Below, one piece after another: positions 1 through 32,014 of a DNA stretch of 32,014 nt. Numbering within the stretch: position 1 is the first letter of the stretch; every line of letters starts with the position of its first letter. The translations under genes and the position numbers were made by a program. The stretch is taken from positions 2,528-34,541 of the forward strand of contig CAYLZE010000047.1 of NCBI GenBank assembly GCA_964388035.1. The letters run 5' to 3'. Below the pieces are notes generated by a model. That model saw only the letters and a list, made by a program, of their open reading frames with translations, was not told the origin of the DNA and searched no databases. Origin of the DNA: an uncultured archaeon. Its GTDB lineage: Archaea; Asgardarchaeota; Lokiarchaeia; Sigyniarchaeales; SOKP01.

Positions 1-33
1 ATCTTTCACTTTAAAATGAGATAGATATTTCAT
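1..33 (-). CDS. Possible 5' end of a gene running off the window (MKYLSHFKVKD...)
   Basis: ATG at 33-31, open to the window edge, downstream of the co-oriented gene 147-836. Only 11 codons are visible. Confidence 0.3.
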   Translation of the reverse strand, partial: MKYLSHFKVKD

Positions 34-146
34 AACCTTAAGAATATTTCCTCCCGCTTTCTTTAAAGATAGTTTATTTAACCGAGTTGAGGTAAACTCA
101 ATGTGTATATAATAGTTAATTAAAATGAAATAAATTTTTTTAGAGG

Positions 147-836
147 TCACCAGACTTCGACAATTTCACTAAGTCTATATTTATCATCAGTGACTCTGTA
201 TTCACTTATATCTTGGGAAAGGTCAATATTTTCTAAGGGAGTTATGACTAATCGTACAAACGAAGTCCTGATAAAATATTCCACTTTGCATTTTTTATGT
301 TCGGATAAAAAATAACTGAAATAATTTGCCCAAAATTCCCCAAATCTTTCATTTTGGAATTCATGATAAAGGAGCATAATATAATTTCCTTTACTCCCCT
401 TTTCAATTGATATTTTATAAAAATAATTAGCAGTTATCCAGATTTTTTTAATTGCATTTAAAATATCCTCAACCGATAACTCATCAATAGCCTTTTGAGC
501 ATACCATTCAACAAGATCAAGAGCAATATTATTGCGATATACATTTTTATAATCCCCCGTGATGTATGCAATGAAAGTGGGTTTTCCTACTAATAACATT
601 TTTAATTCATCTTTTGTTCTATTCCAGAGGGAATGCTCCTCTTCTTTATCAGGATGATGGAATTTCTCAAGTAGGTCTAAAGCTTTTTCAATTACTTTAG
701 ATTTATTTCCGTATATTTTGTTTCCATCTTTATCTTTAAGCTTAGCATATGCATTCAATATATTCTCCTTCTCCATTGAAATAGTCGTGTGAACTCTTAC
801 TCTAATTTTTTCCTTATTTTTTGTTTTGGTGCTCAT
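147..836 (-). CDS. Putative transcription regulator: N-terminal ribbon-helix-helix domain plus C-terminal ligand-binding-like domain
   Basis: RVRVHTTISMEKENILNAYAK...GNKSKVIEKALDLL has the beta-strand/helix A/G-x-x-S-x-V-I helix B pattern of RHH proteins. The gene is divergent from the oxidoreductase pair. Confidence 0.55.
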   Translation of the reverse strand: MSTKTKNKEKIRVRVHTTISMEKENILNAYAKLKDKDGNKIYGNKSKVIEKALDLLEKFHHPDKEEEHSLWNRTKDELKMLLVGKPTFIAYITGDYKNVYRNNIALDLVEWYAQKAIDELSVEDILNAIKKIWITANYFYKISIEKGSKGNYIMLLYHEFQNERFGEFWANYFSYFLSEHKKCKVEYFIRTSFVRLVITPLENIDLSQDISEYRVTDDKYRLSEIVEVW

Positions 837-949
837 TTTATTTGAAAATTTTTATTTTATACTATATTTCGTATTTTTTCTGCAATTTAAATATAATACA
901 ATTTTTTGGATATTAAATTTTATTATTTTTAATATTATTCAAAAAAAAA

Positions 950-1010
950 TGTGCATAAATAGATTTAAATAGTTAACACGATTCCTCAAAAAGTGTGCAT
1001 CACAATTTTT
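950..1010. promoter_or_regulatory. Repeated TGTGCAT motif flanking a TATA-like box; candidate operator
   Basis: TGTGCAT at 950-956 and 994-1000 (the second within the imperfect palindrome AAAAAGTGTGCATCACAATTTTT); TTTAAATA at 964-971 lies between them. Confidence 0.35.
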
Positions 1011-1081
1011 TATTAAAATAAATTGAAATGAGTTGATGAAAAATATCATATAAAGTACCAAATAATAAAGATCTTGAAGCT

Positions 1082-2566
1082 TTGATTGGTATCGTTGGGA
1101 AAAATTATGCGACAAATAATGAAGCAATTACAGCTTCATACCTTGCTAAATCCGTCATGGGATTAGAAAGTCAAATACCTGACATTGTTATTCGCCCCAA
1201 ATACGTAGAAGAGATTCGGAAGGTTCTAATTTATTGTTCTCAGGAAAAAATAGCGGTTTCACCTATATCTGCGGGGCTTTCTGGAGGATTTGCTTGTCCA
1301 ACTATTAAGCCAGCAGGTGTGTTGCTTGATTTAAGCAGAATGGACAGGATTTTAGAAATTGATGAGAAAAATAGAATCCTTATTATTGAACCGGGAGTTA
1401 CGTGCGGTCAAATTTGGGCTTACATGCATAAGAATTATCCCGAGTGGGCACCACCAATTCCCGATGGAGCTCCACCTGCTGCGACAGTGATGGGGGATGC
1501 AATAGAACGAGGCTTTTCGCTTTATACTTCGAGTGTAGGTCCACAAGGTGACAACTTTATGTGTGCTGAAGTTGTATTTCCAAACGGAGATATTTTGCGA
1601 ACTGGTTCATGGGCATTACCTTTTGCTAAACCCTTCTATAAATATGGATTAGGACCGGATCTTTGGTCAATATTAATGGGGAGTCAAGGTACTATGGGAG
1701 TAGTTACTAAAGCAGCATTGAAGATGTTTCCACATCCGGATTTTAAAACGATCGTTAATTGGGGAATGGGAAATCCGCAAGATATGCAAAATGTTACATT
1801 TGAAATTGCTAAGCAAGAATTTGGAATAGCTCATAATACAGTAATGGTTCAAGGTGGAAACTACGCTATTGCAATGTGTAGATGGCCAAAGGATAAAATT
1901 CCTCATGATTATAAGTTCTTTGAAGAAAAGGGCTATCCCCTGTGGTGGATGAATTGGGAAATCTGGGCACAAACACAGAGGGAACTGGATTTTTGCGTTG
2001 AAACTGTAAATCTGTTATGTAATAAATTTAAAAATTCAAATCAATGTCGAGATCCAGAGACCATGAAACCTATAGAGCTTCATCCCAAACAAATAGCAAG
2101 TCGGTTAAAAAAACCAAATAAAATTGCAGTACCCTATAGTTTATGGGAAGCGGGCTTTTTATTTATAACTTGGTATACTCCTTGGAATGATTGTGCTCAT
2201 TTTGCGGAAATGTACAACGCAGCATTGGAAAAATATGAGTTTCCTCCCGTAATGTGGATTGCAAGTATTGAACGATGCCGTCAAGCCATTTGCATGCCGA
2301 TCGTCTGTTTTGACTCAATTTTCTGCAACTCAAAGTGTTCAGAAAGAGGTTCCAAAACGGAAGATTTTGAACGAGTTCAAGAGGTAAACAGAGAAACCAC
2401 CGACTATGCCCTCAAACAAGGATGGTTGAATTACAGACCGGATCCTTACGTACATGCTCCTTCCATGTATAGTCAAGCAGGCATGTATTGGAAATACTTG
2501 AGGAAACTGAAAAGAATGGTGGATCCAAATATGATACTTCATCCAGGAAGGTTATGTCTTCCTTAA
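1082..2566 (+). CDS. FAD-linked oxidoreductase (VAO/PCMH/GlcD family); true start probably upstream; candidate in-frame intron at 2319-2351
   Basis: PDIVIRP, LLDLSRMDRILEID, IEPGVT, GSQGTMGVVTKA and C-terminal KLKRMVDPNMILHPG are FAD_binding_4/FAD-oxidase_C family motifs. The frame is open upstream to 1040. Confidence 0.9.
   Translation: MIGIVGKNYATNNEAITASYLAKSVMGLESQIPDIVIRPKYVEEIRKVLIYCSQEKIAVSPISAGLSGGFACPTIKPAGVLLDLSRMDRILEIDEKNRILIIEPGVTCGQIWAYMHKNYPEWAPPIPDGAPPAATVMGDAIERGFSLYTSSVGPQGDNFMCAEVVFPNGDILRTGSWALPFAKPFYKYGLGPDLWSILMGSQGTMGVVTKAALKMFPHPDFKTIVNWGMGNPQDMQNVTFEIAKQEFGIAHNTVMVQGGNYAIAMCRWPKDKIPHDYKFFEEKGYPLWWMNWEIWAQTQRELDFCVETVNLLCNKFKNSNQCRDPETMKPIELHPKQIASRLKKPNKIAVPYSLWEAGFLFITWYTPWNDCAHFAEMYNAALEKYEFPPVMWIASIERCRQAICMPIVCFDSIFCNSKCSERGSKTEDFERVQEVNRETTDYALKQGWLNYRPDPYVHAPSMYSQAGMYWKYLRKLKRMVDPNMILHPGRLCLP
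2319..2351 (+). other. Candidate 33-nt BHB/BHL intron within the oxidoreductase mRNA
   Basis: Outer stem 2304-2312/2353-2361 (9 bp), central helix ACUC/GAGG (3 bp plus A.G), bulges AAU and UUC, inner stem UUUCUG/CAGAAA. Removal is in-frame. Confidence 0.55.
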
Positions 2567-2584
2567 AGAAGGTGATAAAGTAGA

Positions 2585-3937
2585 ATGACAAAAACTGGAA
2601 TGCAAAAATTAGAAGAACTAAAACCACAAATCTTCATGTGTATCCATTGTAAAGCATGTAAGTACAGTTATTCCGGAGAACCTAGTAGAGAAGGAATTGG
2701 AAAATGGAAAGGAAAGCAAAAAACAATACTCTATGAAGGAATGGTAGATTCTTGTCCTGCAGGGATTGAATACGGATGGGAAGCTTTTTGGAATGCAGGT
2801 AAGATGTGGATAGCACGCTCGATATTAAATGGAGATTTAAAATTTTCAGAAAAGGTGAGAGATACAATTTATCCTTGTATTACTTGTGGTCTATGTTCAA
2901 GCCAATGTGATAATAAAATTCCAACCGTGGATATTCTTGAAAGCATGAGGGCAGCATGCGTTGAATCTGGAGTTCCTTTGATTGAAAAACATCAGCAAAT
3001 CATTAATTTGGTTCAAGAATATAACAACCCCTATGGTGGTAAAGCTAAAGAAAGGTTAAAATGGGCAAAAGATTCTGGTTTCGAGAAATATATTGACAAC
3101 AAGAGTGCAAAGATTGGTTATTATGTAGGATGCACTGCAAGCTATAGACAATTAGATATTGCTGTTTCAACGTGTAATTTACTAGAAAAATTGGGAATAA
3201 ATTTCACATTAATTTCTGATGAGGTCTGTTGTGGAAGTCCCTTTTTTCGAATTGGTGCTATTGATGTTGCTAAAGATCTAATGAACAAGAATCTTGAAAG
3301 TTTTGGAAAGTTAGAGAAAGTATATTTCTCTTGTGCCGGATGCTATAGAACATTTTTTATAGATTATCCAAAATGGAATGAACATCGAGAAATCCCATTT
3401 AAAATGGCCCATACGTTTGAATTAATTTCCGAATTAATCACAGAAGATAAACTCAAGTTTAAAAAAAATAGAGAATTGGAAGGGGAAATCATTACTTATC
3501 ACGATCCATGTCATATAGGAAGACATTTTGGTCTAGAAATTGAACGACGGATAACGGAACAGTCTAAAAACTTAATGCTTGATGCAAGAAAAATTAAAGA
3601 AAAGATTGATAATTGGTTCGAAATTCCAAGGGCCATACTGAAGCAATTGGAACAAGATGTGGGGATTATATTCAAGGAAATGTATCGAATAAAGATGAAT
3701 TCCATGTGTTGCGGAGCGGGTGGAGGGGTCAGAGCTGGGTATCCTGATTTTAGTCTGAGGACCTCGAGTTTACGCTGTGATGAGGCGAATGCTATAGGAG
3801 CAGATATATTAACAACAGAGTGTCCTTTTTGCAAGACAAATTTAAGTGATGCTAATAAATTATATGAACATGGAATGAAAGTGATTGGGTTACTTCAACT
3901 AATTGATGAGTTCGATCTAATGGAACTTTCATTATAA
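2585..3937 (+). CDS. Fe-S oxidoreductase, HdrD/GlpC-like (4Fe-4S dicluster plus two CCG domains)
   Basis: CIHCKAC...CP, CITCGLCSSQC, YYVGC, EVCCGSP, SCAGC, YHDPCHIGR, CCGAGGG, TECPFC. Confidence 0.9.
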   Translation: MTKTGMQKLEELKPQIFMCIHCKACKYSYSGEPSREGIGKWKGKQKTILYEGMVDSCPAGIEYGWEAFWNAGKMWIARSILNGDLKFSEKVRDTIYPCITCGLCSSQCDNKIPTVDILESMRAACVESGVPLIEKHQQIINLVQEYNNPYGGKAKERLKWAKDSGFEKYIDNKSAKIGYYVGCTASYRQLDIAVSTCNLLEKLGINFTLISDEVCCGSPFFRIGAIDVAKDLMNKNLESFGKLEKVYFSCAGCYRTFFIDYPKWNEHREIPFKMAHTFELISELITEDKLKFKKNRELEGEIITYHDPCHIGRHFGLEIERRITEQSKNLMLDARKIKEKIDNWFEIPRAILKQLEQDVGIIFKEMYRIKMNSMCCGAGGGVRAGYPDFSLRTSSLRCDEANAIGADILTTECPFCKTNLSDANKLYEHGMKVIGLLQLIDEFDLMELSL

Positions 3938-3956
3938 TTTAAAATCATAATCAATA

Positions 3957-3966
3957 TTTTTTTTTT
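3957..3966 (+). terminator. Oligo-T tract, possible archaeal terminator
   Basis: T10 about 20 nt after the stop of 2585-3937, in a convergent intergenic region. Confidence 0.35.
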
Positions 3967-4043
3967 CTCTCACTTGAAAGGGTTATCAAAATTAAATTTA
4001 CCAAAAGGAAAGAATGTAAAGATTTACTTGAAAATGAAATTTG

Positions 4044-4934
4044 TTAAGAAAGAAATGATCCAATCGCACCTGCATATTCAGAGTTTTTCAAAAAGATGGC
4101 TTTTTTATTATTTATTTTACATAACAAGCTTAAAATATTTTTCAGAACTGAATTATCCACCAAAAATCCACCAAAGAAGATAATCTCTCGTGCATCGTGA
4201 TTTATTGCCATTTGTACCGAGAGTGCTCCGATATTTTCCGCTATCATGCTAATTATTGAAGCAATAACATCTTCTTTGTTATAATCATTTGAACTTTTTC
4301 CATTTATAATTTTTCCAAGAGAAGCAGCCGTAAATTCTCGAAATAGTAAATCTACCCGTTGATCTCTTGAATCATAGATATCCGCGACTTTTAGGTCCAC
4401 GTTGTATCTATTTCCTCTTTTTACCAAGTCCATTGCCATCTGATAATCATCTATTTGATATAATAAAGATAATAAGCCAAGGAAAAAACCCCCTCCTAAA
4501 GCAGATCCCCCTAAATGGATAGGCGTTTCCTTTTGAAAGACAATCGAAGTTCCCGTCCCTAAGCAAACCAAGAGCGCATTATAAGGTTTTTTCTTTTTTT
4601 GAATCTCAAATAAATATTCGATTCCTCTCAAGTTTGCTTCAAATTCATTTAATAGTGATGCCTTCAAGATTTTATCGTATTTCAAGTATAAATTATAGCA
4701 TTTTCCCCCAGTAAAATTCAATTGTGAAAGGTTTTCTTTTCTTGAATCGATATATTCACTGATTTTTTCCATGTTTTCGAAAGTTGAGATTTTAGATAGG
4801 AATAATTCATCCTCCCTTCTCCATGCTATTTTAGTGAGACTTTGTCCAATATCAAGGCCCATTTTCATCGCTGATACCTCCCGCCATTGCTCGGGGATTT
4901 TTAGTTTTTCACTTTCAAATGGTTTTAAGGACAT
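4044..4934 (-). CDS. coaW: Type II pantothenate kinase (Fumble/CoaW family)
   Basis: GLDIGQSLTK, TGG, NEFEANLRG, LGTGTS, HLGGSALGGG, G-N-R-x-x-VDLKVADIY, AASLGK, YAGAIG. Confidence 0.85.
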   Translation of the reverse strand: MSLKPFESEKLKIPEQWREVSAMKMGLDIGQSLTKIAWRREDELFLSKISTFENMEKISEYIDSRKENLSQLNFTGGKCYNLYLKYDKILKASLLNEFEANLRGIEYLFEIQKKKKPYNALLVCLGTGTSIVFQKETPIHLGGSALGGGFFLGLLSLLYQIDDYQMAMDLVKRGNRYNVDLKVADIYDSRDQRVDLLFREFTAASLGKIINGKSSNDYNKEDVIASIISMIAENIGALSVQMAINHDAREIIFFGGFLVDNSVLKNILSLLCKINNKKAIFLKNSEYAGAIGSFLS

Positions 4935-5031
4935 GGTAAAAGTTTAATTTAAGTATTTTATTAACTTAGTTTATTAAATTATCTACTTTTATTAAATTTC
5001 TTTTAATTAAATTTCCCGTGATATATTAACA

Positions 5032-6438
5032 TTGACTTTACCAATCGAATATCCCAAAGTTGTTATTGCAAGGGGGAATTCCCCAGAAGAAACGCTTTCT
5101 AATGCATTTTCTAAATTTGGTGAGATGACATCTATCATTAAGGAAGGGGAAGATGCGTGCATCCTGATTAATATGGAAGGTTTTTATGGATTTCCTGCTA
5201 TGGTTAATCTCCAGACGTTAAAAAGTTTAATCGATATCGTTAAGCAAGCTGGCGCCCATAAGATTTCCATAGGTGTACTTAATCGAGAGAACATTCCTAT
5301 AAAATTAGCTCTTGATTATAGGGGCTTAATAAATTTTTTTAATGAACTCAAGGTGGAAATTCTATATTTAGACAATAGTAATTATTATATTGGGGAGCGT
5401 AACAAGGTTGAAGAACTAAAAATAATTAAGGAACGTGATTTTAATGTTGAAACAAAAGAGAATGTTCAATATCTCCTCCCAAGGGAAATTGTAAAAAATA
5501 ATCATTTAATAATTCTAAATCAAGTTGGAGTTCATCCTATTTTTGTTTTAAATTTAAGCATTTTAAGGTTCTTGGATTTCTCGGTGAAAAAATCCTCTCA
5601 CATGCAAAAAGAGAAGAAAAATAGGATTGAATATTGTAGAAGTGATGAGTATGAAAAGGAACTGATAAAAACTATTTTACATAATTATTCTTTTTTAAAA
5701 CCCGCTTTAGTAATTAATGATCTTTTCTACATGCAAGAAAGTGCGGGACCTTGTATTTATAAGGATTCTAATTTAAAAAAAACCAATACAATGGTAATTG
5801 GGAATAATCCTTTAGCGACGGATCAAGTTACCATGAGCCTTCTGGGTGTAGATCCCGAGAATCATGTAATTATTCGGGAAGCAAAACATCTTGGATTAAT
5901 TAAATACAGTTTTGATTCTCTTAATGTAATTGGAGAAAATTTAGAGGGGATGAAAAGGGAAATTAATAAATGTGCAAAGTTGAAAGAAATCGGGGTCTTA
6001 AATTTATATTTACGTCAGGGGCAGCTTTGTTCGGGGTGTAGTGAAAAAGCATATCATTTTCTAAACCTTCTTAAAACCTACATGCTGAAAGATCTTAAAT
6101 ACATTAAAAAAAACTGGTTTTTCATGGGTGAAAGCCCGCCAGATCTGGAAAAAGCTGAAAATCCCATAATCTTATTCGGGGATTGTGCTATTGAATCCAC
6201 GAAAAGATATGCTTTTAGGAAAATATCAAAAGTTTCTAAAAAAAAGATGAAAGTGAAGAAAAATAAAAAGATTATTGAATTAAATGGATGTCCCCCTTCA
6301 ATTTCCGATTGTTTAATAAAATTAAAGGATTATTATGGTAAAGGAAATCTCCCATCAATTCATTCATATCTAAAAATGCTAAAATCGATTAAATTCTTTG
6401 AAGCGAAAAAGAAATTAGATGCATGGAGGGAATTATAG
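5032..6438 (+). CDS. DUF362-family Fe-S protein (degenerate N-terminal motifs)
   Basis: KPALVIND...AGP, NPLATDQV..LLG, and a C-terminal CSGC / GDCA / GCPP cluster-binding module. Confidence 0.7.
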   Translation: MTLPIEYPKVVIARGNSPEETLSNAFSKFGEMTSIIKEGEDACILINMEGFYGFPAMVNLQTLKSLIDIVKQAGAHKISIGVLNRENIPIKLALDYRGLINFFNELKVEILYLDNSNYYIGERNKVEELKIIKERDFNVETKENVQYLLPREIVKNNHLIILNQVGVHPIFVLNLSILRFLDFSVKKSSHMQKEKKNRIEYCRSDEYEKELIKTILHNYSFLKPALVINDLFYMQESAGPCIYKDSNLKKTNTMVIGNNPLATDQVTMSLLGVDPENHVIIREAKHLGLIKYSFDSLNVIGENLEGMKREINKCAKLKEIGVLNLYLRQGQLCSGCSEKAYHFLNLLKTYMLKDLKYIKKNWFFMGESPPDLEKAENPIILFGDCAIESTKRYAFRKISKVSKKKMKVKKNKKIIELNGCPPSISDCLIKLKDYYGKGNLPSIHSYLKMLKSIKFFEAKKKLDAWREL

Positions 6439-6440
6439 AG

Positions 6441-8021
6441 ATGTTTAACGAAAAGTTTTTAAAAAATTGGTTAAATATCCTGAAATATAATGGTAAGCTT
6501 CGATATTTAGAAAGCCCCGAAACCATGAAGGAAGTTGTCAATATCCCATTTACTCCCTTTGAAATAAACGCATTTTTATTCCATTCCTTAGTAAAAACTC
6601 TTTATCCCAAATTTATCACGGATAAAAATAATATTTTAGACGTGATTGTATCGGAAGATAATTCAAAAATTCTTGCATTCTACTTTTATGAGACAGATGA
6701 AGCGGGAATCGTTGAGAAGTACGATGAAATGGAATTTAAATCAATGGTGCTTAATCTAGAAAAGCACGATTCAAAAACAAAGCTTGCTTCGAGTATCTAT
6801 GACTATTGCTTAGAGGAAAAAGGATTAAATATTGGATCTATTAGGATTCTCGATAAATTAGGAATTGAATTAATCAATAGATATCTTGCTACTCTCCCAA
6901 AATTATCTTTTTATGAATTTTTAGGAGCATTTTTTGACTTGATAGGCAATTTAATCAAAGAGGAATTAGTTGTTATATATCCTGTTCCAAATGGTTATCA
7001 ATTTTTTAAAAATTTCATATTATTAATACATCCCATTAAACTCTCTTCACTATATAAATTTCTAACGGGATTCCTTCCTGAAATTAACTCATCAATAATT
7101 TTAGAGAATAAGAGTATCCAATATCTTATCAAGGTTTCAAGTAAAAAAAATGCTGCCCTTAATTCCGAATATTCCCTTGAATTTTTGGATTCAAACTCCA
7201 TTAAAATGAGGGAAAAAGAACAAGGCATGGAGATTTTTTTAAACTCCATGATGACTACAACCGGAACAAAGTCATGTTATTGGTTTGATTTTAAAGATAT
7301 TTATGGGTTTTTATCAACACTTTTTGAAATGAACGTTCCTTTTGAAAAGGAGCAAATTGAGTTAATTCTCCAAAAACTAATATTTGGTTTTAGAAAGTTC
7401 AATGATCTTTGGTATCTCTCTCCCATTCCCAAGGCAAGCTGGAACTTGACGCGATTCATAATTCGCCTCTTCTTATTTCTTAATTTTAATCTACGGAAGT
7501 TGTCGTATTGGAGCCTTCCTTATTTTATAGTTGACACGTTAGAAGCATATTTTGGATTGAATTCTAAAACGCTAGTTATTTTAACGGACATAGAATCCCA
7601 TCCTAGAATTAATCCAAGGGACTTAAATTTCTTGGAATCATGTTTTCAATCGGCTTTCTTGATTGAAATTGAAAATAAGCGATTATCTAAAATCATTCCT
7701 ATAAAAAAGGAAAAAATTTTTTCTAATGGTAATTTGAATGATTTAGAATCTATTTATAGTCAATTTTTAGCCGTTAATACCCTTCTTACTTCCGTAATTA
7801 ACGTGGACTTATCCTTCTTGAAAGAATTTTTCAATGAATATATTTTTAGCATCTACAAATTTAATCTGATCTCTAAATTAAGATTCCTGAGAGGAATAAA
7901 GAAAAAAAATAATTTTAATATGTTTCCGGTATTCCCGATCTTCACATTAATAAAAAAAAAGAATTCCTATTCTCTTTTCAAGATGTTTTTGAAGATAGCT
8001 ATTGATAAACACGAATTTTAA
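6441..8021 (+). CDS. Hypothetical protein
   Basis: Long ORF. ATG at 6441 lies 2 nt after the upstream stop, with GGAGG at 6425-6429 (alternative start 6423). No motif recognised. Confidence 0.75.
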   Translation: MFNEKFLKNWLNILKYNGKLRYLESPETMKEVVNIPFTPFEINAFLFHSLVKTLYPKFITDKNNILDVIVSEDNSKILAFYFYETDEAGIVEKYDEMEFKSMVLNLEKHDSKTKLASSIYDYCLEEKGLNIGSIRILDKLGIELINRYLATLPKLSFYEFLGAFFDLIGNLIKEELVVIYPVPNGYQFFKNFILLIHPIKLSSLYKFLTGFLPEINSSIILENKSIQYLIKVSSKKNAALNSEYSLEFLDSNSIKMREKEQGMEIFLNSMMTTTGTKSCYWFDFKDIYGFLSTLFEMNVPFEKEQIELILQKLIFGFRKFNDLWYLSPIPKASWNLTRFIIRLFLFLNFNLRKLSYWSLPYFIVDTLEAYFGLNSKTLVILTDIESHPRINPRDLNFLESCFQSAFLIEIENKRLSKIIPIKKEKIFSNGNLNDLESIYSQFLAVNTLLTSVINVDLSFLKEFFNEYIFSIYKFNLISKLRFLRGIKKKNNFNMFPVFPIFTLIKKKNSYSLFKMFLKIAIDKHEF

Positions 8022-8052
8022 AAAAAGATTAAGGTTAAACTAGCAAATTAAT

Positions 8053-9111
8053 TTAAATATAATTCTTAGCAATTAGATATTCGGCACTTAATACTCCTCC
8101 TCTCCCCGCTCCAAGTTCCGTGTTGTGGCTTAGAACTGTAAATTTTATGCCATTCATGAAATTTGTAGTTTCCAATCCGCCAACAAATGTAGTCATTCCA
8201 TTTTTCTTGTCGGCTAAATCAATTCGCGGTTGAGGTCGATATGGGTCTTGCATCACTTTAATTGGGACTTTTGGAGCATTAGGCAAATCTAATCCTGAAG
8301 TATCTCCCTTAAACTCTTTCAAAACATTTTTAATTTCCTCTAATGAAGAAAAAGGTTGCTTTGTCTGAATAAAGATGCTTTCTATGTGTCCATCAATAGA
8401 GGGAACCCTATTGCATTTACAGTCAATTAAAAATTCCGGGGTTTGAAATTGTCCATTTTCTATGGTAGCTAAAATTTTCTTGGCTTCTTTAACGACTTTT
8501 TCCTCTTCTCCCTCAATATGAGGGATGACATTGGCGATGATATCATAAGAAGGAACCCCAGGATATCCTGCTCCTGTAATGGCTTGCATGCTAACCATGT
8601 GAACAGTATTCAATCCAAACTTCTTGAAAATGGGATAAAGTGAAGTAGCGAGACCCACTGTGGTACAATTAGGACCTGGTAATACAAACCCCTCCCAATC
8701 CCTGTTCTTTTTTTGTAAATCGAGGATTTCATAATGATGCCCATTAATAATGGGAAGGAAAATGGGAACATCTGGTTCATATCGATAAGCAGAAGCAGTC
8801 GATATGATTGGAGTTGTCTTGGCTAATCTCCCTTCCACTTCACGTGCTTGCTTACTTGGAATCGCAGAAAAAATAATATCGGTTGTCTTGATATCAACAT
8901 CTTCCGTATCCCGCACTTTTAATTCTAGTATTTCTTCTGGATATTCAAAACTAGTTAATCCCCGAATTGAATCTCCATATTTTTTCCCAACAGAACTATG
9001 ACCATGAAGAGATACGATATCAAACCATGGATGCCCAACTAACGCCTCCATGAATTGCTGACCTGCCATTCCAGTAGCACCAATAATTGAAGCATTATAT
9101 TTTTTTTTCAT
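8053..9111 (-). CDS. asd: Aspartate-semialdehyde dehydrogenase (archaeal/eukaryotic type)
   Basis: IIGATGMAGQ, catalytic PNCTT, SMQAITGAGYPG, CNRVPSIDGH, SHNTELGAG. Confidence 0.95.
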   Translation of the reverse strand: MKKKYNASIIGATGMAGQQFMEALVGHPWFDIVSLHGHSSVGKKYGDSIRGLTSFEYPEEILELKVRDTEDVDIKTTDIIFSAIPSKQAREVEGRLAKTTPIISTASAYRYEPDVPIFLPIINGHHYEILDLQKKNRDWEGFVLPGPNCTTVGLATSLYPIFKKFGLNTVHMVSMQAITGAGYPGVPSYDIIANVIPHIEGEEEKVVKEAKKILATIENGQFQTPEFLIDCKCNRVPSIDGHIESIFIQTKQPFSSLEEIKNVLKEFKGDTSGLDLPNAPKVPIKVMQDPYRPQPRIDLADKKNGMTTFVGGLETTNFMNGIKFTVLSHNTELGAGRGGVLSAEYLIAKNYI

Positions 9112-9345
9112 GATTCTAGCACTCCTTATTATTCACAATATCGATTCAATTTGTTATAATTTTTAGAGATTTTAGAATTTTTTGGTATTTTGAATCTCTA
9201 TTAATAAAATCTTAATTAATTATTGATAGATTTTTATTTTGCAAGTTCTTGAACGAAAGTGGATTATTGGGCATCAATGAAAATAATTTAATATCTCTCT
9301 CCAAAAATGAAAAGAAAAAAATCAATTAAGATATCAGGAATTGTT

Positions 9346-9831
9346 CTAAATATTAAATTCTAGATCTATATTTGGAAAACTTTCTGACTCAATTTTTAGA
9401 TCATGTTTTCCTGGAGTTAATTTTCCCATAAAACTCTCTGGCATTTTTATATCAATAGAAAAATTATCACCCATTGCAACATTTTTCCCGCCGGCTTTTC
9501 CTTGTAATATATCTTCCACGGAAAAACTCCCTCCTTTAATATTTAACTTCATGCTATTAATAATTTCTCCGAAATTGACTGCTTCCTTAGAGATATTCAC
9601 TTGTTCACCATCAAGATACAAGTCTAAATATTGAGAGGGGTCAATACTTTTAATGTCTCTATCTCCAATATTAATCTCCTTCGGAAGGGAAAATGGTTGG
9701 ATCACGTTAATTCCCGTAATTTCTATAACGTTTCCACCCTTTATCGATACGCATTTTTTAGGAGGAAAAACCTTCTTAATGATACTTTTCGGTACTTTAA
9801 AATCTTTGATTACGTCCTTAAAATCTACCAT
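9346..9831 (-). CDS. Hypothetical protein, probably a beta-sandwich
   Basis: 161-aa ORF with alternating hydrophobic strands, YLDGEQV and LTPGKHDLKIE. Confidence 0.75.
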   Translation of the reverse strand: MVDFKDVIKDFKVPKSIIKKVFPPKKCVSIKGGNVIEITGINVIQPFSLPKEINIGDRDIKSIDPSQYLDLYLDGEQVNISKEAVNFGEIINSMKLNIKGGSFSVEDILQGKAGGKNVAMGDNFSIDIKMPESFMGKLTPGKHDLKIESESFPNIDLEFNI

Positions 9832-10103
9832 GTTTGCTCATCTTTTTAAGTGTATATTTTTTTTTAAATCATCTTTTTAATATAAATTTGTCTACTATAA
9901 ATCGAATTGACAAATCTATTCTTAAGTTCAAATTCTTATTTTTTAACCTCAAATAATAATAAATAGGTATAGTGATTAACAAATATTTAAAATATAAAAT
10001 TTTTATTTGATCTTCAAAAATTGCTACAATCATGCAAAATATTTCATAATTCGAAAAATTTTGCAATATTTTAATTATTAAATAAAATATCAAAATACTT
10101 ATC

Positions 10104-11567
10104 ATGACAGTAGACAAAAAAGATTTAGAAGAAAAAGCCGATGCTTTGGAACGGCGAGCTAAAGGGGAAATGGATGATAAGAATTATTTGCTTGCACTTT
10201 CTTTACTTTCTGAGGCACGACAAATTAGTTCTGAATTGGGATTTATGGGTCAAGTAAAGTCCATTGAAAAGAAAATTGCTCAAATTAAGAGCATCATGAA
10301 ATTTCATGATGTAGAATTGGAGGATACTCCTGAGAAAGAAATGATTGAATTAGAATTGGAAGGTAATACCCTCATGAGTGAAGCTGGAAGGTACATGGAA
10401 TATAGGAATCTTCCTTCCGCTTTAAAAGCATATGAAAAAGCTTATTCAATTTTTGAGAAGTTAAACTACGATTTTCAATGTCAAAAAATATATGGGAAAA
10501 TAAGGCTAATAAAGTCTCAAATTCAAGATGAAGAACCAGAACAAGAACAGTCTAAACCGGAAGAAAAAGAAAGAGATAAAGAAACTATTAGACCTCCTCG
10601 AGAGCGTGGCGTCTTTACCATGGAGAGTGAATTCAATGAATTAGAAGAGTTAAGATATGTAGAACAAGAAAAAGCTAGAATTGAAACTGAAATATTAAAG
10701 ATATCCCAAAAAAAAGAGGATCTGGAAAAAAGAGAAAAGGAACTAAGAGAGATCATTAAAGAAAAAAAATTAGATGAGATTTTCCTTGATCAAGATGAAG
10801 CTTCTGGTAACTCAATTCCAGAAGATCCTAATAAAGTGGATGCAGAACGATTGGCTGAAATAACCGAGGCAGAGAGAAGAAGAAAGATTATTCGAGAAAA
10901 AATGGAGCAAGAAAAAGAAAAAAAGCGAATTGAAGAAGAACGCATTGAAAAAATTAAAAAACAGGAAGAAGCAAGACGTAATAAACTTCAAGAAGAAGAA
11001 GAAAGTCTAAAAGCTATAACAGAAAAACAAACGGAAACTCAAGAATTAAAAAAGAAAGCTGAAATTGCATTAGGAAAAGGGAAAAATTTTTTGGACAAAA
11101 AAATGTACAAGGAAGCTAAATCTTTTTATCATGAAGCCATTAATTATTTAAAAACGCTAGGATGGTTTGATCAAGTAGAGATCTTGTATAATGAAATTAA
11201 AAATATCGAAAAGTATGAAATAGAGCATTTAAAAGAAGAAGAATATAAAACAAATACTCAAAATGCTCGAGAGGAAGAATTTCAAGAACGAATAAAAGAA
11301 GTAAAAGCAGAAAAAAAAAAGGAAGAGCAAGAAAGATTGGCAAAAGCCTCTATGATGCCCCCAGAGCTTAAAATTAAAGTAAATAAAGCACTCTTAGCTC
11401 TGGAGAAAGCGGAGCAAGAAGAATCAGAGGGACAAATTGGTAAAGCAATAGGAAGATATCAATTTGCCTTAAATATTTATAAATCCATATCTACCGGACA
11501 ATACGATTTCAATCAGCAAATATCCGAAATTGAAGCAAAAATAGAGAAATTAAAATCAAAATCCTAA
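10104..11567 (+). CDS. Helical-repeat (MIT/TPR-like) protein with E/K/R-rich coiled-coil linkers
   Basis: Four similar roughly 50-aa units (e.g. KNYLLALSLLSEA..LG, RNLPSALKAYEKA..LN, KMYKEAKSFYHEA..LG, GQIGKAIGRYQFA) separated by charged helices. Confidence 0.75.
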   Translation: MTVDKKDLEEKADALERRAKGEMDDKNYLLALSLLSEARQISSELGFMGQVKSIEKKIAQIKSIMKFHDVELEDTPEKEMIELELEGNTLMSEAGRYMEYRNLPSALKAYEKAYSIFEKLNYDFQCQKIYGKIRLIKSQIQDEEPEQEQSKPEEKERDKETIRPPRERGVFTMESEFNELEELRYVEQEKARIETEILKISQKKEDLEKREKELREIIKEKKLDEIFLDQDEASGNSIPEDPNKVDAERLAEITEAERRRKIIREKMEQEKEKKRIEEERIEKIKKQEEARRNKLQEEEESLKAITEKQTETQELKKKAEIALGKGKNFLDKKMYKEAKSFYHEAINYLKTLGWFDQVEILYNEIKNIEKYEIEHLKEEEYKTNTQNAREEEFQERIKEVKAEKKKEEQERLAKASMMPPELKIKVNKALLALEKAEQEESEGQIGKAIGRYQFALNIYKSISTGQYDFNQQISEIEAKIEKLKSKS

Positions 11568-11760
11568 CCAAAAAAACATTCTTCTTTCTTGATATTATTT
11601 TATTCCCGTTTGATTCTTCTCAATTACGCTTTTTTCCTATTTTTTCTATTTCATATCCTTAAATTATAATCTAATGTCATTAGCATGAGACTTGAGAAAA
11701 TTTATTTGAAAATAGATTAAAAATTTTAGGAATGCATCTCTTATTCTAACAGTGACGGTG

Positions 11761-12807
11761 ATGGATAATCCTTTTAAAGATTTTAATCACGTTCCTAACG
11801 CCCAAGATTTATTAGATATTGCATTTAAACGAGCAATGAAAAGTTCAGCTCGGGTTTCTAAAAATGCTCCCATCTTAATCAAAGCTAAAAAAAAAGAAGG
11901 TGAACGGATTAAAACCGCAATTAAAGTATTGGTTCAATTTATTTTAAATATTATAAAAAGTGTTCCACTCATCGATGATTTACCTGAATTTTATAGAGAG
12001 TTAGCTTCTATACTAGTAGATGTGGATGAATTAAAACTCAATTTAGGTAAACTTAACGGAATTTTACCCGTTTTGCATTCTTTAGAAAGAGATTTTAGTA
12101 AAAGATTGAGCAGAATTCAAGAACCAAGGGAAGGAGATAGGCTACGACGTGCTGCTTTTGGAAGAGTCTCTTCCATTATAAAAAAACAAGATAAAGTATT
12201 AAAGTATTTAAATGCTATTCGTTTTTCTTTAAAAGCCATTCCTTCCATCGATTATGTACAACCTTGCGTTGTAGTTGCAGGATATCCTAATGTAGGAAAA
12301 AGTAGCTTAGTTAAACTAATCTCCACGAATAAGAAAATTGAAGTGCAAGAATATCCTTTTACTACAAAGAATATTAATATAGGACACATTGATTTCCAAC
12401 GGAAATTTGATTCCATCCAAATTCAAGTATTAGATACTCCCGGAATTTTAGATCGCCCCATGAATGAAAGAAATAACATTGAATTGCAGGCAATATTAGC
12501 ATTACGGCTCATATCGGATCTAATCCTTTTTGTTTTTGACCCAACTCCTGCATGCGGATATTCTATTCAATCCCAAGTTGATTTATATAACGAAATCCAA
12601 CAAAATTTCACTCGTCAAAAAACAATTGACATTCAAATTATTTTTAATAAAATTGATCTCGCAAAAGAATCCGAAATAAAAGAACTTCTCGAGCTCCTGC
12701 CTCTTTCTGAAAAAGAGGTGATACAAGTCAACGCATTATTAGGAGAAAACATCGATACTGTCTTATCCCTTCTAAAATCTCGATATGCTAATAATGATCA
12801 ATTATAA
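11761..12807 (+). CDS. NOG1-family GTPase (large-subunit biogenesis)
   Basis: N-terminal helical domain, GYPNVGKSS, YPFTTK, DTPGILDRP..RNNIE, NKID. Alternative GTG start at 11752. Confidence 0.93.
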   Translation: MDNPFKDFNHVPNAQDLLDIAFKRAMKSSARVSKNAPILIKAKKKEGERIKTAIKVLVQFILNIIKSVPLIDDLPEFYRELASILVDVDELKLNLGKLNGILPVLHSLERDFSKRLSRIQEPREGDRLRRAAFGRVSSIIKKQDKVLKYLNAIRFSLKAIPSIDYVQPCVVVAGYPNVGKSSLVKLISTNKKIEVQEYPFTTKNINIGHIDFQRKFDSIQIQVLDTPGILDRPMNERNNIELQAILALRLISDLILFVFDPTPACGYSIQSQVDLYNEIQQNFTRQKTIDIQIIFNKIDLAKESEIKELLELLPLSEKEVIQVNALLGENIDTVLSLLKSRYANNDQL

Positions 12808-12890
12808 ATTACAACTCTTAATTCTACAATCATGAGAAAATTATCATTTATTTCTTGCTATTCAATAATTTAATAGAAGGCATTTGAGAT

Positions 12891-13967
12891 ATGAATGTTT
12901 TAGGATTAGATATCGGTGGTGCAAATACAAAGGGAGCATTAATCTCGTTTGAAGATAATAAAATTAAGAAATCCTCATCCCATATTGAATATTTTCCTTT
13001 TTGGGAAAAAACTCTAAATCAGATTCCCCTCATGCTAAATCAGATTATTAACAATATTACCAAAAAGCATCAAATTGAACTTAAAAAAATTGATCATGTT
13101 GGAATAACTATTACAGCCGAGCTTTCTGATGCTTTTCAGACAAAAAGAGAAGGAATAATCAAAATATTAAATGCGTTAGAAAATGTATTTGAAAAAGCAA
13201 AAATGCGTTTTATATCCCATGAAATTAAATTCATCACTTTCGAGGAAGCCATGAACCATCCTCTTTCCATAGCAGCTGCAAATTGGATATCTACGGCTTT
13301 ATTTTTGGGAAAATTCGTGTCCCAATGCATATTGATTGATGCGGGATCGACTACTATTGATGTCATTCCTATAAAAAAATCTCTTCCCGTAGCGATCGGA
13401 AAAAACGACATATCAAGAATGATTCATCATGAATTAATTTATACTGGAGGATTAAGAGCAACCATTCCTTCAATTACCCATCACGTGCCATATAAAAATA
13501 CTATGGTCCGTATTTCTTTTGAGAAGTTCGCATTAATATCGGATATACATAGGGTTTTAAATCATATTTCTGAAGAGGAATATATTAATGATACTGCAGA
13601 TAACCGATCTAAATCGATTGAAGATTGTTATGCTCGAATTGCAAGAACAATATGCATGGATTTAGAATCGATTACCAAGAATGATTTGGATAGAATCGCA
13701 CAATATATTTATGAAAAGCAGTTAATCATTATTTCACGGGAATTAGAAGCTTTTTTAATGGAATTAATTCAACGAATCCCCTCTTTTGAAGATGATCCTC
13801 TCTTCATCTTAACGGGGCTATCTTCCAATTTTCTGATTAAACCCGTGTTAGAAAAAATGGAACTTAAAAACTTTGAATCTTATGAAAAGAGTACTCATAT
13901 ATCGGATAAAGTCAGTTCCTCAGCCCTTGCGGTAGCAGGAGCACTATATTTTCAATTAATGGAATAA
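12891..13967 (+). CDS. mfnF: Methanofuran biosynthesis protein MfnF (hydantoinase/oxoprolinase-like ASKHA family)
   Basis: GLDIGGANTK, YFPFW, TAELSDAF..KREG, AAANW, DAGSTTIDVIP, ELIYTG..R, TAD; adjacent to an mfnE-like gene. Confidence 0.85.
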   Translation: MNVLGLDIGGANTKGALISFEDNKIKKSSSHIEYFPFWEKTLNQIPLMLNQIINNITKKHQIELKKIDHVGITITAELSDAFQTKREGIIKILNALENVFEKAKMRFISHEIKFITFEEAMNHPLSIAAANWISTALFLGKFVSQCILIDAGSTTIDVIPIKKSLPVAIGKNDISRMIHHELIYTGGLRATIPSITHHVPYKNTMVRISFEKFALISDIHRVLNHISEEEYINDTADNRSKSIEDCYARIARTICMDLESITKNDLDRIAQYIYEKQLIIISRELEAFLMELIQRIPSFEDDPLFILTGLSSNFLIKPVLEKMELKNFESYEKSTHISDKVSSSALAVAGALYFQLME

Positions 13968-13982
13968 CTCTTTTTAAAAATT

Positions 13983-14726
13983 ATGGTAAATAAAAACCAA
14001 ATTCGCGTATTTAAAATAAGCGGGTCTGTACTAGAAAGGAAACCAAATCTTGAGCATGTTTTATCCCAATTAAAAAAATTGCAAGATAAGGAACCTGCTA
14101 ATACCATCTGTTTGATACCCGGAGGAGGTTCCCTGGCTAATTTTGTTAGATATGTGGATAGAAAACAAAATCTTGGGGATGACCTATCTCATTGGATGGC
14201 AATTCAAGCCATGGAATATAACGGAATAAAATTATGTGAAAATTATAATTACCTTTTACCTGTAAAAGATGTTAAAATTTTATTAGAAAATGATCCCATG
14301 ATGGCTGTTTTTCTACCTCATGAGTATTTAAAAAAAACGGATGAATTACCCCACAGCTGGGAGGTAACATCCGATTCTATCACCTTGTTTATAGCTTTTA
14401 AATTGGGAATAGATCATTGTTTTTTGATTAAAGAGGTGGAGGGAATATTAGATTCCCATCATAATTTGGTTAAGGAAATAAACTTCACCAATTTCAAAAA
14501 ATTAAAAGCCACTCGTGAGTTAGCAGAATTTAGTCAAGGAGGGCATTTCTCTCATGATAAAAAGAAAACTCAACCGGTGGATTCTTATATATTTAATTTG
14601 ATGAAGTCCCGCGAGTTGTATTGTATCATTTTGAGTGGAAATAAGTCATCTAATAGTATTTCTAATTATTTTAATGCATCTTTAAGCCCTCAACAAAAAA
14701 GATATACGAAGATTACATTTGATTGA
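13983..14726 (+). CDS. mfnE: Amino-acid-kinase-family protein, MfnE ([5-(aminomethyl)furan-3-yl]methyl phosphate kinase)
   Basis: FKISGS, IPGGGSLANFVR, HWMAIQAM, LPHSWEVTSDSI. Confidence 0.85.
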   Translation: MVNKNQIRVFKISGSVLERKPNLEHVLSQLKKLQDKEPANTICLIPGGGSLANFVRYVDRKQNLGDDLSHWMAIQAMEYNGIKLCENYNYLLPVKDVKILLENDPMMAVFLPHEYLKKTDELPHSWEVTSDSITLFIAFKLGIDHCFLIKEVEGILDSHHNLVKEINFTNFKKLKATRELAEFSQGGHFSHDKKKTQPVDSYIFNLMKSRELYCIILSGNKSSNSISNYFNASLSPQQKRYTKITFD

Positions 14727-14837
14727 AATTCATTTTTAATGGATAAATCTTTATATTTTCTAAGCAATCACAATCTTAAAAATTTAAAAGGATTAAAGAC
14801 AAGATTATTATTAAAACTCACAAAAAAAGTGAAGTCT

Positions 14838-15338
14838 ATGGACCCAGAACAAGTTAAAAAAAATGCTCAATTTCTAAAAGAAAATCTTTCGGGAATGGAA
14901 ATTGAGGGAAAAGTGTCGGTTAGGATAAGATATAAAGATTTGGTGGATTTTGCAAAAATCTATGGAATAACCGACCCCAAATATGTTGGCCCTGAAGAAA
15001 ATGGTATCGTCGCATGTCATGCTTTTGCGAATAATTTTACAATCAAAGCACTTTATAAATTACTTTTAGGGATGAAATTAGAGCAAAATGGAGAACAAAG
15101 ACCTTTTTTAATCAATCCCGGAAAGTTGCTTCACGCTGGACAAAAATACGATTGGGAGGGATGCATTGATGTAAAACCAGGAGATAAACTCGAGATAACG
15201 GCAAAATGGGGGAAGGTTTGGGTGATTGAAAAAAATATGATCTTATTCGCGGAGCTACTAGTATCCGTTAAAAATCAAGAAGGGGCACTCGTATGCAAAC
15301 CTACAGTTACTGCTGCAGTTAGACCGGGAGGTTATTAA
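14838..15338 (+). CDS. MaoC-like hotdog dehydratase, N-type subunit
   Basis: DLVDFAKIYG..DPKY, LLHAGQKYDW, V-K-N-Q-E-G-x-L-V. Start moved from 14739 to the ATG at 14838 because the upstream stretch looks non-coding. Confidence 0.75.
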   Translation: MDPEQVKKNAQFLKENLSGMEIEGKVSVRIRYKDLVDFAKIYGITDPKYVGPEENGIVACHAFANNFTIKALYKLLLGMKLEQNGEQRPFLINPGKLLHAGQKYDWEGCIDVKPGDKLEITAKWGKVWVIEKNMILFAELLVSVKNQEGALVCKPTVTAAVRPGGY

Positions 15339-15358
15339 AATAATTTGGAGGATTGAAA

Positions 15359-15907
15359 ATGGTAAAAATTTCAGAAATAAAAGTTGGACAAAAAATTAAG
15401 AATGAATTTGACGGGATTACCCGAGAATTACTTCGGGAATATGCAAAAGCCAGTGGAGACACGAATCCAATCCACACGAATGACACGGTTGCTGAAAAGG
15501 CGGGATTAAAAGGCATTATCGCCCATGGATTATTCAGTTTTGGATTTATCACGAAGTTATTCGAGGATTTTCTTAATCAAGAAAAAGATGGAAAGATCAT
15601 AGAAATTGCTGTTGATATGAGGGCAATGGTCCGATGCGGCGACCTCCTCATTACAGAGGCCATAGTGAACAAGCTTGAAGGAAAAAGAGTATATTTTGAT
15701 GTTATCCAGACCACCATAACTAATGTTGATATTAAAGATCAAAATCGTAATATTGTAAAACAATTTGAAGCAGGCGAACGCGGTTATATTTCAGAAAAAG
15801 ACATAGAGCAAGGCCTTGTAAAAACTAAAGACGTACCTGAGGGGATTCTTACCTATAGAGAGAGGGTAGCCACGCCTGGAACAGCAATACTTGAATTAAA
15901 TGCATAG
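15359..15907 (+). CDS. MaoC-family (R)-enoyl-CoA hydratase/dehydratase, catalytic subunit
   Basis: Hydratase-2 motif YAKASGDTNPIH..A...G..GIIAHG; GGAGG at 15347-15351. Confidence 0.9.
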   Translation: MVKISEIKVGQKIKNEFDGITRELLREYAKASGDTNPIHTNDTVAEKAGLKGIIAHGLFSFGFITKLFEDFLNQEKDGKIIEIAVDMRAMVRCGDLLITEAIVNKLEGKRVYFDVIQTTITNVDIKDQNRNIVKQFEAGERGYISEKDIEQGLVKTKDVPEGILTYRERVATPGTAILELNA

Positions 15908-16156
15908 ATTGGATAGAATGGTTTTATAAAATTATCAATTTCTTCTTTTTTATTAGTCATTTACTCTTTTTAAAACTATCTTGCAGTTCTCATTTGGATA
16001 TCAAAAATCTTTGGCATGCTAGAATTATTTCCGAGAGTTACGTAATAATACGCATGATTTTTAAAAATTGGACTACATAATATTTAATTTAAAGACACAC
16101 TATTTTTTCAATATATACAATCCTTTAAAAATATTAGAATTATATAATTACCTAAA

Positions 16157-16981
16157 ATGAGTACAAATAACCTTTTTTGTCCGGAATGTGGAAAGCGATT
16201 TACCCCCGATCAGCGCTATTGTGAATCTTGTGGAACAAAATTGCCCGTGGTTTCCCAATATGCGAAACCCGAGTCCCCCTCAGCAAAACCATCGCAGTCT
16301 CAAAATATCGTGCCAACTAAGCCCGGTGGAATATTCGATATTAATAGAAATTATTACATTTTAAAAGAAAAATTCTGGGATTGGGGTTCAGGGGATATTT
16401 TAGACGAGAAAAATCAAATAATTGGCAAGATGAAACGTGTATTTTTCAGTATTAGAAAAAGAATTGAATTGCAAGAGATAGACGGAACTATCGCTGCTAC
16501 AATTCATTCGAAAATTGTGTCGGCACGAGGCGCTCAAGATTTAAAAGATGTTGAAGGTAACTTAATAGCCAGAATTAAGAAAAAAATCCTGTCTTTTATA
16601 CACCCTCTCTTCTATCTTGAAGATGCTGAAGGCCGGCAATGGTACGAAGCTCAAGGTAAATTCATGGGCTGGTCTTATAAAGTTAAGGACTTGTCTACGG
16701 GGAAAATCGTTGCAGAAGTGGAAAAAGCAGATCGATGGCGAGATGTATTCTTAGGTGGACTATTTGATTTTAAGGACACTTATGCTCTAAGAATTTTGGA
16801 TAACGAAACAGACAGGAGAATCCTTCTAGGATTTGTCATTTCCATTGATAACATCCTCTTTGATACGCGCGGAGGAGCGATGGGATTCATTCCTCTAGGT
16901 TTACCGAGAGGTCGTGGAGGTAGAGGCCCTGGAAGACTTCCAGGAAAAATAGCGGGGAAACTTCCAAGGTTTAAATTTTAA
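16157..16981 (+). CDS. Zinc-ribbon plus LURP-one/scramblase (Tubby-C fold) protein with Gly/Arg-rich tail
   Basis: CPECG...CESCG, a Pro/Ser linker, repeated strand motifs ending in DTYALRI...RILLGFVISID, and tail PRGRGGRGPGRLPG. Confidence 0.75.
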   Translation: MSTNNLFCPECGKRFTPDQRYCESCGTKLPVVSQYAKPESPSAKPSQSQNIVPTKPGGIFDINRNYYILKEKFWDWGSGDILDEKNQIIGKMKRVFFSIRKRIELQEIDGTIAATIHSKIVSARGAQDLKDVEGNLIARIKKKILSFIHPLFYLEDAEGRQWYEAQGKFMGWSYKVKDLSTGKIVAEVEKADRWRDVFLGGLFDFKDTYALRILDNETDRRILLGFVISIDNILFDTRGGAMGFIPLGLPRGRGGRGPGRLPGKIAGKLPRFKF

Positions 16982-17199
16982 AAGTTAATTTTTATTTTTT
17001 TAAACATCTTTTTTGCATTAAATTGCATAATTATTCAAAAATTCTTAAATTCATAACGCCAAAGATATAAATTCCTAATTTTTAATCTAAATCTAGTGAA
17101 TTATTTTTTTTTGAAAATTGAAAATTATAAATACTTGAACATCAAAGATATATTTTATCAAATTTAATTGTTGAACATGAAAAGTGATTAAGCAAAAAC

Positions 17200-20145
17200 G
17201 TGAACTCTCTAGCTATTGATTTAAAAAGAATAAAAAGATTGATAAAAATCGGAAATTATGAACAAGCAACGGAACAATTATTTACGATATTAGACAGTTC
17301 ACAAAATTATAGCAATAAGGAACTCATCTATAAAAGCTTGGCTCTTTTAAATCATGTTTGTGATAAAACCCCCTCAATTTCGGTGCAAACCGTAAAAATC
17401 GTCGCAAATTTCATAAATGATGTTAATTCTTGGATTAGGTTAGAGTCACTTGAAATTTTATATCAAATTTCCAAATTCCGCCCTAATCTTTTAATTGATT
17501 TAATTGAGAAGATTAAATCTCGCCTTTATGATAAGGATATTAGCGTTCGAAGATTAGCTATAAAAATAATAGGAAATTTAATTCTCTCTCTCCATATTGA
17601 TATAGAAAAATTGCAAGAACTTTTAGAGGAATACATTCAAAAATTAATGGATAACGATTGGAGGGTAAAATTACATGTAATTAAAACGCTCCAAAATATA
17701 CTCAAGGAAGACTATACTAAGATAAGAGATTTAGAGCCTCTTTTATCAATTATCATTATCAATCTAAGAGATGAGGATGATGATGTTGCCAGAGCTTCCG
17801 CTGATTTATTAAAATTATTGGGAACATATTTTCTTTCCAAAGAAAAAATTTTGTATGTACTTTTGAACTTACTTTATAATGAAGAATCAAGCGTAAAAGA
17901 ACACGTGGTGTGGCTATTTGGAGAGATTGGAAAGGAGCGATCCTCTGAAATTATTCCTATTATCCCCAAATTAATTAATATCTTGAAAGATTCGGATTAT
18001 TCCCTCCAAATGAAAGTAATGGATGCCTTAGTTGGTATTGCAAATAATAATTTCGAACAAATCTGGTCGAATTTAATAGATTCCTTGGATACAAGCAATC
18101 AAGAATTTCGAAATAACTTGGTTAGCACTCTATATCATTTAAGTGAGAATAACATGGATAAAATCTTTCCTTACTTATTTGAAGAAATTGAAAATCCGTC
18201 TGAAAATATTAGAGAATCCATTATTCTGGTATTAAAACGGTTATTTGATGAGCATCAAACAGAAATAAATAATGAAATTGCGAAAATATTTTACAAATTA
18301 GGGTCGAAGTATTGGAGAAAACGGAAAAACACCATGATTTTGCTCATGAATCTCTTTTATGTGTTAAATGATGAAAAATTAGCCATTTGGATAACTTTAG
18401 AATTAAATAAATTATTAAAAAGAGAGAAAGATACTGATGTAAAGATAGAAATCACGGAAAGCTTAGAAAAAATCAATACTCGATTTGTAAATATCGAGAG
18501 CAAAATTTCGGAAATTTATAATCAATTAACTCTCCTACATGAAGGAATAAAAAAATTTCGCAGAATTCCCGCTCAGTTTAGAGAAAAACTAAGTACTTAC
18601 ATCAATAAGTTCAAATTCAATAAAACAGAAATCCAGTTAAGACGAATGTATGATAGGATCTTAAAAAAAATAACTATATTTGATACTAATGTGAATAATT
18701 TTGAGTACAAGCGTCTGGCATTTGATTTAATGGAAGAATGGGAAGAAACTAAACTCCAAGTGATTGATGAATTAGGGATTATTAAAGAATTCATTTCAGA
18801 TATCTGTGAAGAAAAAAAACAAGAGTTTATCGTAGATTTAGAAAATAGGATAAGTTTATTGGAAAAAAAAATAGATGTTTTAAAGATAAAGTTCGACCAT
18901 ATTAAAAATTATAAGTTTAAACTAAATTTATACGTAGCATTATCTGATATTAATCTCGATCATGATCTTGAAGAAAGATTCAATCAAATAACAGATATAA
19001 GAAAAAATCTCTTTATCCTTGATGGGGAAATAAGAGAACTTTTAATACAAAATCTTGAATTTAGTGATATTTTTAATGATTTATTAGCTAAATGGATTAA
19101 AAATAAAATTAAAATTCAAAAATATCTTGCTGAATTTGAACGACAAGTTAAACTCATGAAAGATAATGTTTTGACTCATTATTTCAATATCAAGGACAAA
19201 CCCGGCGTGTCAGATAAAGAAACAATTGATGGTTTAGACAAAGAACTCGCATTCCAACTCCTTCAAGGACATTTTCAATCCGTGATTTCGCAAGCAATTG
19301 ATGATACAAAAAAATTTGATGACAATTTTAGAGTGATTAAATCAAAATTGAATTACCTCATTAAAAAGAGGGAATACATGCAAGTAAAAAAATTAATTGA
19401 GTTGAATTCAACACAAATTCAGAACTTTATTCAAGAAACGGAAGCAAGGATCGATGGGATAATAGGGAAAGACAAAATTTTTGAAAAGAGCAATGTATAT
19501 ACCTTGTTCGTCCGTCCTTATTTAAATAAATGGAATGAGCACAAGGAATTTCTCTTGGAAAAATCTAGAAAATTTCTTTTAAAGAGTAAAAATAAATTAA
19601 ATCTCAGTCAAATAAAATATTTTTTGACAATAATGAATCCCATAGAATTCGATTTCTTGTCTTCATATATGGGAAATTCCCCTGTCCAATTAAAAGAACT
19701 AATATTGAAATACATCAATAATGGGAAATTAAACGCAAAAATCGTGAAAAATTCCATCTATTCCCAAGAACTTGAATATGAATTTCCACATTCTAAAGAA
19801 ATCATGCTGCAAAAACAATTGAAAAGAATAGGTGATGAAGTTCATATCCATTTTAAATTAAATAATCCCTCAAACTTTATTTATCGTGATTTATACATCA
19901 ACTTGAAAATACCTACATTTCTAAAATTTAAGAAAGAAATAAGCGATCCGAGAATCTTTTATTTAAACGAATTAAGACAAGGAAAAGGATATGAATTTGA
20001 TTTCATGCTCTCTATTAATAAGGAACTTAAGTCCATTCCTCCGAATCGGTCTGATACCAATGATATCATTCTGGATCTTTATTATAAGGACCCGTTCGAT
20101 TTTGTTAAAAGAAAGACAGAAAAGATATCCGTTTTTTTCCCGTAA
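17200..20145 (+). CDS. Large HEAT-repeat / coiled-coil / winged-helix (PCI-like) / Ig-like protein
   Basis: About 9 HEAT units (DVNSWIR, DKDISVRR, DNDWRVK, DEDDDVAR, NEESSVK...), LSSYMG...LILKYINNGKLNAKI, and a C-terminal beta-rich domain. Confidence 0.75.
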   Translation: MNSLAIDLKRIKRLIKIGNYEQATEQLFTILDSSQNYSNKELIYKSLALLNHVCDKTPSISVQTVKIVANFINDVNSWIRLESLEILYQISKFRPNLLIDLIEKIKSRLYDKDISVRRLAIKIIGNLILSLHIDIEKLQELLEEYIQKLMDNDWRVKLHVIKTLQNILKEDYTKIRDLEPLLSIIIINLRDEDDDVARASADLLKLLGTYFLSKEKILYVLLNLLYNEESSVKEHVVWLFGEIGKERSSEIIPIIPKLINILKDSDYSLQMKVMDALVGIANNNFEQIWSNLIDSLDTSNQEFRNNLVSTLYHLSENNMDKIFPYLFEEIENPSENIRESIILVLKRLFDEHQTEINNEIAKIFYKLGSKYWRKRKNTMILLMNLFYVLNDEKLAIWITLELNKLLKREKDTDVKIEITESLEKINTRFVNIESKISEIYNQLTLLHEGIKKFRRIPAQFREKLSTYINKFKFNKTEIQLRRMYDRILKKITIFDTNVNNFEYKRLAFDLMEEWEETKLQVIDELGIIKEFISDICEEKKQEFIVDLENRISLLEKKIDVLKIKFDHIKNYKFKLNLYVALSDINLDHDLEERFNQITDIRKNLFILDGEIRELLIQNLEFSDIFNDLLAKWIKNKIKIQKYLAEFERQVKLMKDNVLTHYFNIKDKPGVSDKETIDGLDKELAFQLLQGHFQSVISQAIDDTKKFDDNFRVIKSKLNYLIKKREYMQVKKLIELNSTQIQNFIQETEARIDGIIGKDKIFEKSNVYTLFVRPYLNKWNEHKEFLLEKSRKFLLKSKNKLNLSQIKYFLTIMNPIEFDFLSSYMGNSPVQLKELILKYINNGKLNAKIVKNSIYSQELEYEFPHSKEIMLQKQLKRIGDEVHIHFKLNNPSNFIYRDLYINLKIPTFLKFKKEISDPRIFYLNELRQGKGYEFDFMLSINKELKSIPPNRSDTNDIILDLYYKDPFDFVKRKTEKISVFFP

Positions 20146-20403
20146 TTTATGAATAAATACCTTATTTTTAATTAGATATAGTTTTCAAATTTCTTTTAAA
20201 TCTGATTTCTAAAAAATTGTGAGTTATTTTACCTTTTAATAATCACTCATCTTCTTAATTTCTCTTTTAGTATATAAAAACTATTTTTTTTGTTGTTAAT
20301 CGAATTTTTCGATAATATAAATCTAAAAGTTTAATATTAACATTTTCATTTTATTACTCATATTTTAATAATTTAAAAAAATTAGTGTTCAAAAAAGTCC
20401 AAA

Positions 20404-20910
20404 ATGAGTGAAGAAGAAAAAAAAATATCAAATATTGTAAGAGTACCTGCATTTTTAGGAATATTAATTGGAATCTTAGCTGCGTTCATACAAGCCTTAA
20501 TCATCAGCGCTGGAGGACCAGAAGCTTATGGATTCTGCGTGGCATGCCACACGAGAGATTTAACAAATGCTTTTGTTAATGCCTTCACAGGCTCTACTTT
20601 AGGATTAGCTCCCATCTCTGCTGTGACTCCTGTTTTAACCATTGTTGGAGTTATCTTAGGTGGGTTTATGGCAGCAACAAGAAATAGAGAATTTAAAGTC
20701 AAAAAAAGTAATCCCGTCCTGTATTTAATATATTTAGTTGGAGGGATTGGTGTAATGATTTTTGCTTTGTTTCTTGGTGCTTGTCCATATCGAGCAGCAT
20801 TGAGATTGGCTTATGGGGATTTGGTAGCGTTAATAGGCATTTTGTCAATTGCAGGTGGCGTCGCTGTTGGAGTTATTATATTATTGCAACATTATAAGAG
20901 GATGATGTAA
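20404..20910 (+). CDS. YeeE/YedE-family sulfur/selenium transporter, N-half
   Basis: Four to five hydrophobic segments with GFCVACHTRDL and GACPYR motifs. Confidence 0.85.
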   Translation: MSEEEKKISNIVRVPAFLGILIGILAAFIQALIISAGGPEAYGFCVACHTRDLTNAFVNAFTGSTLGLAPISAVTPVLTIVGVILGGFMAATRNREFKVKKSNPVLYLIYLVGGIGVMIFALFLGACPYRAALRLAYGDLVALIGILSIAGGVAVGVIILLQHYKRMM

Positions 20911-20912
20911 AA

Positions 20913-21425
20913 ATGGCCGCCGCAGGATGGTTAGTAGTAGGGGCTGCAGTAATTATATTGCCTTTGATTACATTAATATTAGGAATCATTATTGGATATC
21001 TCGCTCAGAGATCAGGTTTCTGTTCTATTGGAGGGATGAGAGATCTCATGATGTTTCGACATACTCGATTATTCATTGGATACTTGGCGTTAATTGGAAG
21101 CGCATTTTTAGGGTATTTAATTTTTTGGGCAATCATACCCGCAGCTTTTCCTAACTTTTATTGGACAGCATCTCAATCAAATCCTCTCACACCTATTCCT
21201 GGAGCACCTGGTGGTTTAACCATTGGTTCTTATATTATCTTGGCAATTATTGGTGGTTTTGGAATGGGCATTTTAGGTGTAGTATTGGGAGGATGCCCCT
21301 TACGGCAGATCGTAATGGGGTCGGAAGGAAATTATCGCTCTATATATTATATTATAGGATTGATTATCGGAGCGGTAATTTTCCATGCGTGGGTAGTAGG
21401 GTGGGTAGCTGCTGTTTTTCCATAG
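20913..21425 (+). CDS. YeeE/YedE-family sulfur/selenium transporter, C-half
   Basis: AQRSGFCSIGGMRD and GGCPLRQ motifs; hydrophobic. Confidence 0.85.
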   Translation: MAAAGWLVVGAAVIILPLITLILGIIIGYLAQRSGFCSIGGMRDLMMFRHTRLFIGYLALIGSAFLGYLIFWAIIPAAFPNFYWTASQSNPLTPIPGAPGGLTIGSYIILAIIGGFGMGILGVVLGGCPLRQIVMGSEGNYRSIYYIIGLIIGAVIFHAWVVGWVAAVFP

Positions 21426-21445
21426 AATAAATTAGAGGTGTAAAA

Positions 21446-21673
21446 ATGACAGAAGTAAATCTGGATATTATAGGAAAAATATGTCCATATTGTCTTTTAA
21501 TAGTAAAAAAGAAGATTCAGGAACTTTCTTCTGGAGATGTATTAATCATTAAGACGGATCATCCCCCTGCAGCGAATGAGACCATACCGATGTTCGCAAG
21601 AAAGGCAGGTTATCCCTTCGAATCTAAAATGCTGGAGCCCGGAGTGTGGGAGTTAAAAATTACAAAGAAATAG
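21446..21673 (+). CDS. TusA/SirA/YedF-family sulfur (selenium) carrier
   Basis: LDIIGKICPYC...L..GDVL.I.TDHP.A...IP; 75 aa; GAGGTG ribosome-binding site. Confidence 0.9.
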   Translation: MTEVNLDIIGKICPYCLLIVKKKIQELSSGDVLIIKTDHPPAANETIPMFARKAGYPFESKMLEPGVWELKITKK

Positions 21674-21698
21674 GCAATCTATTTTTTTTTTAAAAAAT

Positions 21699-22952
21699 AT
21701 GTCATCAATGACTTTCCTTTTAGGAGATGTTTTAACTTTCGAAAGAATTGATTGGTTTTTTGATATTATTAAAAATGTGGAGACTTTTTTATCAAATAGT
21801 GAAGTAAAAATTCAAATTTTCCTAACTGGAGATGCAATTTATAATATATTTAATGAATACAATATCCCTTTATGGAAATCTCTTTTAACAGATTCCAAAG
21901 TCATAATTATTATTGATCCAACCGAATCGAATTTATATGGATTAAATATGCATCAATTGGAAGAAATTTATCCTTTAAATATAAGTAATTTTTCTTCGAA
22001 AATAGTAAATACAGATACATTTATCTCAGAGAATTCTGATTCTGAGAGTTTAATTTTCAACTTTTGGGATAAATTAATTAATTCAATAAAAGATTATGGC
22101 TTTCATCAAAAATTAGGTATTCTTTCCTTCGAAGGACCTTATATGCATCGTACTTCCATTCACATATTACGTCTAATTGAAAGAGTTCTGAACAATGATA
22201 TGAATGCAGAATTATATGCATATCTGGATGCTTTACACTTAGGGCATTCCCATCAAAAGCCTTCAGCATTTGAGAATGTGGGAGACACTTTAAATAGGAT
22301 AACAAAATTATCGATTGAAAAAAATTTAGAATTTTTAATGCTTGCTTGTTCTAGATGTGGAATGGCAAGGGGGTATATTAAAGAGGAAAATACTCAGGAA
22401 TTCGTCCAATCAGAAGATACTATTCCATCCTTTTTAATTTGTAATTTAAATAAAATAATTGATAAATTTGAAGAAAATCATGTTATTTTAACCCCATTTA
22501 GTGGGGTTATATTTAATAATTTCTCTCAAGAAGATGCCAATGGAGCTATTTCTCCTTCTATGTCTATTTCTCCGCCCATAATAATATTCATGACTCATTC
22601 ACCCTATGGTACGGAATGGACATTTGGAGGACTATCCTTTGCAATTGCTTGTGCAAATCACGGGATATTGACTGATGTAGTTTTTATCGAAGATGGAGTA
22701 TATTCCTTAACGGGAACACATGTTTTACAAGAGCAAGAGAAAATATTTAATATACTAGAAGTGATTGACGCTACTTCCGATTTAGAATGTCTCAAATATT
22801 ATGCATATGAACCTTCGTTGCGGAAAAGAAATGTTTATATCACTAATAAAATTGAGAATTTAGTAATTATTAACAATAAAAATCTGACTAATCTCCTTTA
22901 TCCTATTAATGATCACTCGAAATTTATGCAACGACGCATTTTATTTTTTTAA
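21699..22952 (+). CDS. Multi-domain DsrE/F/H (TusBCD)-fold fusion protein
   Basis: Domain 1 IFLTGDAIY; domain 2 (DsrE/TusD-like) EGPY..YLDAL..Q..ACSRCGMARG; domain 3 (DsrF/TusC-like) THSPYGTE..FIEDGVY..SLRKRNV. Confidence 0.8.
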   Translation: MSSMTFLLGDVLTFERIDWFFDIIKNVETFLSNSEVKIQIFLTGDAIYNIFNEYNIPLWKSLLTDSKVIIIIDPTESNLYGLNMHQLEEIYPLNISNFSSKIVNTDTFISENSDSESLIFNFWDKLINSIKDYGFHQKLGILSFEGPYMHRTSIHILRLIERVLNNDMNAELYAYLDALHLGHSHQKPSAFENVGDTLNRITKLSIEKNLEFLMLACSRCGMARGYIKEENTQEFVQSEDTIPSFLICNLNKIIDKFEENHVILTPFSGVIFNNFSQEDANGAISPSMSISPPIIIFMTHSPYGTEWTFGGLSFAIACANHGILTDVVFIEDGVYSLTGTHVLQEQEKIFNILEVIDATSDLECLKYYAYEPSLRKRNVYITNKIENLVIINNKNLTNLLYPINDHSKFMQRRILFF

Positions 22953-23007
22953 GGATTGAATATAAGTAAGTTTAAAAATTAATAAATATAACAACTATCA
23001 TAAAACT

Positions 23008-23232
23008 ATGACTGACGCGAATATACCAGACTTTTCTCACTTGACTTGTACCAATTTAATGATTAAACTCAAAATGAATTTAAAAAAGTTATCTCCTGGG
23101 GCAAATCTTGAATTTTTTTCAAATAGGGAACAATTTGATAACATCAAGAATTTTTTTTCAAAACCGCCATATAGGCTTAATAGTAAAATAATAGAGAGTA
23201 ATAAATATCATATTTCAATTTTTAAACTATAG
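23008..23232 (+). CDS. Second, divergent TusA-like protein
   Basis: 74 aa; DFSHLTCTNLMIKLK..LKKLSPGANLEF matches TusA spacing with a single Cys. Confidence 0.6.
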   Translation: MTDANIPDFSHLTCTNLMIKLKMNLKKLSPGANLEFFSNREQFDNIKNFFSKPPYRLNSKIIESNKYHISIFKL

Positions 23233-23252
23233 AGAAAATAAGCTAAATCAAA

Positions 23253-23612
23253 ATGTTAAATGCAATTAAATTAAAAACAATATATTTAGATTTTATTCAT
23301 CAAGGAAAATATTATGTCATTTTCACTACTACTCATACAGCTTATGAATATCTCTATTTTACCTATCTAAATGAAAAAATGCAATCTATTTTTTACGGAG
23401 AAAACCTTCTTGAACAAATACAATTTATGATGAAAAAATCTAAAAATCTCTGTATTGAATGTCAACTTGGCTCGAGGATTTTGGGTGGAGTCTCTTCCGA
23501 AGGAGAGGATTTAGTTGAATTCAATTTTACAAAATCCGAGAGTAATCTCATTTTGAATGAGCTCAAGAAGTCTTTAAATAAGAAAAATGATCATATAATG
23601 CTTTTTGAATAA
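23253..23612 (+). CDS. Hypothetical protein with CxxC
   Basis: 119-aa ORF in the co-oriented cluster; CIECQLG motif. Confidence 0.65.
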   Translation: MLNAIKLKTIYLDFIHQGKYYVIFTTTHTAYEYLYFTYLNEKMQSIFYGENLLEQIQFMMKKSKNLCIECQLGSRILGGVSSEGEDLVEFNFTKSESNLILNELKKSLNKKNDHIMLFE

Positions 23613-23645
23613 AATAAAAAATAATAAATTACGATTGAGGTATTA

Positions 23646-24671
23646 ATGGAAAAAAGAAGAGAGTATAGATTAACTCAACAAGTAAAAATCCACGGATGAA
23701 GTTGCAAGCTAGGACCAAACAACTTAAAAGATTTATTAATGAAAGTTGGATTGAACGGTGATATCGAGGATGCTGCCGTCATTCCGGTTCCAAATTCGGA
23801 ATTAGTATTGGTTAAAAACATAGACATTTTCACTCCAATTGTTGATGAACCAAATATTATGGGACAAATAGCCGCTTGTAATGTGACTAATGATCTTTTT
23901 GCCATGAATGTTTTGGAAGTTTCAGGCATGTTAGCATTTCTTGCCATTCAAACCAGCACGCCTATTGAAATTGCGGAAGGGATTCTTGAAGGTATGAAAT
24001 ATTTCATGGAAGAAAAAATAAAATCAAAAATTGTGGGTGGACATACAATCTATTGCGAATGGCCTTTAATGGGGGGAGAAGCTTCGGGATTCTTATATAA
24101 AGACGCCGTTATTCCTAAAGGGGGTGTTCGGGAAGGAGATGAACTGATATTGACGAAACCTGTGGGGTTACAAGCAATAACAGCCGCTTATCGGATTCGA
24201 AAGGACATGCCTGAATTATTAAGTGCATATTCTTCTCAGGAAATACAGAATTCCATAGACTTTGCTATTGATCTCATGACCACTTCAAATCAAGATGTAG
24301 TTAAAATCATTCATACCTATAATGATATGTCCTTTATCCATGCCATGTCGGATGTGACTGGGTTTGGACTGGCAGGTCACGTTCAGGAAATGCTTCAAAA
24401 CTCTTATCTCTCCGCTGAAATTAAAATTGTACCTTATATTAAACTTTCTAATGAATTATCTAAAGAATTTGGTTATGCTTTCGACGAATGTAGTACTCAT
24501 GAAACTGCGGGAGGTATGGTTATGTCTGTCGATCCTTTAAAGGTAGATGAATTTTCAAAAAGATTGAAAGAAAACGGAGTAAATAATTGGATTATTGGGA
24601 CGATTGATAGTGCAGGATCTAATGAAGTAAAAATTTCAGAGAACGTGGATTTTGTTGAAGTTTCTAAATGA
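23646..24671 (+). CDS. selD: Selenophosphate synthetase, selenoprotein form (Sec18, TGA at 23697-23699); 341 aa
   Basis: In-frame ATG at 23646 gives MEKRREYRLTQQVKIHG-U-SCKLGP, the SelD active-site motif. Also EDAAV, DIFTPIVD, NDLFAM, GGHT, LTKPVG, DVTGFGLAGH, ETAGG. GAGGT RBS upstream and SECIS downstream. Confidence 0.95.
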
Positions 24672-24674
24672 TAG

Positions 24675-24749
24675 GGACGCCTAGGATATAAATCTAAAAA
24701 CCTATAAAGGAGGGATTTATGGAGGATTCCATTCGCAAAATGGACGTCC
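24675..24749 (+). promoter_or_regulatory. SECIS element (eukaryote-like, kink-turn core) in the selD 3' UTR
   Basis: Tandem GA(24685-6)/GA(24722-3); 9-bp stem 24687-95/24713-21; unpaired AAAAA (24696-700); apical mini-stem CCU/AGG; closing helix GGACG/CGUCC. GC-richer than other intergenic DNA. Confidence 0.8.
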
Positions 24750-24766
24750 AATATATAAAATATCTG

Positions 24767-25594
24767 TTAATTTTTATTGGTTTTAATTTTACCATTCAAT
24801 TTTAGCACTATTTCCTTCGCTTTTTTTAAAACCTCATCCACCATTTCGTCTCCATTTTCTACATTAAAGCAAGTTATGGAGAGTTCCACTTCCACGGAAA
24901 GTCCGACTCTAGGATGGGTTTTAATCCATAGTTGAGGAAATTCTTTTTCTAACTTCGTAACGTGAGGTGCTATTTGAGATTCGCCAATTCCAGAGAAAAT
25001 GAATCCTTTTTGAATGAAAGATCCTTGCTGTTCTTTTAGAATCGGTTTAATAACGGTATTAAACATGGCTTTCATTTCCATGGGGACTCCCGGAAGACAA
25101 TAAATCGTGGTACTTCCTTCTACAATTTTAACTCCGGGAGCTGTTCCACGAACATTTGGCAAAGGAGTAGAGCCCTTGGGAAGGTTCGCCATTTTTTCTC
25201 TTTCGGGAGTCATGCCTTCCATTCTTAAAATACCTTGGGAAACAGCGTTTTCATAAGCCTTTTTAATAGATTGATATGCTTGTTTATCCCGATGAATATC
25301 ACGATTCAATCCCTTGGCAACCCCTTCTAAAGTCATGTCATCAAAAGTCGGACCTTGGACTTAAAGAATTCAATCTTCTTTAATTAATCCACCCGAAGTG
25401 ATGATCATGTCAGGAGCTCTACTTAAAATGTCGTGCAAAGTAAGGGAAATTTCCTCCAAACTATCCCCTATGGTTGTTATTCTCCGTAATTTATGACCGT
25501 ATTTAGTTATTCTCTTTGTCATCCAATAAGAGTTTGTATCTTGAGTTTTTCCTATAAGTATCTCGTTTCCAATTATTAGAAGTTCAACAATCAT
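24767..25594 (-). CDS. cinA: CinA-like molybdopterin-binding (MCF/COG1058) protein, two exons: 25594-25385 and 25354-24767; 265 aa after splicing
   Basis: IGNEILIGKTQDTNS, IGD, TSGGL|GPTFDDMT, REKMANLP, N..GTAPG, LPGVPMEMKAM, GESQIA. Both ORF-track fragments are in the same frame, separated by a 30-nt insert. Confidence 0.9.
25355..25384 (-). other. 30-nt archaeal BHB intron in the cinA-like mRNA
   Basis: Canonical BHB: outer UCGGGU/GUCCGA, central GGAU/GUCC, bulges UA|A and AA|G, inner UUAAAGAA/UUCUUUAA with a 7-nt loop. Contains in-frame TGA and TAA. Confidence 0.9.
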
Positions 25595-25717
25595 ATTACA
25601 TTTAAAGAAGCAACGATGTCTTATTAAAATGATGTAATTAGAAATGAAGTGCATCTCTATGGTATTTTAACTAAAAAAAAAAATTCTAATAAGTGAAAAA
25701 ACATTTGGTTTGATCTT

Positions 25718-26938
25718 TTAAGAAATCTTTACCATATCAGGATTATTCGGGCCAAAATGCTTAAGCATGACAATCGGTTCCACATCAGATTGATTTGAGA
25801 TTGTTATTCCCTCCTTGGCAACTTGCTCACTGATAAAAAATTCATCATTAGTCAATTGCCCATATCTGATTAAAGACGGGGTTTCAATCTTCCAATTATT
25901 CATCAATCCGTATCCTTGTAGCATGATCATTCCATAAGCCGCATTATCTTTAATTACAGCTTTTTTACCTGGCAAAATCGTTAATTCTTTTGCACTAAAC
26001 TCTTCAGATTTATAACAAATCCATTTCTCAATATATCCTTCTTTCTTCATTAGTTCTAACTGCTTTACCGGAATTGGAAGCATGAAATTCTTAGAACTAT
26101 AATCAGGATCAATATTTGCGTCCCAATCAATTATTTCCATTAAGTAATCAAAATCACCAATTTTACCTTCCGGAGTATTTTTCCATAAGAGTTCTTCTGA
26201 AATAATTTGCCCATTAGTAAGGGATTGATACATTGCAAATATGTCAGAAGCTTTTTGGGGTTCATACGTACAAAGACTGCCCGGTGCATGTAATACGCCC
26301 GGTGGAACATTCCATCCCGTACCAACACTAAGAGCATATGCCTTGGAAAAAGAAAGAATCTTATTATCTCCTTTTGTAAAATTTATCAAACTTTCTTTAA
26401 CTTGGCTTTTTGTAGTACCTGGGTTAAATCCAAAAAAAGTATAAGGGAAATCTCCTCCATGATTATTGACTTGAGCTGGAAAATAATATGCTTCAGGTTT
26501 TCCTTTTTGCCCCACGATTTTGGCATGTTGTTCGCGATGATGAATGTGGTGAGGAAGAGGGCCCTGATTGTCAAAAAACTTAGAATACATGGGCCATTCT
26601 TTAAATTCCTTCCACAAACGATCCCCTATAAGTTCTCCTTTCAATTCTTGCACGGCGTCTTTGAGTAAGAATTTTTTAAACTCGCCCCCTTCTAAAAATA
26701 TTACTTGACTTAAACCTTCATTGGGAGCTGTAAGAGGGCCATTATCAGCGGGCGTCGTGGATGAAAACCATCTCTCATCTATCCCTCCTCTATTACTCCC
26801 TAAAGCATAATAATCATTTGGATGCAACTTAATCCTTCTTCCCGGAATACAAAATGCTCGAGGCACCCAAGTGGGAGCCAGTTTAAAAATTCCCTTCCCA
26901 TCCTTAAATGTCCTCTCAATTAGATTTTCATTAACCAT
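25718..26938 (-). CDS. Cupin-fold protein related to class I mannose-6-phosphate isomerase
   Basis: ERW, SKFFD..PLPHHIH, GKPEAYY, VPPGVLHAPG...YEPQKASD metal-binding motifs. Confidence 0.75.
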   Translation of the reverse strand: MVNENLIERTFKDGKGIFKLAPTWVPRAFCIPGRRIKLHPNDYYALGSNRGGIDERWFSSTTPADNGPLTAPNEGLSQVIFLEGGEFKKFLLKDAVQELKGELIGDRLWKEFKEWPMYSKFFDNQGPLPHHIHHREQHAKIVGQKGKPEAYYFPAQVNNHGGDFPYTFFGFNPGTTKSQVKESLINFTKGDNKILSFSKAYALSVGTGWNVPPGVLHAPGSLCTYEPQKASDIFAMYQSLTNGQIISEELLWKNTPEGKIGDFDYLMEIIDWDANIDPDYSSKNFMLPIPVKQLELMKKEGYIEKWICYKSEEFSAKELTILPGKKAVIKDNAAYGMIMLQGYGLMNNWKIETPSLIRYGQLTNDEFFISEQVAKEGITISNQSDVEPIVMLKHFGPNNPDMVKIS

Positions 26939-27132
26939 GATGAATTGCTCTTTAATTAATTATATTCCATAAATTTCGAATCACAAAAATATAGTTAAAA
27001 ATGGTATTTTAATTATTCTTTTTAATTGAAGACTTGAAAACTTATTGACCGACAAATAAGGGAGAAAAGGATATTTTTATTATACATTAATCCTAATTTA
27101 TTAGTTATATAATTCTTAAAAATTTATGAACC

Positions 27133-27816
27133 ATGAAGATAGTGATTTTTGCACCACATCCAGATGATGAGATATATGGATGTGGAGGAAGCATACTGAA
27201 ATGGATGGATGAAGGATATGATTTACATATCGTCTACGTCACAGATAATCGTGTCCTTATTAAATGGGGGCGAGAAAACGATCAATTATTAGAGGAAGAA
27301 GTAAAGGAATTTATTGATTTGAATGAAGATCAAGTAGCTCAAATTGCATTGAACGAAGCTGTGAGTGCCGCAAAAGCTTTTGGATTTTCTGATAACCATA
27401 TTCATTTATTTAAATTCCATGATCAAGATGCTATCAACAAGGTAAATGAAGGTATAACCTTATCCCAACCTATAATTAAAGATGCAGATCGAATCGTACT
27501 GTCGAGTGATAATAATAATCACGTGGATCATCAAGCTACCCACCTAATTGCCAAGCGTTCTGCACAAGAGTCTAATTTAAAAAATGCTGAGTATTACGTT
27601 TATGCTATTTATAATCTTTTAAAAATTCCCAAAGAAAAGCAAATAAAAGTAAATATTGCCGATTATCGGGAGAAAGTCTATGAAATAATGAAAAATTACA
27701 AAACACAATTATGCTTGAAAGACACTCGACTTGGATGGGAAACACTTAAAAGAAAGAGGATTGAACGTTTTGGGCTATTTAAATACGAGGATATGAATAA
27801 ATTCTACAATTTCTAA
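27133..27816 (+). CDS. PIG-L/LmbE-family deacetylase
   Basis: FAPHPDDEIYGCGG, VYVTD, NHVDH, YKTQ. Confidence 0.9.
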   Translation: MKIVIFAPHPDDEIYGCGGSILKWMDEGYDLHIVYVTDNRVLIKWGRENDQLLEEEVKEFIDLNEDQVAQIALNEAVSAAKAFGFSDNHIHLFKFHDQDAINKVNEGITLSQPIIKDADRIVLSSDNNNHVDHQATHLIAKRSAQESNLKNAEYYVYAIYNLLKIPKEKQIKVNIADYREKVYEIMKNYKTQLCLKDTRLGWETLKRKRIERFGLFKYEDMNKFYNF

Positions 27817-27873
27817 AAGAAAGGTTTCAAAATTAATATCCTCCTTAATGGTTTATTTTAATCGATACACCTC

Positions 27874-28581
27874 TTATAATTGTGTCCCGCAAGCACGACA
27901 GATTTTCGTACCCGGAGGGTTTTCATGACCGCAAGCAAAACATATAACTTCTCCCGAATCACTTGTTTTATCTAATTTTATTTGAATATCTTCAGAGGAT
28001 AGTTCTGTTTTACTATCAACCTTATTCTGAGGTACGAACAAATCATGCTCGCTCTCTTGCTTTAAAAGATTTTGGATGTACTCTTCATCATGTGGCGCGA
28101 GAATTTTAAAGTCTTGATCGGGTTTAATCTCTTTAAATCCTTCTGGAAGATTTTTCAAATCCGAATCAATAATTTGCTTCGTTGAAGGGGGCTTTTTTTC
28201 AGGAGCTGGAATTTTGTCATCTTCCGATATCGATATACCACCTTTTTTCTCAATCCCTTCTTCGCTCGGGCCTACTTCCTCTGCTTCATATAAAGGCTGC
28301 TCTTCATCAACCATTACTTTTGCATTCGAGTCAATGTGGGATATGGGTGGTGCTCTTGCTTTCATTTTCAATTCTTTCACATGCTCGATGATCTGCTCGG
28401 TTTTTTGAATTAACATGGATCTAAACGTGAATTCTATGTCTGCTCGTTTGGAAGTATTTAAGGTTAATTCAGAGACTTCGATCCATCTCTTAATTGCATC
28501 TTCCCATTCCTTTCTTTTTTCGGATCTATTAGCACTTGATATCTTCTCTTTGAGTTGTATATTGAATTGTGCTATATCCAT
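27874..28581 (-). CDS. MIT-like three-helix domain, acidic linker and C-terminal zinc ribbon
   Basis: ANRSEKRKEWEDAIKRW...QKTEQIIEHVKELK; C-terminal CFACG..CRACG. Confidence 0.65.
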   Translation of the reverse strand: MDIAQFNIQLKEKISSANRSEKRKEWEDAIKRWIEVSELTLNTSKRADIEFTFRSMLIQKTEQIIEHVKELKMKARAPPISHIDSNAKVMVDEEQPLYEAEEVGPSEEGIEKKGGISISEDDKIPAPEKKPPSTKQIIDSDLKNLPEGFKEIKPDQDFKILAPHDEEYIQNLLKQESEHDLFVPQNKVDSKTELSSEDIQIKLDKTSDSGEVICFACGHENPPGTKICRACGTQL

Positions 28582-29084
28582 TTCATAACCTTCTTTATTA
28601 AATTATGTTAATTTATGTATTAGAAAAAAATACAATTATTAAATTATATACCATATTTTTATTTATATTTCTTGTTAAGACCAATTTTTTCATAAAATAC
28701 CATATTTAGAATAAATATTATTTACTTATTATCCTCCTTAAACAATACTATTTGTTTTATTAGCTTTTGGTTCAATTTAATTCAATTATAGTTAAAGATA
28801 GAGGCTCATTAGGTGTATTTGATTCTTCTTAAAGAGATAGAAGATATTTGCTCAGGGTTGTTCAACTTTAATCAATTTAAGTATCTTTAATAATTTATGG
28901 AAAGAAAATCGATTTTAAAAATAAATTTATAATCATTCTCTCTCTAGAAAATATAGTACAAATGTAATATTATTATCCCCATTTAAATAGATTAACAAGT
29001 AGGAACATGCTATTTTAGTTATTTGCCTTACAAAATTCCTAAATAGAATTGAAATTTATTAATAATAAACCTCTTTAGCCTATT

Positions 29085-30977
29085 ATGCCAATTACTCCCT
29101 TTTCTAATAATGAATTGGATTTAATAAAGAAAGTATTAAACGAAAGCGGGTGGCATTTAAGGGGATTTTTAGAAAATTACCAAAGATTTAGTGTAAAAAA
29201 AAATAATTTCGTCCTATTTTCTATTAAATTACCAATTGAGTTAGAATTAAAAATTAATTTTCCCATTGAACTTATTAAATTCCATACCTCTACTAGTTTT
29301 CAATTTTGGAGCATGAATTCTAATACTTCCATGTTAATTCAGAACTTTGCGGAAAATCTTAAAAGTTTGAAAGAGAGAACCAATATAGAACTTGATTTTG
29401 CTCTGGGGGAAAAAGAGGATGATTTAATTGAACTACTGAATAAATTAATCCCGGAACCAATGAGAAATGAAGAAGAAAGAAATTTTCTCAATCGAGTTAG
29501 GGTCTCCATTATGAATAAAAAAGATGCACTTTATGATTTAAATACTCCTGATTTAAATTGGATTTTAGAGATTCTTAAATCCTTATCCCTCTTTCCTACT
29601 TTCAAACTCCCTTGGGAATTAAAAAAAGGAATTGCCCGATTTAGACTCTCTGAACTTTTAATCTTTTCCAATGAAGAACCTGAATTTTTTTTACTAGAAA
29701 AAGATGGCTACATGACATATTTCAAAGATCTTCGTTATAATAAATTTTTTATTAGATCCTACTTCGAAACATATTACTTTCCCTTTTTATTAAAGTTATA
29801 TGGAACAGATTTAGATTTTAGAAATAAATTTCGTCTACTTTTAGAAGACTGCGTGAAATTTTCTAGATTCTTCTTGAATTCCGTAGTGGAAGTAATTGAT
29901 TCCTTGGATATAAACAAAAATGAACTCATTGAATTTAAACCCGAGAAAGAATTGATAAGTAAGAGTTTTTTGGAAGGATATAATAATTTTCCTTTCTCCG
30001 CGCTTTATTTTGAAGCACAATTTCAGAAAGAATTATATTCCATTCGCACAGATTTACTAAATACTCCTCCCCAAGATTTTAAGGTTCTTCAATCAATAGA
30101 TTTTCTAATTAAAGCGGAAATTTTAATTCGAAGGTTAGAAATAAAAAAAGCAATTGAATTTTTAGAGAAATCTCTTGAAATCATAGAAAATATTGATCAA
30201 ATTAAACTTCTTGTCACGATTTATTTATTATTAGCTAAAACGTATCGATTGTTGAAACAATATAGCATTTCCTTAAAATACTTGAATAAATCGTTTAATT
30301 TGGCAAAAGCAGGAAAAATTTCCATAGAATTCATCTTAAAGATTCATTATGAATACGGAAGAATTTATTTTATATTACATGACCATGAAAATGCTGAATC
30401 TCACTTTCAGGTTCTGATTGGCTTTCTTAATAAGGAAAAAAAATACAACATGAAAGTAAAATGCTTAGCAAAATCTTATATTTATTTAGGATTGATCAAT
30501 ACTCACAGAAATAACCTTCCCGAAGCGAAGAAATGTTTTACTAAAGCACGCGAAATAGGGAAAAACCTTCCATCACTAATGATAAAATTATTTCAATCCC
30601 AAATCAAAGAATTTAAACGACAAAATAAGATATCCCAAGCTCAGAAATATATACGCTTCCTCCTAAATTCAGAAGATTTCAATATCAATGATGAACAATA
30701 CAAAAAACATTATATTGATATTTTGCTTGAACTGGCCAGCATACAAATAAAAATTAGAAAAAATAGAAAAAGTGCACTGCAAGCTTTAACTAAGATTCAA
30801 GAACTTTTTGAAAATACCGAAGATTCTATCCGAATCTTCGAATATAAAATGAGATGGAATCTTCTGATGGCAAGTTATTTTAAAAATTTTGAAAAAGATG
30901 ATAAAAATTATATAAAATATTATGATAAAAGTCAGCAGATAAAAGAAAAATTAATAAAAATTGGAATTATTTATTAA
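29085..30977 (+). CDS. TPR-repeat protein with an uncharacterised N-terminal domain
   Basis: C-terminal TPR-like units ([44 protein letters not shown]). Confidence 0.75.
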
Positions 30978-31170
30978 ATTTCGACCTTTTTGCGCTAAGA
31001 CTATCGGGTTGTCCTCCGAATTTCTTTTTTATAACTCTGCGTTTATATAATTCTCTATAACGCACTCTTGGAGGATTTTTTGCATTAGCATTGACTCCTG
31101 ATTTGGAGATCTTAGGTGTTTGCTGTCTTACTTTACCTGCTTTGGTCAAACTTCCATGAGATCCGGGCAT
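30967..31170 (-). CDS. rps30e: 30S ribosomal protein S30e
   Basis: [17 protein letters not shown]...[12 protein letters not shown]. Confidence 0.95.
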
Positions 31171-31390
31171 TTAACATTTACACTCCTTATTTTTACTTAA
31201 ACATGATTTATAATTTAATTAAAATATATTAGCAATATTTTTCTTCATATCATAAAAAAGAATACACCCTCAAAAATCTTTTTCTTACAATTCATTAAGA
31301 CCAAATATCGGACTCCAAATAGTTTATAGAAATTTTATCATTTATTATTCTAAGAATAATATTATTTATTATCAGAGTGAAAGATTTAAA

Positions 31391-31552
31391 ATGACTAGTG
31401 ACAAAGTAAAACCAGATAAAAAAGAAATAGAAAAAGCAGAGGAAAAGATATTATTCGGAGAAAAAATGACTACTTGTTTTGCATGTGGTGAAGTAATAAA
31501 AGAAGGAACAAAAAAATGTCCATATTGTGAAACTAAACAAAAACTTAGCTAA
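31391..31552 (+). CDS. Small zinc-ribbon protein, 53 aa (not in ORF track)
   Basis: MTSDKVKPDKKEIEKAEEKILFGEKMTTCFACGEVIKEGTKKCPYCETKQKLS*. Confidence 0.8.
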   Translation: MTSDKVKPDKKEIEKAEEKILFGEKMTTCFACGEVIKEGTKKCPYCETKQKLS

Positions 31553-31832
31553 ATAAATTTAATAATTAAGCTTTAATGGAAAGACTTGATATATTTTTTT
31601 TTACAAGCAATGCACGCCTTTAAGAATTTGTTTGATTAAAATGAGTCCCCATTGTTGATGAATCATAATTCTGCTTGAAATTTGGTCTGAAAAATCTTTT
31701 ACTATTTTCAATTTTAAATAGAAGCTTTCTTAATTCTAAATTTTATAAATTGTAAGAAATAAGATTTTGAATAAAAAAGCTCTCTTATTACCTTAGTATT
31801 CATGATATTGAGATTTCCATTTTATAAAAGTG

Positions 31833-32014
31833 ATGAGTATGGTTCAGGTACAAATCAGGTGTCCTAAATGCCAGCATAATGGATATATAGAACTTGACCA
31901 AGATTTGGTCAATAAAAATACCAATGGAATTTTAACTGTAGAAGTGAAAGCTTCTAACATTTGCGAACATGACTTTATAATATATTTGGATAAAAATTTT
32001 AAAGTAAGAGATTA
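31833..32014 (+). CDS. Partial ORF with an N-terminal CPxC...CEH zinc-binding domain
   Basis: MSMVQVQIRCPKCQHNGYIE...GILTVEV..NICEHDFIIYLDKNFKVRD, open to the window edge. Confidence 0.75.
   Translation, partial: MSMVQVQIRCPKCQHNGYIELDQDLVNKNTNGILTVEVKASNICEHDFIIYLDKNFKVRD

What the first reader, a model, noticed from the sequence alone, without database searches (positions are those of the whole stretch)
2304..2361. Second, cryptic in-frame BHB-like intron inside the FAD oxidoreductase
Seen: UCUGUUUUG (2304-12) pairs with CAAAACGGA (2353-61); ACUC (2313-16) faces GAGG (2346-49), giving 3 bp plus one A.G mismatch; 3-nt bulges AAU (2317-19) and UUC (2350-52); inner stem UUUCUG/CAGAAA plus AAC/GUU. 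Cutting after bulge position 2 removes 33 nt (2319-2351) and converts VCFDSIFCNSKCSERGSKTEDFERV into VCFDSTKTEDFERV. Inference: the shorter form fits my recollection of the compact F/Y-D-x-x-D/N-x-E-x-x-x-R turn of VAO/PCMH-family cap domains better. With no stop codon, ORF callers would miss it, and spliced and unspliced mRNAs could give two protein isoforms. Weaker than the cinA case because the central helix is imperfect (a relaxed bulge-helix-loop substrate).
Basis: partly seen in the sequence, partly recalled or inferred. Interest (0 to 1): 0.8.

Follow-up and report, generated by a model that had tools for sequence, protein, structure and literature searches.

The report
Hidden in-frame tRNA-type intron, Asgard oxidoreductase
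A 33-base stretch that gene-finders read as eleven extra amino acids in an Asgard archaeon's FAD oxidoreductase is very probably a tiny tRNA-style intron cut out of the messenger RNA; a second copy in a sister gene has kept the RNA shape but not the peptide, though no RNA data were available to show the splicing.

Summary
Observation confirmed and first reading supported; splicing itself is untested.

- **The insert.** Window 2319-2351 is a 33-nt in-frame, stop-free insert. It is absent from 113 homologues, including the 14 closest (81-88% identical), and from 28 of 29 orthologous loci of related genomes.
- **The borders.** A DNA alignment places the borders exactly where the cuts of a relaxed bulge-helix-bulge fold fall: 9-bp exon helix, central helix of 3 bp plus A.G, two 3-nt bulges, 6+3-bp inner hairpin. 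Excision rebuilds the conserved Thr codon (A^CC).
- **A second copy.** The paralogous operon on contig C10 carries the same insert. It differs at 7 of 66 bases, and all 21 pairs survive. The intron changes sit in a bulge and the loop, give three amino-acid replacements and no synonymous change.
- **Related genes.** Orthologues in two other genomes carry four further 30-34-nt inserts, and two of these break the frame.
- **Same genome.** cinA and pyrG have frame-breaking inserts of this kind. The genome encodes an (alpha-beta)2 EndA with the specificity loop, plus RtcB.

No RNA run was listed. This scan had already noted frame-breaking mini-introns elsewhere in this genome and in-frame ones in other Asgard genomes. 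Published coding-sequence cases that I could find concern only cbf5.

The parts
1082..2566 (+). FAD-binding (PCMH/VAO-type, GlcD-like) oxidoreductase gene, read through as a 494-aa ORF. The spliced product would be 483 aa.
   Evidence: ORF list. Pfam PF01565, E = 2e-20. 332 homologues, mostly Asgard. Close relatives are 483 aa.
2304..2312 (+). Exon strand of the outer helix h (5' side), UCUGUUUUG.
   Evidence: There are 9 contiguous pairs with 2353-2361. Intron-less orthologues manage only 0-5 contiguous pairs at the same site.
2313..2316 (+). Exon strand of the central helix H, ACUC. A2313 faces G2349 as a mismatch.
   Evidence: My scorer gives x|||. The pyrG intron of the same genome has a mismatch at the same position.
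2317..2319 (+). 5' bulge AAU. The predicted cut lies between 2318 and 2319.
   Evidence: Base 2319 is U in the window and A in the C10 copy, so an unpaired position is free to vary.
2319..2351 (+). The 33-nt in-frame, stop-free insert, the predicted BHB mini-intron. It reads as IFCNSKCSERG when translated through.
   Evidence: MAFFT of 30 orthologous genes isolates exactly these 33 bases. The insert is absent from 113 homologues and from the 14 closest proteins. It is present in DNA contigs of public run X1 with no differences.
2320..2345 (+). Inner hairpin h': 6 bp, a C2326 bulge, 3 bp, and the 7-nt loop 2330-2336.
   Evidence: All 9 pairs are identical in the C10 copy, while 3 of the 7 loop bases differ.
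2346..2349 (+). Intron strand of the central helix H, GAGG.
2350..2352 (+). 3' bulge UUC. The predicted cut lies between 2351 and 2352.
   Evidence: Joining A2318 to C2352 makes ACC (Thr), the residue of all 14 closest relatives.
2353..2361 (+). Exon strand of the outer helix h (3' side), CAAAACGGA.
   Evidence: The two differences from the C10 copy (2353 C/U, 2359 G/A) both keep the pair. The K-T-E coding here is found only in the two intron-bearing copies.
2585..3937 (+). Context only: the partner gene, with a CCG cysteine-rich domain plus 4Fe-4S dicluster (GlcF/HdrD-like). It is duplicated together with the oxidoreductase on contig C10.
   Evidence: Pfam PF02754 and PF13183. The C10 translation shows the same gene order.
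25355..25384 (-). Comparison case in the same window: a 30-nt frame-breaking canonical BHB insert in cinA. Central helix 4/4, outer helix 6 bp, inner helix 8 bp.
Evidence: Found by my own scan as an insert whose removal restores the ORF. Fold.

Best explanation
Window 2319-2351 is a bulge-helix-bulge (tRNA-type) mini-intron inside the coding sequence of an FAD oxidoreductase mRNA of a Loki-type Asgard archaeon.

**How it works.**
1. In the transcript, exon bases 2304-2316 and 2352-2361 fold with the intron. The fold has a 9-bp exon-exon helix, a central helix of 3 pairs plus an A.G mismatch flanked by two 3-nt bulges on opposite strands, and an inner intron hairpin. This step is shown by folding and by comparison of two copies.
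2. The (alpha-beta)2 splicing endonuclease EndA cuts after the second base of each bulge, and RtcB joins the exons. The enzymes are shown to be encoded; the cutting and joining are inferred.
3. The product is FDS-T-KTEDFERV, the 483-aa form that all relatives encode directly.

**Consequences.**
- The intron is a multiple of three and has no stop. An unspliced message would give a protein with an 11-residue surface loop, so gene callers miss the intron and incomplete splicing may be tolerated. This is inferred.
- The intron was gained in this lineage and copied between the two paralogous operons together with a short exon flank. This is inferred from the tree and from the shared K-T-E coding.
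For: 1. **Lineage-specific insert.** It is absent from 42 aligned homologues, from the 14 closest proteins at 81-88% identity, from 113 full-length homologues, and from 28 of 29 orthologous loci in related genomes.
2. **Borders.** The borders from a DNA alignment made without reference to structure are exactly 2319-2351. Excision rebuilds the ACC Thr codon that relatives have.
3. **Fold.** It is relaxed BHB with long flanking helices. Chance is about 2e-7 per site and length genome-wide and 3e-4 for the shuffled insert in place.
4. **Second copy.** The paralogue on C10 is 75% identical over the gene. Of 7 differences in 66 nt, none breaks any of the 21 pairs: 1 lies outside the fold, 1 in a bulge, 3 in the loop, and 2 in the exon helix as G-C to G-U and U-G to U-A. 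Read as codons, the intron shows 3 replacements and 0 of 8 synonymous changes, against 19 of 49 in the flanking 60 codons.
5. **Other inserts in the gene family.** Orthologues carry four more 30-34-nt inserts at other sites, each with a BHB-like fold at the borders that restore the consensus protein. The two in G006 break the frame, one with a stop, yet the gene is intact once they are removed.
6. **Same genome.** cinA has a canonical frame-breaking 30-nt BHB insert. pyrG has a 31-nt frame-breaking insert with the same outer-end mismatch in its central helix.
7. **Enzymes.** There is a catalytic EndA subunit, closest to the A. pernix alpha subunit, with the CSL/L1 residues aligned to K44 and R46. 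A second paralogue lacks the catalytic His. RtcB is present. Published work assigns Asgard archaea the (alpha-beta)2 type with L1 and ties that loop to broad specificity (PMC5829648; PMC3241643).
Against: - No RNA holder was listed, so neither the junction nor a circular intron has been seen.
- The central helix has only 3 of 4 pairs. Two other registers are nearly as good: RNAfold's own and a 35-nt one that would break the frame.
- The 3' bulge UUC is pyrimidine-rich. The other inserts examined here have A-rich 3' bulges.
- BHB-like motifs of this quality are no more frequent in the genome than their mirror images. A preprint warns that the relaxed class is chance-prone when flanks are not required.
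- With two sequences there is no double compensatory change, only G-U intermediates.
- The insert is translatable, and AlphaFold models it as a low-confidence loop between intact elements, so a read-through protein is plausible.
- Three of five independent inserts in this gene family are in-frame and stop-free, against my own rough expectation of about 15% for random lengths and this base composition. That hints splicing is not fully efficient.
- The assembly is 7% contaminated and the window's contig is compositionally peripheral. The two copies might therefore come from two co-binned relatives rather than one cell.
Confidence: 0.75

Rival explanations
1. It is a translated, lineage-specific 11-residue loop insertion. 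The 33 bases entered the gene, perhaps as a hairpin-forming or intron-derived element, but are not removed from the mRNA. The protein simply carries IFCNSKCSERG, or NFCNLECSERG in the paralogue.
For: - The insert is in frame and free of stops.
- AlphaFold puts it in a pLDDT<50 loop between a strand (401-409) and a helix (426-445) that are otherwise well modelled.
- F-C-N-x-x-C-S-E-R-G is kept in both copies.
- In-frame, stop-free inserts are over-represented in this gene family: 3 of 5 origins.
- No RNA evidence for splicing exists.
Against: - No other homologue out of 113 tolerates any insert here.
- The eight conserved 'codons' show no synonymous change, although flanking codons differ at 19 of 49. 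That points to constraint on the RNA rather than on the peptide.
- All changes fall in unpaired bases and replace residues non-conservatively (I/N, S/L, K/E).
- The exact BHB geometry at the borders would be a coincidence of about 3e-4 to 1e-6.
- Inserts of the same kind break the frame in an orthologue and in cinA and pyrG of this genome.
Confidence: 0.17
2. It is a structured RNA element with another role, for example a nuclease or protein binding site or a translation-pausing hairpin, kept within a translated insert. Its BHB-like look is incidental.
For: - The helices are conserved between the two copies.
- The fold is more stable than shuffles.
- The motif class is not enriched genome-wide over mirror images.
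Against: - The staggered 3-nt bulges lie exactly at the insert borders, and removal restores the ancestral codon.
- Relatives do without any such element.
- No Rfam or other family was implicated, and I did not test for one.
Confidence: 0.06
3. It is an assembly or binning artefact: the insert is not in the organism's DNA.
For: The assembly is a fragmented metagenome bin of 211 contigs with 7% contamination.
Against: - A 605-base contig of public run X1 covers 2083-2687 with no difference.
- An X2 contig starts inside the insert.
- A second, diverged copy exists on another contig.
Confidence: 0.02

Closest known systems
BHB intron in the cbf5 pre-mRNA of Desulfurococcales and Sulfolobales (Crenarchaeota; PMC2738675 and the work it cites)
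   Same: - It is a short intron inside an archaeal protein-coding sequence.
- It is recognised through a bulge-helix-bulge motif that is often relaxed.
- It is attributed to a hetero-tetrameric EndA with broad specificity.
- It shows patchy gain and loss among relatives.
- Some cbf5 introns are also multiples of three: 36 bp in Staphylothermus.
   Different: - The gene is different (FAD oxidoreductase) and so is the phylum (Asgard).
- Splicing is not demonstrated here, whereas it is for cbf5.
- This intron is stop-free and so invisible to gene callers.
- It is present in two paralogues with a shared exon flank.
- It is one of many such inserts in one genome rather than a single conserved case.
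Non-canonical and relaxed BHB introns of Asgard tRNA genes (bioRxiv 10.64898/2026.10.13.758758; PMC5829648)
   Same: - The presumed enzyme is the same: (alpha-beta)2 EndA with the L1/CSL loop.
- The size range is the same.
- Relaxed motifs with 3 of 4 central pairs occur in both.
- Both show repeated independent gains at sites whose exon sequence can supply half of the motif.
   Different: - The host RNA is an mRNA, so the exon half of the motif must be built from codons. Here these are Cys-Phe-Asp and Thr-Lys-Thr-Glu.
- The reading frame adds a second layer of selection.
- The preprint does not mention mRNA at all; the word has 0 occurrences.
Frame-breaking mini-introns noted by this scan in the same genome (cinA, pyrG, uL16, Lokiactin and others)
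   Same: - Same genome, same size (29-37 nt) and same fold.
- The pyrG insert has its central-helix mismatch at the same position.
   Different: - Those break the frame or carry stops, so their removal is obligatory and they are visible as split genes.
- This one is silent at the ORF level.
- I re-derived cinA and pyrG myself.
- For uL16 I saw the split, but it did not fit my 3-4-3 register.

Membership tests
Archaeal BHB intron, canonical hBHBh' class | [quoted passage not shown] | tested here: not met
   The bulges are 2317-2319 and 2350-2352. The central helix has only 3 pairs, because A2313 faces G2349. The same holds in the C10 copy.
Archaeal BHB intron, relaxed class | Three of four central pairs, 3-nt bulges, and at least one flanking helix. 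Flanks are required here to avoid the chance-prone definition. | tested here: met
   Score x||| with a 9-bp outer helix and a 6(+3)-bp inner helix. This is about 2e-7 per site and length in the genome. The preprint's warning about the flank-free relaxed class is noted.
Archaeal BHB intron (any class) | Excision at the bulge cuts restores the uninterrupted sequence seen in intron-less relatives. | tested here: met
   Removing 2319-2351 gives FDS-T-K..., with Thr rebuilt from A|CC. 28 of 29 orthologous loci abut at this point.
Archaeal BHB intron (any class) | The structure, rather than the sequence or peptide, is conserved between diverged copies. | tested here: met
   There are only two copies. 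21 of 21 pairs are kept. 5 of the 7 differences are unpaired and 2 preserve the pair. None of 8 'codons' shows a synonymous change, against 19 of 49 in the flanks. The statistical weight is modest, roughly p = 0.005-0.02 by my estimate.
Archaeal BHB intron (any class) | The host encodes a splicing endonuclease able to cut relaxed motifs outside a tRNA context, and an RNA ligase. | tested here: met
   EndA alpha (C146) aligns with A. pernix alpha, including K44/R46 of the CSL and the catalytic His. A beta-like paralogue (C33) has His replaced. RtcB is on C23. Literature.
Archaeal BHB intron (any class) | The intron is actually cleaved out and the exons ligated in RNA. | not testable with these tools
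   No RNA holder was listed. Only DNA contigs could be laid.
cbf5 pre-mRNA intron (orthologous intron family) | It lies in the cbf5/dyskerin homologue at the conserved position. | tested here: not met
   The host gene is a PF01565 FAD-binding oxidoreductase.
Miniature repeat or mobile element (MITE/REP-like) inserted in frame | There are many similar copies dispersed in the genome. | tested here: not met
   blastn-short finds only the two gene copies on C47 and C10. There were no pattern matches in the metagenome or genome collections.

The most novel reading that the evidence does not exclude
Asgard archaea carry a hidden layer of in-frame, stop-free tRNA-type introns in protein genes. These are only partly spliced, so one gene yields two protein forms, an archaeal counterpart of intron retention. 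They spread between paralogous genes by a homing-like conversion that carries a short exon flank tuned to form the splice motif.
Probability: 0.3. Interest if true: 0.85.

Novelty: new variant of a known kind. Interest (0 to 1): 0.72.

Why it matters
Endonuclease-dependent introns inside archaeal coding sequences are documented, in the papers I could search, for a single gene (cbf5).

Here a member of the archaeal group closest to eukaryotes appears to carry many of them. This one shows three further points.
- Such introns can be invisible to gene prediction. Database proteins of these organisms may therefore contain untranslated 'insertions'.
- The RNA fold, and not the peptide, is what selection keeps.
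- The intron has moved between paralogues together with exon bases that complete its splice motif.

This bears on how introns colonise coding sequence before a spliceosome exists. It also bears on annotation quality for Asgard proteomes used in eukaryogenesis studies.

Tried and rejected
- **RNA evidence.** No RNA holder was listed for window 1-10000. The four best DNA runs gave contigs only. They confirm that the insert is in DNA (X1) and show no intron-less DNA allele, but they say nothing on splicing.
- **Genome-wide enrichment.** BHB-like motifs are not more common than mirror-image topologies at any threshold tried. The motif alone cannot be used as evidence or as a census tool.
- **ORF-restoring census.** Motifs whose removal fuses two ORFs numbered 115 true against 131 mirror. 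The signal is swamped by neighbouring genes in different frames. Only cinA and a few others stand out, so I could not count frame-breaking or cryptic introns myself.
- **In-frame excess.** In-frame 'open both' motifs with 4/4 central pairs numbered 137 true against 124 mirror, so no detectable excess.
- **uL16.** The gene is visibly split (MAHRRPWHCY / ARWTRRPY, about 31 nt between), but it did not fit my fixed 3-4-3 register. I left it unresolved.
- **Pattern scans.** Scans for the intron stems in metagenome contigs and genome contigs gave 0 hits. blastn-short in the own genome found only the two gene copies.
- **Homology between inserts.** The window intron and the G006 intron 4 nt upstream show no convincing sequence similarity by eye, so I treat them as independent gains.
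- **One cell or two.** GC and tetranucleotide composition do not settle whether C47 and C10 come from one cell.
- **Fold-back duplication as the origin.** Rejected, because it would give a perfect palindrome and not two staggered 3-nt bulges.

Full report
**What is there.**

The window comes from a low-GC Asgard (Loki-type) assembly of 5.47 Mb in 211 contigs. Positions 1082-2566 (+) form a 494-codon ORF with a PF01565 FAD-binding domain. A CCG/4Fe-4S partner gene follows it.

- 2304-2312 pairs with 2353-2361, giving 9 pairs.
- 2313-2316 faces 2346-2349, giving A.G plus 3 pairs.
- 2317-2319 and 2350-2352 are 3-nt bulges on opposite strands.
- 2320-2345 is a hairpin.

RNAfold gives -18.8 kcal/mol with z = -2.79. 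Its minimum-energy fold keeps both long helices but draws the short central helix in another register.

**Is it an insert?**

Yes.
- An alignment of 43 homologues at 41-81% identity shows an 11-residue gap in all others exactly at IFCNSKCSERG.
- The 14 other members of the query's own 90% cluster are 81-88% identical in the alignment. All lack the insert and read FDS-TK.
- Among 113 full-length homologues, this is the only unique internal insert inside conserved sequence.
- In 61 related genomes I fetched 29 orthologous loci. In 28 of them the DNA abuts at this point.
- A nucleotide alignment made without any reference to structure isolates exactly 2319-2351.
- Joining A2318 to C2352 makes ACC. 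This is the Thr that all 14 closest relatives have, whereas the read-through frame has Ser there.
- The insert is in DNA. A run-X1 contig covers 2083-2687 without a difference, and no DNA form lacking it was seen.

**How much does the fold mean?**

On its own it means little. My scanner uses fixed 3-4-3 geometry with cuts after the second bulge base. It found 73 motifs with at least 3 central, 9 outer and 6 inner pairs in the genome, against 78 of the mirror topology. A recent preprint makes the same warning for relaxed motifs.

That count is still only about 2e-7 per site and length. The coincidence with independently defined borders is therefore significant.
- Within the gene, only 2 of 1405 positions reach a far weaker threshold at n = 33.
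- Shuffling the 33 bases in place reaches the observed quality in 3 of 10,000 trials.

**A second copy.**

The same assembly holds a paralogous operon on contig C10, and its oxidoreductase also carries the insert, read as NFCNLECSERG. The genes are 75% identical in DNA.

In a tree, the window copy is sister to an intron-less gene of G032. The C10 copy groups with the intron-less gene of the same-genus genome G001. The intron was therefore gained in this lineage and passed between the paralogues.
- Both copies share the exon coding K-T-E-D, which no other homologue has.
- C10 has the Arg of DFERVQ that is typical of the window's clade. This hints at conversion from the window copy, though the direction is unresolved.

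Over the 66 nt of the fold the copies differ at 7 positions:
- one lies outside the fold;
- one is the third base of the 5' bulge;
- three lie in the 7-nt loop;
- two lie in the exon helix and keep the pair (G-C/G-U and U-G/U-A).

All 21 pairs form in both copies.

Read as codons, the four intron differences give three replacements (I/N, S/L, K/E). The eight conserved 'codons' show no synonymous difference, whereas identical-residue codons differ in 19 of 49 cases in the flanking 60 codons and in 175 of 347 over the gene. That is the signature of constraint on an RNA fold, not on a peptide. With only two sequences the weight is modest, roughly p = 0.005-0.02 by my estimate.

**The gene family elsewhere.**

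Two other genomes of the same family carry four more inserts of 30-34 nt in this gene, at other sites.

| Genome | Insert | Frame | Fold at the borders |
|---|---|---|---|
| G006 | 32 nt, 4 nt upstream of the window's site | breaks the frame, brings a stop | canonical BHB: central UUCG/CGAA, bulges AUA and AAA, 9-bp inner helix |
| G006 | 34 nt | breaks the frame | relaxed motif with an 8-bp exon helix |
| G015 | 30 nt | in frame, stop-free | BHB-like |
| G015 | 30 nt | in frame, stop-free | BHB-like |

With its two inserts removed, the G006 gene is intact. In every case the fold sits at the borders that restore the consensus protein.

Intron-less orthologues already have partial complementarity at the window's site, with 0-5 contiguous pairs from the Cys-Phe-Asp and Thr-Lys codons. 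The window has 9 of 9. This fits either insertion at a predisposed site or later tuning of the exon.

**The same genome.**
- My scan re-found the cinA insert of this window: 30 nt, minus strand, canonical, and removal restores the ORF.
- The only CTP synthase gene is split by 31 nt. Its best in-frame BHB has a mismatch at the same outer position of the central helix as here, and its removal gives DFG-T-YERFLG.
- uL16 is visibly split, but it did not fit my register.
- Earlier notes of this scan list further cases in this genome, and in-frame cases in other Asgard genomes, one of them with environmental RNA support. I treat those as leads only.

**Enzymes.**

The genome has two EndA paralogues.
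- One is closest to the A. pernix catalytic subunit. It aligns through the Crenarchaea-specific loop, including the residues equivalent to K44 and R46, and keeps the catalytic His.
- The other has Ser at the His position.

This is the (alpha-beta)2 architecture that PMC5829648 reports for Asgard archaea with the L1 loop. PMC3241643 shows that the loop confers cleavage of relaxed and non-tRNA-context motifs. RtcB is present.

**Mechanism and confidence.**

The best reading is a BHB mini-intron, cut after 2318 and 2351 by EndA and ligated by RtcB, which restores the 483-residue protein.
- Shown: the insert, its borders, the fold, its conservation in a second copy, and the presence of the enzymes.
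- Inferred: cleavage and ligation.

AlphaFold places the 11 residues in a pLDDT<50 loop between a strand (401-409) and a helix (426-445) that are otherwise confident. A read-through protein may therefore fold.

Three of five independent inserts in this family are in-frame and stop-free. My own rough expectation for random lengths and this base composition is about 15%. Together these points suggest that splicing is not fully efficient and that harmless-if-retained introns persist more easily.

I put 0.75 on the intron reading and 0.17 on a purely translated insertion. The remainder goes to another RNA role or an artefact.

**Compared with what is known.**

The closest published case is the cbf5 pre-mRNA intron of Crenarchaeota, also often relaxed and linked to the hetero-tetrameric EndA. 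My literature searches found no report of BHB introns in Asgard coding sequences.

The tRNA-intron preprint on Asgard archaea never uses the word mRNA. This finding is therefore a new variant of a known kind.

New within this scan are the structure-preserving second copy and the evidence of transfer between paralogues.

Noticed in passing
G000 contig C10, about 71610-71642 (locus L044:1311-1343): The paralogous FAD oxidoreductase/CCG operon of the same assembly carries the same 33-nt in-frame insert, 4 bases different inside the insert. Downstream of ...MYWKY the gene runs into a stretch of about 100 N, either a scaffold gap or withheld bases.
   Followed up: yes
L026 (G006:C138), gene positions about 1156-1189 and 1265-1296: An orthologue in another genus is interrupted by two frame-breaking mini-inserts of 34 and 32 nt. 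The second is a canonical BHB with a stop, 4 nt upstream of the window's site. The gene is intact once both are removed.
   Followed up: partly
L024 (G015:C299), gene positions about 1162-1191 and 1351-1380: Another orthologue has two 30-nt in-frame, stop-free inserts with BHB-like folds at borders that restore FPPVMWI and YRPDPYIH. These are further 'cryptic' candidates in a different genome.
   Followed up: partly
window 1028-1060: The start region reads ATG AGT TGA TGA AAA ATA TCA TAT AAA. Relatives begin MSYK or (L)KISYK. An ATG at 1036 would give MKISYK if the A5 run were A4. So there is either a homopolymer error or frameshift at the start, or the gene starts at the TTG at 1082 and lacks 14 residues.
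   Followed up: no
window 25355-25384 (minus strand): A canonical 30-nt BHB insert in cinA: central helix GGAU/GUCC, 6-bp outer helix, 8-bp inner helix. Its removal restores the ORF. It was already followed up elsewhere in this scan.
   Followed up: partly
G000 contig C37:632-662: The only CTP synthase (pyrG) gene is split by 31 nt. The best frame-restoring BHB has a mismatch at the outer end of the central helix, like the finding. The splice gives DFG-T-YERFLG.
   Followed up: partly
G000 contig C199:1791-1821: My scan's second-best frame-restoring motif: 31 nt, central helix 4/4 (UGUC/GGCA), 6-bp outer and 7-bp inner helices. The host gene was not identified.
   Followed up: no
G000 contigs C146:8038-8646 and C33:37574-38176: Two EndA paralogues of about 200 aa. 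One is catalytic, with the CSL residues K and R. The other has Ser in place of the catalytic His, which suggests an (alpha-beta)2 enzyme.
   Followed up: partly
Tree of the oxidoreductase genes: Several genomes of genus g7 (G018, G032) also hold two copies that fall in different clades. The duplication of this operon is therefore older than the genus of the window, or several bins are mixtures.
   Followed up: no

What the first reader, a model, noticed from the sequence alone, without database searches (positions are those of the whole stretch)
2304..25396. Two mRNA micro-intron candidates in 32 kb suggest a genome-wide tRNA-type mRNA splicing system
Seen: two unrelated metabolic genes carry 30-33-nt hairpin inserts with the same geometry but no shared primary sequence. 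In both, the ligated exons form a hairpin with a 7-nt loop (UCGGGU-GGAUUA^G-GUCCGA; UCUGUUUUG-ACUCAA^C-CAAAACGGA) with the junction after loop position 6, which mimics the tRNA anticodon-loop 37/38 site (partly inherent to BHB geometry). Inference: introns may have been gained at anticodon-like mRNA hairpins and could be numerous in this lineage, which is relevant to intron-containing genes in the archaeal relatives of eukaryotes. My manual scan was not exhaustive, and the density argument depends on the weaker second candidate.
Basis: inference. Interest (0 to 1): 0.8.

Follow-up and report, generated by a model that had tools for sequence, protein, structure and literature searches.

The report
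tRNA-type mini-introns in Asgard protein genes
Two protein genes in this window of a Loki-type Asgard archaeon, and about 17 more sites in the genome, carry roughly 30-base hairpin inserts shaped like tRNA introns, so their messenger RNAs very probably have to be cut and rejoined by the tRNA-splicing enzymes, which papers report inside an archaeal coding sequence for only one gene (cbf5).

Summary
Both inserts are real. cinA (minus strand) carries a 30-nt insert (window 25355-25384) with in-frame stops, bounded by a textbook bulge-helix-bulge (BHB). Removing it restores GGL|GPT. Six other species have an intron at the same site.

The FAD-linked oxidase carries a 33-nt in-frame, stop-free insert (2319-2351). 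It is missing from 115 of 116 homologues and has a BHB with one central mismatch. A second gene copy in this genome keeps it, and all four differences lie at unpaired positions.

A homology-first screen against a same-family genome found 19 such inserts of 29-39 nt. For 18 of them I scored the canonical BHB register at the homology-defined junctions. In 17 of those 18 at least 3 of the 4 central pairs form, against 1-4 of 18 in slid registers. The relative has its own set in other genes, including rtcB.

The genome encodes two EndA subunits and RtcB. There is no RNA evidence. The density is about 1% of genes, not 2 per 32 kb. The "anticodon-like exon hairpin" follows from BHB geometry and is not general.

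This scan had already noted such introns on other pieces of this genome. I re-found several of them independently.

The parts
25385..25594 (-). cinA exon 1 (70 codons, ATG at 25594; ends ..TCG GGT GGA TTA)
   Evidence: The start aligns with residue 1 of intact orthologues. Pfam PF00994 positions 2-66.
25355..25384 (-). cinA 30-nt BHB micro-intron with in-frame TGA and TAA
   Evidence: It is absent from 14 relatives and present at the same site in 6 other species.
24767..25354 (-). cinA exon 2 (195 codons plus stop; starts GGT CCG ACT)
   Evidence: Pfam PF00994 positions 74-143. The spliced product is 265 aa, as in the G017 orthologue.
25387..25396 (-). cinA 5' side of the BHB: outer-helix arm UCGGGU (25396-25391) and central-helix arm GGAU (25390-25387). 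The 5' bulge UA^A is 25386-25384.
25361..25383 (-). cinA intron hairpin: 8-bp inner helix (25383-25376 with 25368-25361) and 7-nt loop
   Evidence: One AU<->UA compensatory pair across species.
25348..25360 (-). cinA 3' side of the BHB: central-helix arm GUCC (25360-25357), 3' bulge AA^G (25356-25354), outer arm GUCCGA (25353-25348)
1082..2318 (+). FAD-linked oxidase (PF01565) exon 1
2319..2351 (+). 33-nt in-frame, stop-free BHB-type insert (reads IFCNSKCSERG if translated). Probable micro-intron.
2352..2566 (+). FAD-linked oxidase exon 2
2304..2316 (+). FAD 5' side: outer arm UCUGUUUUG (2304-2312) and central arm ACUC (2313-2316). The 5' bulge AA^U is 2317-2319.
2340..2361 (+). FAD 3' side: inner arm CAGAAA (2340-2345, pairs with 2320-2325), central arm GAGG (2346-2349; 3 pairs plus one A.G mismatch), 3' bulge UU^C (2350-2352), outer arm CAAAACGGA (2353-2361)

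Best explanation
Both inserts are archaeal bulge-helix-bulge (tRNA-type) introns inside protein-coding mRNAs. The transcript folds so that each exon-intron boundary lies in a 3-nt bulge, with the two bulges on either side of a 4-bp helix. The heteromeric splicing endonuclease (two EndA paralogues) cuts after the second bulge nucleotide on each strand. RtcB joins the exons. This restores GGL|GPT in CinA and FDS-T-K in the FAD-linked oxidase, and the roughly 30-nt intron is released. They belong to a population of about 20 or more such micro-introns (29-39 nt) in this genome. A different set sits in a related genus, which implies frequent gain and loss. Shown here: the inserts, their absence from orthologues, the BHB register at the junctions, conservation of the structure across species, and the presence of the enzyme genes. 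Inferred: the cleavage and ligation themselves.
For: 1) cinA: the fold is a perfect BHB, removal rejoins a split PF00994 domain, and 14 relatives have the uninterrupted gene.

2) An intron sits at the same cinA site in 6 other species. It is 30 nt in three (G013/L172, G016/L195, L180) and 29 nt in three (G004/L187, L182, L198), so the 29-nt alleles are frameshifted unless spliced. In the four aligned sequences 93% of cells pair in the BHB register, against 18-66% in slid registers, and there is one AU<->UA double change. Intron-bearing alleles all keep the exon codons GGA TTA (flanks).

3) FAD oxidase: 115 of 116 homologues lack the 11 residues, and none of the relatives' orthologues has an insert at this site. 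A second copy on contig C10 (80.5% aa, 74% nt identity) keeps a 33-nt insert. Its 4 differences all lie at unpaired positions (about 0.01 by chance, my calculation). Two synonymous exon changes keep the outer helix at 9 of 9 pairs.

4) Genome-wide: 19 inserts of 29-39 nt are absent from G017 orthologues. For 18 of them I scored the register at the homology-optimal junctions: 11 have all four central pairs and 17 have at least 3. Slid registers give 0-1 of 18 and 1-4 of 18. The inner helix is 4 bp or longer in 14 of 18, against 0-4.

5) G017 has its own BHB inserts in other genes.

6) Two EndA-family genes are present. One is closest to chains of crenarchaeal heteromeric endonucleases. One full-length RtcB is present. 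Asgard EndA is reported as the (alpha-beta)2 type with the broad-specificity L1 loop (PMC5829648).

7) tRNA introns of this genome are 23-41 nt with the same 4-bp helix and AA^N-type bulges.
Against: There is no RNA or protein evidence that splicing happens. All of the evidence is comparative and structural. The FAD insert is in frame and stop-free in both copies, so it could be translated. Its central helix has one A.G mismatch. Thermodynamic z-scores are modest. A pure BHB descriptor is not enriched genome-wide over off-geometry controls. One of the 18 scored inserts (C1:39354) does not fit the canonical register. Where several junctions tied on homology score I chose the one with the best geometry, which inflates the register-0 figures somewhat. 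In the G017 set, where the slid controls got the same choice, register 0 still led but by less (5 of 6 junctions with at least 3 central pairs; a slide of -2 also gave 5 of 6). The bin has 7% estimated contamination, so the second FAD copy might come from another strain.
Confidence: 0.8

Rival explanations
1. The FAD-oxidase insert is an ordinary translated 11-residue insertion, and cinA is a recent pseudogene. The hairpins are incidental.
For: The FAD insert is in frame and stop-free in both genome copies, with two Cys kept. About 4 in 10 random 11-codon stretches at this GC content would be stop-free (my calculation). Hairpins of this strength are common here.
Against: If the insert is read as codons, three of its four differences between the copies change the residue. 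All four lie in unpaired positions, and the helices are untouched. The flanking exons change mostly at third codon positions (95/46/239). The cinA exons stay conserved in 7 species that carry the insert, including 29-nt versions, and those exons keep the pairing codons. The BHB register at 17 of 18 scored sites cannot be incidental.
Confidence: 0.1
2. The ribosome skips the inserts by programmed translational bypassing, as in phage T4 gene 60 or the mitochondrial 'byp' elements. The RNA is not spliced.
For: The inserts have a similar size (27-55 nt in known cases, from my own knowledge), contain a hairpin, and often have a stop codon soon after the take-off point.
Against: Bypassing needs a take-off codon that matches the codon just before the landing site. 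At the six phase-0 sites the pairs are TTA/CAA, GGA/GAA, GGA/GAA, GAT/TAA, AAT/TAA and AAT/GTT, so none match. Many junctions fall inside codons (phases 1 and 2). The conserved feature is the staggered two-bulge geometry that EndA needs.
Confidence: 0.03
3. The inserts are assembly or sequencing artefacts, or footprints of a repeated mobile element (MITE-like), in genes that are simply broken.
For: The genome is a draft metagenome bin of 211 contigs with 7% estimated contamination.
Against: The same cinA intron is found in independent assemblies of 6 other species. The inserts share no sequence with each other or with the rest of the genome, apart from the two FAD copies. Their lengths cluster at 29-39 nt, unlike indel errors. 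Host genes include single-copy essentials such as CTP synthase.
Confidence: 0.03

Closest known systems
BHB intron of the cbf5 (pseudouridine synthase) pre-mRNA in Desulfurococcales and Sulfolobales (Watanabe 2002; Yoshinari 2006; Yokobori 2009, PMC2738675)
   Same: A tRNA-type BHB intron inside an archaeal coding sequence. The host has a heteromeric, broad-specificity EndA. The distribution is patchy, with gain and loss.
   Different: That case is one gene in Crenarchaeota. Here about 19 different genes in one Asgard genome carry such inserts, a relative has a different set, and cbf5 is not among those found. Splicing is shown experimentally for cbf5 and is not shown here.
Archaeal pre-tRNA introns (canonical 37/38 and non-canonical positions), abundant in Asgard archaea (PMC5829648; bioRxiv 10.64898/2026.10.13.758758)
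   Same: The same motif (3-nt bulges, 4-bp helix), the same size range in this genome (23-41 nt), the same A-rich bulges, and presumably the same enzymes.
   Different: The host RNA is an mRNA. The exon-exon helix is often weak or absent, whereas tRNA exons supply a stable stem. The two cited papers describe no mRNA cases.
BHB site in the 5' UTR of Haloferax volcanii HVO_1309 mRNA, and BHB processing of pre-rRNA (PMC7714728)
   Same: A substrate of the splicing endonuclease that is not a tRNA.
   Different: Those sites lie outside coding sequence and do not restore a reading frame.
Unconventional HAC1/XBP1 mRNA splicing in eukaryotes (Ire1 cleavage, tRNA-ligase/RtcB joining)
   Same: Works in a similar way: a small intron is cut from an mRNA by a protein endonuclease at stem-loops, and the exons are joined by a tRNA ligase such as RtcB (cited in PMC5829648, ref. 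5).
   Different: The endonuclease (Ire1) and the recognition motif are different. That is a single regulated target. It is not a member of the BHB family.

Membership tests
Archaeal BHB (tRNA-type) introns | Two 3-nt bulges on opposite strands separated by a 4-bp helix, with the cut after the second bulge nucleotide | tested here: met
   cinA has all 4 central pairs with bulges UA^A and AA^G. The FAD insert has 3 pairs plus one A.G mismatch, with bulges AA^U and UU^C, which is the relaxed form. Of the 18 scored genome sites, 17 have at least 3 central pairs in this register, against 1-4 of 18 in slid registers.
Archaeal BHB (tRNA-type) introns | Flanking helices on both sides of the motif (h and h') | tested here: met
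   cinA: outer helix 6 bp, inner helix 8 bp. FAD: outer 9 bp, inner 6 bp. In the other sites the outer helix is often shorter than 4 bp (12 of 18), so they are relaxed forms.
Archaeal BHB (tRNA-type) introns | Precise excision restores the functional sequence | tested here: met
   Spliced cinA gives GGLGPTFDD and a 265-aa product, as in orthologues. Spliced FAD oxidase gives CFDSTK, as in homologues.
Archaeal BHB (tRNA-type) introns | The host encodes a splicing endonuclease able to cut relaxed motifs, and an RtcB ligase | tested here: met
   Two EndA paralogues of about 200 aa (C146, C33) and one RtcB (C23) are present. The subunit roles and the L1 loop were not examined residue by residue.
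Archaeal BHB (tRNA-type) introns | Structure kept by compensatory change across species | tested here: inconclusive
   cinA: 93% of cells pair, one AU<->UA pair and several GU/GC switches, but only 4 sequences were aligned (85 of 500 shuffles reach the score). FAD: two copies only, with all 4 changes at unpaired positions.
Archaeal BHB (tRNA-type) introns | Demonstrated cleavage and ligation (spliced RNA, circular intron) | not testable with these tools
   No transcriptome data were available.
Translational bypass elements (T4 gene 60, mitochondrial byps) | The take-off codon matches the codon preceding the landing site | tested here: not met
   None of the 6 phase-0 sites match, and other junctions split codons.
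Repeated mobile insertion (MITE-like) | Multiple similar copies in the genome | tested here: not met
   A blastn-short search of 19 inserts against the genome gave only self hits, the two FAD copies matching each other, and 16-20-nt low-complexity matches.

The most novel reading that the evidence does not exclude
Loki-type Asgard archaea carry a fast-turning-over, possibly horizontally spreading population of dozens of tRNA-type micro-introns in messenger RNAs. The genes affected include eukaryote-like genes (actin, an E2 ubiquitin-conjugating enzyme, TFE-alpha) and, in a relative, the ligase gene rtcB itself. Endonuclease/ligase splicing of mRNA would then be obligatory for normal gene expression in a prokaryote that is close to the eukaryotic ancestor.
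Probability: 0.55. Interest if true: 0.9.

Novelty: new variant of a known kind. Interest (0 to 1): 0.8.

Why it matters
Split protein genes are regarded as a eukaryotic hallmark. In archaea, the papers I could search report a tRNA-type intron inside a coding sequence for one gene only, cbf5. If about twenty protein genes per genome need cutting and rejoining before translation, these cells must deal with unspliced messages while transcription and translation are coupled. That is the problem often invoked for the origin of the nucleus. It would also mean that many "frameshifted" or "pseudogene" calls in Asgard genome bins are annotation artefacts. The sites give exact junctions that can be tested in metatranscriptomes or with recombinant EndA and RtcB.

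Tried and rejected
I ran a genome-wide BHB descriptor scan on both strands (inserts 14-150 nt, then 18-60 nt) against descriptors with bulge sizes 2/2, 4/4, 2/4, 4/2 and 5/5. Counts were equal: 8620 against 8436-8690, and 65121 against 62654-65813. Adding a requirement that excision bridges two open frames gave 34 against 32-41, and 498 against 444-483. The descriptor alone has no power at 33% GC, so I dropped it for a homology-first screen.

2) Looking for more copies of the FAD intron in metagenome contigs. The strict pattern gave 0 hits. The loose pattern gave 120 hits, none of them next to an FAD-oxidase gene.

3) ARAGORN finds no tRNA in the window, so the inserts are not parts of tRNA genes.

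4) A gene-conversion tract around the FAD intron between the two copies. The intron is 88% identical, but so is the conserved coding region around it (83-93% per 30-nt window). This does not decide between the options.

5) A single origin for the cinA intron. The gene tree needs at least 3 gains or losses, but most branches are unresolved, so repeated loss and transfer cannot be told apart.

6) Translational bypassing, repeat elements and artefacts were considered and rejected (see rival explanations).
Full report
**What is there**

The window is G000:C47:2528-34541. The genome is a 5.47-Mb draft of 211 contigs at 33% GC. Its proteins have their closest named homologues in Promethearchaeota/Lokiarchaeota records.

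**cinA**

- On the minus strand two ORFs, 25370-25654 and 24767-25336, cover Pfam PF00994 positions 2-66 and 74-143.
- Between GGA TTA and GGT CCG lie 30 nt (25384-25355) with in-frame TGA and TAA.
- The minimum-energy fold of 25410-25340 is an outer helix, a 3-nt bulge, a central helix, a 3-nt bulge and an 8-bp inner helix.
- Cutting after the second nucleotide of each bulge removes exactly 30 nt. The result is GGL|GPTFDD and a 265-aa product, the same length as the uninterrupted orthologue of relative G017.
- 14 relatives have the uninterrupted gene, including the same-genus genome G001.
- G013 and G016 have a 30-nt intron at exactly this codon boundary, and G004 has a 29-nt one.
- A pattern scan of species genomes re-found these three as L172, L195 and L187 and added three more carriers: L180 (30 nt), L182 and L198 (29 nt).
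- The 29-nt versions shift the frame, yet exon 2 stays conserved. Those genes can only work if the insert is removed precisely.
- On the four-genome alignment 93% of cells pair in the BHB register, against 18-66% when the 3' partner is slid. One inner-helix pair switches AU<->UA. With four sequences this is supportive but not significant (85 of 500 shuffles reach the score).
- The intron-bearing alleles examined keep the exon codons GGA TTA. The three scored have 4-6 contiguous exon-exon pairs. Intron-less alleles use varied synonymous codons and have 0-3 (flanks of the others).
- The gene tree puts four carriers in one well-supported clade and scatters the other three. It needs at least three gains or losses.

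**FAD-linked oxidase**

It is not.
- All 24 homologues that I aligned, from 39% to 77% identity, lack exactly residues 413-423. Of 116 database homologues that cover the site, only the window's own protein has them.
- None of the relatives' orthologues has an insert at this site.
- Removing 2319-2351 gives GAC TCA A|CC AAA, which reads D-S-T-K. The closest homologues have FDSTK.
- At this junction the canonical register gives 3 of 4 central pairs (one A.G mismatch), a 9-bp outer helix and a 6-bp inner helix.
- A second copy of the gene on contig C10 (80.5% aa and 74% nt identity) carries a 33-nt insert at the same place.
- The two inserts differ at four positions: the third nucleotide of the 5' bulge (the first intron base) and three hairpin-loop bases. 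None is in a helix. Eleven of the 33 positions are unpaired, so the chance of this is about 0.01 (my calculation).
- Read as codons, three of the four differences would change the residue. The exons differ mainly at third codon positions (95/46/239).
- Two synonymous exon differences keep the outer helix at 9 of 9 pairs.
- This favours constraint on RNA structure over constraint on coding, but translation of the insert is not excluded.

**Is it genome-wide?**

Canonical BHB hits are no more frequent than hits to off-geometry descriptors, with or without an ORF-bridging filter.

I therefore fetched 2.67 Mb (the 20 largest contigs, about 81%) of the same-family genome G017. I called 2279 ORFs from it and ran tblastn against G000. 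2021 of them had hits. Inserts in G000 that are absent from the G017 orthologue fall into a sharp class:

| Class | Count | Lengths |
|---|---|---|
| Frameshifting | 6 | 29, 29, 31, 31, 31, 37 nt |
| In frame, with stop codons | 10 | nine of 30 nt, one of 39 nt |
| In frame, stop-free | 3 | 33 nt each (the two FAD copies and an actin homologue, C5:43890-43922, whose orthologue is 95.6% identical) |

I scored 18 of the 19 sites (all but the actin site, found later) in the canonical register at the homology-optimal junction:

| Measure | Canonical register | Slid by 1-4 nt |
|---|---|---|
| All four central pairs | 11 of 18 | 0-1 of 18 |
| At least 3 central pairs | 17 of 18 | 1-4 of 18 |
| Inner helix of 4 bp or more | 14 of 18 | 0-4 of 18 |

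The actin site also fits the register (CGCG/CGCG central helix). Where junctions tied on homology score I took the best-fitting one. That is a bias, but it is far smaller than the effect. One site, C1:39354, does not fit.

Other properties of the set:
- The inserts share no sequence with each other.
- The 3' bulge is AA^N in 13 of 18.
- By Pfam on the G017 orthologues, the host genes include TFE-alpha, an E2 ubiquitin-conjugating enzyme, NAD synthase, CTP synthase, an acyl-CoA dehydrogenase, two thiolases, a DeoC aldolase, an epimerase, a creatininase-family protein, a Toprim protein and a prismane/CODH-family protein.
- The rate is about 1% of compared genes. The window's two sites among roughly 28 genes is a lucky draw (P about 0.03).

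**The relative**

The reverse screen shows that G017 has its own inserts at other places. Three have a perfect BHB core:
- a 29-nt insert in its rtcB orthologue;
- a 32-nt insert in the DeoC aldolase gene, at a different site from G000's intron in that gene;
- a 36-nt insert at G017 C4:215764.

G015's FAD oxidase has two further 30-nt in-frame inserts with BHB-like cores at other sites. So the phenomenon spans the lineage, and the sites turn over quickly.

**Machinery and mechanism**

- G000 has two EndA-family genes of about 200 aa. One is closest to chains of the Aeropyrum and Pyrobaculum heteromeric enzymes. The other is more divergent, with a weak hit to a beta-subunit model.
- G000 has one full-length RtcB.
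- Asgard EndA is reported as the (alpha-beta)2 type with the L1 loop that confers broad specificity (PMC5829648).
- tRNA introns called in this genome are 23-41 nt with the same core and the same bulges.
- The likely mechanism is therefore EndA cleavage at both bulges followed by RtcB ligation. This step is inferred, because no RNA data were available.

The 7-nt loop with the junction after position 6 follows from BHB geometry, so it is not independent evidence. Strong exon-exon helices are the exception: 6 of 18 sites. For cinA the exon hairpin exists only in intron-bearing alleles. For the oxidase, intron-less alleles show partial complementarity (0-5 contiguous pairs, 4-8 of 9 in total) that comes from conserved Phe and Lys codons. 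Gain at pre-existing anticodon-like hairpins is therefore possible for one site and unsupported as a rule.

**Literature and earlier notes**

The papers I could search report a BHB intron inside an archaeal coding sequence only for cbf5 (PMC2738675; PMC7714728 says "one mRNA"), plus a 5'-UTR site in Haloferax. A 2026 preprint on Asgard tRNA introns does not treat mRNAs. Further searches found nothing on Asgard mRNA BHB introns.

Earlier notes of this scan on other pieces of this genome describe the same kind of intron in pyrG, acyl-CoA dehydrogenase, thiolase, an Fe-S protein, uL16 and Roadblock. My screen re-found the pyrG, acyl-CoA dehydrogenase and thiolase cases independently, and probably the Fe-S one.

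Noticed in passing
L147:13458-13486 (G017 contig C13:33458-33486, plus strand): The rtcB orthologue of relative G017 is itself interrupted by a 29-nt insert with a perfect BHB core (TTGG at^A ... CCAA AA^a; 9-bp inner helix). The ligase message would need ligase to be made.
   Followed up: partly
G000 contig C5:43890-43922 (outside the window): An actin homologue whose G017 orthologue is 95.6% identical carries a 33-nt in-frame, stop-free insert (reads RRETERDQRIS or an equivalent register). It is bounded by CGCG aa^A ... CGCG AG^t, a canonical BHB core.
   Followed up: partly
L348 (G015 contig C299), minus strand, within 1504-2049: G015's orthologue of the window's FAD oxidase has two other 30-nt in-frame, stop-free inserts (reading IASYLKMHLE and IRKGKPLLRE) at different sites. 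Their cores are BHB-like (CCAG tt^A..CTGG AA^a and CCCG at^A..CGAG AA^c).
   Followed up: partly
L349 (G006 contig C138:266-820, minus strand): In G006's FAD-oxidase orthologue about 50 residues between EMYN and STKDKDF align poorly, as if read out of frame between two frameshifting inserts. I did not resolve this.
   Followed up: no
G000, 19 insert sites: 13 of 19 inserts have a length divisible by three, and nine are exactly 30 nt (binomial P 0.002 against one third). Frameshifting inserts are harder to detect with tblastn, so part of this may be bias.
   Followed up: partly
G000 contig C1:39354-39383: A 30-nt stop-containing insert in a conserved gene of unknown family contains a 9-bp A/U hairpin, but it does not fit the canonical BHB register at the homology-defined junction. 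It may be a relaxed motif, or its boundary may be misplaced.
   Followed up: no
G000 contig C63:5704-5733 and G017 contig C1:321212-321243: The same DeoC-family aldolase gene has a BHB insert in both genomes, at different positions: 30 nt in G000 and 32 nt in G017.
   Followed up: partly
whole genome G000: ARAGORN finds only 22 tRNA genes, 15 of them with introns, and some calls are dubious. Many tRNA genes are probably hidden by multiple or non-canonical introns.
   Followed up: no
G000 contig C10:70298-73312: The second FAD-oxidase copy is followed by a run of N (a scaffold gap) that merges it in frame with the next gene (open frame of 1004 aa). The bin has 7% estimated contamination, so it is open whether C10 and C47 belong to one organism.
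   Followed up: no

What the first reader, a model, noticed from the sequence alone, without database searches (positions are those of the whole stretch)
25348..25396. Canonical bulge-helix-bulge intron interrupting a protein-coding (cinA-like) gene
Seen: the minus-strand mRNA reads UCG GGU GGA UUA [AUUAAAGAAGAUUGAAUUCUUUAAGUCCAA] GGU CCG ACU UUU GAU GAC. The 30-nt insert has two in-frame stops (UGA and UAA), so readthrough or selenocysteine cannot rescue it. It folds as a 6-bp outer helix (UCGGGU/GUCCGA), a 4-bp central helix (GGAU/GUCC), two 3-nt bulges on opposite strands (UAA, AAG) and a perfect 8-bp inner stem with a 7-nt loop. Established: archaeal tRNA splicing endonuclease (EndA) cuts after the second nucleotide of each bulge and RtcB ligates; BHB introns are typical of tRNA/rRNA, and the well-known mRNA case is crenarchaeal cbf5. 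Cutting at UA|A and AA|G removes exactly 25384-25355 and restores the family motif SGGLGPTFDD. Both exons are otherwise intact. Inference: this gene is expressed by tRNA-type mRNA splicing in an Asgard archaeon, conceptually similar to non-spliceosomal HAC1/XBP1 splicing, and could be regulatory. Automated annotation would call it a pseudogene. I am not aware of a described cinA intron but cannot check the literature.
Basis: partly seen in the sequence, partly recalled or inferred. Interest (0 to 1): 0.95.

Follow-up and report, generated by a model that had tools for sequence, protein, structure and literature searches.

The report
tRNA-type mini-intron in Asgard cinA gene
A 30-base insert that breaks the most conserved motif of an NAD-metabolism (CinA/COG1058) gene in a Loki-type Asgard archaeon has the textbook shape cut by the tRNA-splicing enzyme and is kept at the same spot in about a dozen related lineages. 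It is therefore very probably an intron spliced out of the messenger RNA, which the papers I could search confirm for only one other archaeal gene (cbf5).

Summary
Observation confirmed. On the minus strand, 25384-25355 is a 30-nt insert with in-frame UGA and UAA between the codons GGL|GPT of a single-copy CinA/MoCF-domain gene. It folds as outer helix, 3-nt bulge, 4-bp helix, 3-nt bulge and 8-bp stem.

Cutting after the second base of each bulge removes exactly the insert. Pfam positions then run on from 66 to 67.

- **Conservation:** inserts of 29 or 30 nt sit at the identical site in 9 of 119 related genomes (4 genera) and in more metagenome contigs, giving 11 distinct sequences. Stems covary, and the 29-nt versions shift the frame.
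- **Selection:** exons are under purifying selection (dN/dS 0.1-0.3). Synonymous codons that form the exon half of the motif are nearly fixed only where the insert is present.
- **Machinery:** the genome encodes a catalytic and a non-catalytic EndA paralogue plus RtcB.
- **Assembly:** the insert is present in at least two other assemblies.

Splicing itself is inferred, not shown, and nothing supports a regulatory role.

This scan has reported the cinA intron before in another genome (e1-5620811), and many such mini-introns in this genome. I re-checked pyrG and E2 in part. In the papers searched, only cbf5 is confirmed inside a coding sequence.

The parts
25385..25594 (-). Exon 1 of the cinA/COG1058-like gene (70 codons, MIVELL...ITSGGL)
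   Evidence: Translation. PF00994 positions 2-66. NF002291 positions 6-72. Orthologues start at the same Met.
25355..25384 (-). 30-nt bulge-helix-bulge intron, phase 0, with in-frame UGA and UAA
   Evidence: The boundaries were set independently by tblastn of the exons against intronless orthologues.
24767..25354 (-). Exon 2 (195 codons plus stop, GPTFDDMT...KTNKN*)
   Evidence: Translation. PF00994 positions 67-143. NF002291 positions 73-261.
25391..25396 (-). Outer helix, 5' strand (UCGGGU, exon 1)
   Evidence: Pairs with 25348-25353: UA CG GC GC GU UG.
25387..25390 (-). Central 4-bp helix, 5' strand (GGAU, exon 1)
   Evidence: Pairs with 25357-25360 (GUCC): GC GC AU UG.
25384..25386 (-). 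5' bulge UAA; predicted cut UA|A between 25385 and 25384
   Evidence: Unpaired in the fold. The cut after bulge base 2 coincides with the exon 1 end given by homology. The rule is as stated for cbf5 in PMC2738675.
25361..25383 (-). Inner 8-bp stem (UUAAAGAA/UUCUUUAA) with 7-nt loop GAUUGAA
   Evidence: Stem pairs covary among orthologous introns, while the loops differ freely.
25357..25360 (-). Central helix, 3' strand (GUCC, intron)
25354..25356 (-). 3' bulge AAG; predicted cut AA|G between 25355 and 25354
   Evidence: The cut coincides with the exon 2 start given by homology.
25348..25353 (-). Outer helix, 3' strand (GUCCGA, exon 2)

Best explanation
The 30 nt at 25384-25355 (minus strand) are a bulge-helix-bulge intron in the pre-mRNA of a single-copy CinA/COG1058-type (MoCF-domain) gene of a Lokiarchaeia-type Asgard archaeon.

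Proposed mechanism:
1. The transcript folds so that the last 10 nt of exon 1 pair with the intron's 3' end (4-bp central helix) and with the first nt of exon 2 (6-bp outer helix). An 8-bp intron hairpin forms the inner helix, and two 3-nt bulges lie on opposite strands. This step is shown by sequence and folding.
2. The heteromeric (alpha-beta)2 splicing endonuclease EndA cuts after the second base of each bulge (UA|A and AA|G).
3. RtcB joins the exons and probably circularises the intron.
4. The spliced mRNA encodes a 265-aa protein with the intact SGGLGPTFDD motif.

Steps 2 to 4 are inferred from the known enzymology of BHB introns and from comparative evidence.

The intron persists at this site because the Gly-Gly...Gly-Pro codons (GGN GGN / GGN CCN) are self-complementary and can supply the exon half of the motif. 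It was most likely present early in this archaeal family and then lost precisely many times. Nothing indicates that its removal is regulated.
For: 1. Geometry and position: a canonical h-B-H-B-h' motif whose predicted cuts remove exactly the insert defined by homology. Pfam and NCBIfam profile positions run on across the junction, 66|67 and 72|73.
2. Recurrence: the same codon boundary is interrupted in 9 of 119 family genomes that hold the orthologue. These are G000; G013; G004, G016, G023 and G048 (4 of 4 in genus g4); and G067, G099 and G107 (3 of 50 in g11). Metagenome contigs L146, L178 and L196 add more. In all there are 11 distinct intron sequences.
3. Four lineages have 29 nt, so exon 2 is out of frame unless exactly the BHB-defined segment is removed.
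4. Structure conservation: 89% of pair cells are standard pairs, against 19-66% when partners are slid. Compensatory changes occur at two inner-stem pairs (AU/UA, AU/GC), and 0 of 500 shuffles reach the covariation score. Further compensated stem variants are UUAGAGAA/UUCUCUAA, UUAAAGGA/UCCUUUAA and UCAAAGGAU/AUCCUUUAA, and the loops diverge freely.
5. Exon-side constraint is present only with the intron (17 loci from 11 distinct introns against 129 intronless loci):
   - TCG 16/17 against 17/129;
   - Leu TTA 17/17 against 41/129;
   - Gly(-3) GGA 0/17 against 70/129;
   - Gly(+1) GGA 0/17 against 48/129;
   - Pro CCT 0/17 against 49/129.
6. The gene is functional: all nine exon pairs have full-length open frames except one TAA in G107. 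Pairwise dN/dS is 0.10-0.30, and the closest intron-bearing pair, G023-G048, has dN 0.026 and dS 0.135. The gene is single-copy in G000.
7. Machinery: there are two EndA paralogues. One has the Tyr...His...Lys pattern and the other lacks the His. RtcB is present. tRNA genes are intron-rich.
8. Not an assembly artefact: JGI contig Ga0315536_1030319 matches the window over 1554 nt with 1 mismatch and holds the insert. The truncated ORFs are also on record from a Logan assembly.
9. Other genes of this genome are split by similar hairpins: pyrG and E2.
Against: - There are no RNA data, so neither the spliced junction nor a circular intron was observed.
- Folding energy is not exceptional for the composition (z = -1.7), and the MFE prefers a 5+5 register over the canonical 4+6.
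- In three g4 lineages the first central-helix pair is a G.A mismatch. In several sequences the thermodynamic MFE leaves the weak central helix open, so these are relaxed motifs.
- Covariation rests on few independent events. Only 2 pairs show double changes in the model-fitted alignment, and that alignment leans towards the structure.
- One intron-bearing copy (G107) carries a premature TAA in exon 1, although near-identical contigs from other samples are intact.
- Coupled translation of unspliced RNA would yield a 74-aa fragment. How this is avoided is unknown.
Confidence: 0.88

Rival explanations
1. The gene is a pseudogene. A short hairpin-forming DNA insertion inactivated cinA and the remains are decaying.
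For: The insert holds two in-frame stops. Public gene calls list two separate ORFs. One relative (G107) also has a nonsense codon in exon 1.
Against: The same site is occupied in 11 distinct lineages of 4 genera. Apart from the G107 nonsense codon noted above, both exons are open and full-length, with dN/dS 0.1-0.3, including between two close intron-bearing genomes. The insert's stems covary. Exon codons are constrained to keep the motif. The gene is single-copy.
Confidence: 0.04
2. The gene is split into two parts: a 74-aa N-terminal and a 189-aa C-terminal polypeptide are made separately and assemble, without RNA splicing.
For: An ATG lies 7 codons into exon 2 (the 189-aa ORF). Both ORFs are called by public pipelines.
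Against: The break falls inside the invariant GGLGPT loop, in the middle of one Pfam domain. That ATG is the conserved Met of FDDMT and is also present in intronless genes. A split gene gives no reason for BHB geometry, covarying stems or constrained exon codons, nor for spacer lengths held at 29-30 nt.
Confidence: 0.03
3. Translational recoding: ribosomes bypass (hop over) the 29-30 nt, as in phage T4 gene 60, or shift frame.
For: A stable hairpin with a stop codon shortly after the take-off region resembles the gene 60 gap superficially.
Against: There are no matching take-off and landing codons. UUA is followed at the landing side by CAA|GGU, or AAA|GGC in other lineages. A hop from GGA to GGU would delete the conserved Leu. 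Bypassing does not require two 3-nt bulges 4 bp apart, nor pairing of exon 2 with exon 1.
Confidence: 0.02
4. Sequencing or assembly artefact: the insert is absent from the real DNA.
For: The genome is a metagenome-assembled genome with 7% estimated contamination.
Against: The identical insert occurs in a JGI contig with 1 mismatch over 1554 nt and in a Logan assembly of public reads. Homologous inserts occur in many unrelated assemblies.
Confidence: 0.01

Closest known systems
BHB intron in the cbf5 (pseudouridine synthase) pre-mRNA of Desulfurococcales and Sulfolobales (Watanabe 2002; Yoshinari 2006; Yokobori 2009, PMC2738675)
   Same: - A short BHB-flanked insert sits inside a coding sequence, at a highly conserved catalytic motif.
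- Cuts are predicted between bases 2 and 3 of each bulge.
- The host has a heteromeric EndA.
- The distribution among relatives is patchy, implying gains and losses.
   Different: - The gene is different (CinA/COG1058) and so is the phylum (Asgard/Promethearchaeota).
- The motif here is fully canonical (hBHBh'), whereas most cbf5 introns have relaxed motifs.
- The intron is phase 0, whereas the cbf5 intron lies within the Asp codon.
- cbf5 splicing is confirmed by cDNA and in vitro cleavage; this one is not.
- cbf5 is described as the only such gene in its hosts, whereas this genome has several split genes.
Archaeal tRNA and rRNA BHB introns cut by EndA and joined by RtcB
   Same: The recognition structure, bulge spacing and size range are the same; tRNA introns called in this genome are 8-81 nt, many of them 23-36 nt. 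The same enzymes are presumed to act.
   Different: The host RNA is an mRNA, so removal must be exact to the nucleotide with respect to the reading frame and must compete with translation. [quoted passage not shown]
BHB intron in the 5' UTR of Haloferax volcanii HVO_1309 (PMC7714728)
   Same: It is an EndA substrate in an mRNA, shown by circRNA-seq and in vitro cleavage.
   Different: It lies in the untranslated leader (46 nt), not in the coding sequence, so the protein does not depend on exact excision.
HAC1/XBP1 unconventional splicing (IRE1 plus tRNA ligase or RtcB) in eukaryotes
   Same: Both are spliceosome-independent excision of a short mRNA segment by a protein endonuclease that leaves 2',3'-cyclic phosphate ends. 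In metazoa the ends are joined by RtcB. In both, removal changes what is translated.
   Different: The endonuclease (IRE1) and the recognition motif (twin stem-loops) differ. HAC1/XBP1 splicing is a regulated stress switch. No sign of regulation was found here, so the likeness is conceptual only.

Membership tests
Archaeal BHB (EndA-dependent) intron | [quoted passage not shown] | tested here: met
   outer 6 bp, central 4 bp, inner 8 bp, bulges UAA and AAG. The MFE uses a near-equivalent 5+5 register.
Archaeal BHB (EndA-dependent) intron | Cleavage after the second base of each bulge yields the correct mature junction | tested here: met
   The predicted cuts remove 25384-25355. The junction equals that of 129 intronless orthologues (GGL|GPT), and profile positions are contiguous. 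A 1-nt-upstream shift of both cuts would give the same product.
Archaeal BHB (EndA-dependent) intron | The structure, not the sequence, is conserved among homologous introns (covariation) | tested here: met
   89% of pair cells are paired against at most 66% when slid, stem variants are compensated, and the loops are variable. Independent events are few.
Archaeal BHB (EndA-dependent) intron | The host encodes a splicing endonuclease and an RtcB ligase | tested here: met
   Two PF01974 paralogues are present: C146, 202 aa, with the catalytic His; and C33, 200 aa, without it. RtcB is on C23. The residue assignment by motif is from my own knowledge of M. jannaschii EndA.
Archaeal BHB (EndA-dependent) intron | The spliced RNA and excised (circular) intron are observed, or the RNA is cleaved by EndA in vitro | not testable with these tools
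   No transcriptome or biochemical data were available.
CinA / COG1058 (MoCF_biosynth domain, NMN-deamidase-related N-terminal type) | A PF00994 domain with the GGLGPTxDD loop, and a length and architecture like PRK01215 | tested here: met
   PF00994 scores 54.1 and 40.3 bits on the two exons, each above the 26.6-bit cut-off. NF002291 scores 67.4 and 159.1 bits. The simple sum of 226 is below the equivalog cut-off of 293, so it is filed as family-level CinA-like and not as that equivalog.

The most novel reading that the evidence does not exclude
The cinA intron is one of dozens of EndA/RtcB-dependent mini-introns scattered through protein-coding genes of Lokiarchaeia. [quoted passage not shown] These introns would be ancient in the family, and kept or precisely lost gene by gene.
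Probability: 0.5. Interest if true: 0.85.

Novelty: new member of a known kind. Interest (0 to 1): 0.68.

Why it matters
In the papers I could search, splicing of an archaeal coding sequence by the tRNA machinery is confirmed for one gene only, cbf5, and a 2020 study still calls it the sole case besides a 5' UTR intron.

This cinA intron is the most canonical gene-breaking BHB I found in this genome, which makes it a clean substrate for experiments. It lies in an Asgard archaeon, where any need to splice mRNA before translation bears on ideas about how introns and the separation of transcription from translation arose in the eukaryotic lineage.

It also has a practical side. Gene callers split such genes into fragments, so Asgard gene inventories and pseudogene counts are distorted.

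Tried and rejected
- **Covariance model R1** (five cinA introns with flanks). In the whole genome it found only the cinA site. The next hit, C64:19848-19912 (E 0.24), lies inside an uninterrupted ORF and is a chance match.
- **My own genome-wide BHB scans.**
  - The loose version (central 4/4, inner >=5, outer >=2, joining >=60 open codons on each side) mostly returned spacers between adjacent genes.
  - The strict version gave 132 and 123 hits per strand against 65 in a block-shuffled genome. Only cinA was a convincing gene-breaking case.
  - The other mini-introns in this genome have relaxed motifs that such a scan misses. The E2 insert has no outer helix, and the pyrG insert scored poorly at every register. 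I therefore give no census of my own.
Neighbours within 1.5 kb are selD, a PIG-L protein, a weak PCI-domain ORF and a conserved ~192-aa ORF with no Pfam, NCBIfam or PDB match. That ORF lies next to both intron-bearing and intronless cinA. The lead was not reproduced.
- **Spliced (cDNA-like) copies.** No intronless locus among the 160 fetched is more than 89% identical in DNA to an intron-bearing one, so I saw no transcript-derived contig and no very recent loss.
- **Rfam and ARAGORN on the window:** no hits.
- **The gene tree** is too poorly resolved to decide between one gain with many losses and several gains. Starred branches force at least 2 changes, and the best tree needs 5.

Full report
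**What is in the sequence**

On the minus strand the window reads TCG GGT GGA TTA, then 30 nt (25384-25355), then GGT CCG ACT TTT GAT GAC. Read in the upstream frame, the 30 nt contain UGA and UAA, so the upstream ORF ends at ...SGGLIKED*.

Exon 1 (25594-25385, 70 codons) matches the MoCF_biosynth domain PF00994 at profile positions 2-66. Exon 2 (25354-24767, 195 codons plus stop) matches positions 67-143. Against NCBIfam NF002291 (PRK01215, NMN-deamidase-related CinA type) the two parts cover positions 6-72 and 73-261.

Removing exactly these 30 nt therefore restores an uninterrupted domain and the SGGLGPTFDD loop. The gene is single-copy in this 5.47-Mb, 96.7%-complete genome.

**The RNA structure**

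The MFE and centroid folds of 25404-25340 give helix, 3-nt bulge, helix, 3-nt bulge and an 8-bp stem with a 7-nt loop.

In the canonical register:
- the outer helix is UCGGGU/GUCCGA (6 bp, two G.U);
- the central helix is GGAU/GUCC (4 bp);
- the bulges are UAA and AAG;
- the inner stem is UUAAAGAA/UUCUUUAA.

ViennaRNA prefers a nearly equal 5+5 register. Stability alone is not significant in this A+T-rich RNA (z = -1.7). What is significant is that 18 specified pairs form at a position and length fixed independently by protein homology. A weaker version of the motif occurs by chance about 5e-7 times per position and length in a shuffled genome.

The rule 'cut between bulge bases 2 and 3' is the one used and verified for cbf5 (PMC2738675). 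Here it gives UA|A and AA|G, which is exactly the 30 nt.

**Relatives**

A six-frame search with exon 2 found the orthologue in 119 of 135 genomes of the same family. In nine of them, exon 1 and exon 2 are separated at the same codon boundary by 29 or 30 nt:
- G000;
- G013 (genus g13);
- G004, G016, G023 and G048 (all four genomes of genus g4);
- G067, G099 and G107 (3 of 50 in g11).

The other genome of the window's own genus (G001) is uninterrupted. Named records show these genomes are Promethearchaeota or Promethearchaeia, that is, Asgard of the Loki type. None of the more distant archaeal orthologues fetched (Bathyarchaeia, Thaumarchaeota, Thermoproteales and others) is interrupted.

Metagenome contigs add three more variants (L146, L178, L196). 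They also add a contig, Ga0315536_1030319, that matches the window over 1554 nt with one mismatch and holds the insert. The truncated ORFs are also on record from a Logan assembly. The insert is therefore real DNA and is found at one site in 11 distinct versions.

**Evidence that it is removed at the RNA level by BHB recognition**

1. Four lineages have 29 nt. Exon 2 is then in another frame, and only removal of the BHB-defined segment restores it.
2. Every version forms the motif at the same offsets from the homology-defined boundaries: the central helix is 4/4 in most (3/4 with a G.A pair in three g4 genomes), the bulges are 3 nt, and the inner stems are 7-9 bp.
3. The stems change in a compensated way (UUAAAGAA/UUCUUUAA, UUUAGAA/UUCUAAA, UUUAAGGA/UUCUUAAA, UUAAAGGA/UCCUUUAA, UUAGAGAA/UUCUCUAA, UCAAAGGAU/AUCCUUUAA), while the loops differ freely.
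4. On a model-fitted alignment of nine sequences, 89% of cells pair, against 19-66% for slid partners. No shuffle out of 500 reaches the covariation score. Only two pairs carry double changes, and such an alignment leans towards the model.
5. The exon half of the motif is constrained only where the intron is present. TCG-GGY-GGA-TTA | GGB-CCR is nearly fixed in 17 intron-bearing loci, while 129 intronless loci use the synonymous codons freely. For example, Leu is TTA in 17/17 against 41/129, and Gly(-3) is GGA in 0/17 against 70/129. Relatedness inflates these counts, but the intron-bearing genes lie in four genera.
6. The exons are under purifying selection. Pairwise dN/dS is 0.10-0.30, and 0.19 for the closest intron-bearing pair.

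G107 has a TAA in exon 1. Near-identical contigs from two other samples are intact, and the G107 contig has about 5x coverage.

**Machinery**

The genome has two tRNA_int_endo paralogues. One (C146, 202 aa) keeps the Tyr-His-Lys pattern of catalytic subunits. The other (C33, 200 aa) lacks the His, as expected for the structural subunit of (alpha-beta)2 enzymes, which accept relaxed motifs. The residue assignment is from my own knowledge.

RtcB is present. A recent preprint reports two EndA paralogues in most Asgard genomes and heavily interrupted tRNA genes. Consistent with that, ARAGORN calls only 22 tRNAs here, 15 of them with introns.

**History**

On a CinA tree the intron-bearing genes are scattered. 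Genus g4 is a clean clade, the three g11 genes lie among intronless g11 genes, the best tree needs 5 changes, and well-supported branches force at least 2. The closest intronless relative of an intron-bearing gene is 88-89% identical in DNA and keeps almost the same junction codons (L186).

The inner stem UUAAAGAA/UUCUUUAA is shared by lineages of three genera. The simplest reading is one early gain in the family followed by repeated exact losses, as proposed for cbf5. Lateral spread cannot be excluded. I found no endonuclease gene next to cinA in the loci I hold.

**Rivals**

- **Pseudogene or split gene.** Neither explains the conserved geometry, the covariation, the constrained exon codons or the selection on both exons.
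- **Ribosomal bypassing.** There are no matching take-off and landing codons, and a Gly-to-Gly hop would delete the conserved Leu.
- **Assembly error.** The other assemblies that hold the insert rule this out.
- **Regulated, HAC1-like splicing.** The data do not exclude it, but nothing supports it. The same genome has similar inserts in pyrG and an E2 gene, which fits constitutive removal.

**Known or new**

In the searchable literature, BHB splicing inside a coding sequence is confirmed only for crenarchaeal cbf5. Other cases were merely predicted, and a Haloferax 5' UTR intron is the only other mRNA substrate. Reviews and structural papers up to 2026 cite nothing further. I found no report of a cinA intron or of mRNA introns in Asgard archaea.

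Within this scan, earlier notes describe the cinA intron in another genome (e1-5620811) and many mini-introns in this genome (e1-5630610, e1-5630315, e1-5630328 and others). Of those I re-checked only pyrG and E2, and only in part.

**Verdict**

This is a new member of a known kind. It has strong comparative support but no RNA-level proof.

Noticed in passing
G000:C37:367-1240 (pyrG), outside the window: CTP synthase is split. Pfam CTP_synth_N positions 1-62 and 70-265 lie in different frames, about 100 nt apart, with a CCATAC/GTATGG hairpin between ...DQDFG and KYERFLG. No register gave a clean canonical BHB in my scoring.
   Followed up: partly
G000:C38:34333-34362 (E2, UQ_con), outside the window: A 30-nt insert with a TAG lies inside a ubiquitin-conjugating-enzyme gene. 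The central helix is 4/4 and the inner stem is 9 bp, but there is no outer helix (a relaxed motif). Removing it gives ...YPFQPPYAYAVTLMWHPNI....
   Followed up: partly
L042 / L087 (G107, CAZRBD010000218.1), cinA exon 1 codon 18: TAA stands where all relatives have CAA, with two neighbouring substitutions, in a contig of about 5x coverage. Near-identical contigs SDBU01004921.1 and LAZR01001167.1 are intact. It is either a sequencing error or a recent inactivation.
   Followed up: partly
whole genome G000: ARAGORN calls only 22 tRNA genes in a 96.7%-complete 5.47-Mb genome, 15 of them with introns of 8-81 nt. Many tRNA genes are probably too interrupted to be recognised.
   Followed up: no
L019:555-1133, L020:2506-3084, L022:355-930, L005:2372-2944: A conserved ~192-aa ORF (TIEIDDSGTGDLVGDAFIG...) with no Pfam, NCBIfam or PDB sequence match lies upstream of cinA, in both intron-bearing (g4) and intronless (G017) genomes.
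   Followed up: partly
window 23739-24749: selD (AIRS domains) converges on cinA. In most relatives the selD frame opens just after a stop codon at SCKLGP..., which fits an in-frame UGA (Sec). Earlier notes place a SECIS at 24675-24749, in the 95-nt spacer before the cinA stop.
   Followed up: no
The frame is open straight through, and the MFE fold is a long imperfect hairpin rather than a clean BHB.
   Followed up: partly
window 25718-26938 (minus strand): The 406-aa ORF directly upstream of cinA has no Pfam or NCBIfam match.
   Followed up: partly
G000:C199:1791-1821: A 31-nt strict BHB (inner 7 bp, outer 6 bp) joins 78 and 500 open codons on a G+C-rich contig that may be contamination. I did not examine it.
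   Followed up: no
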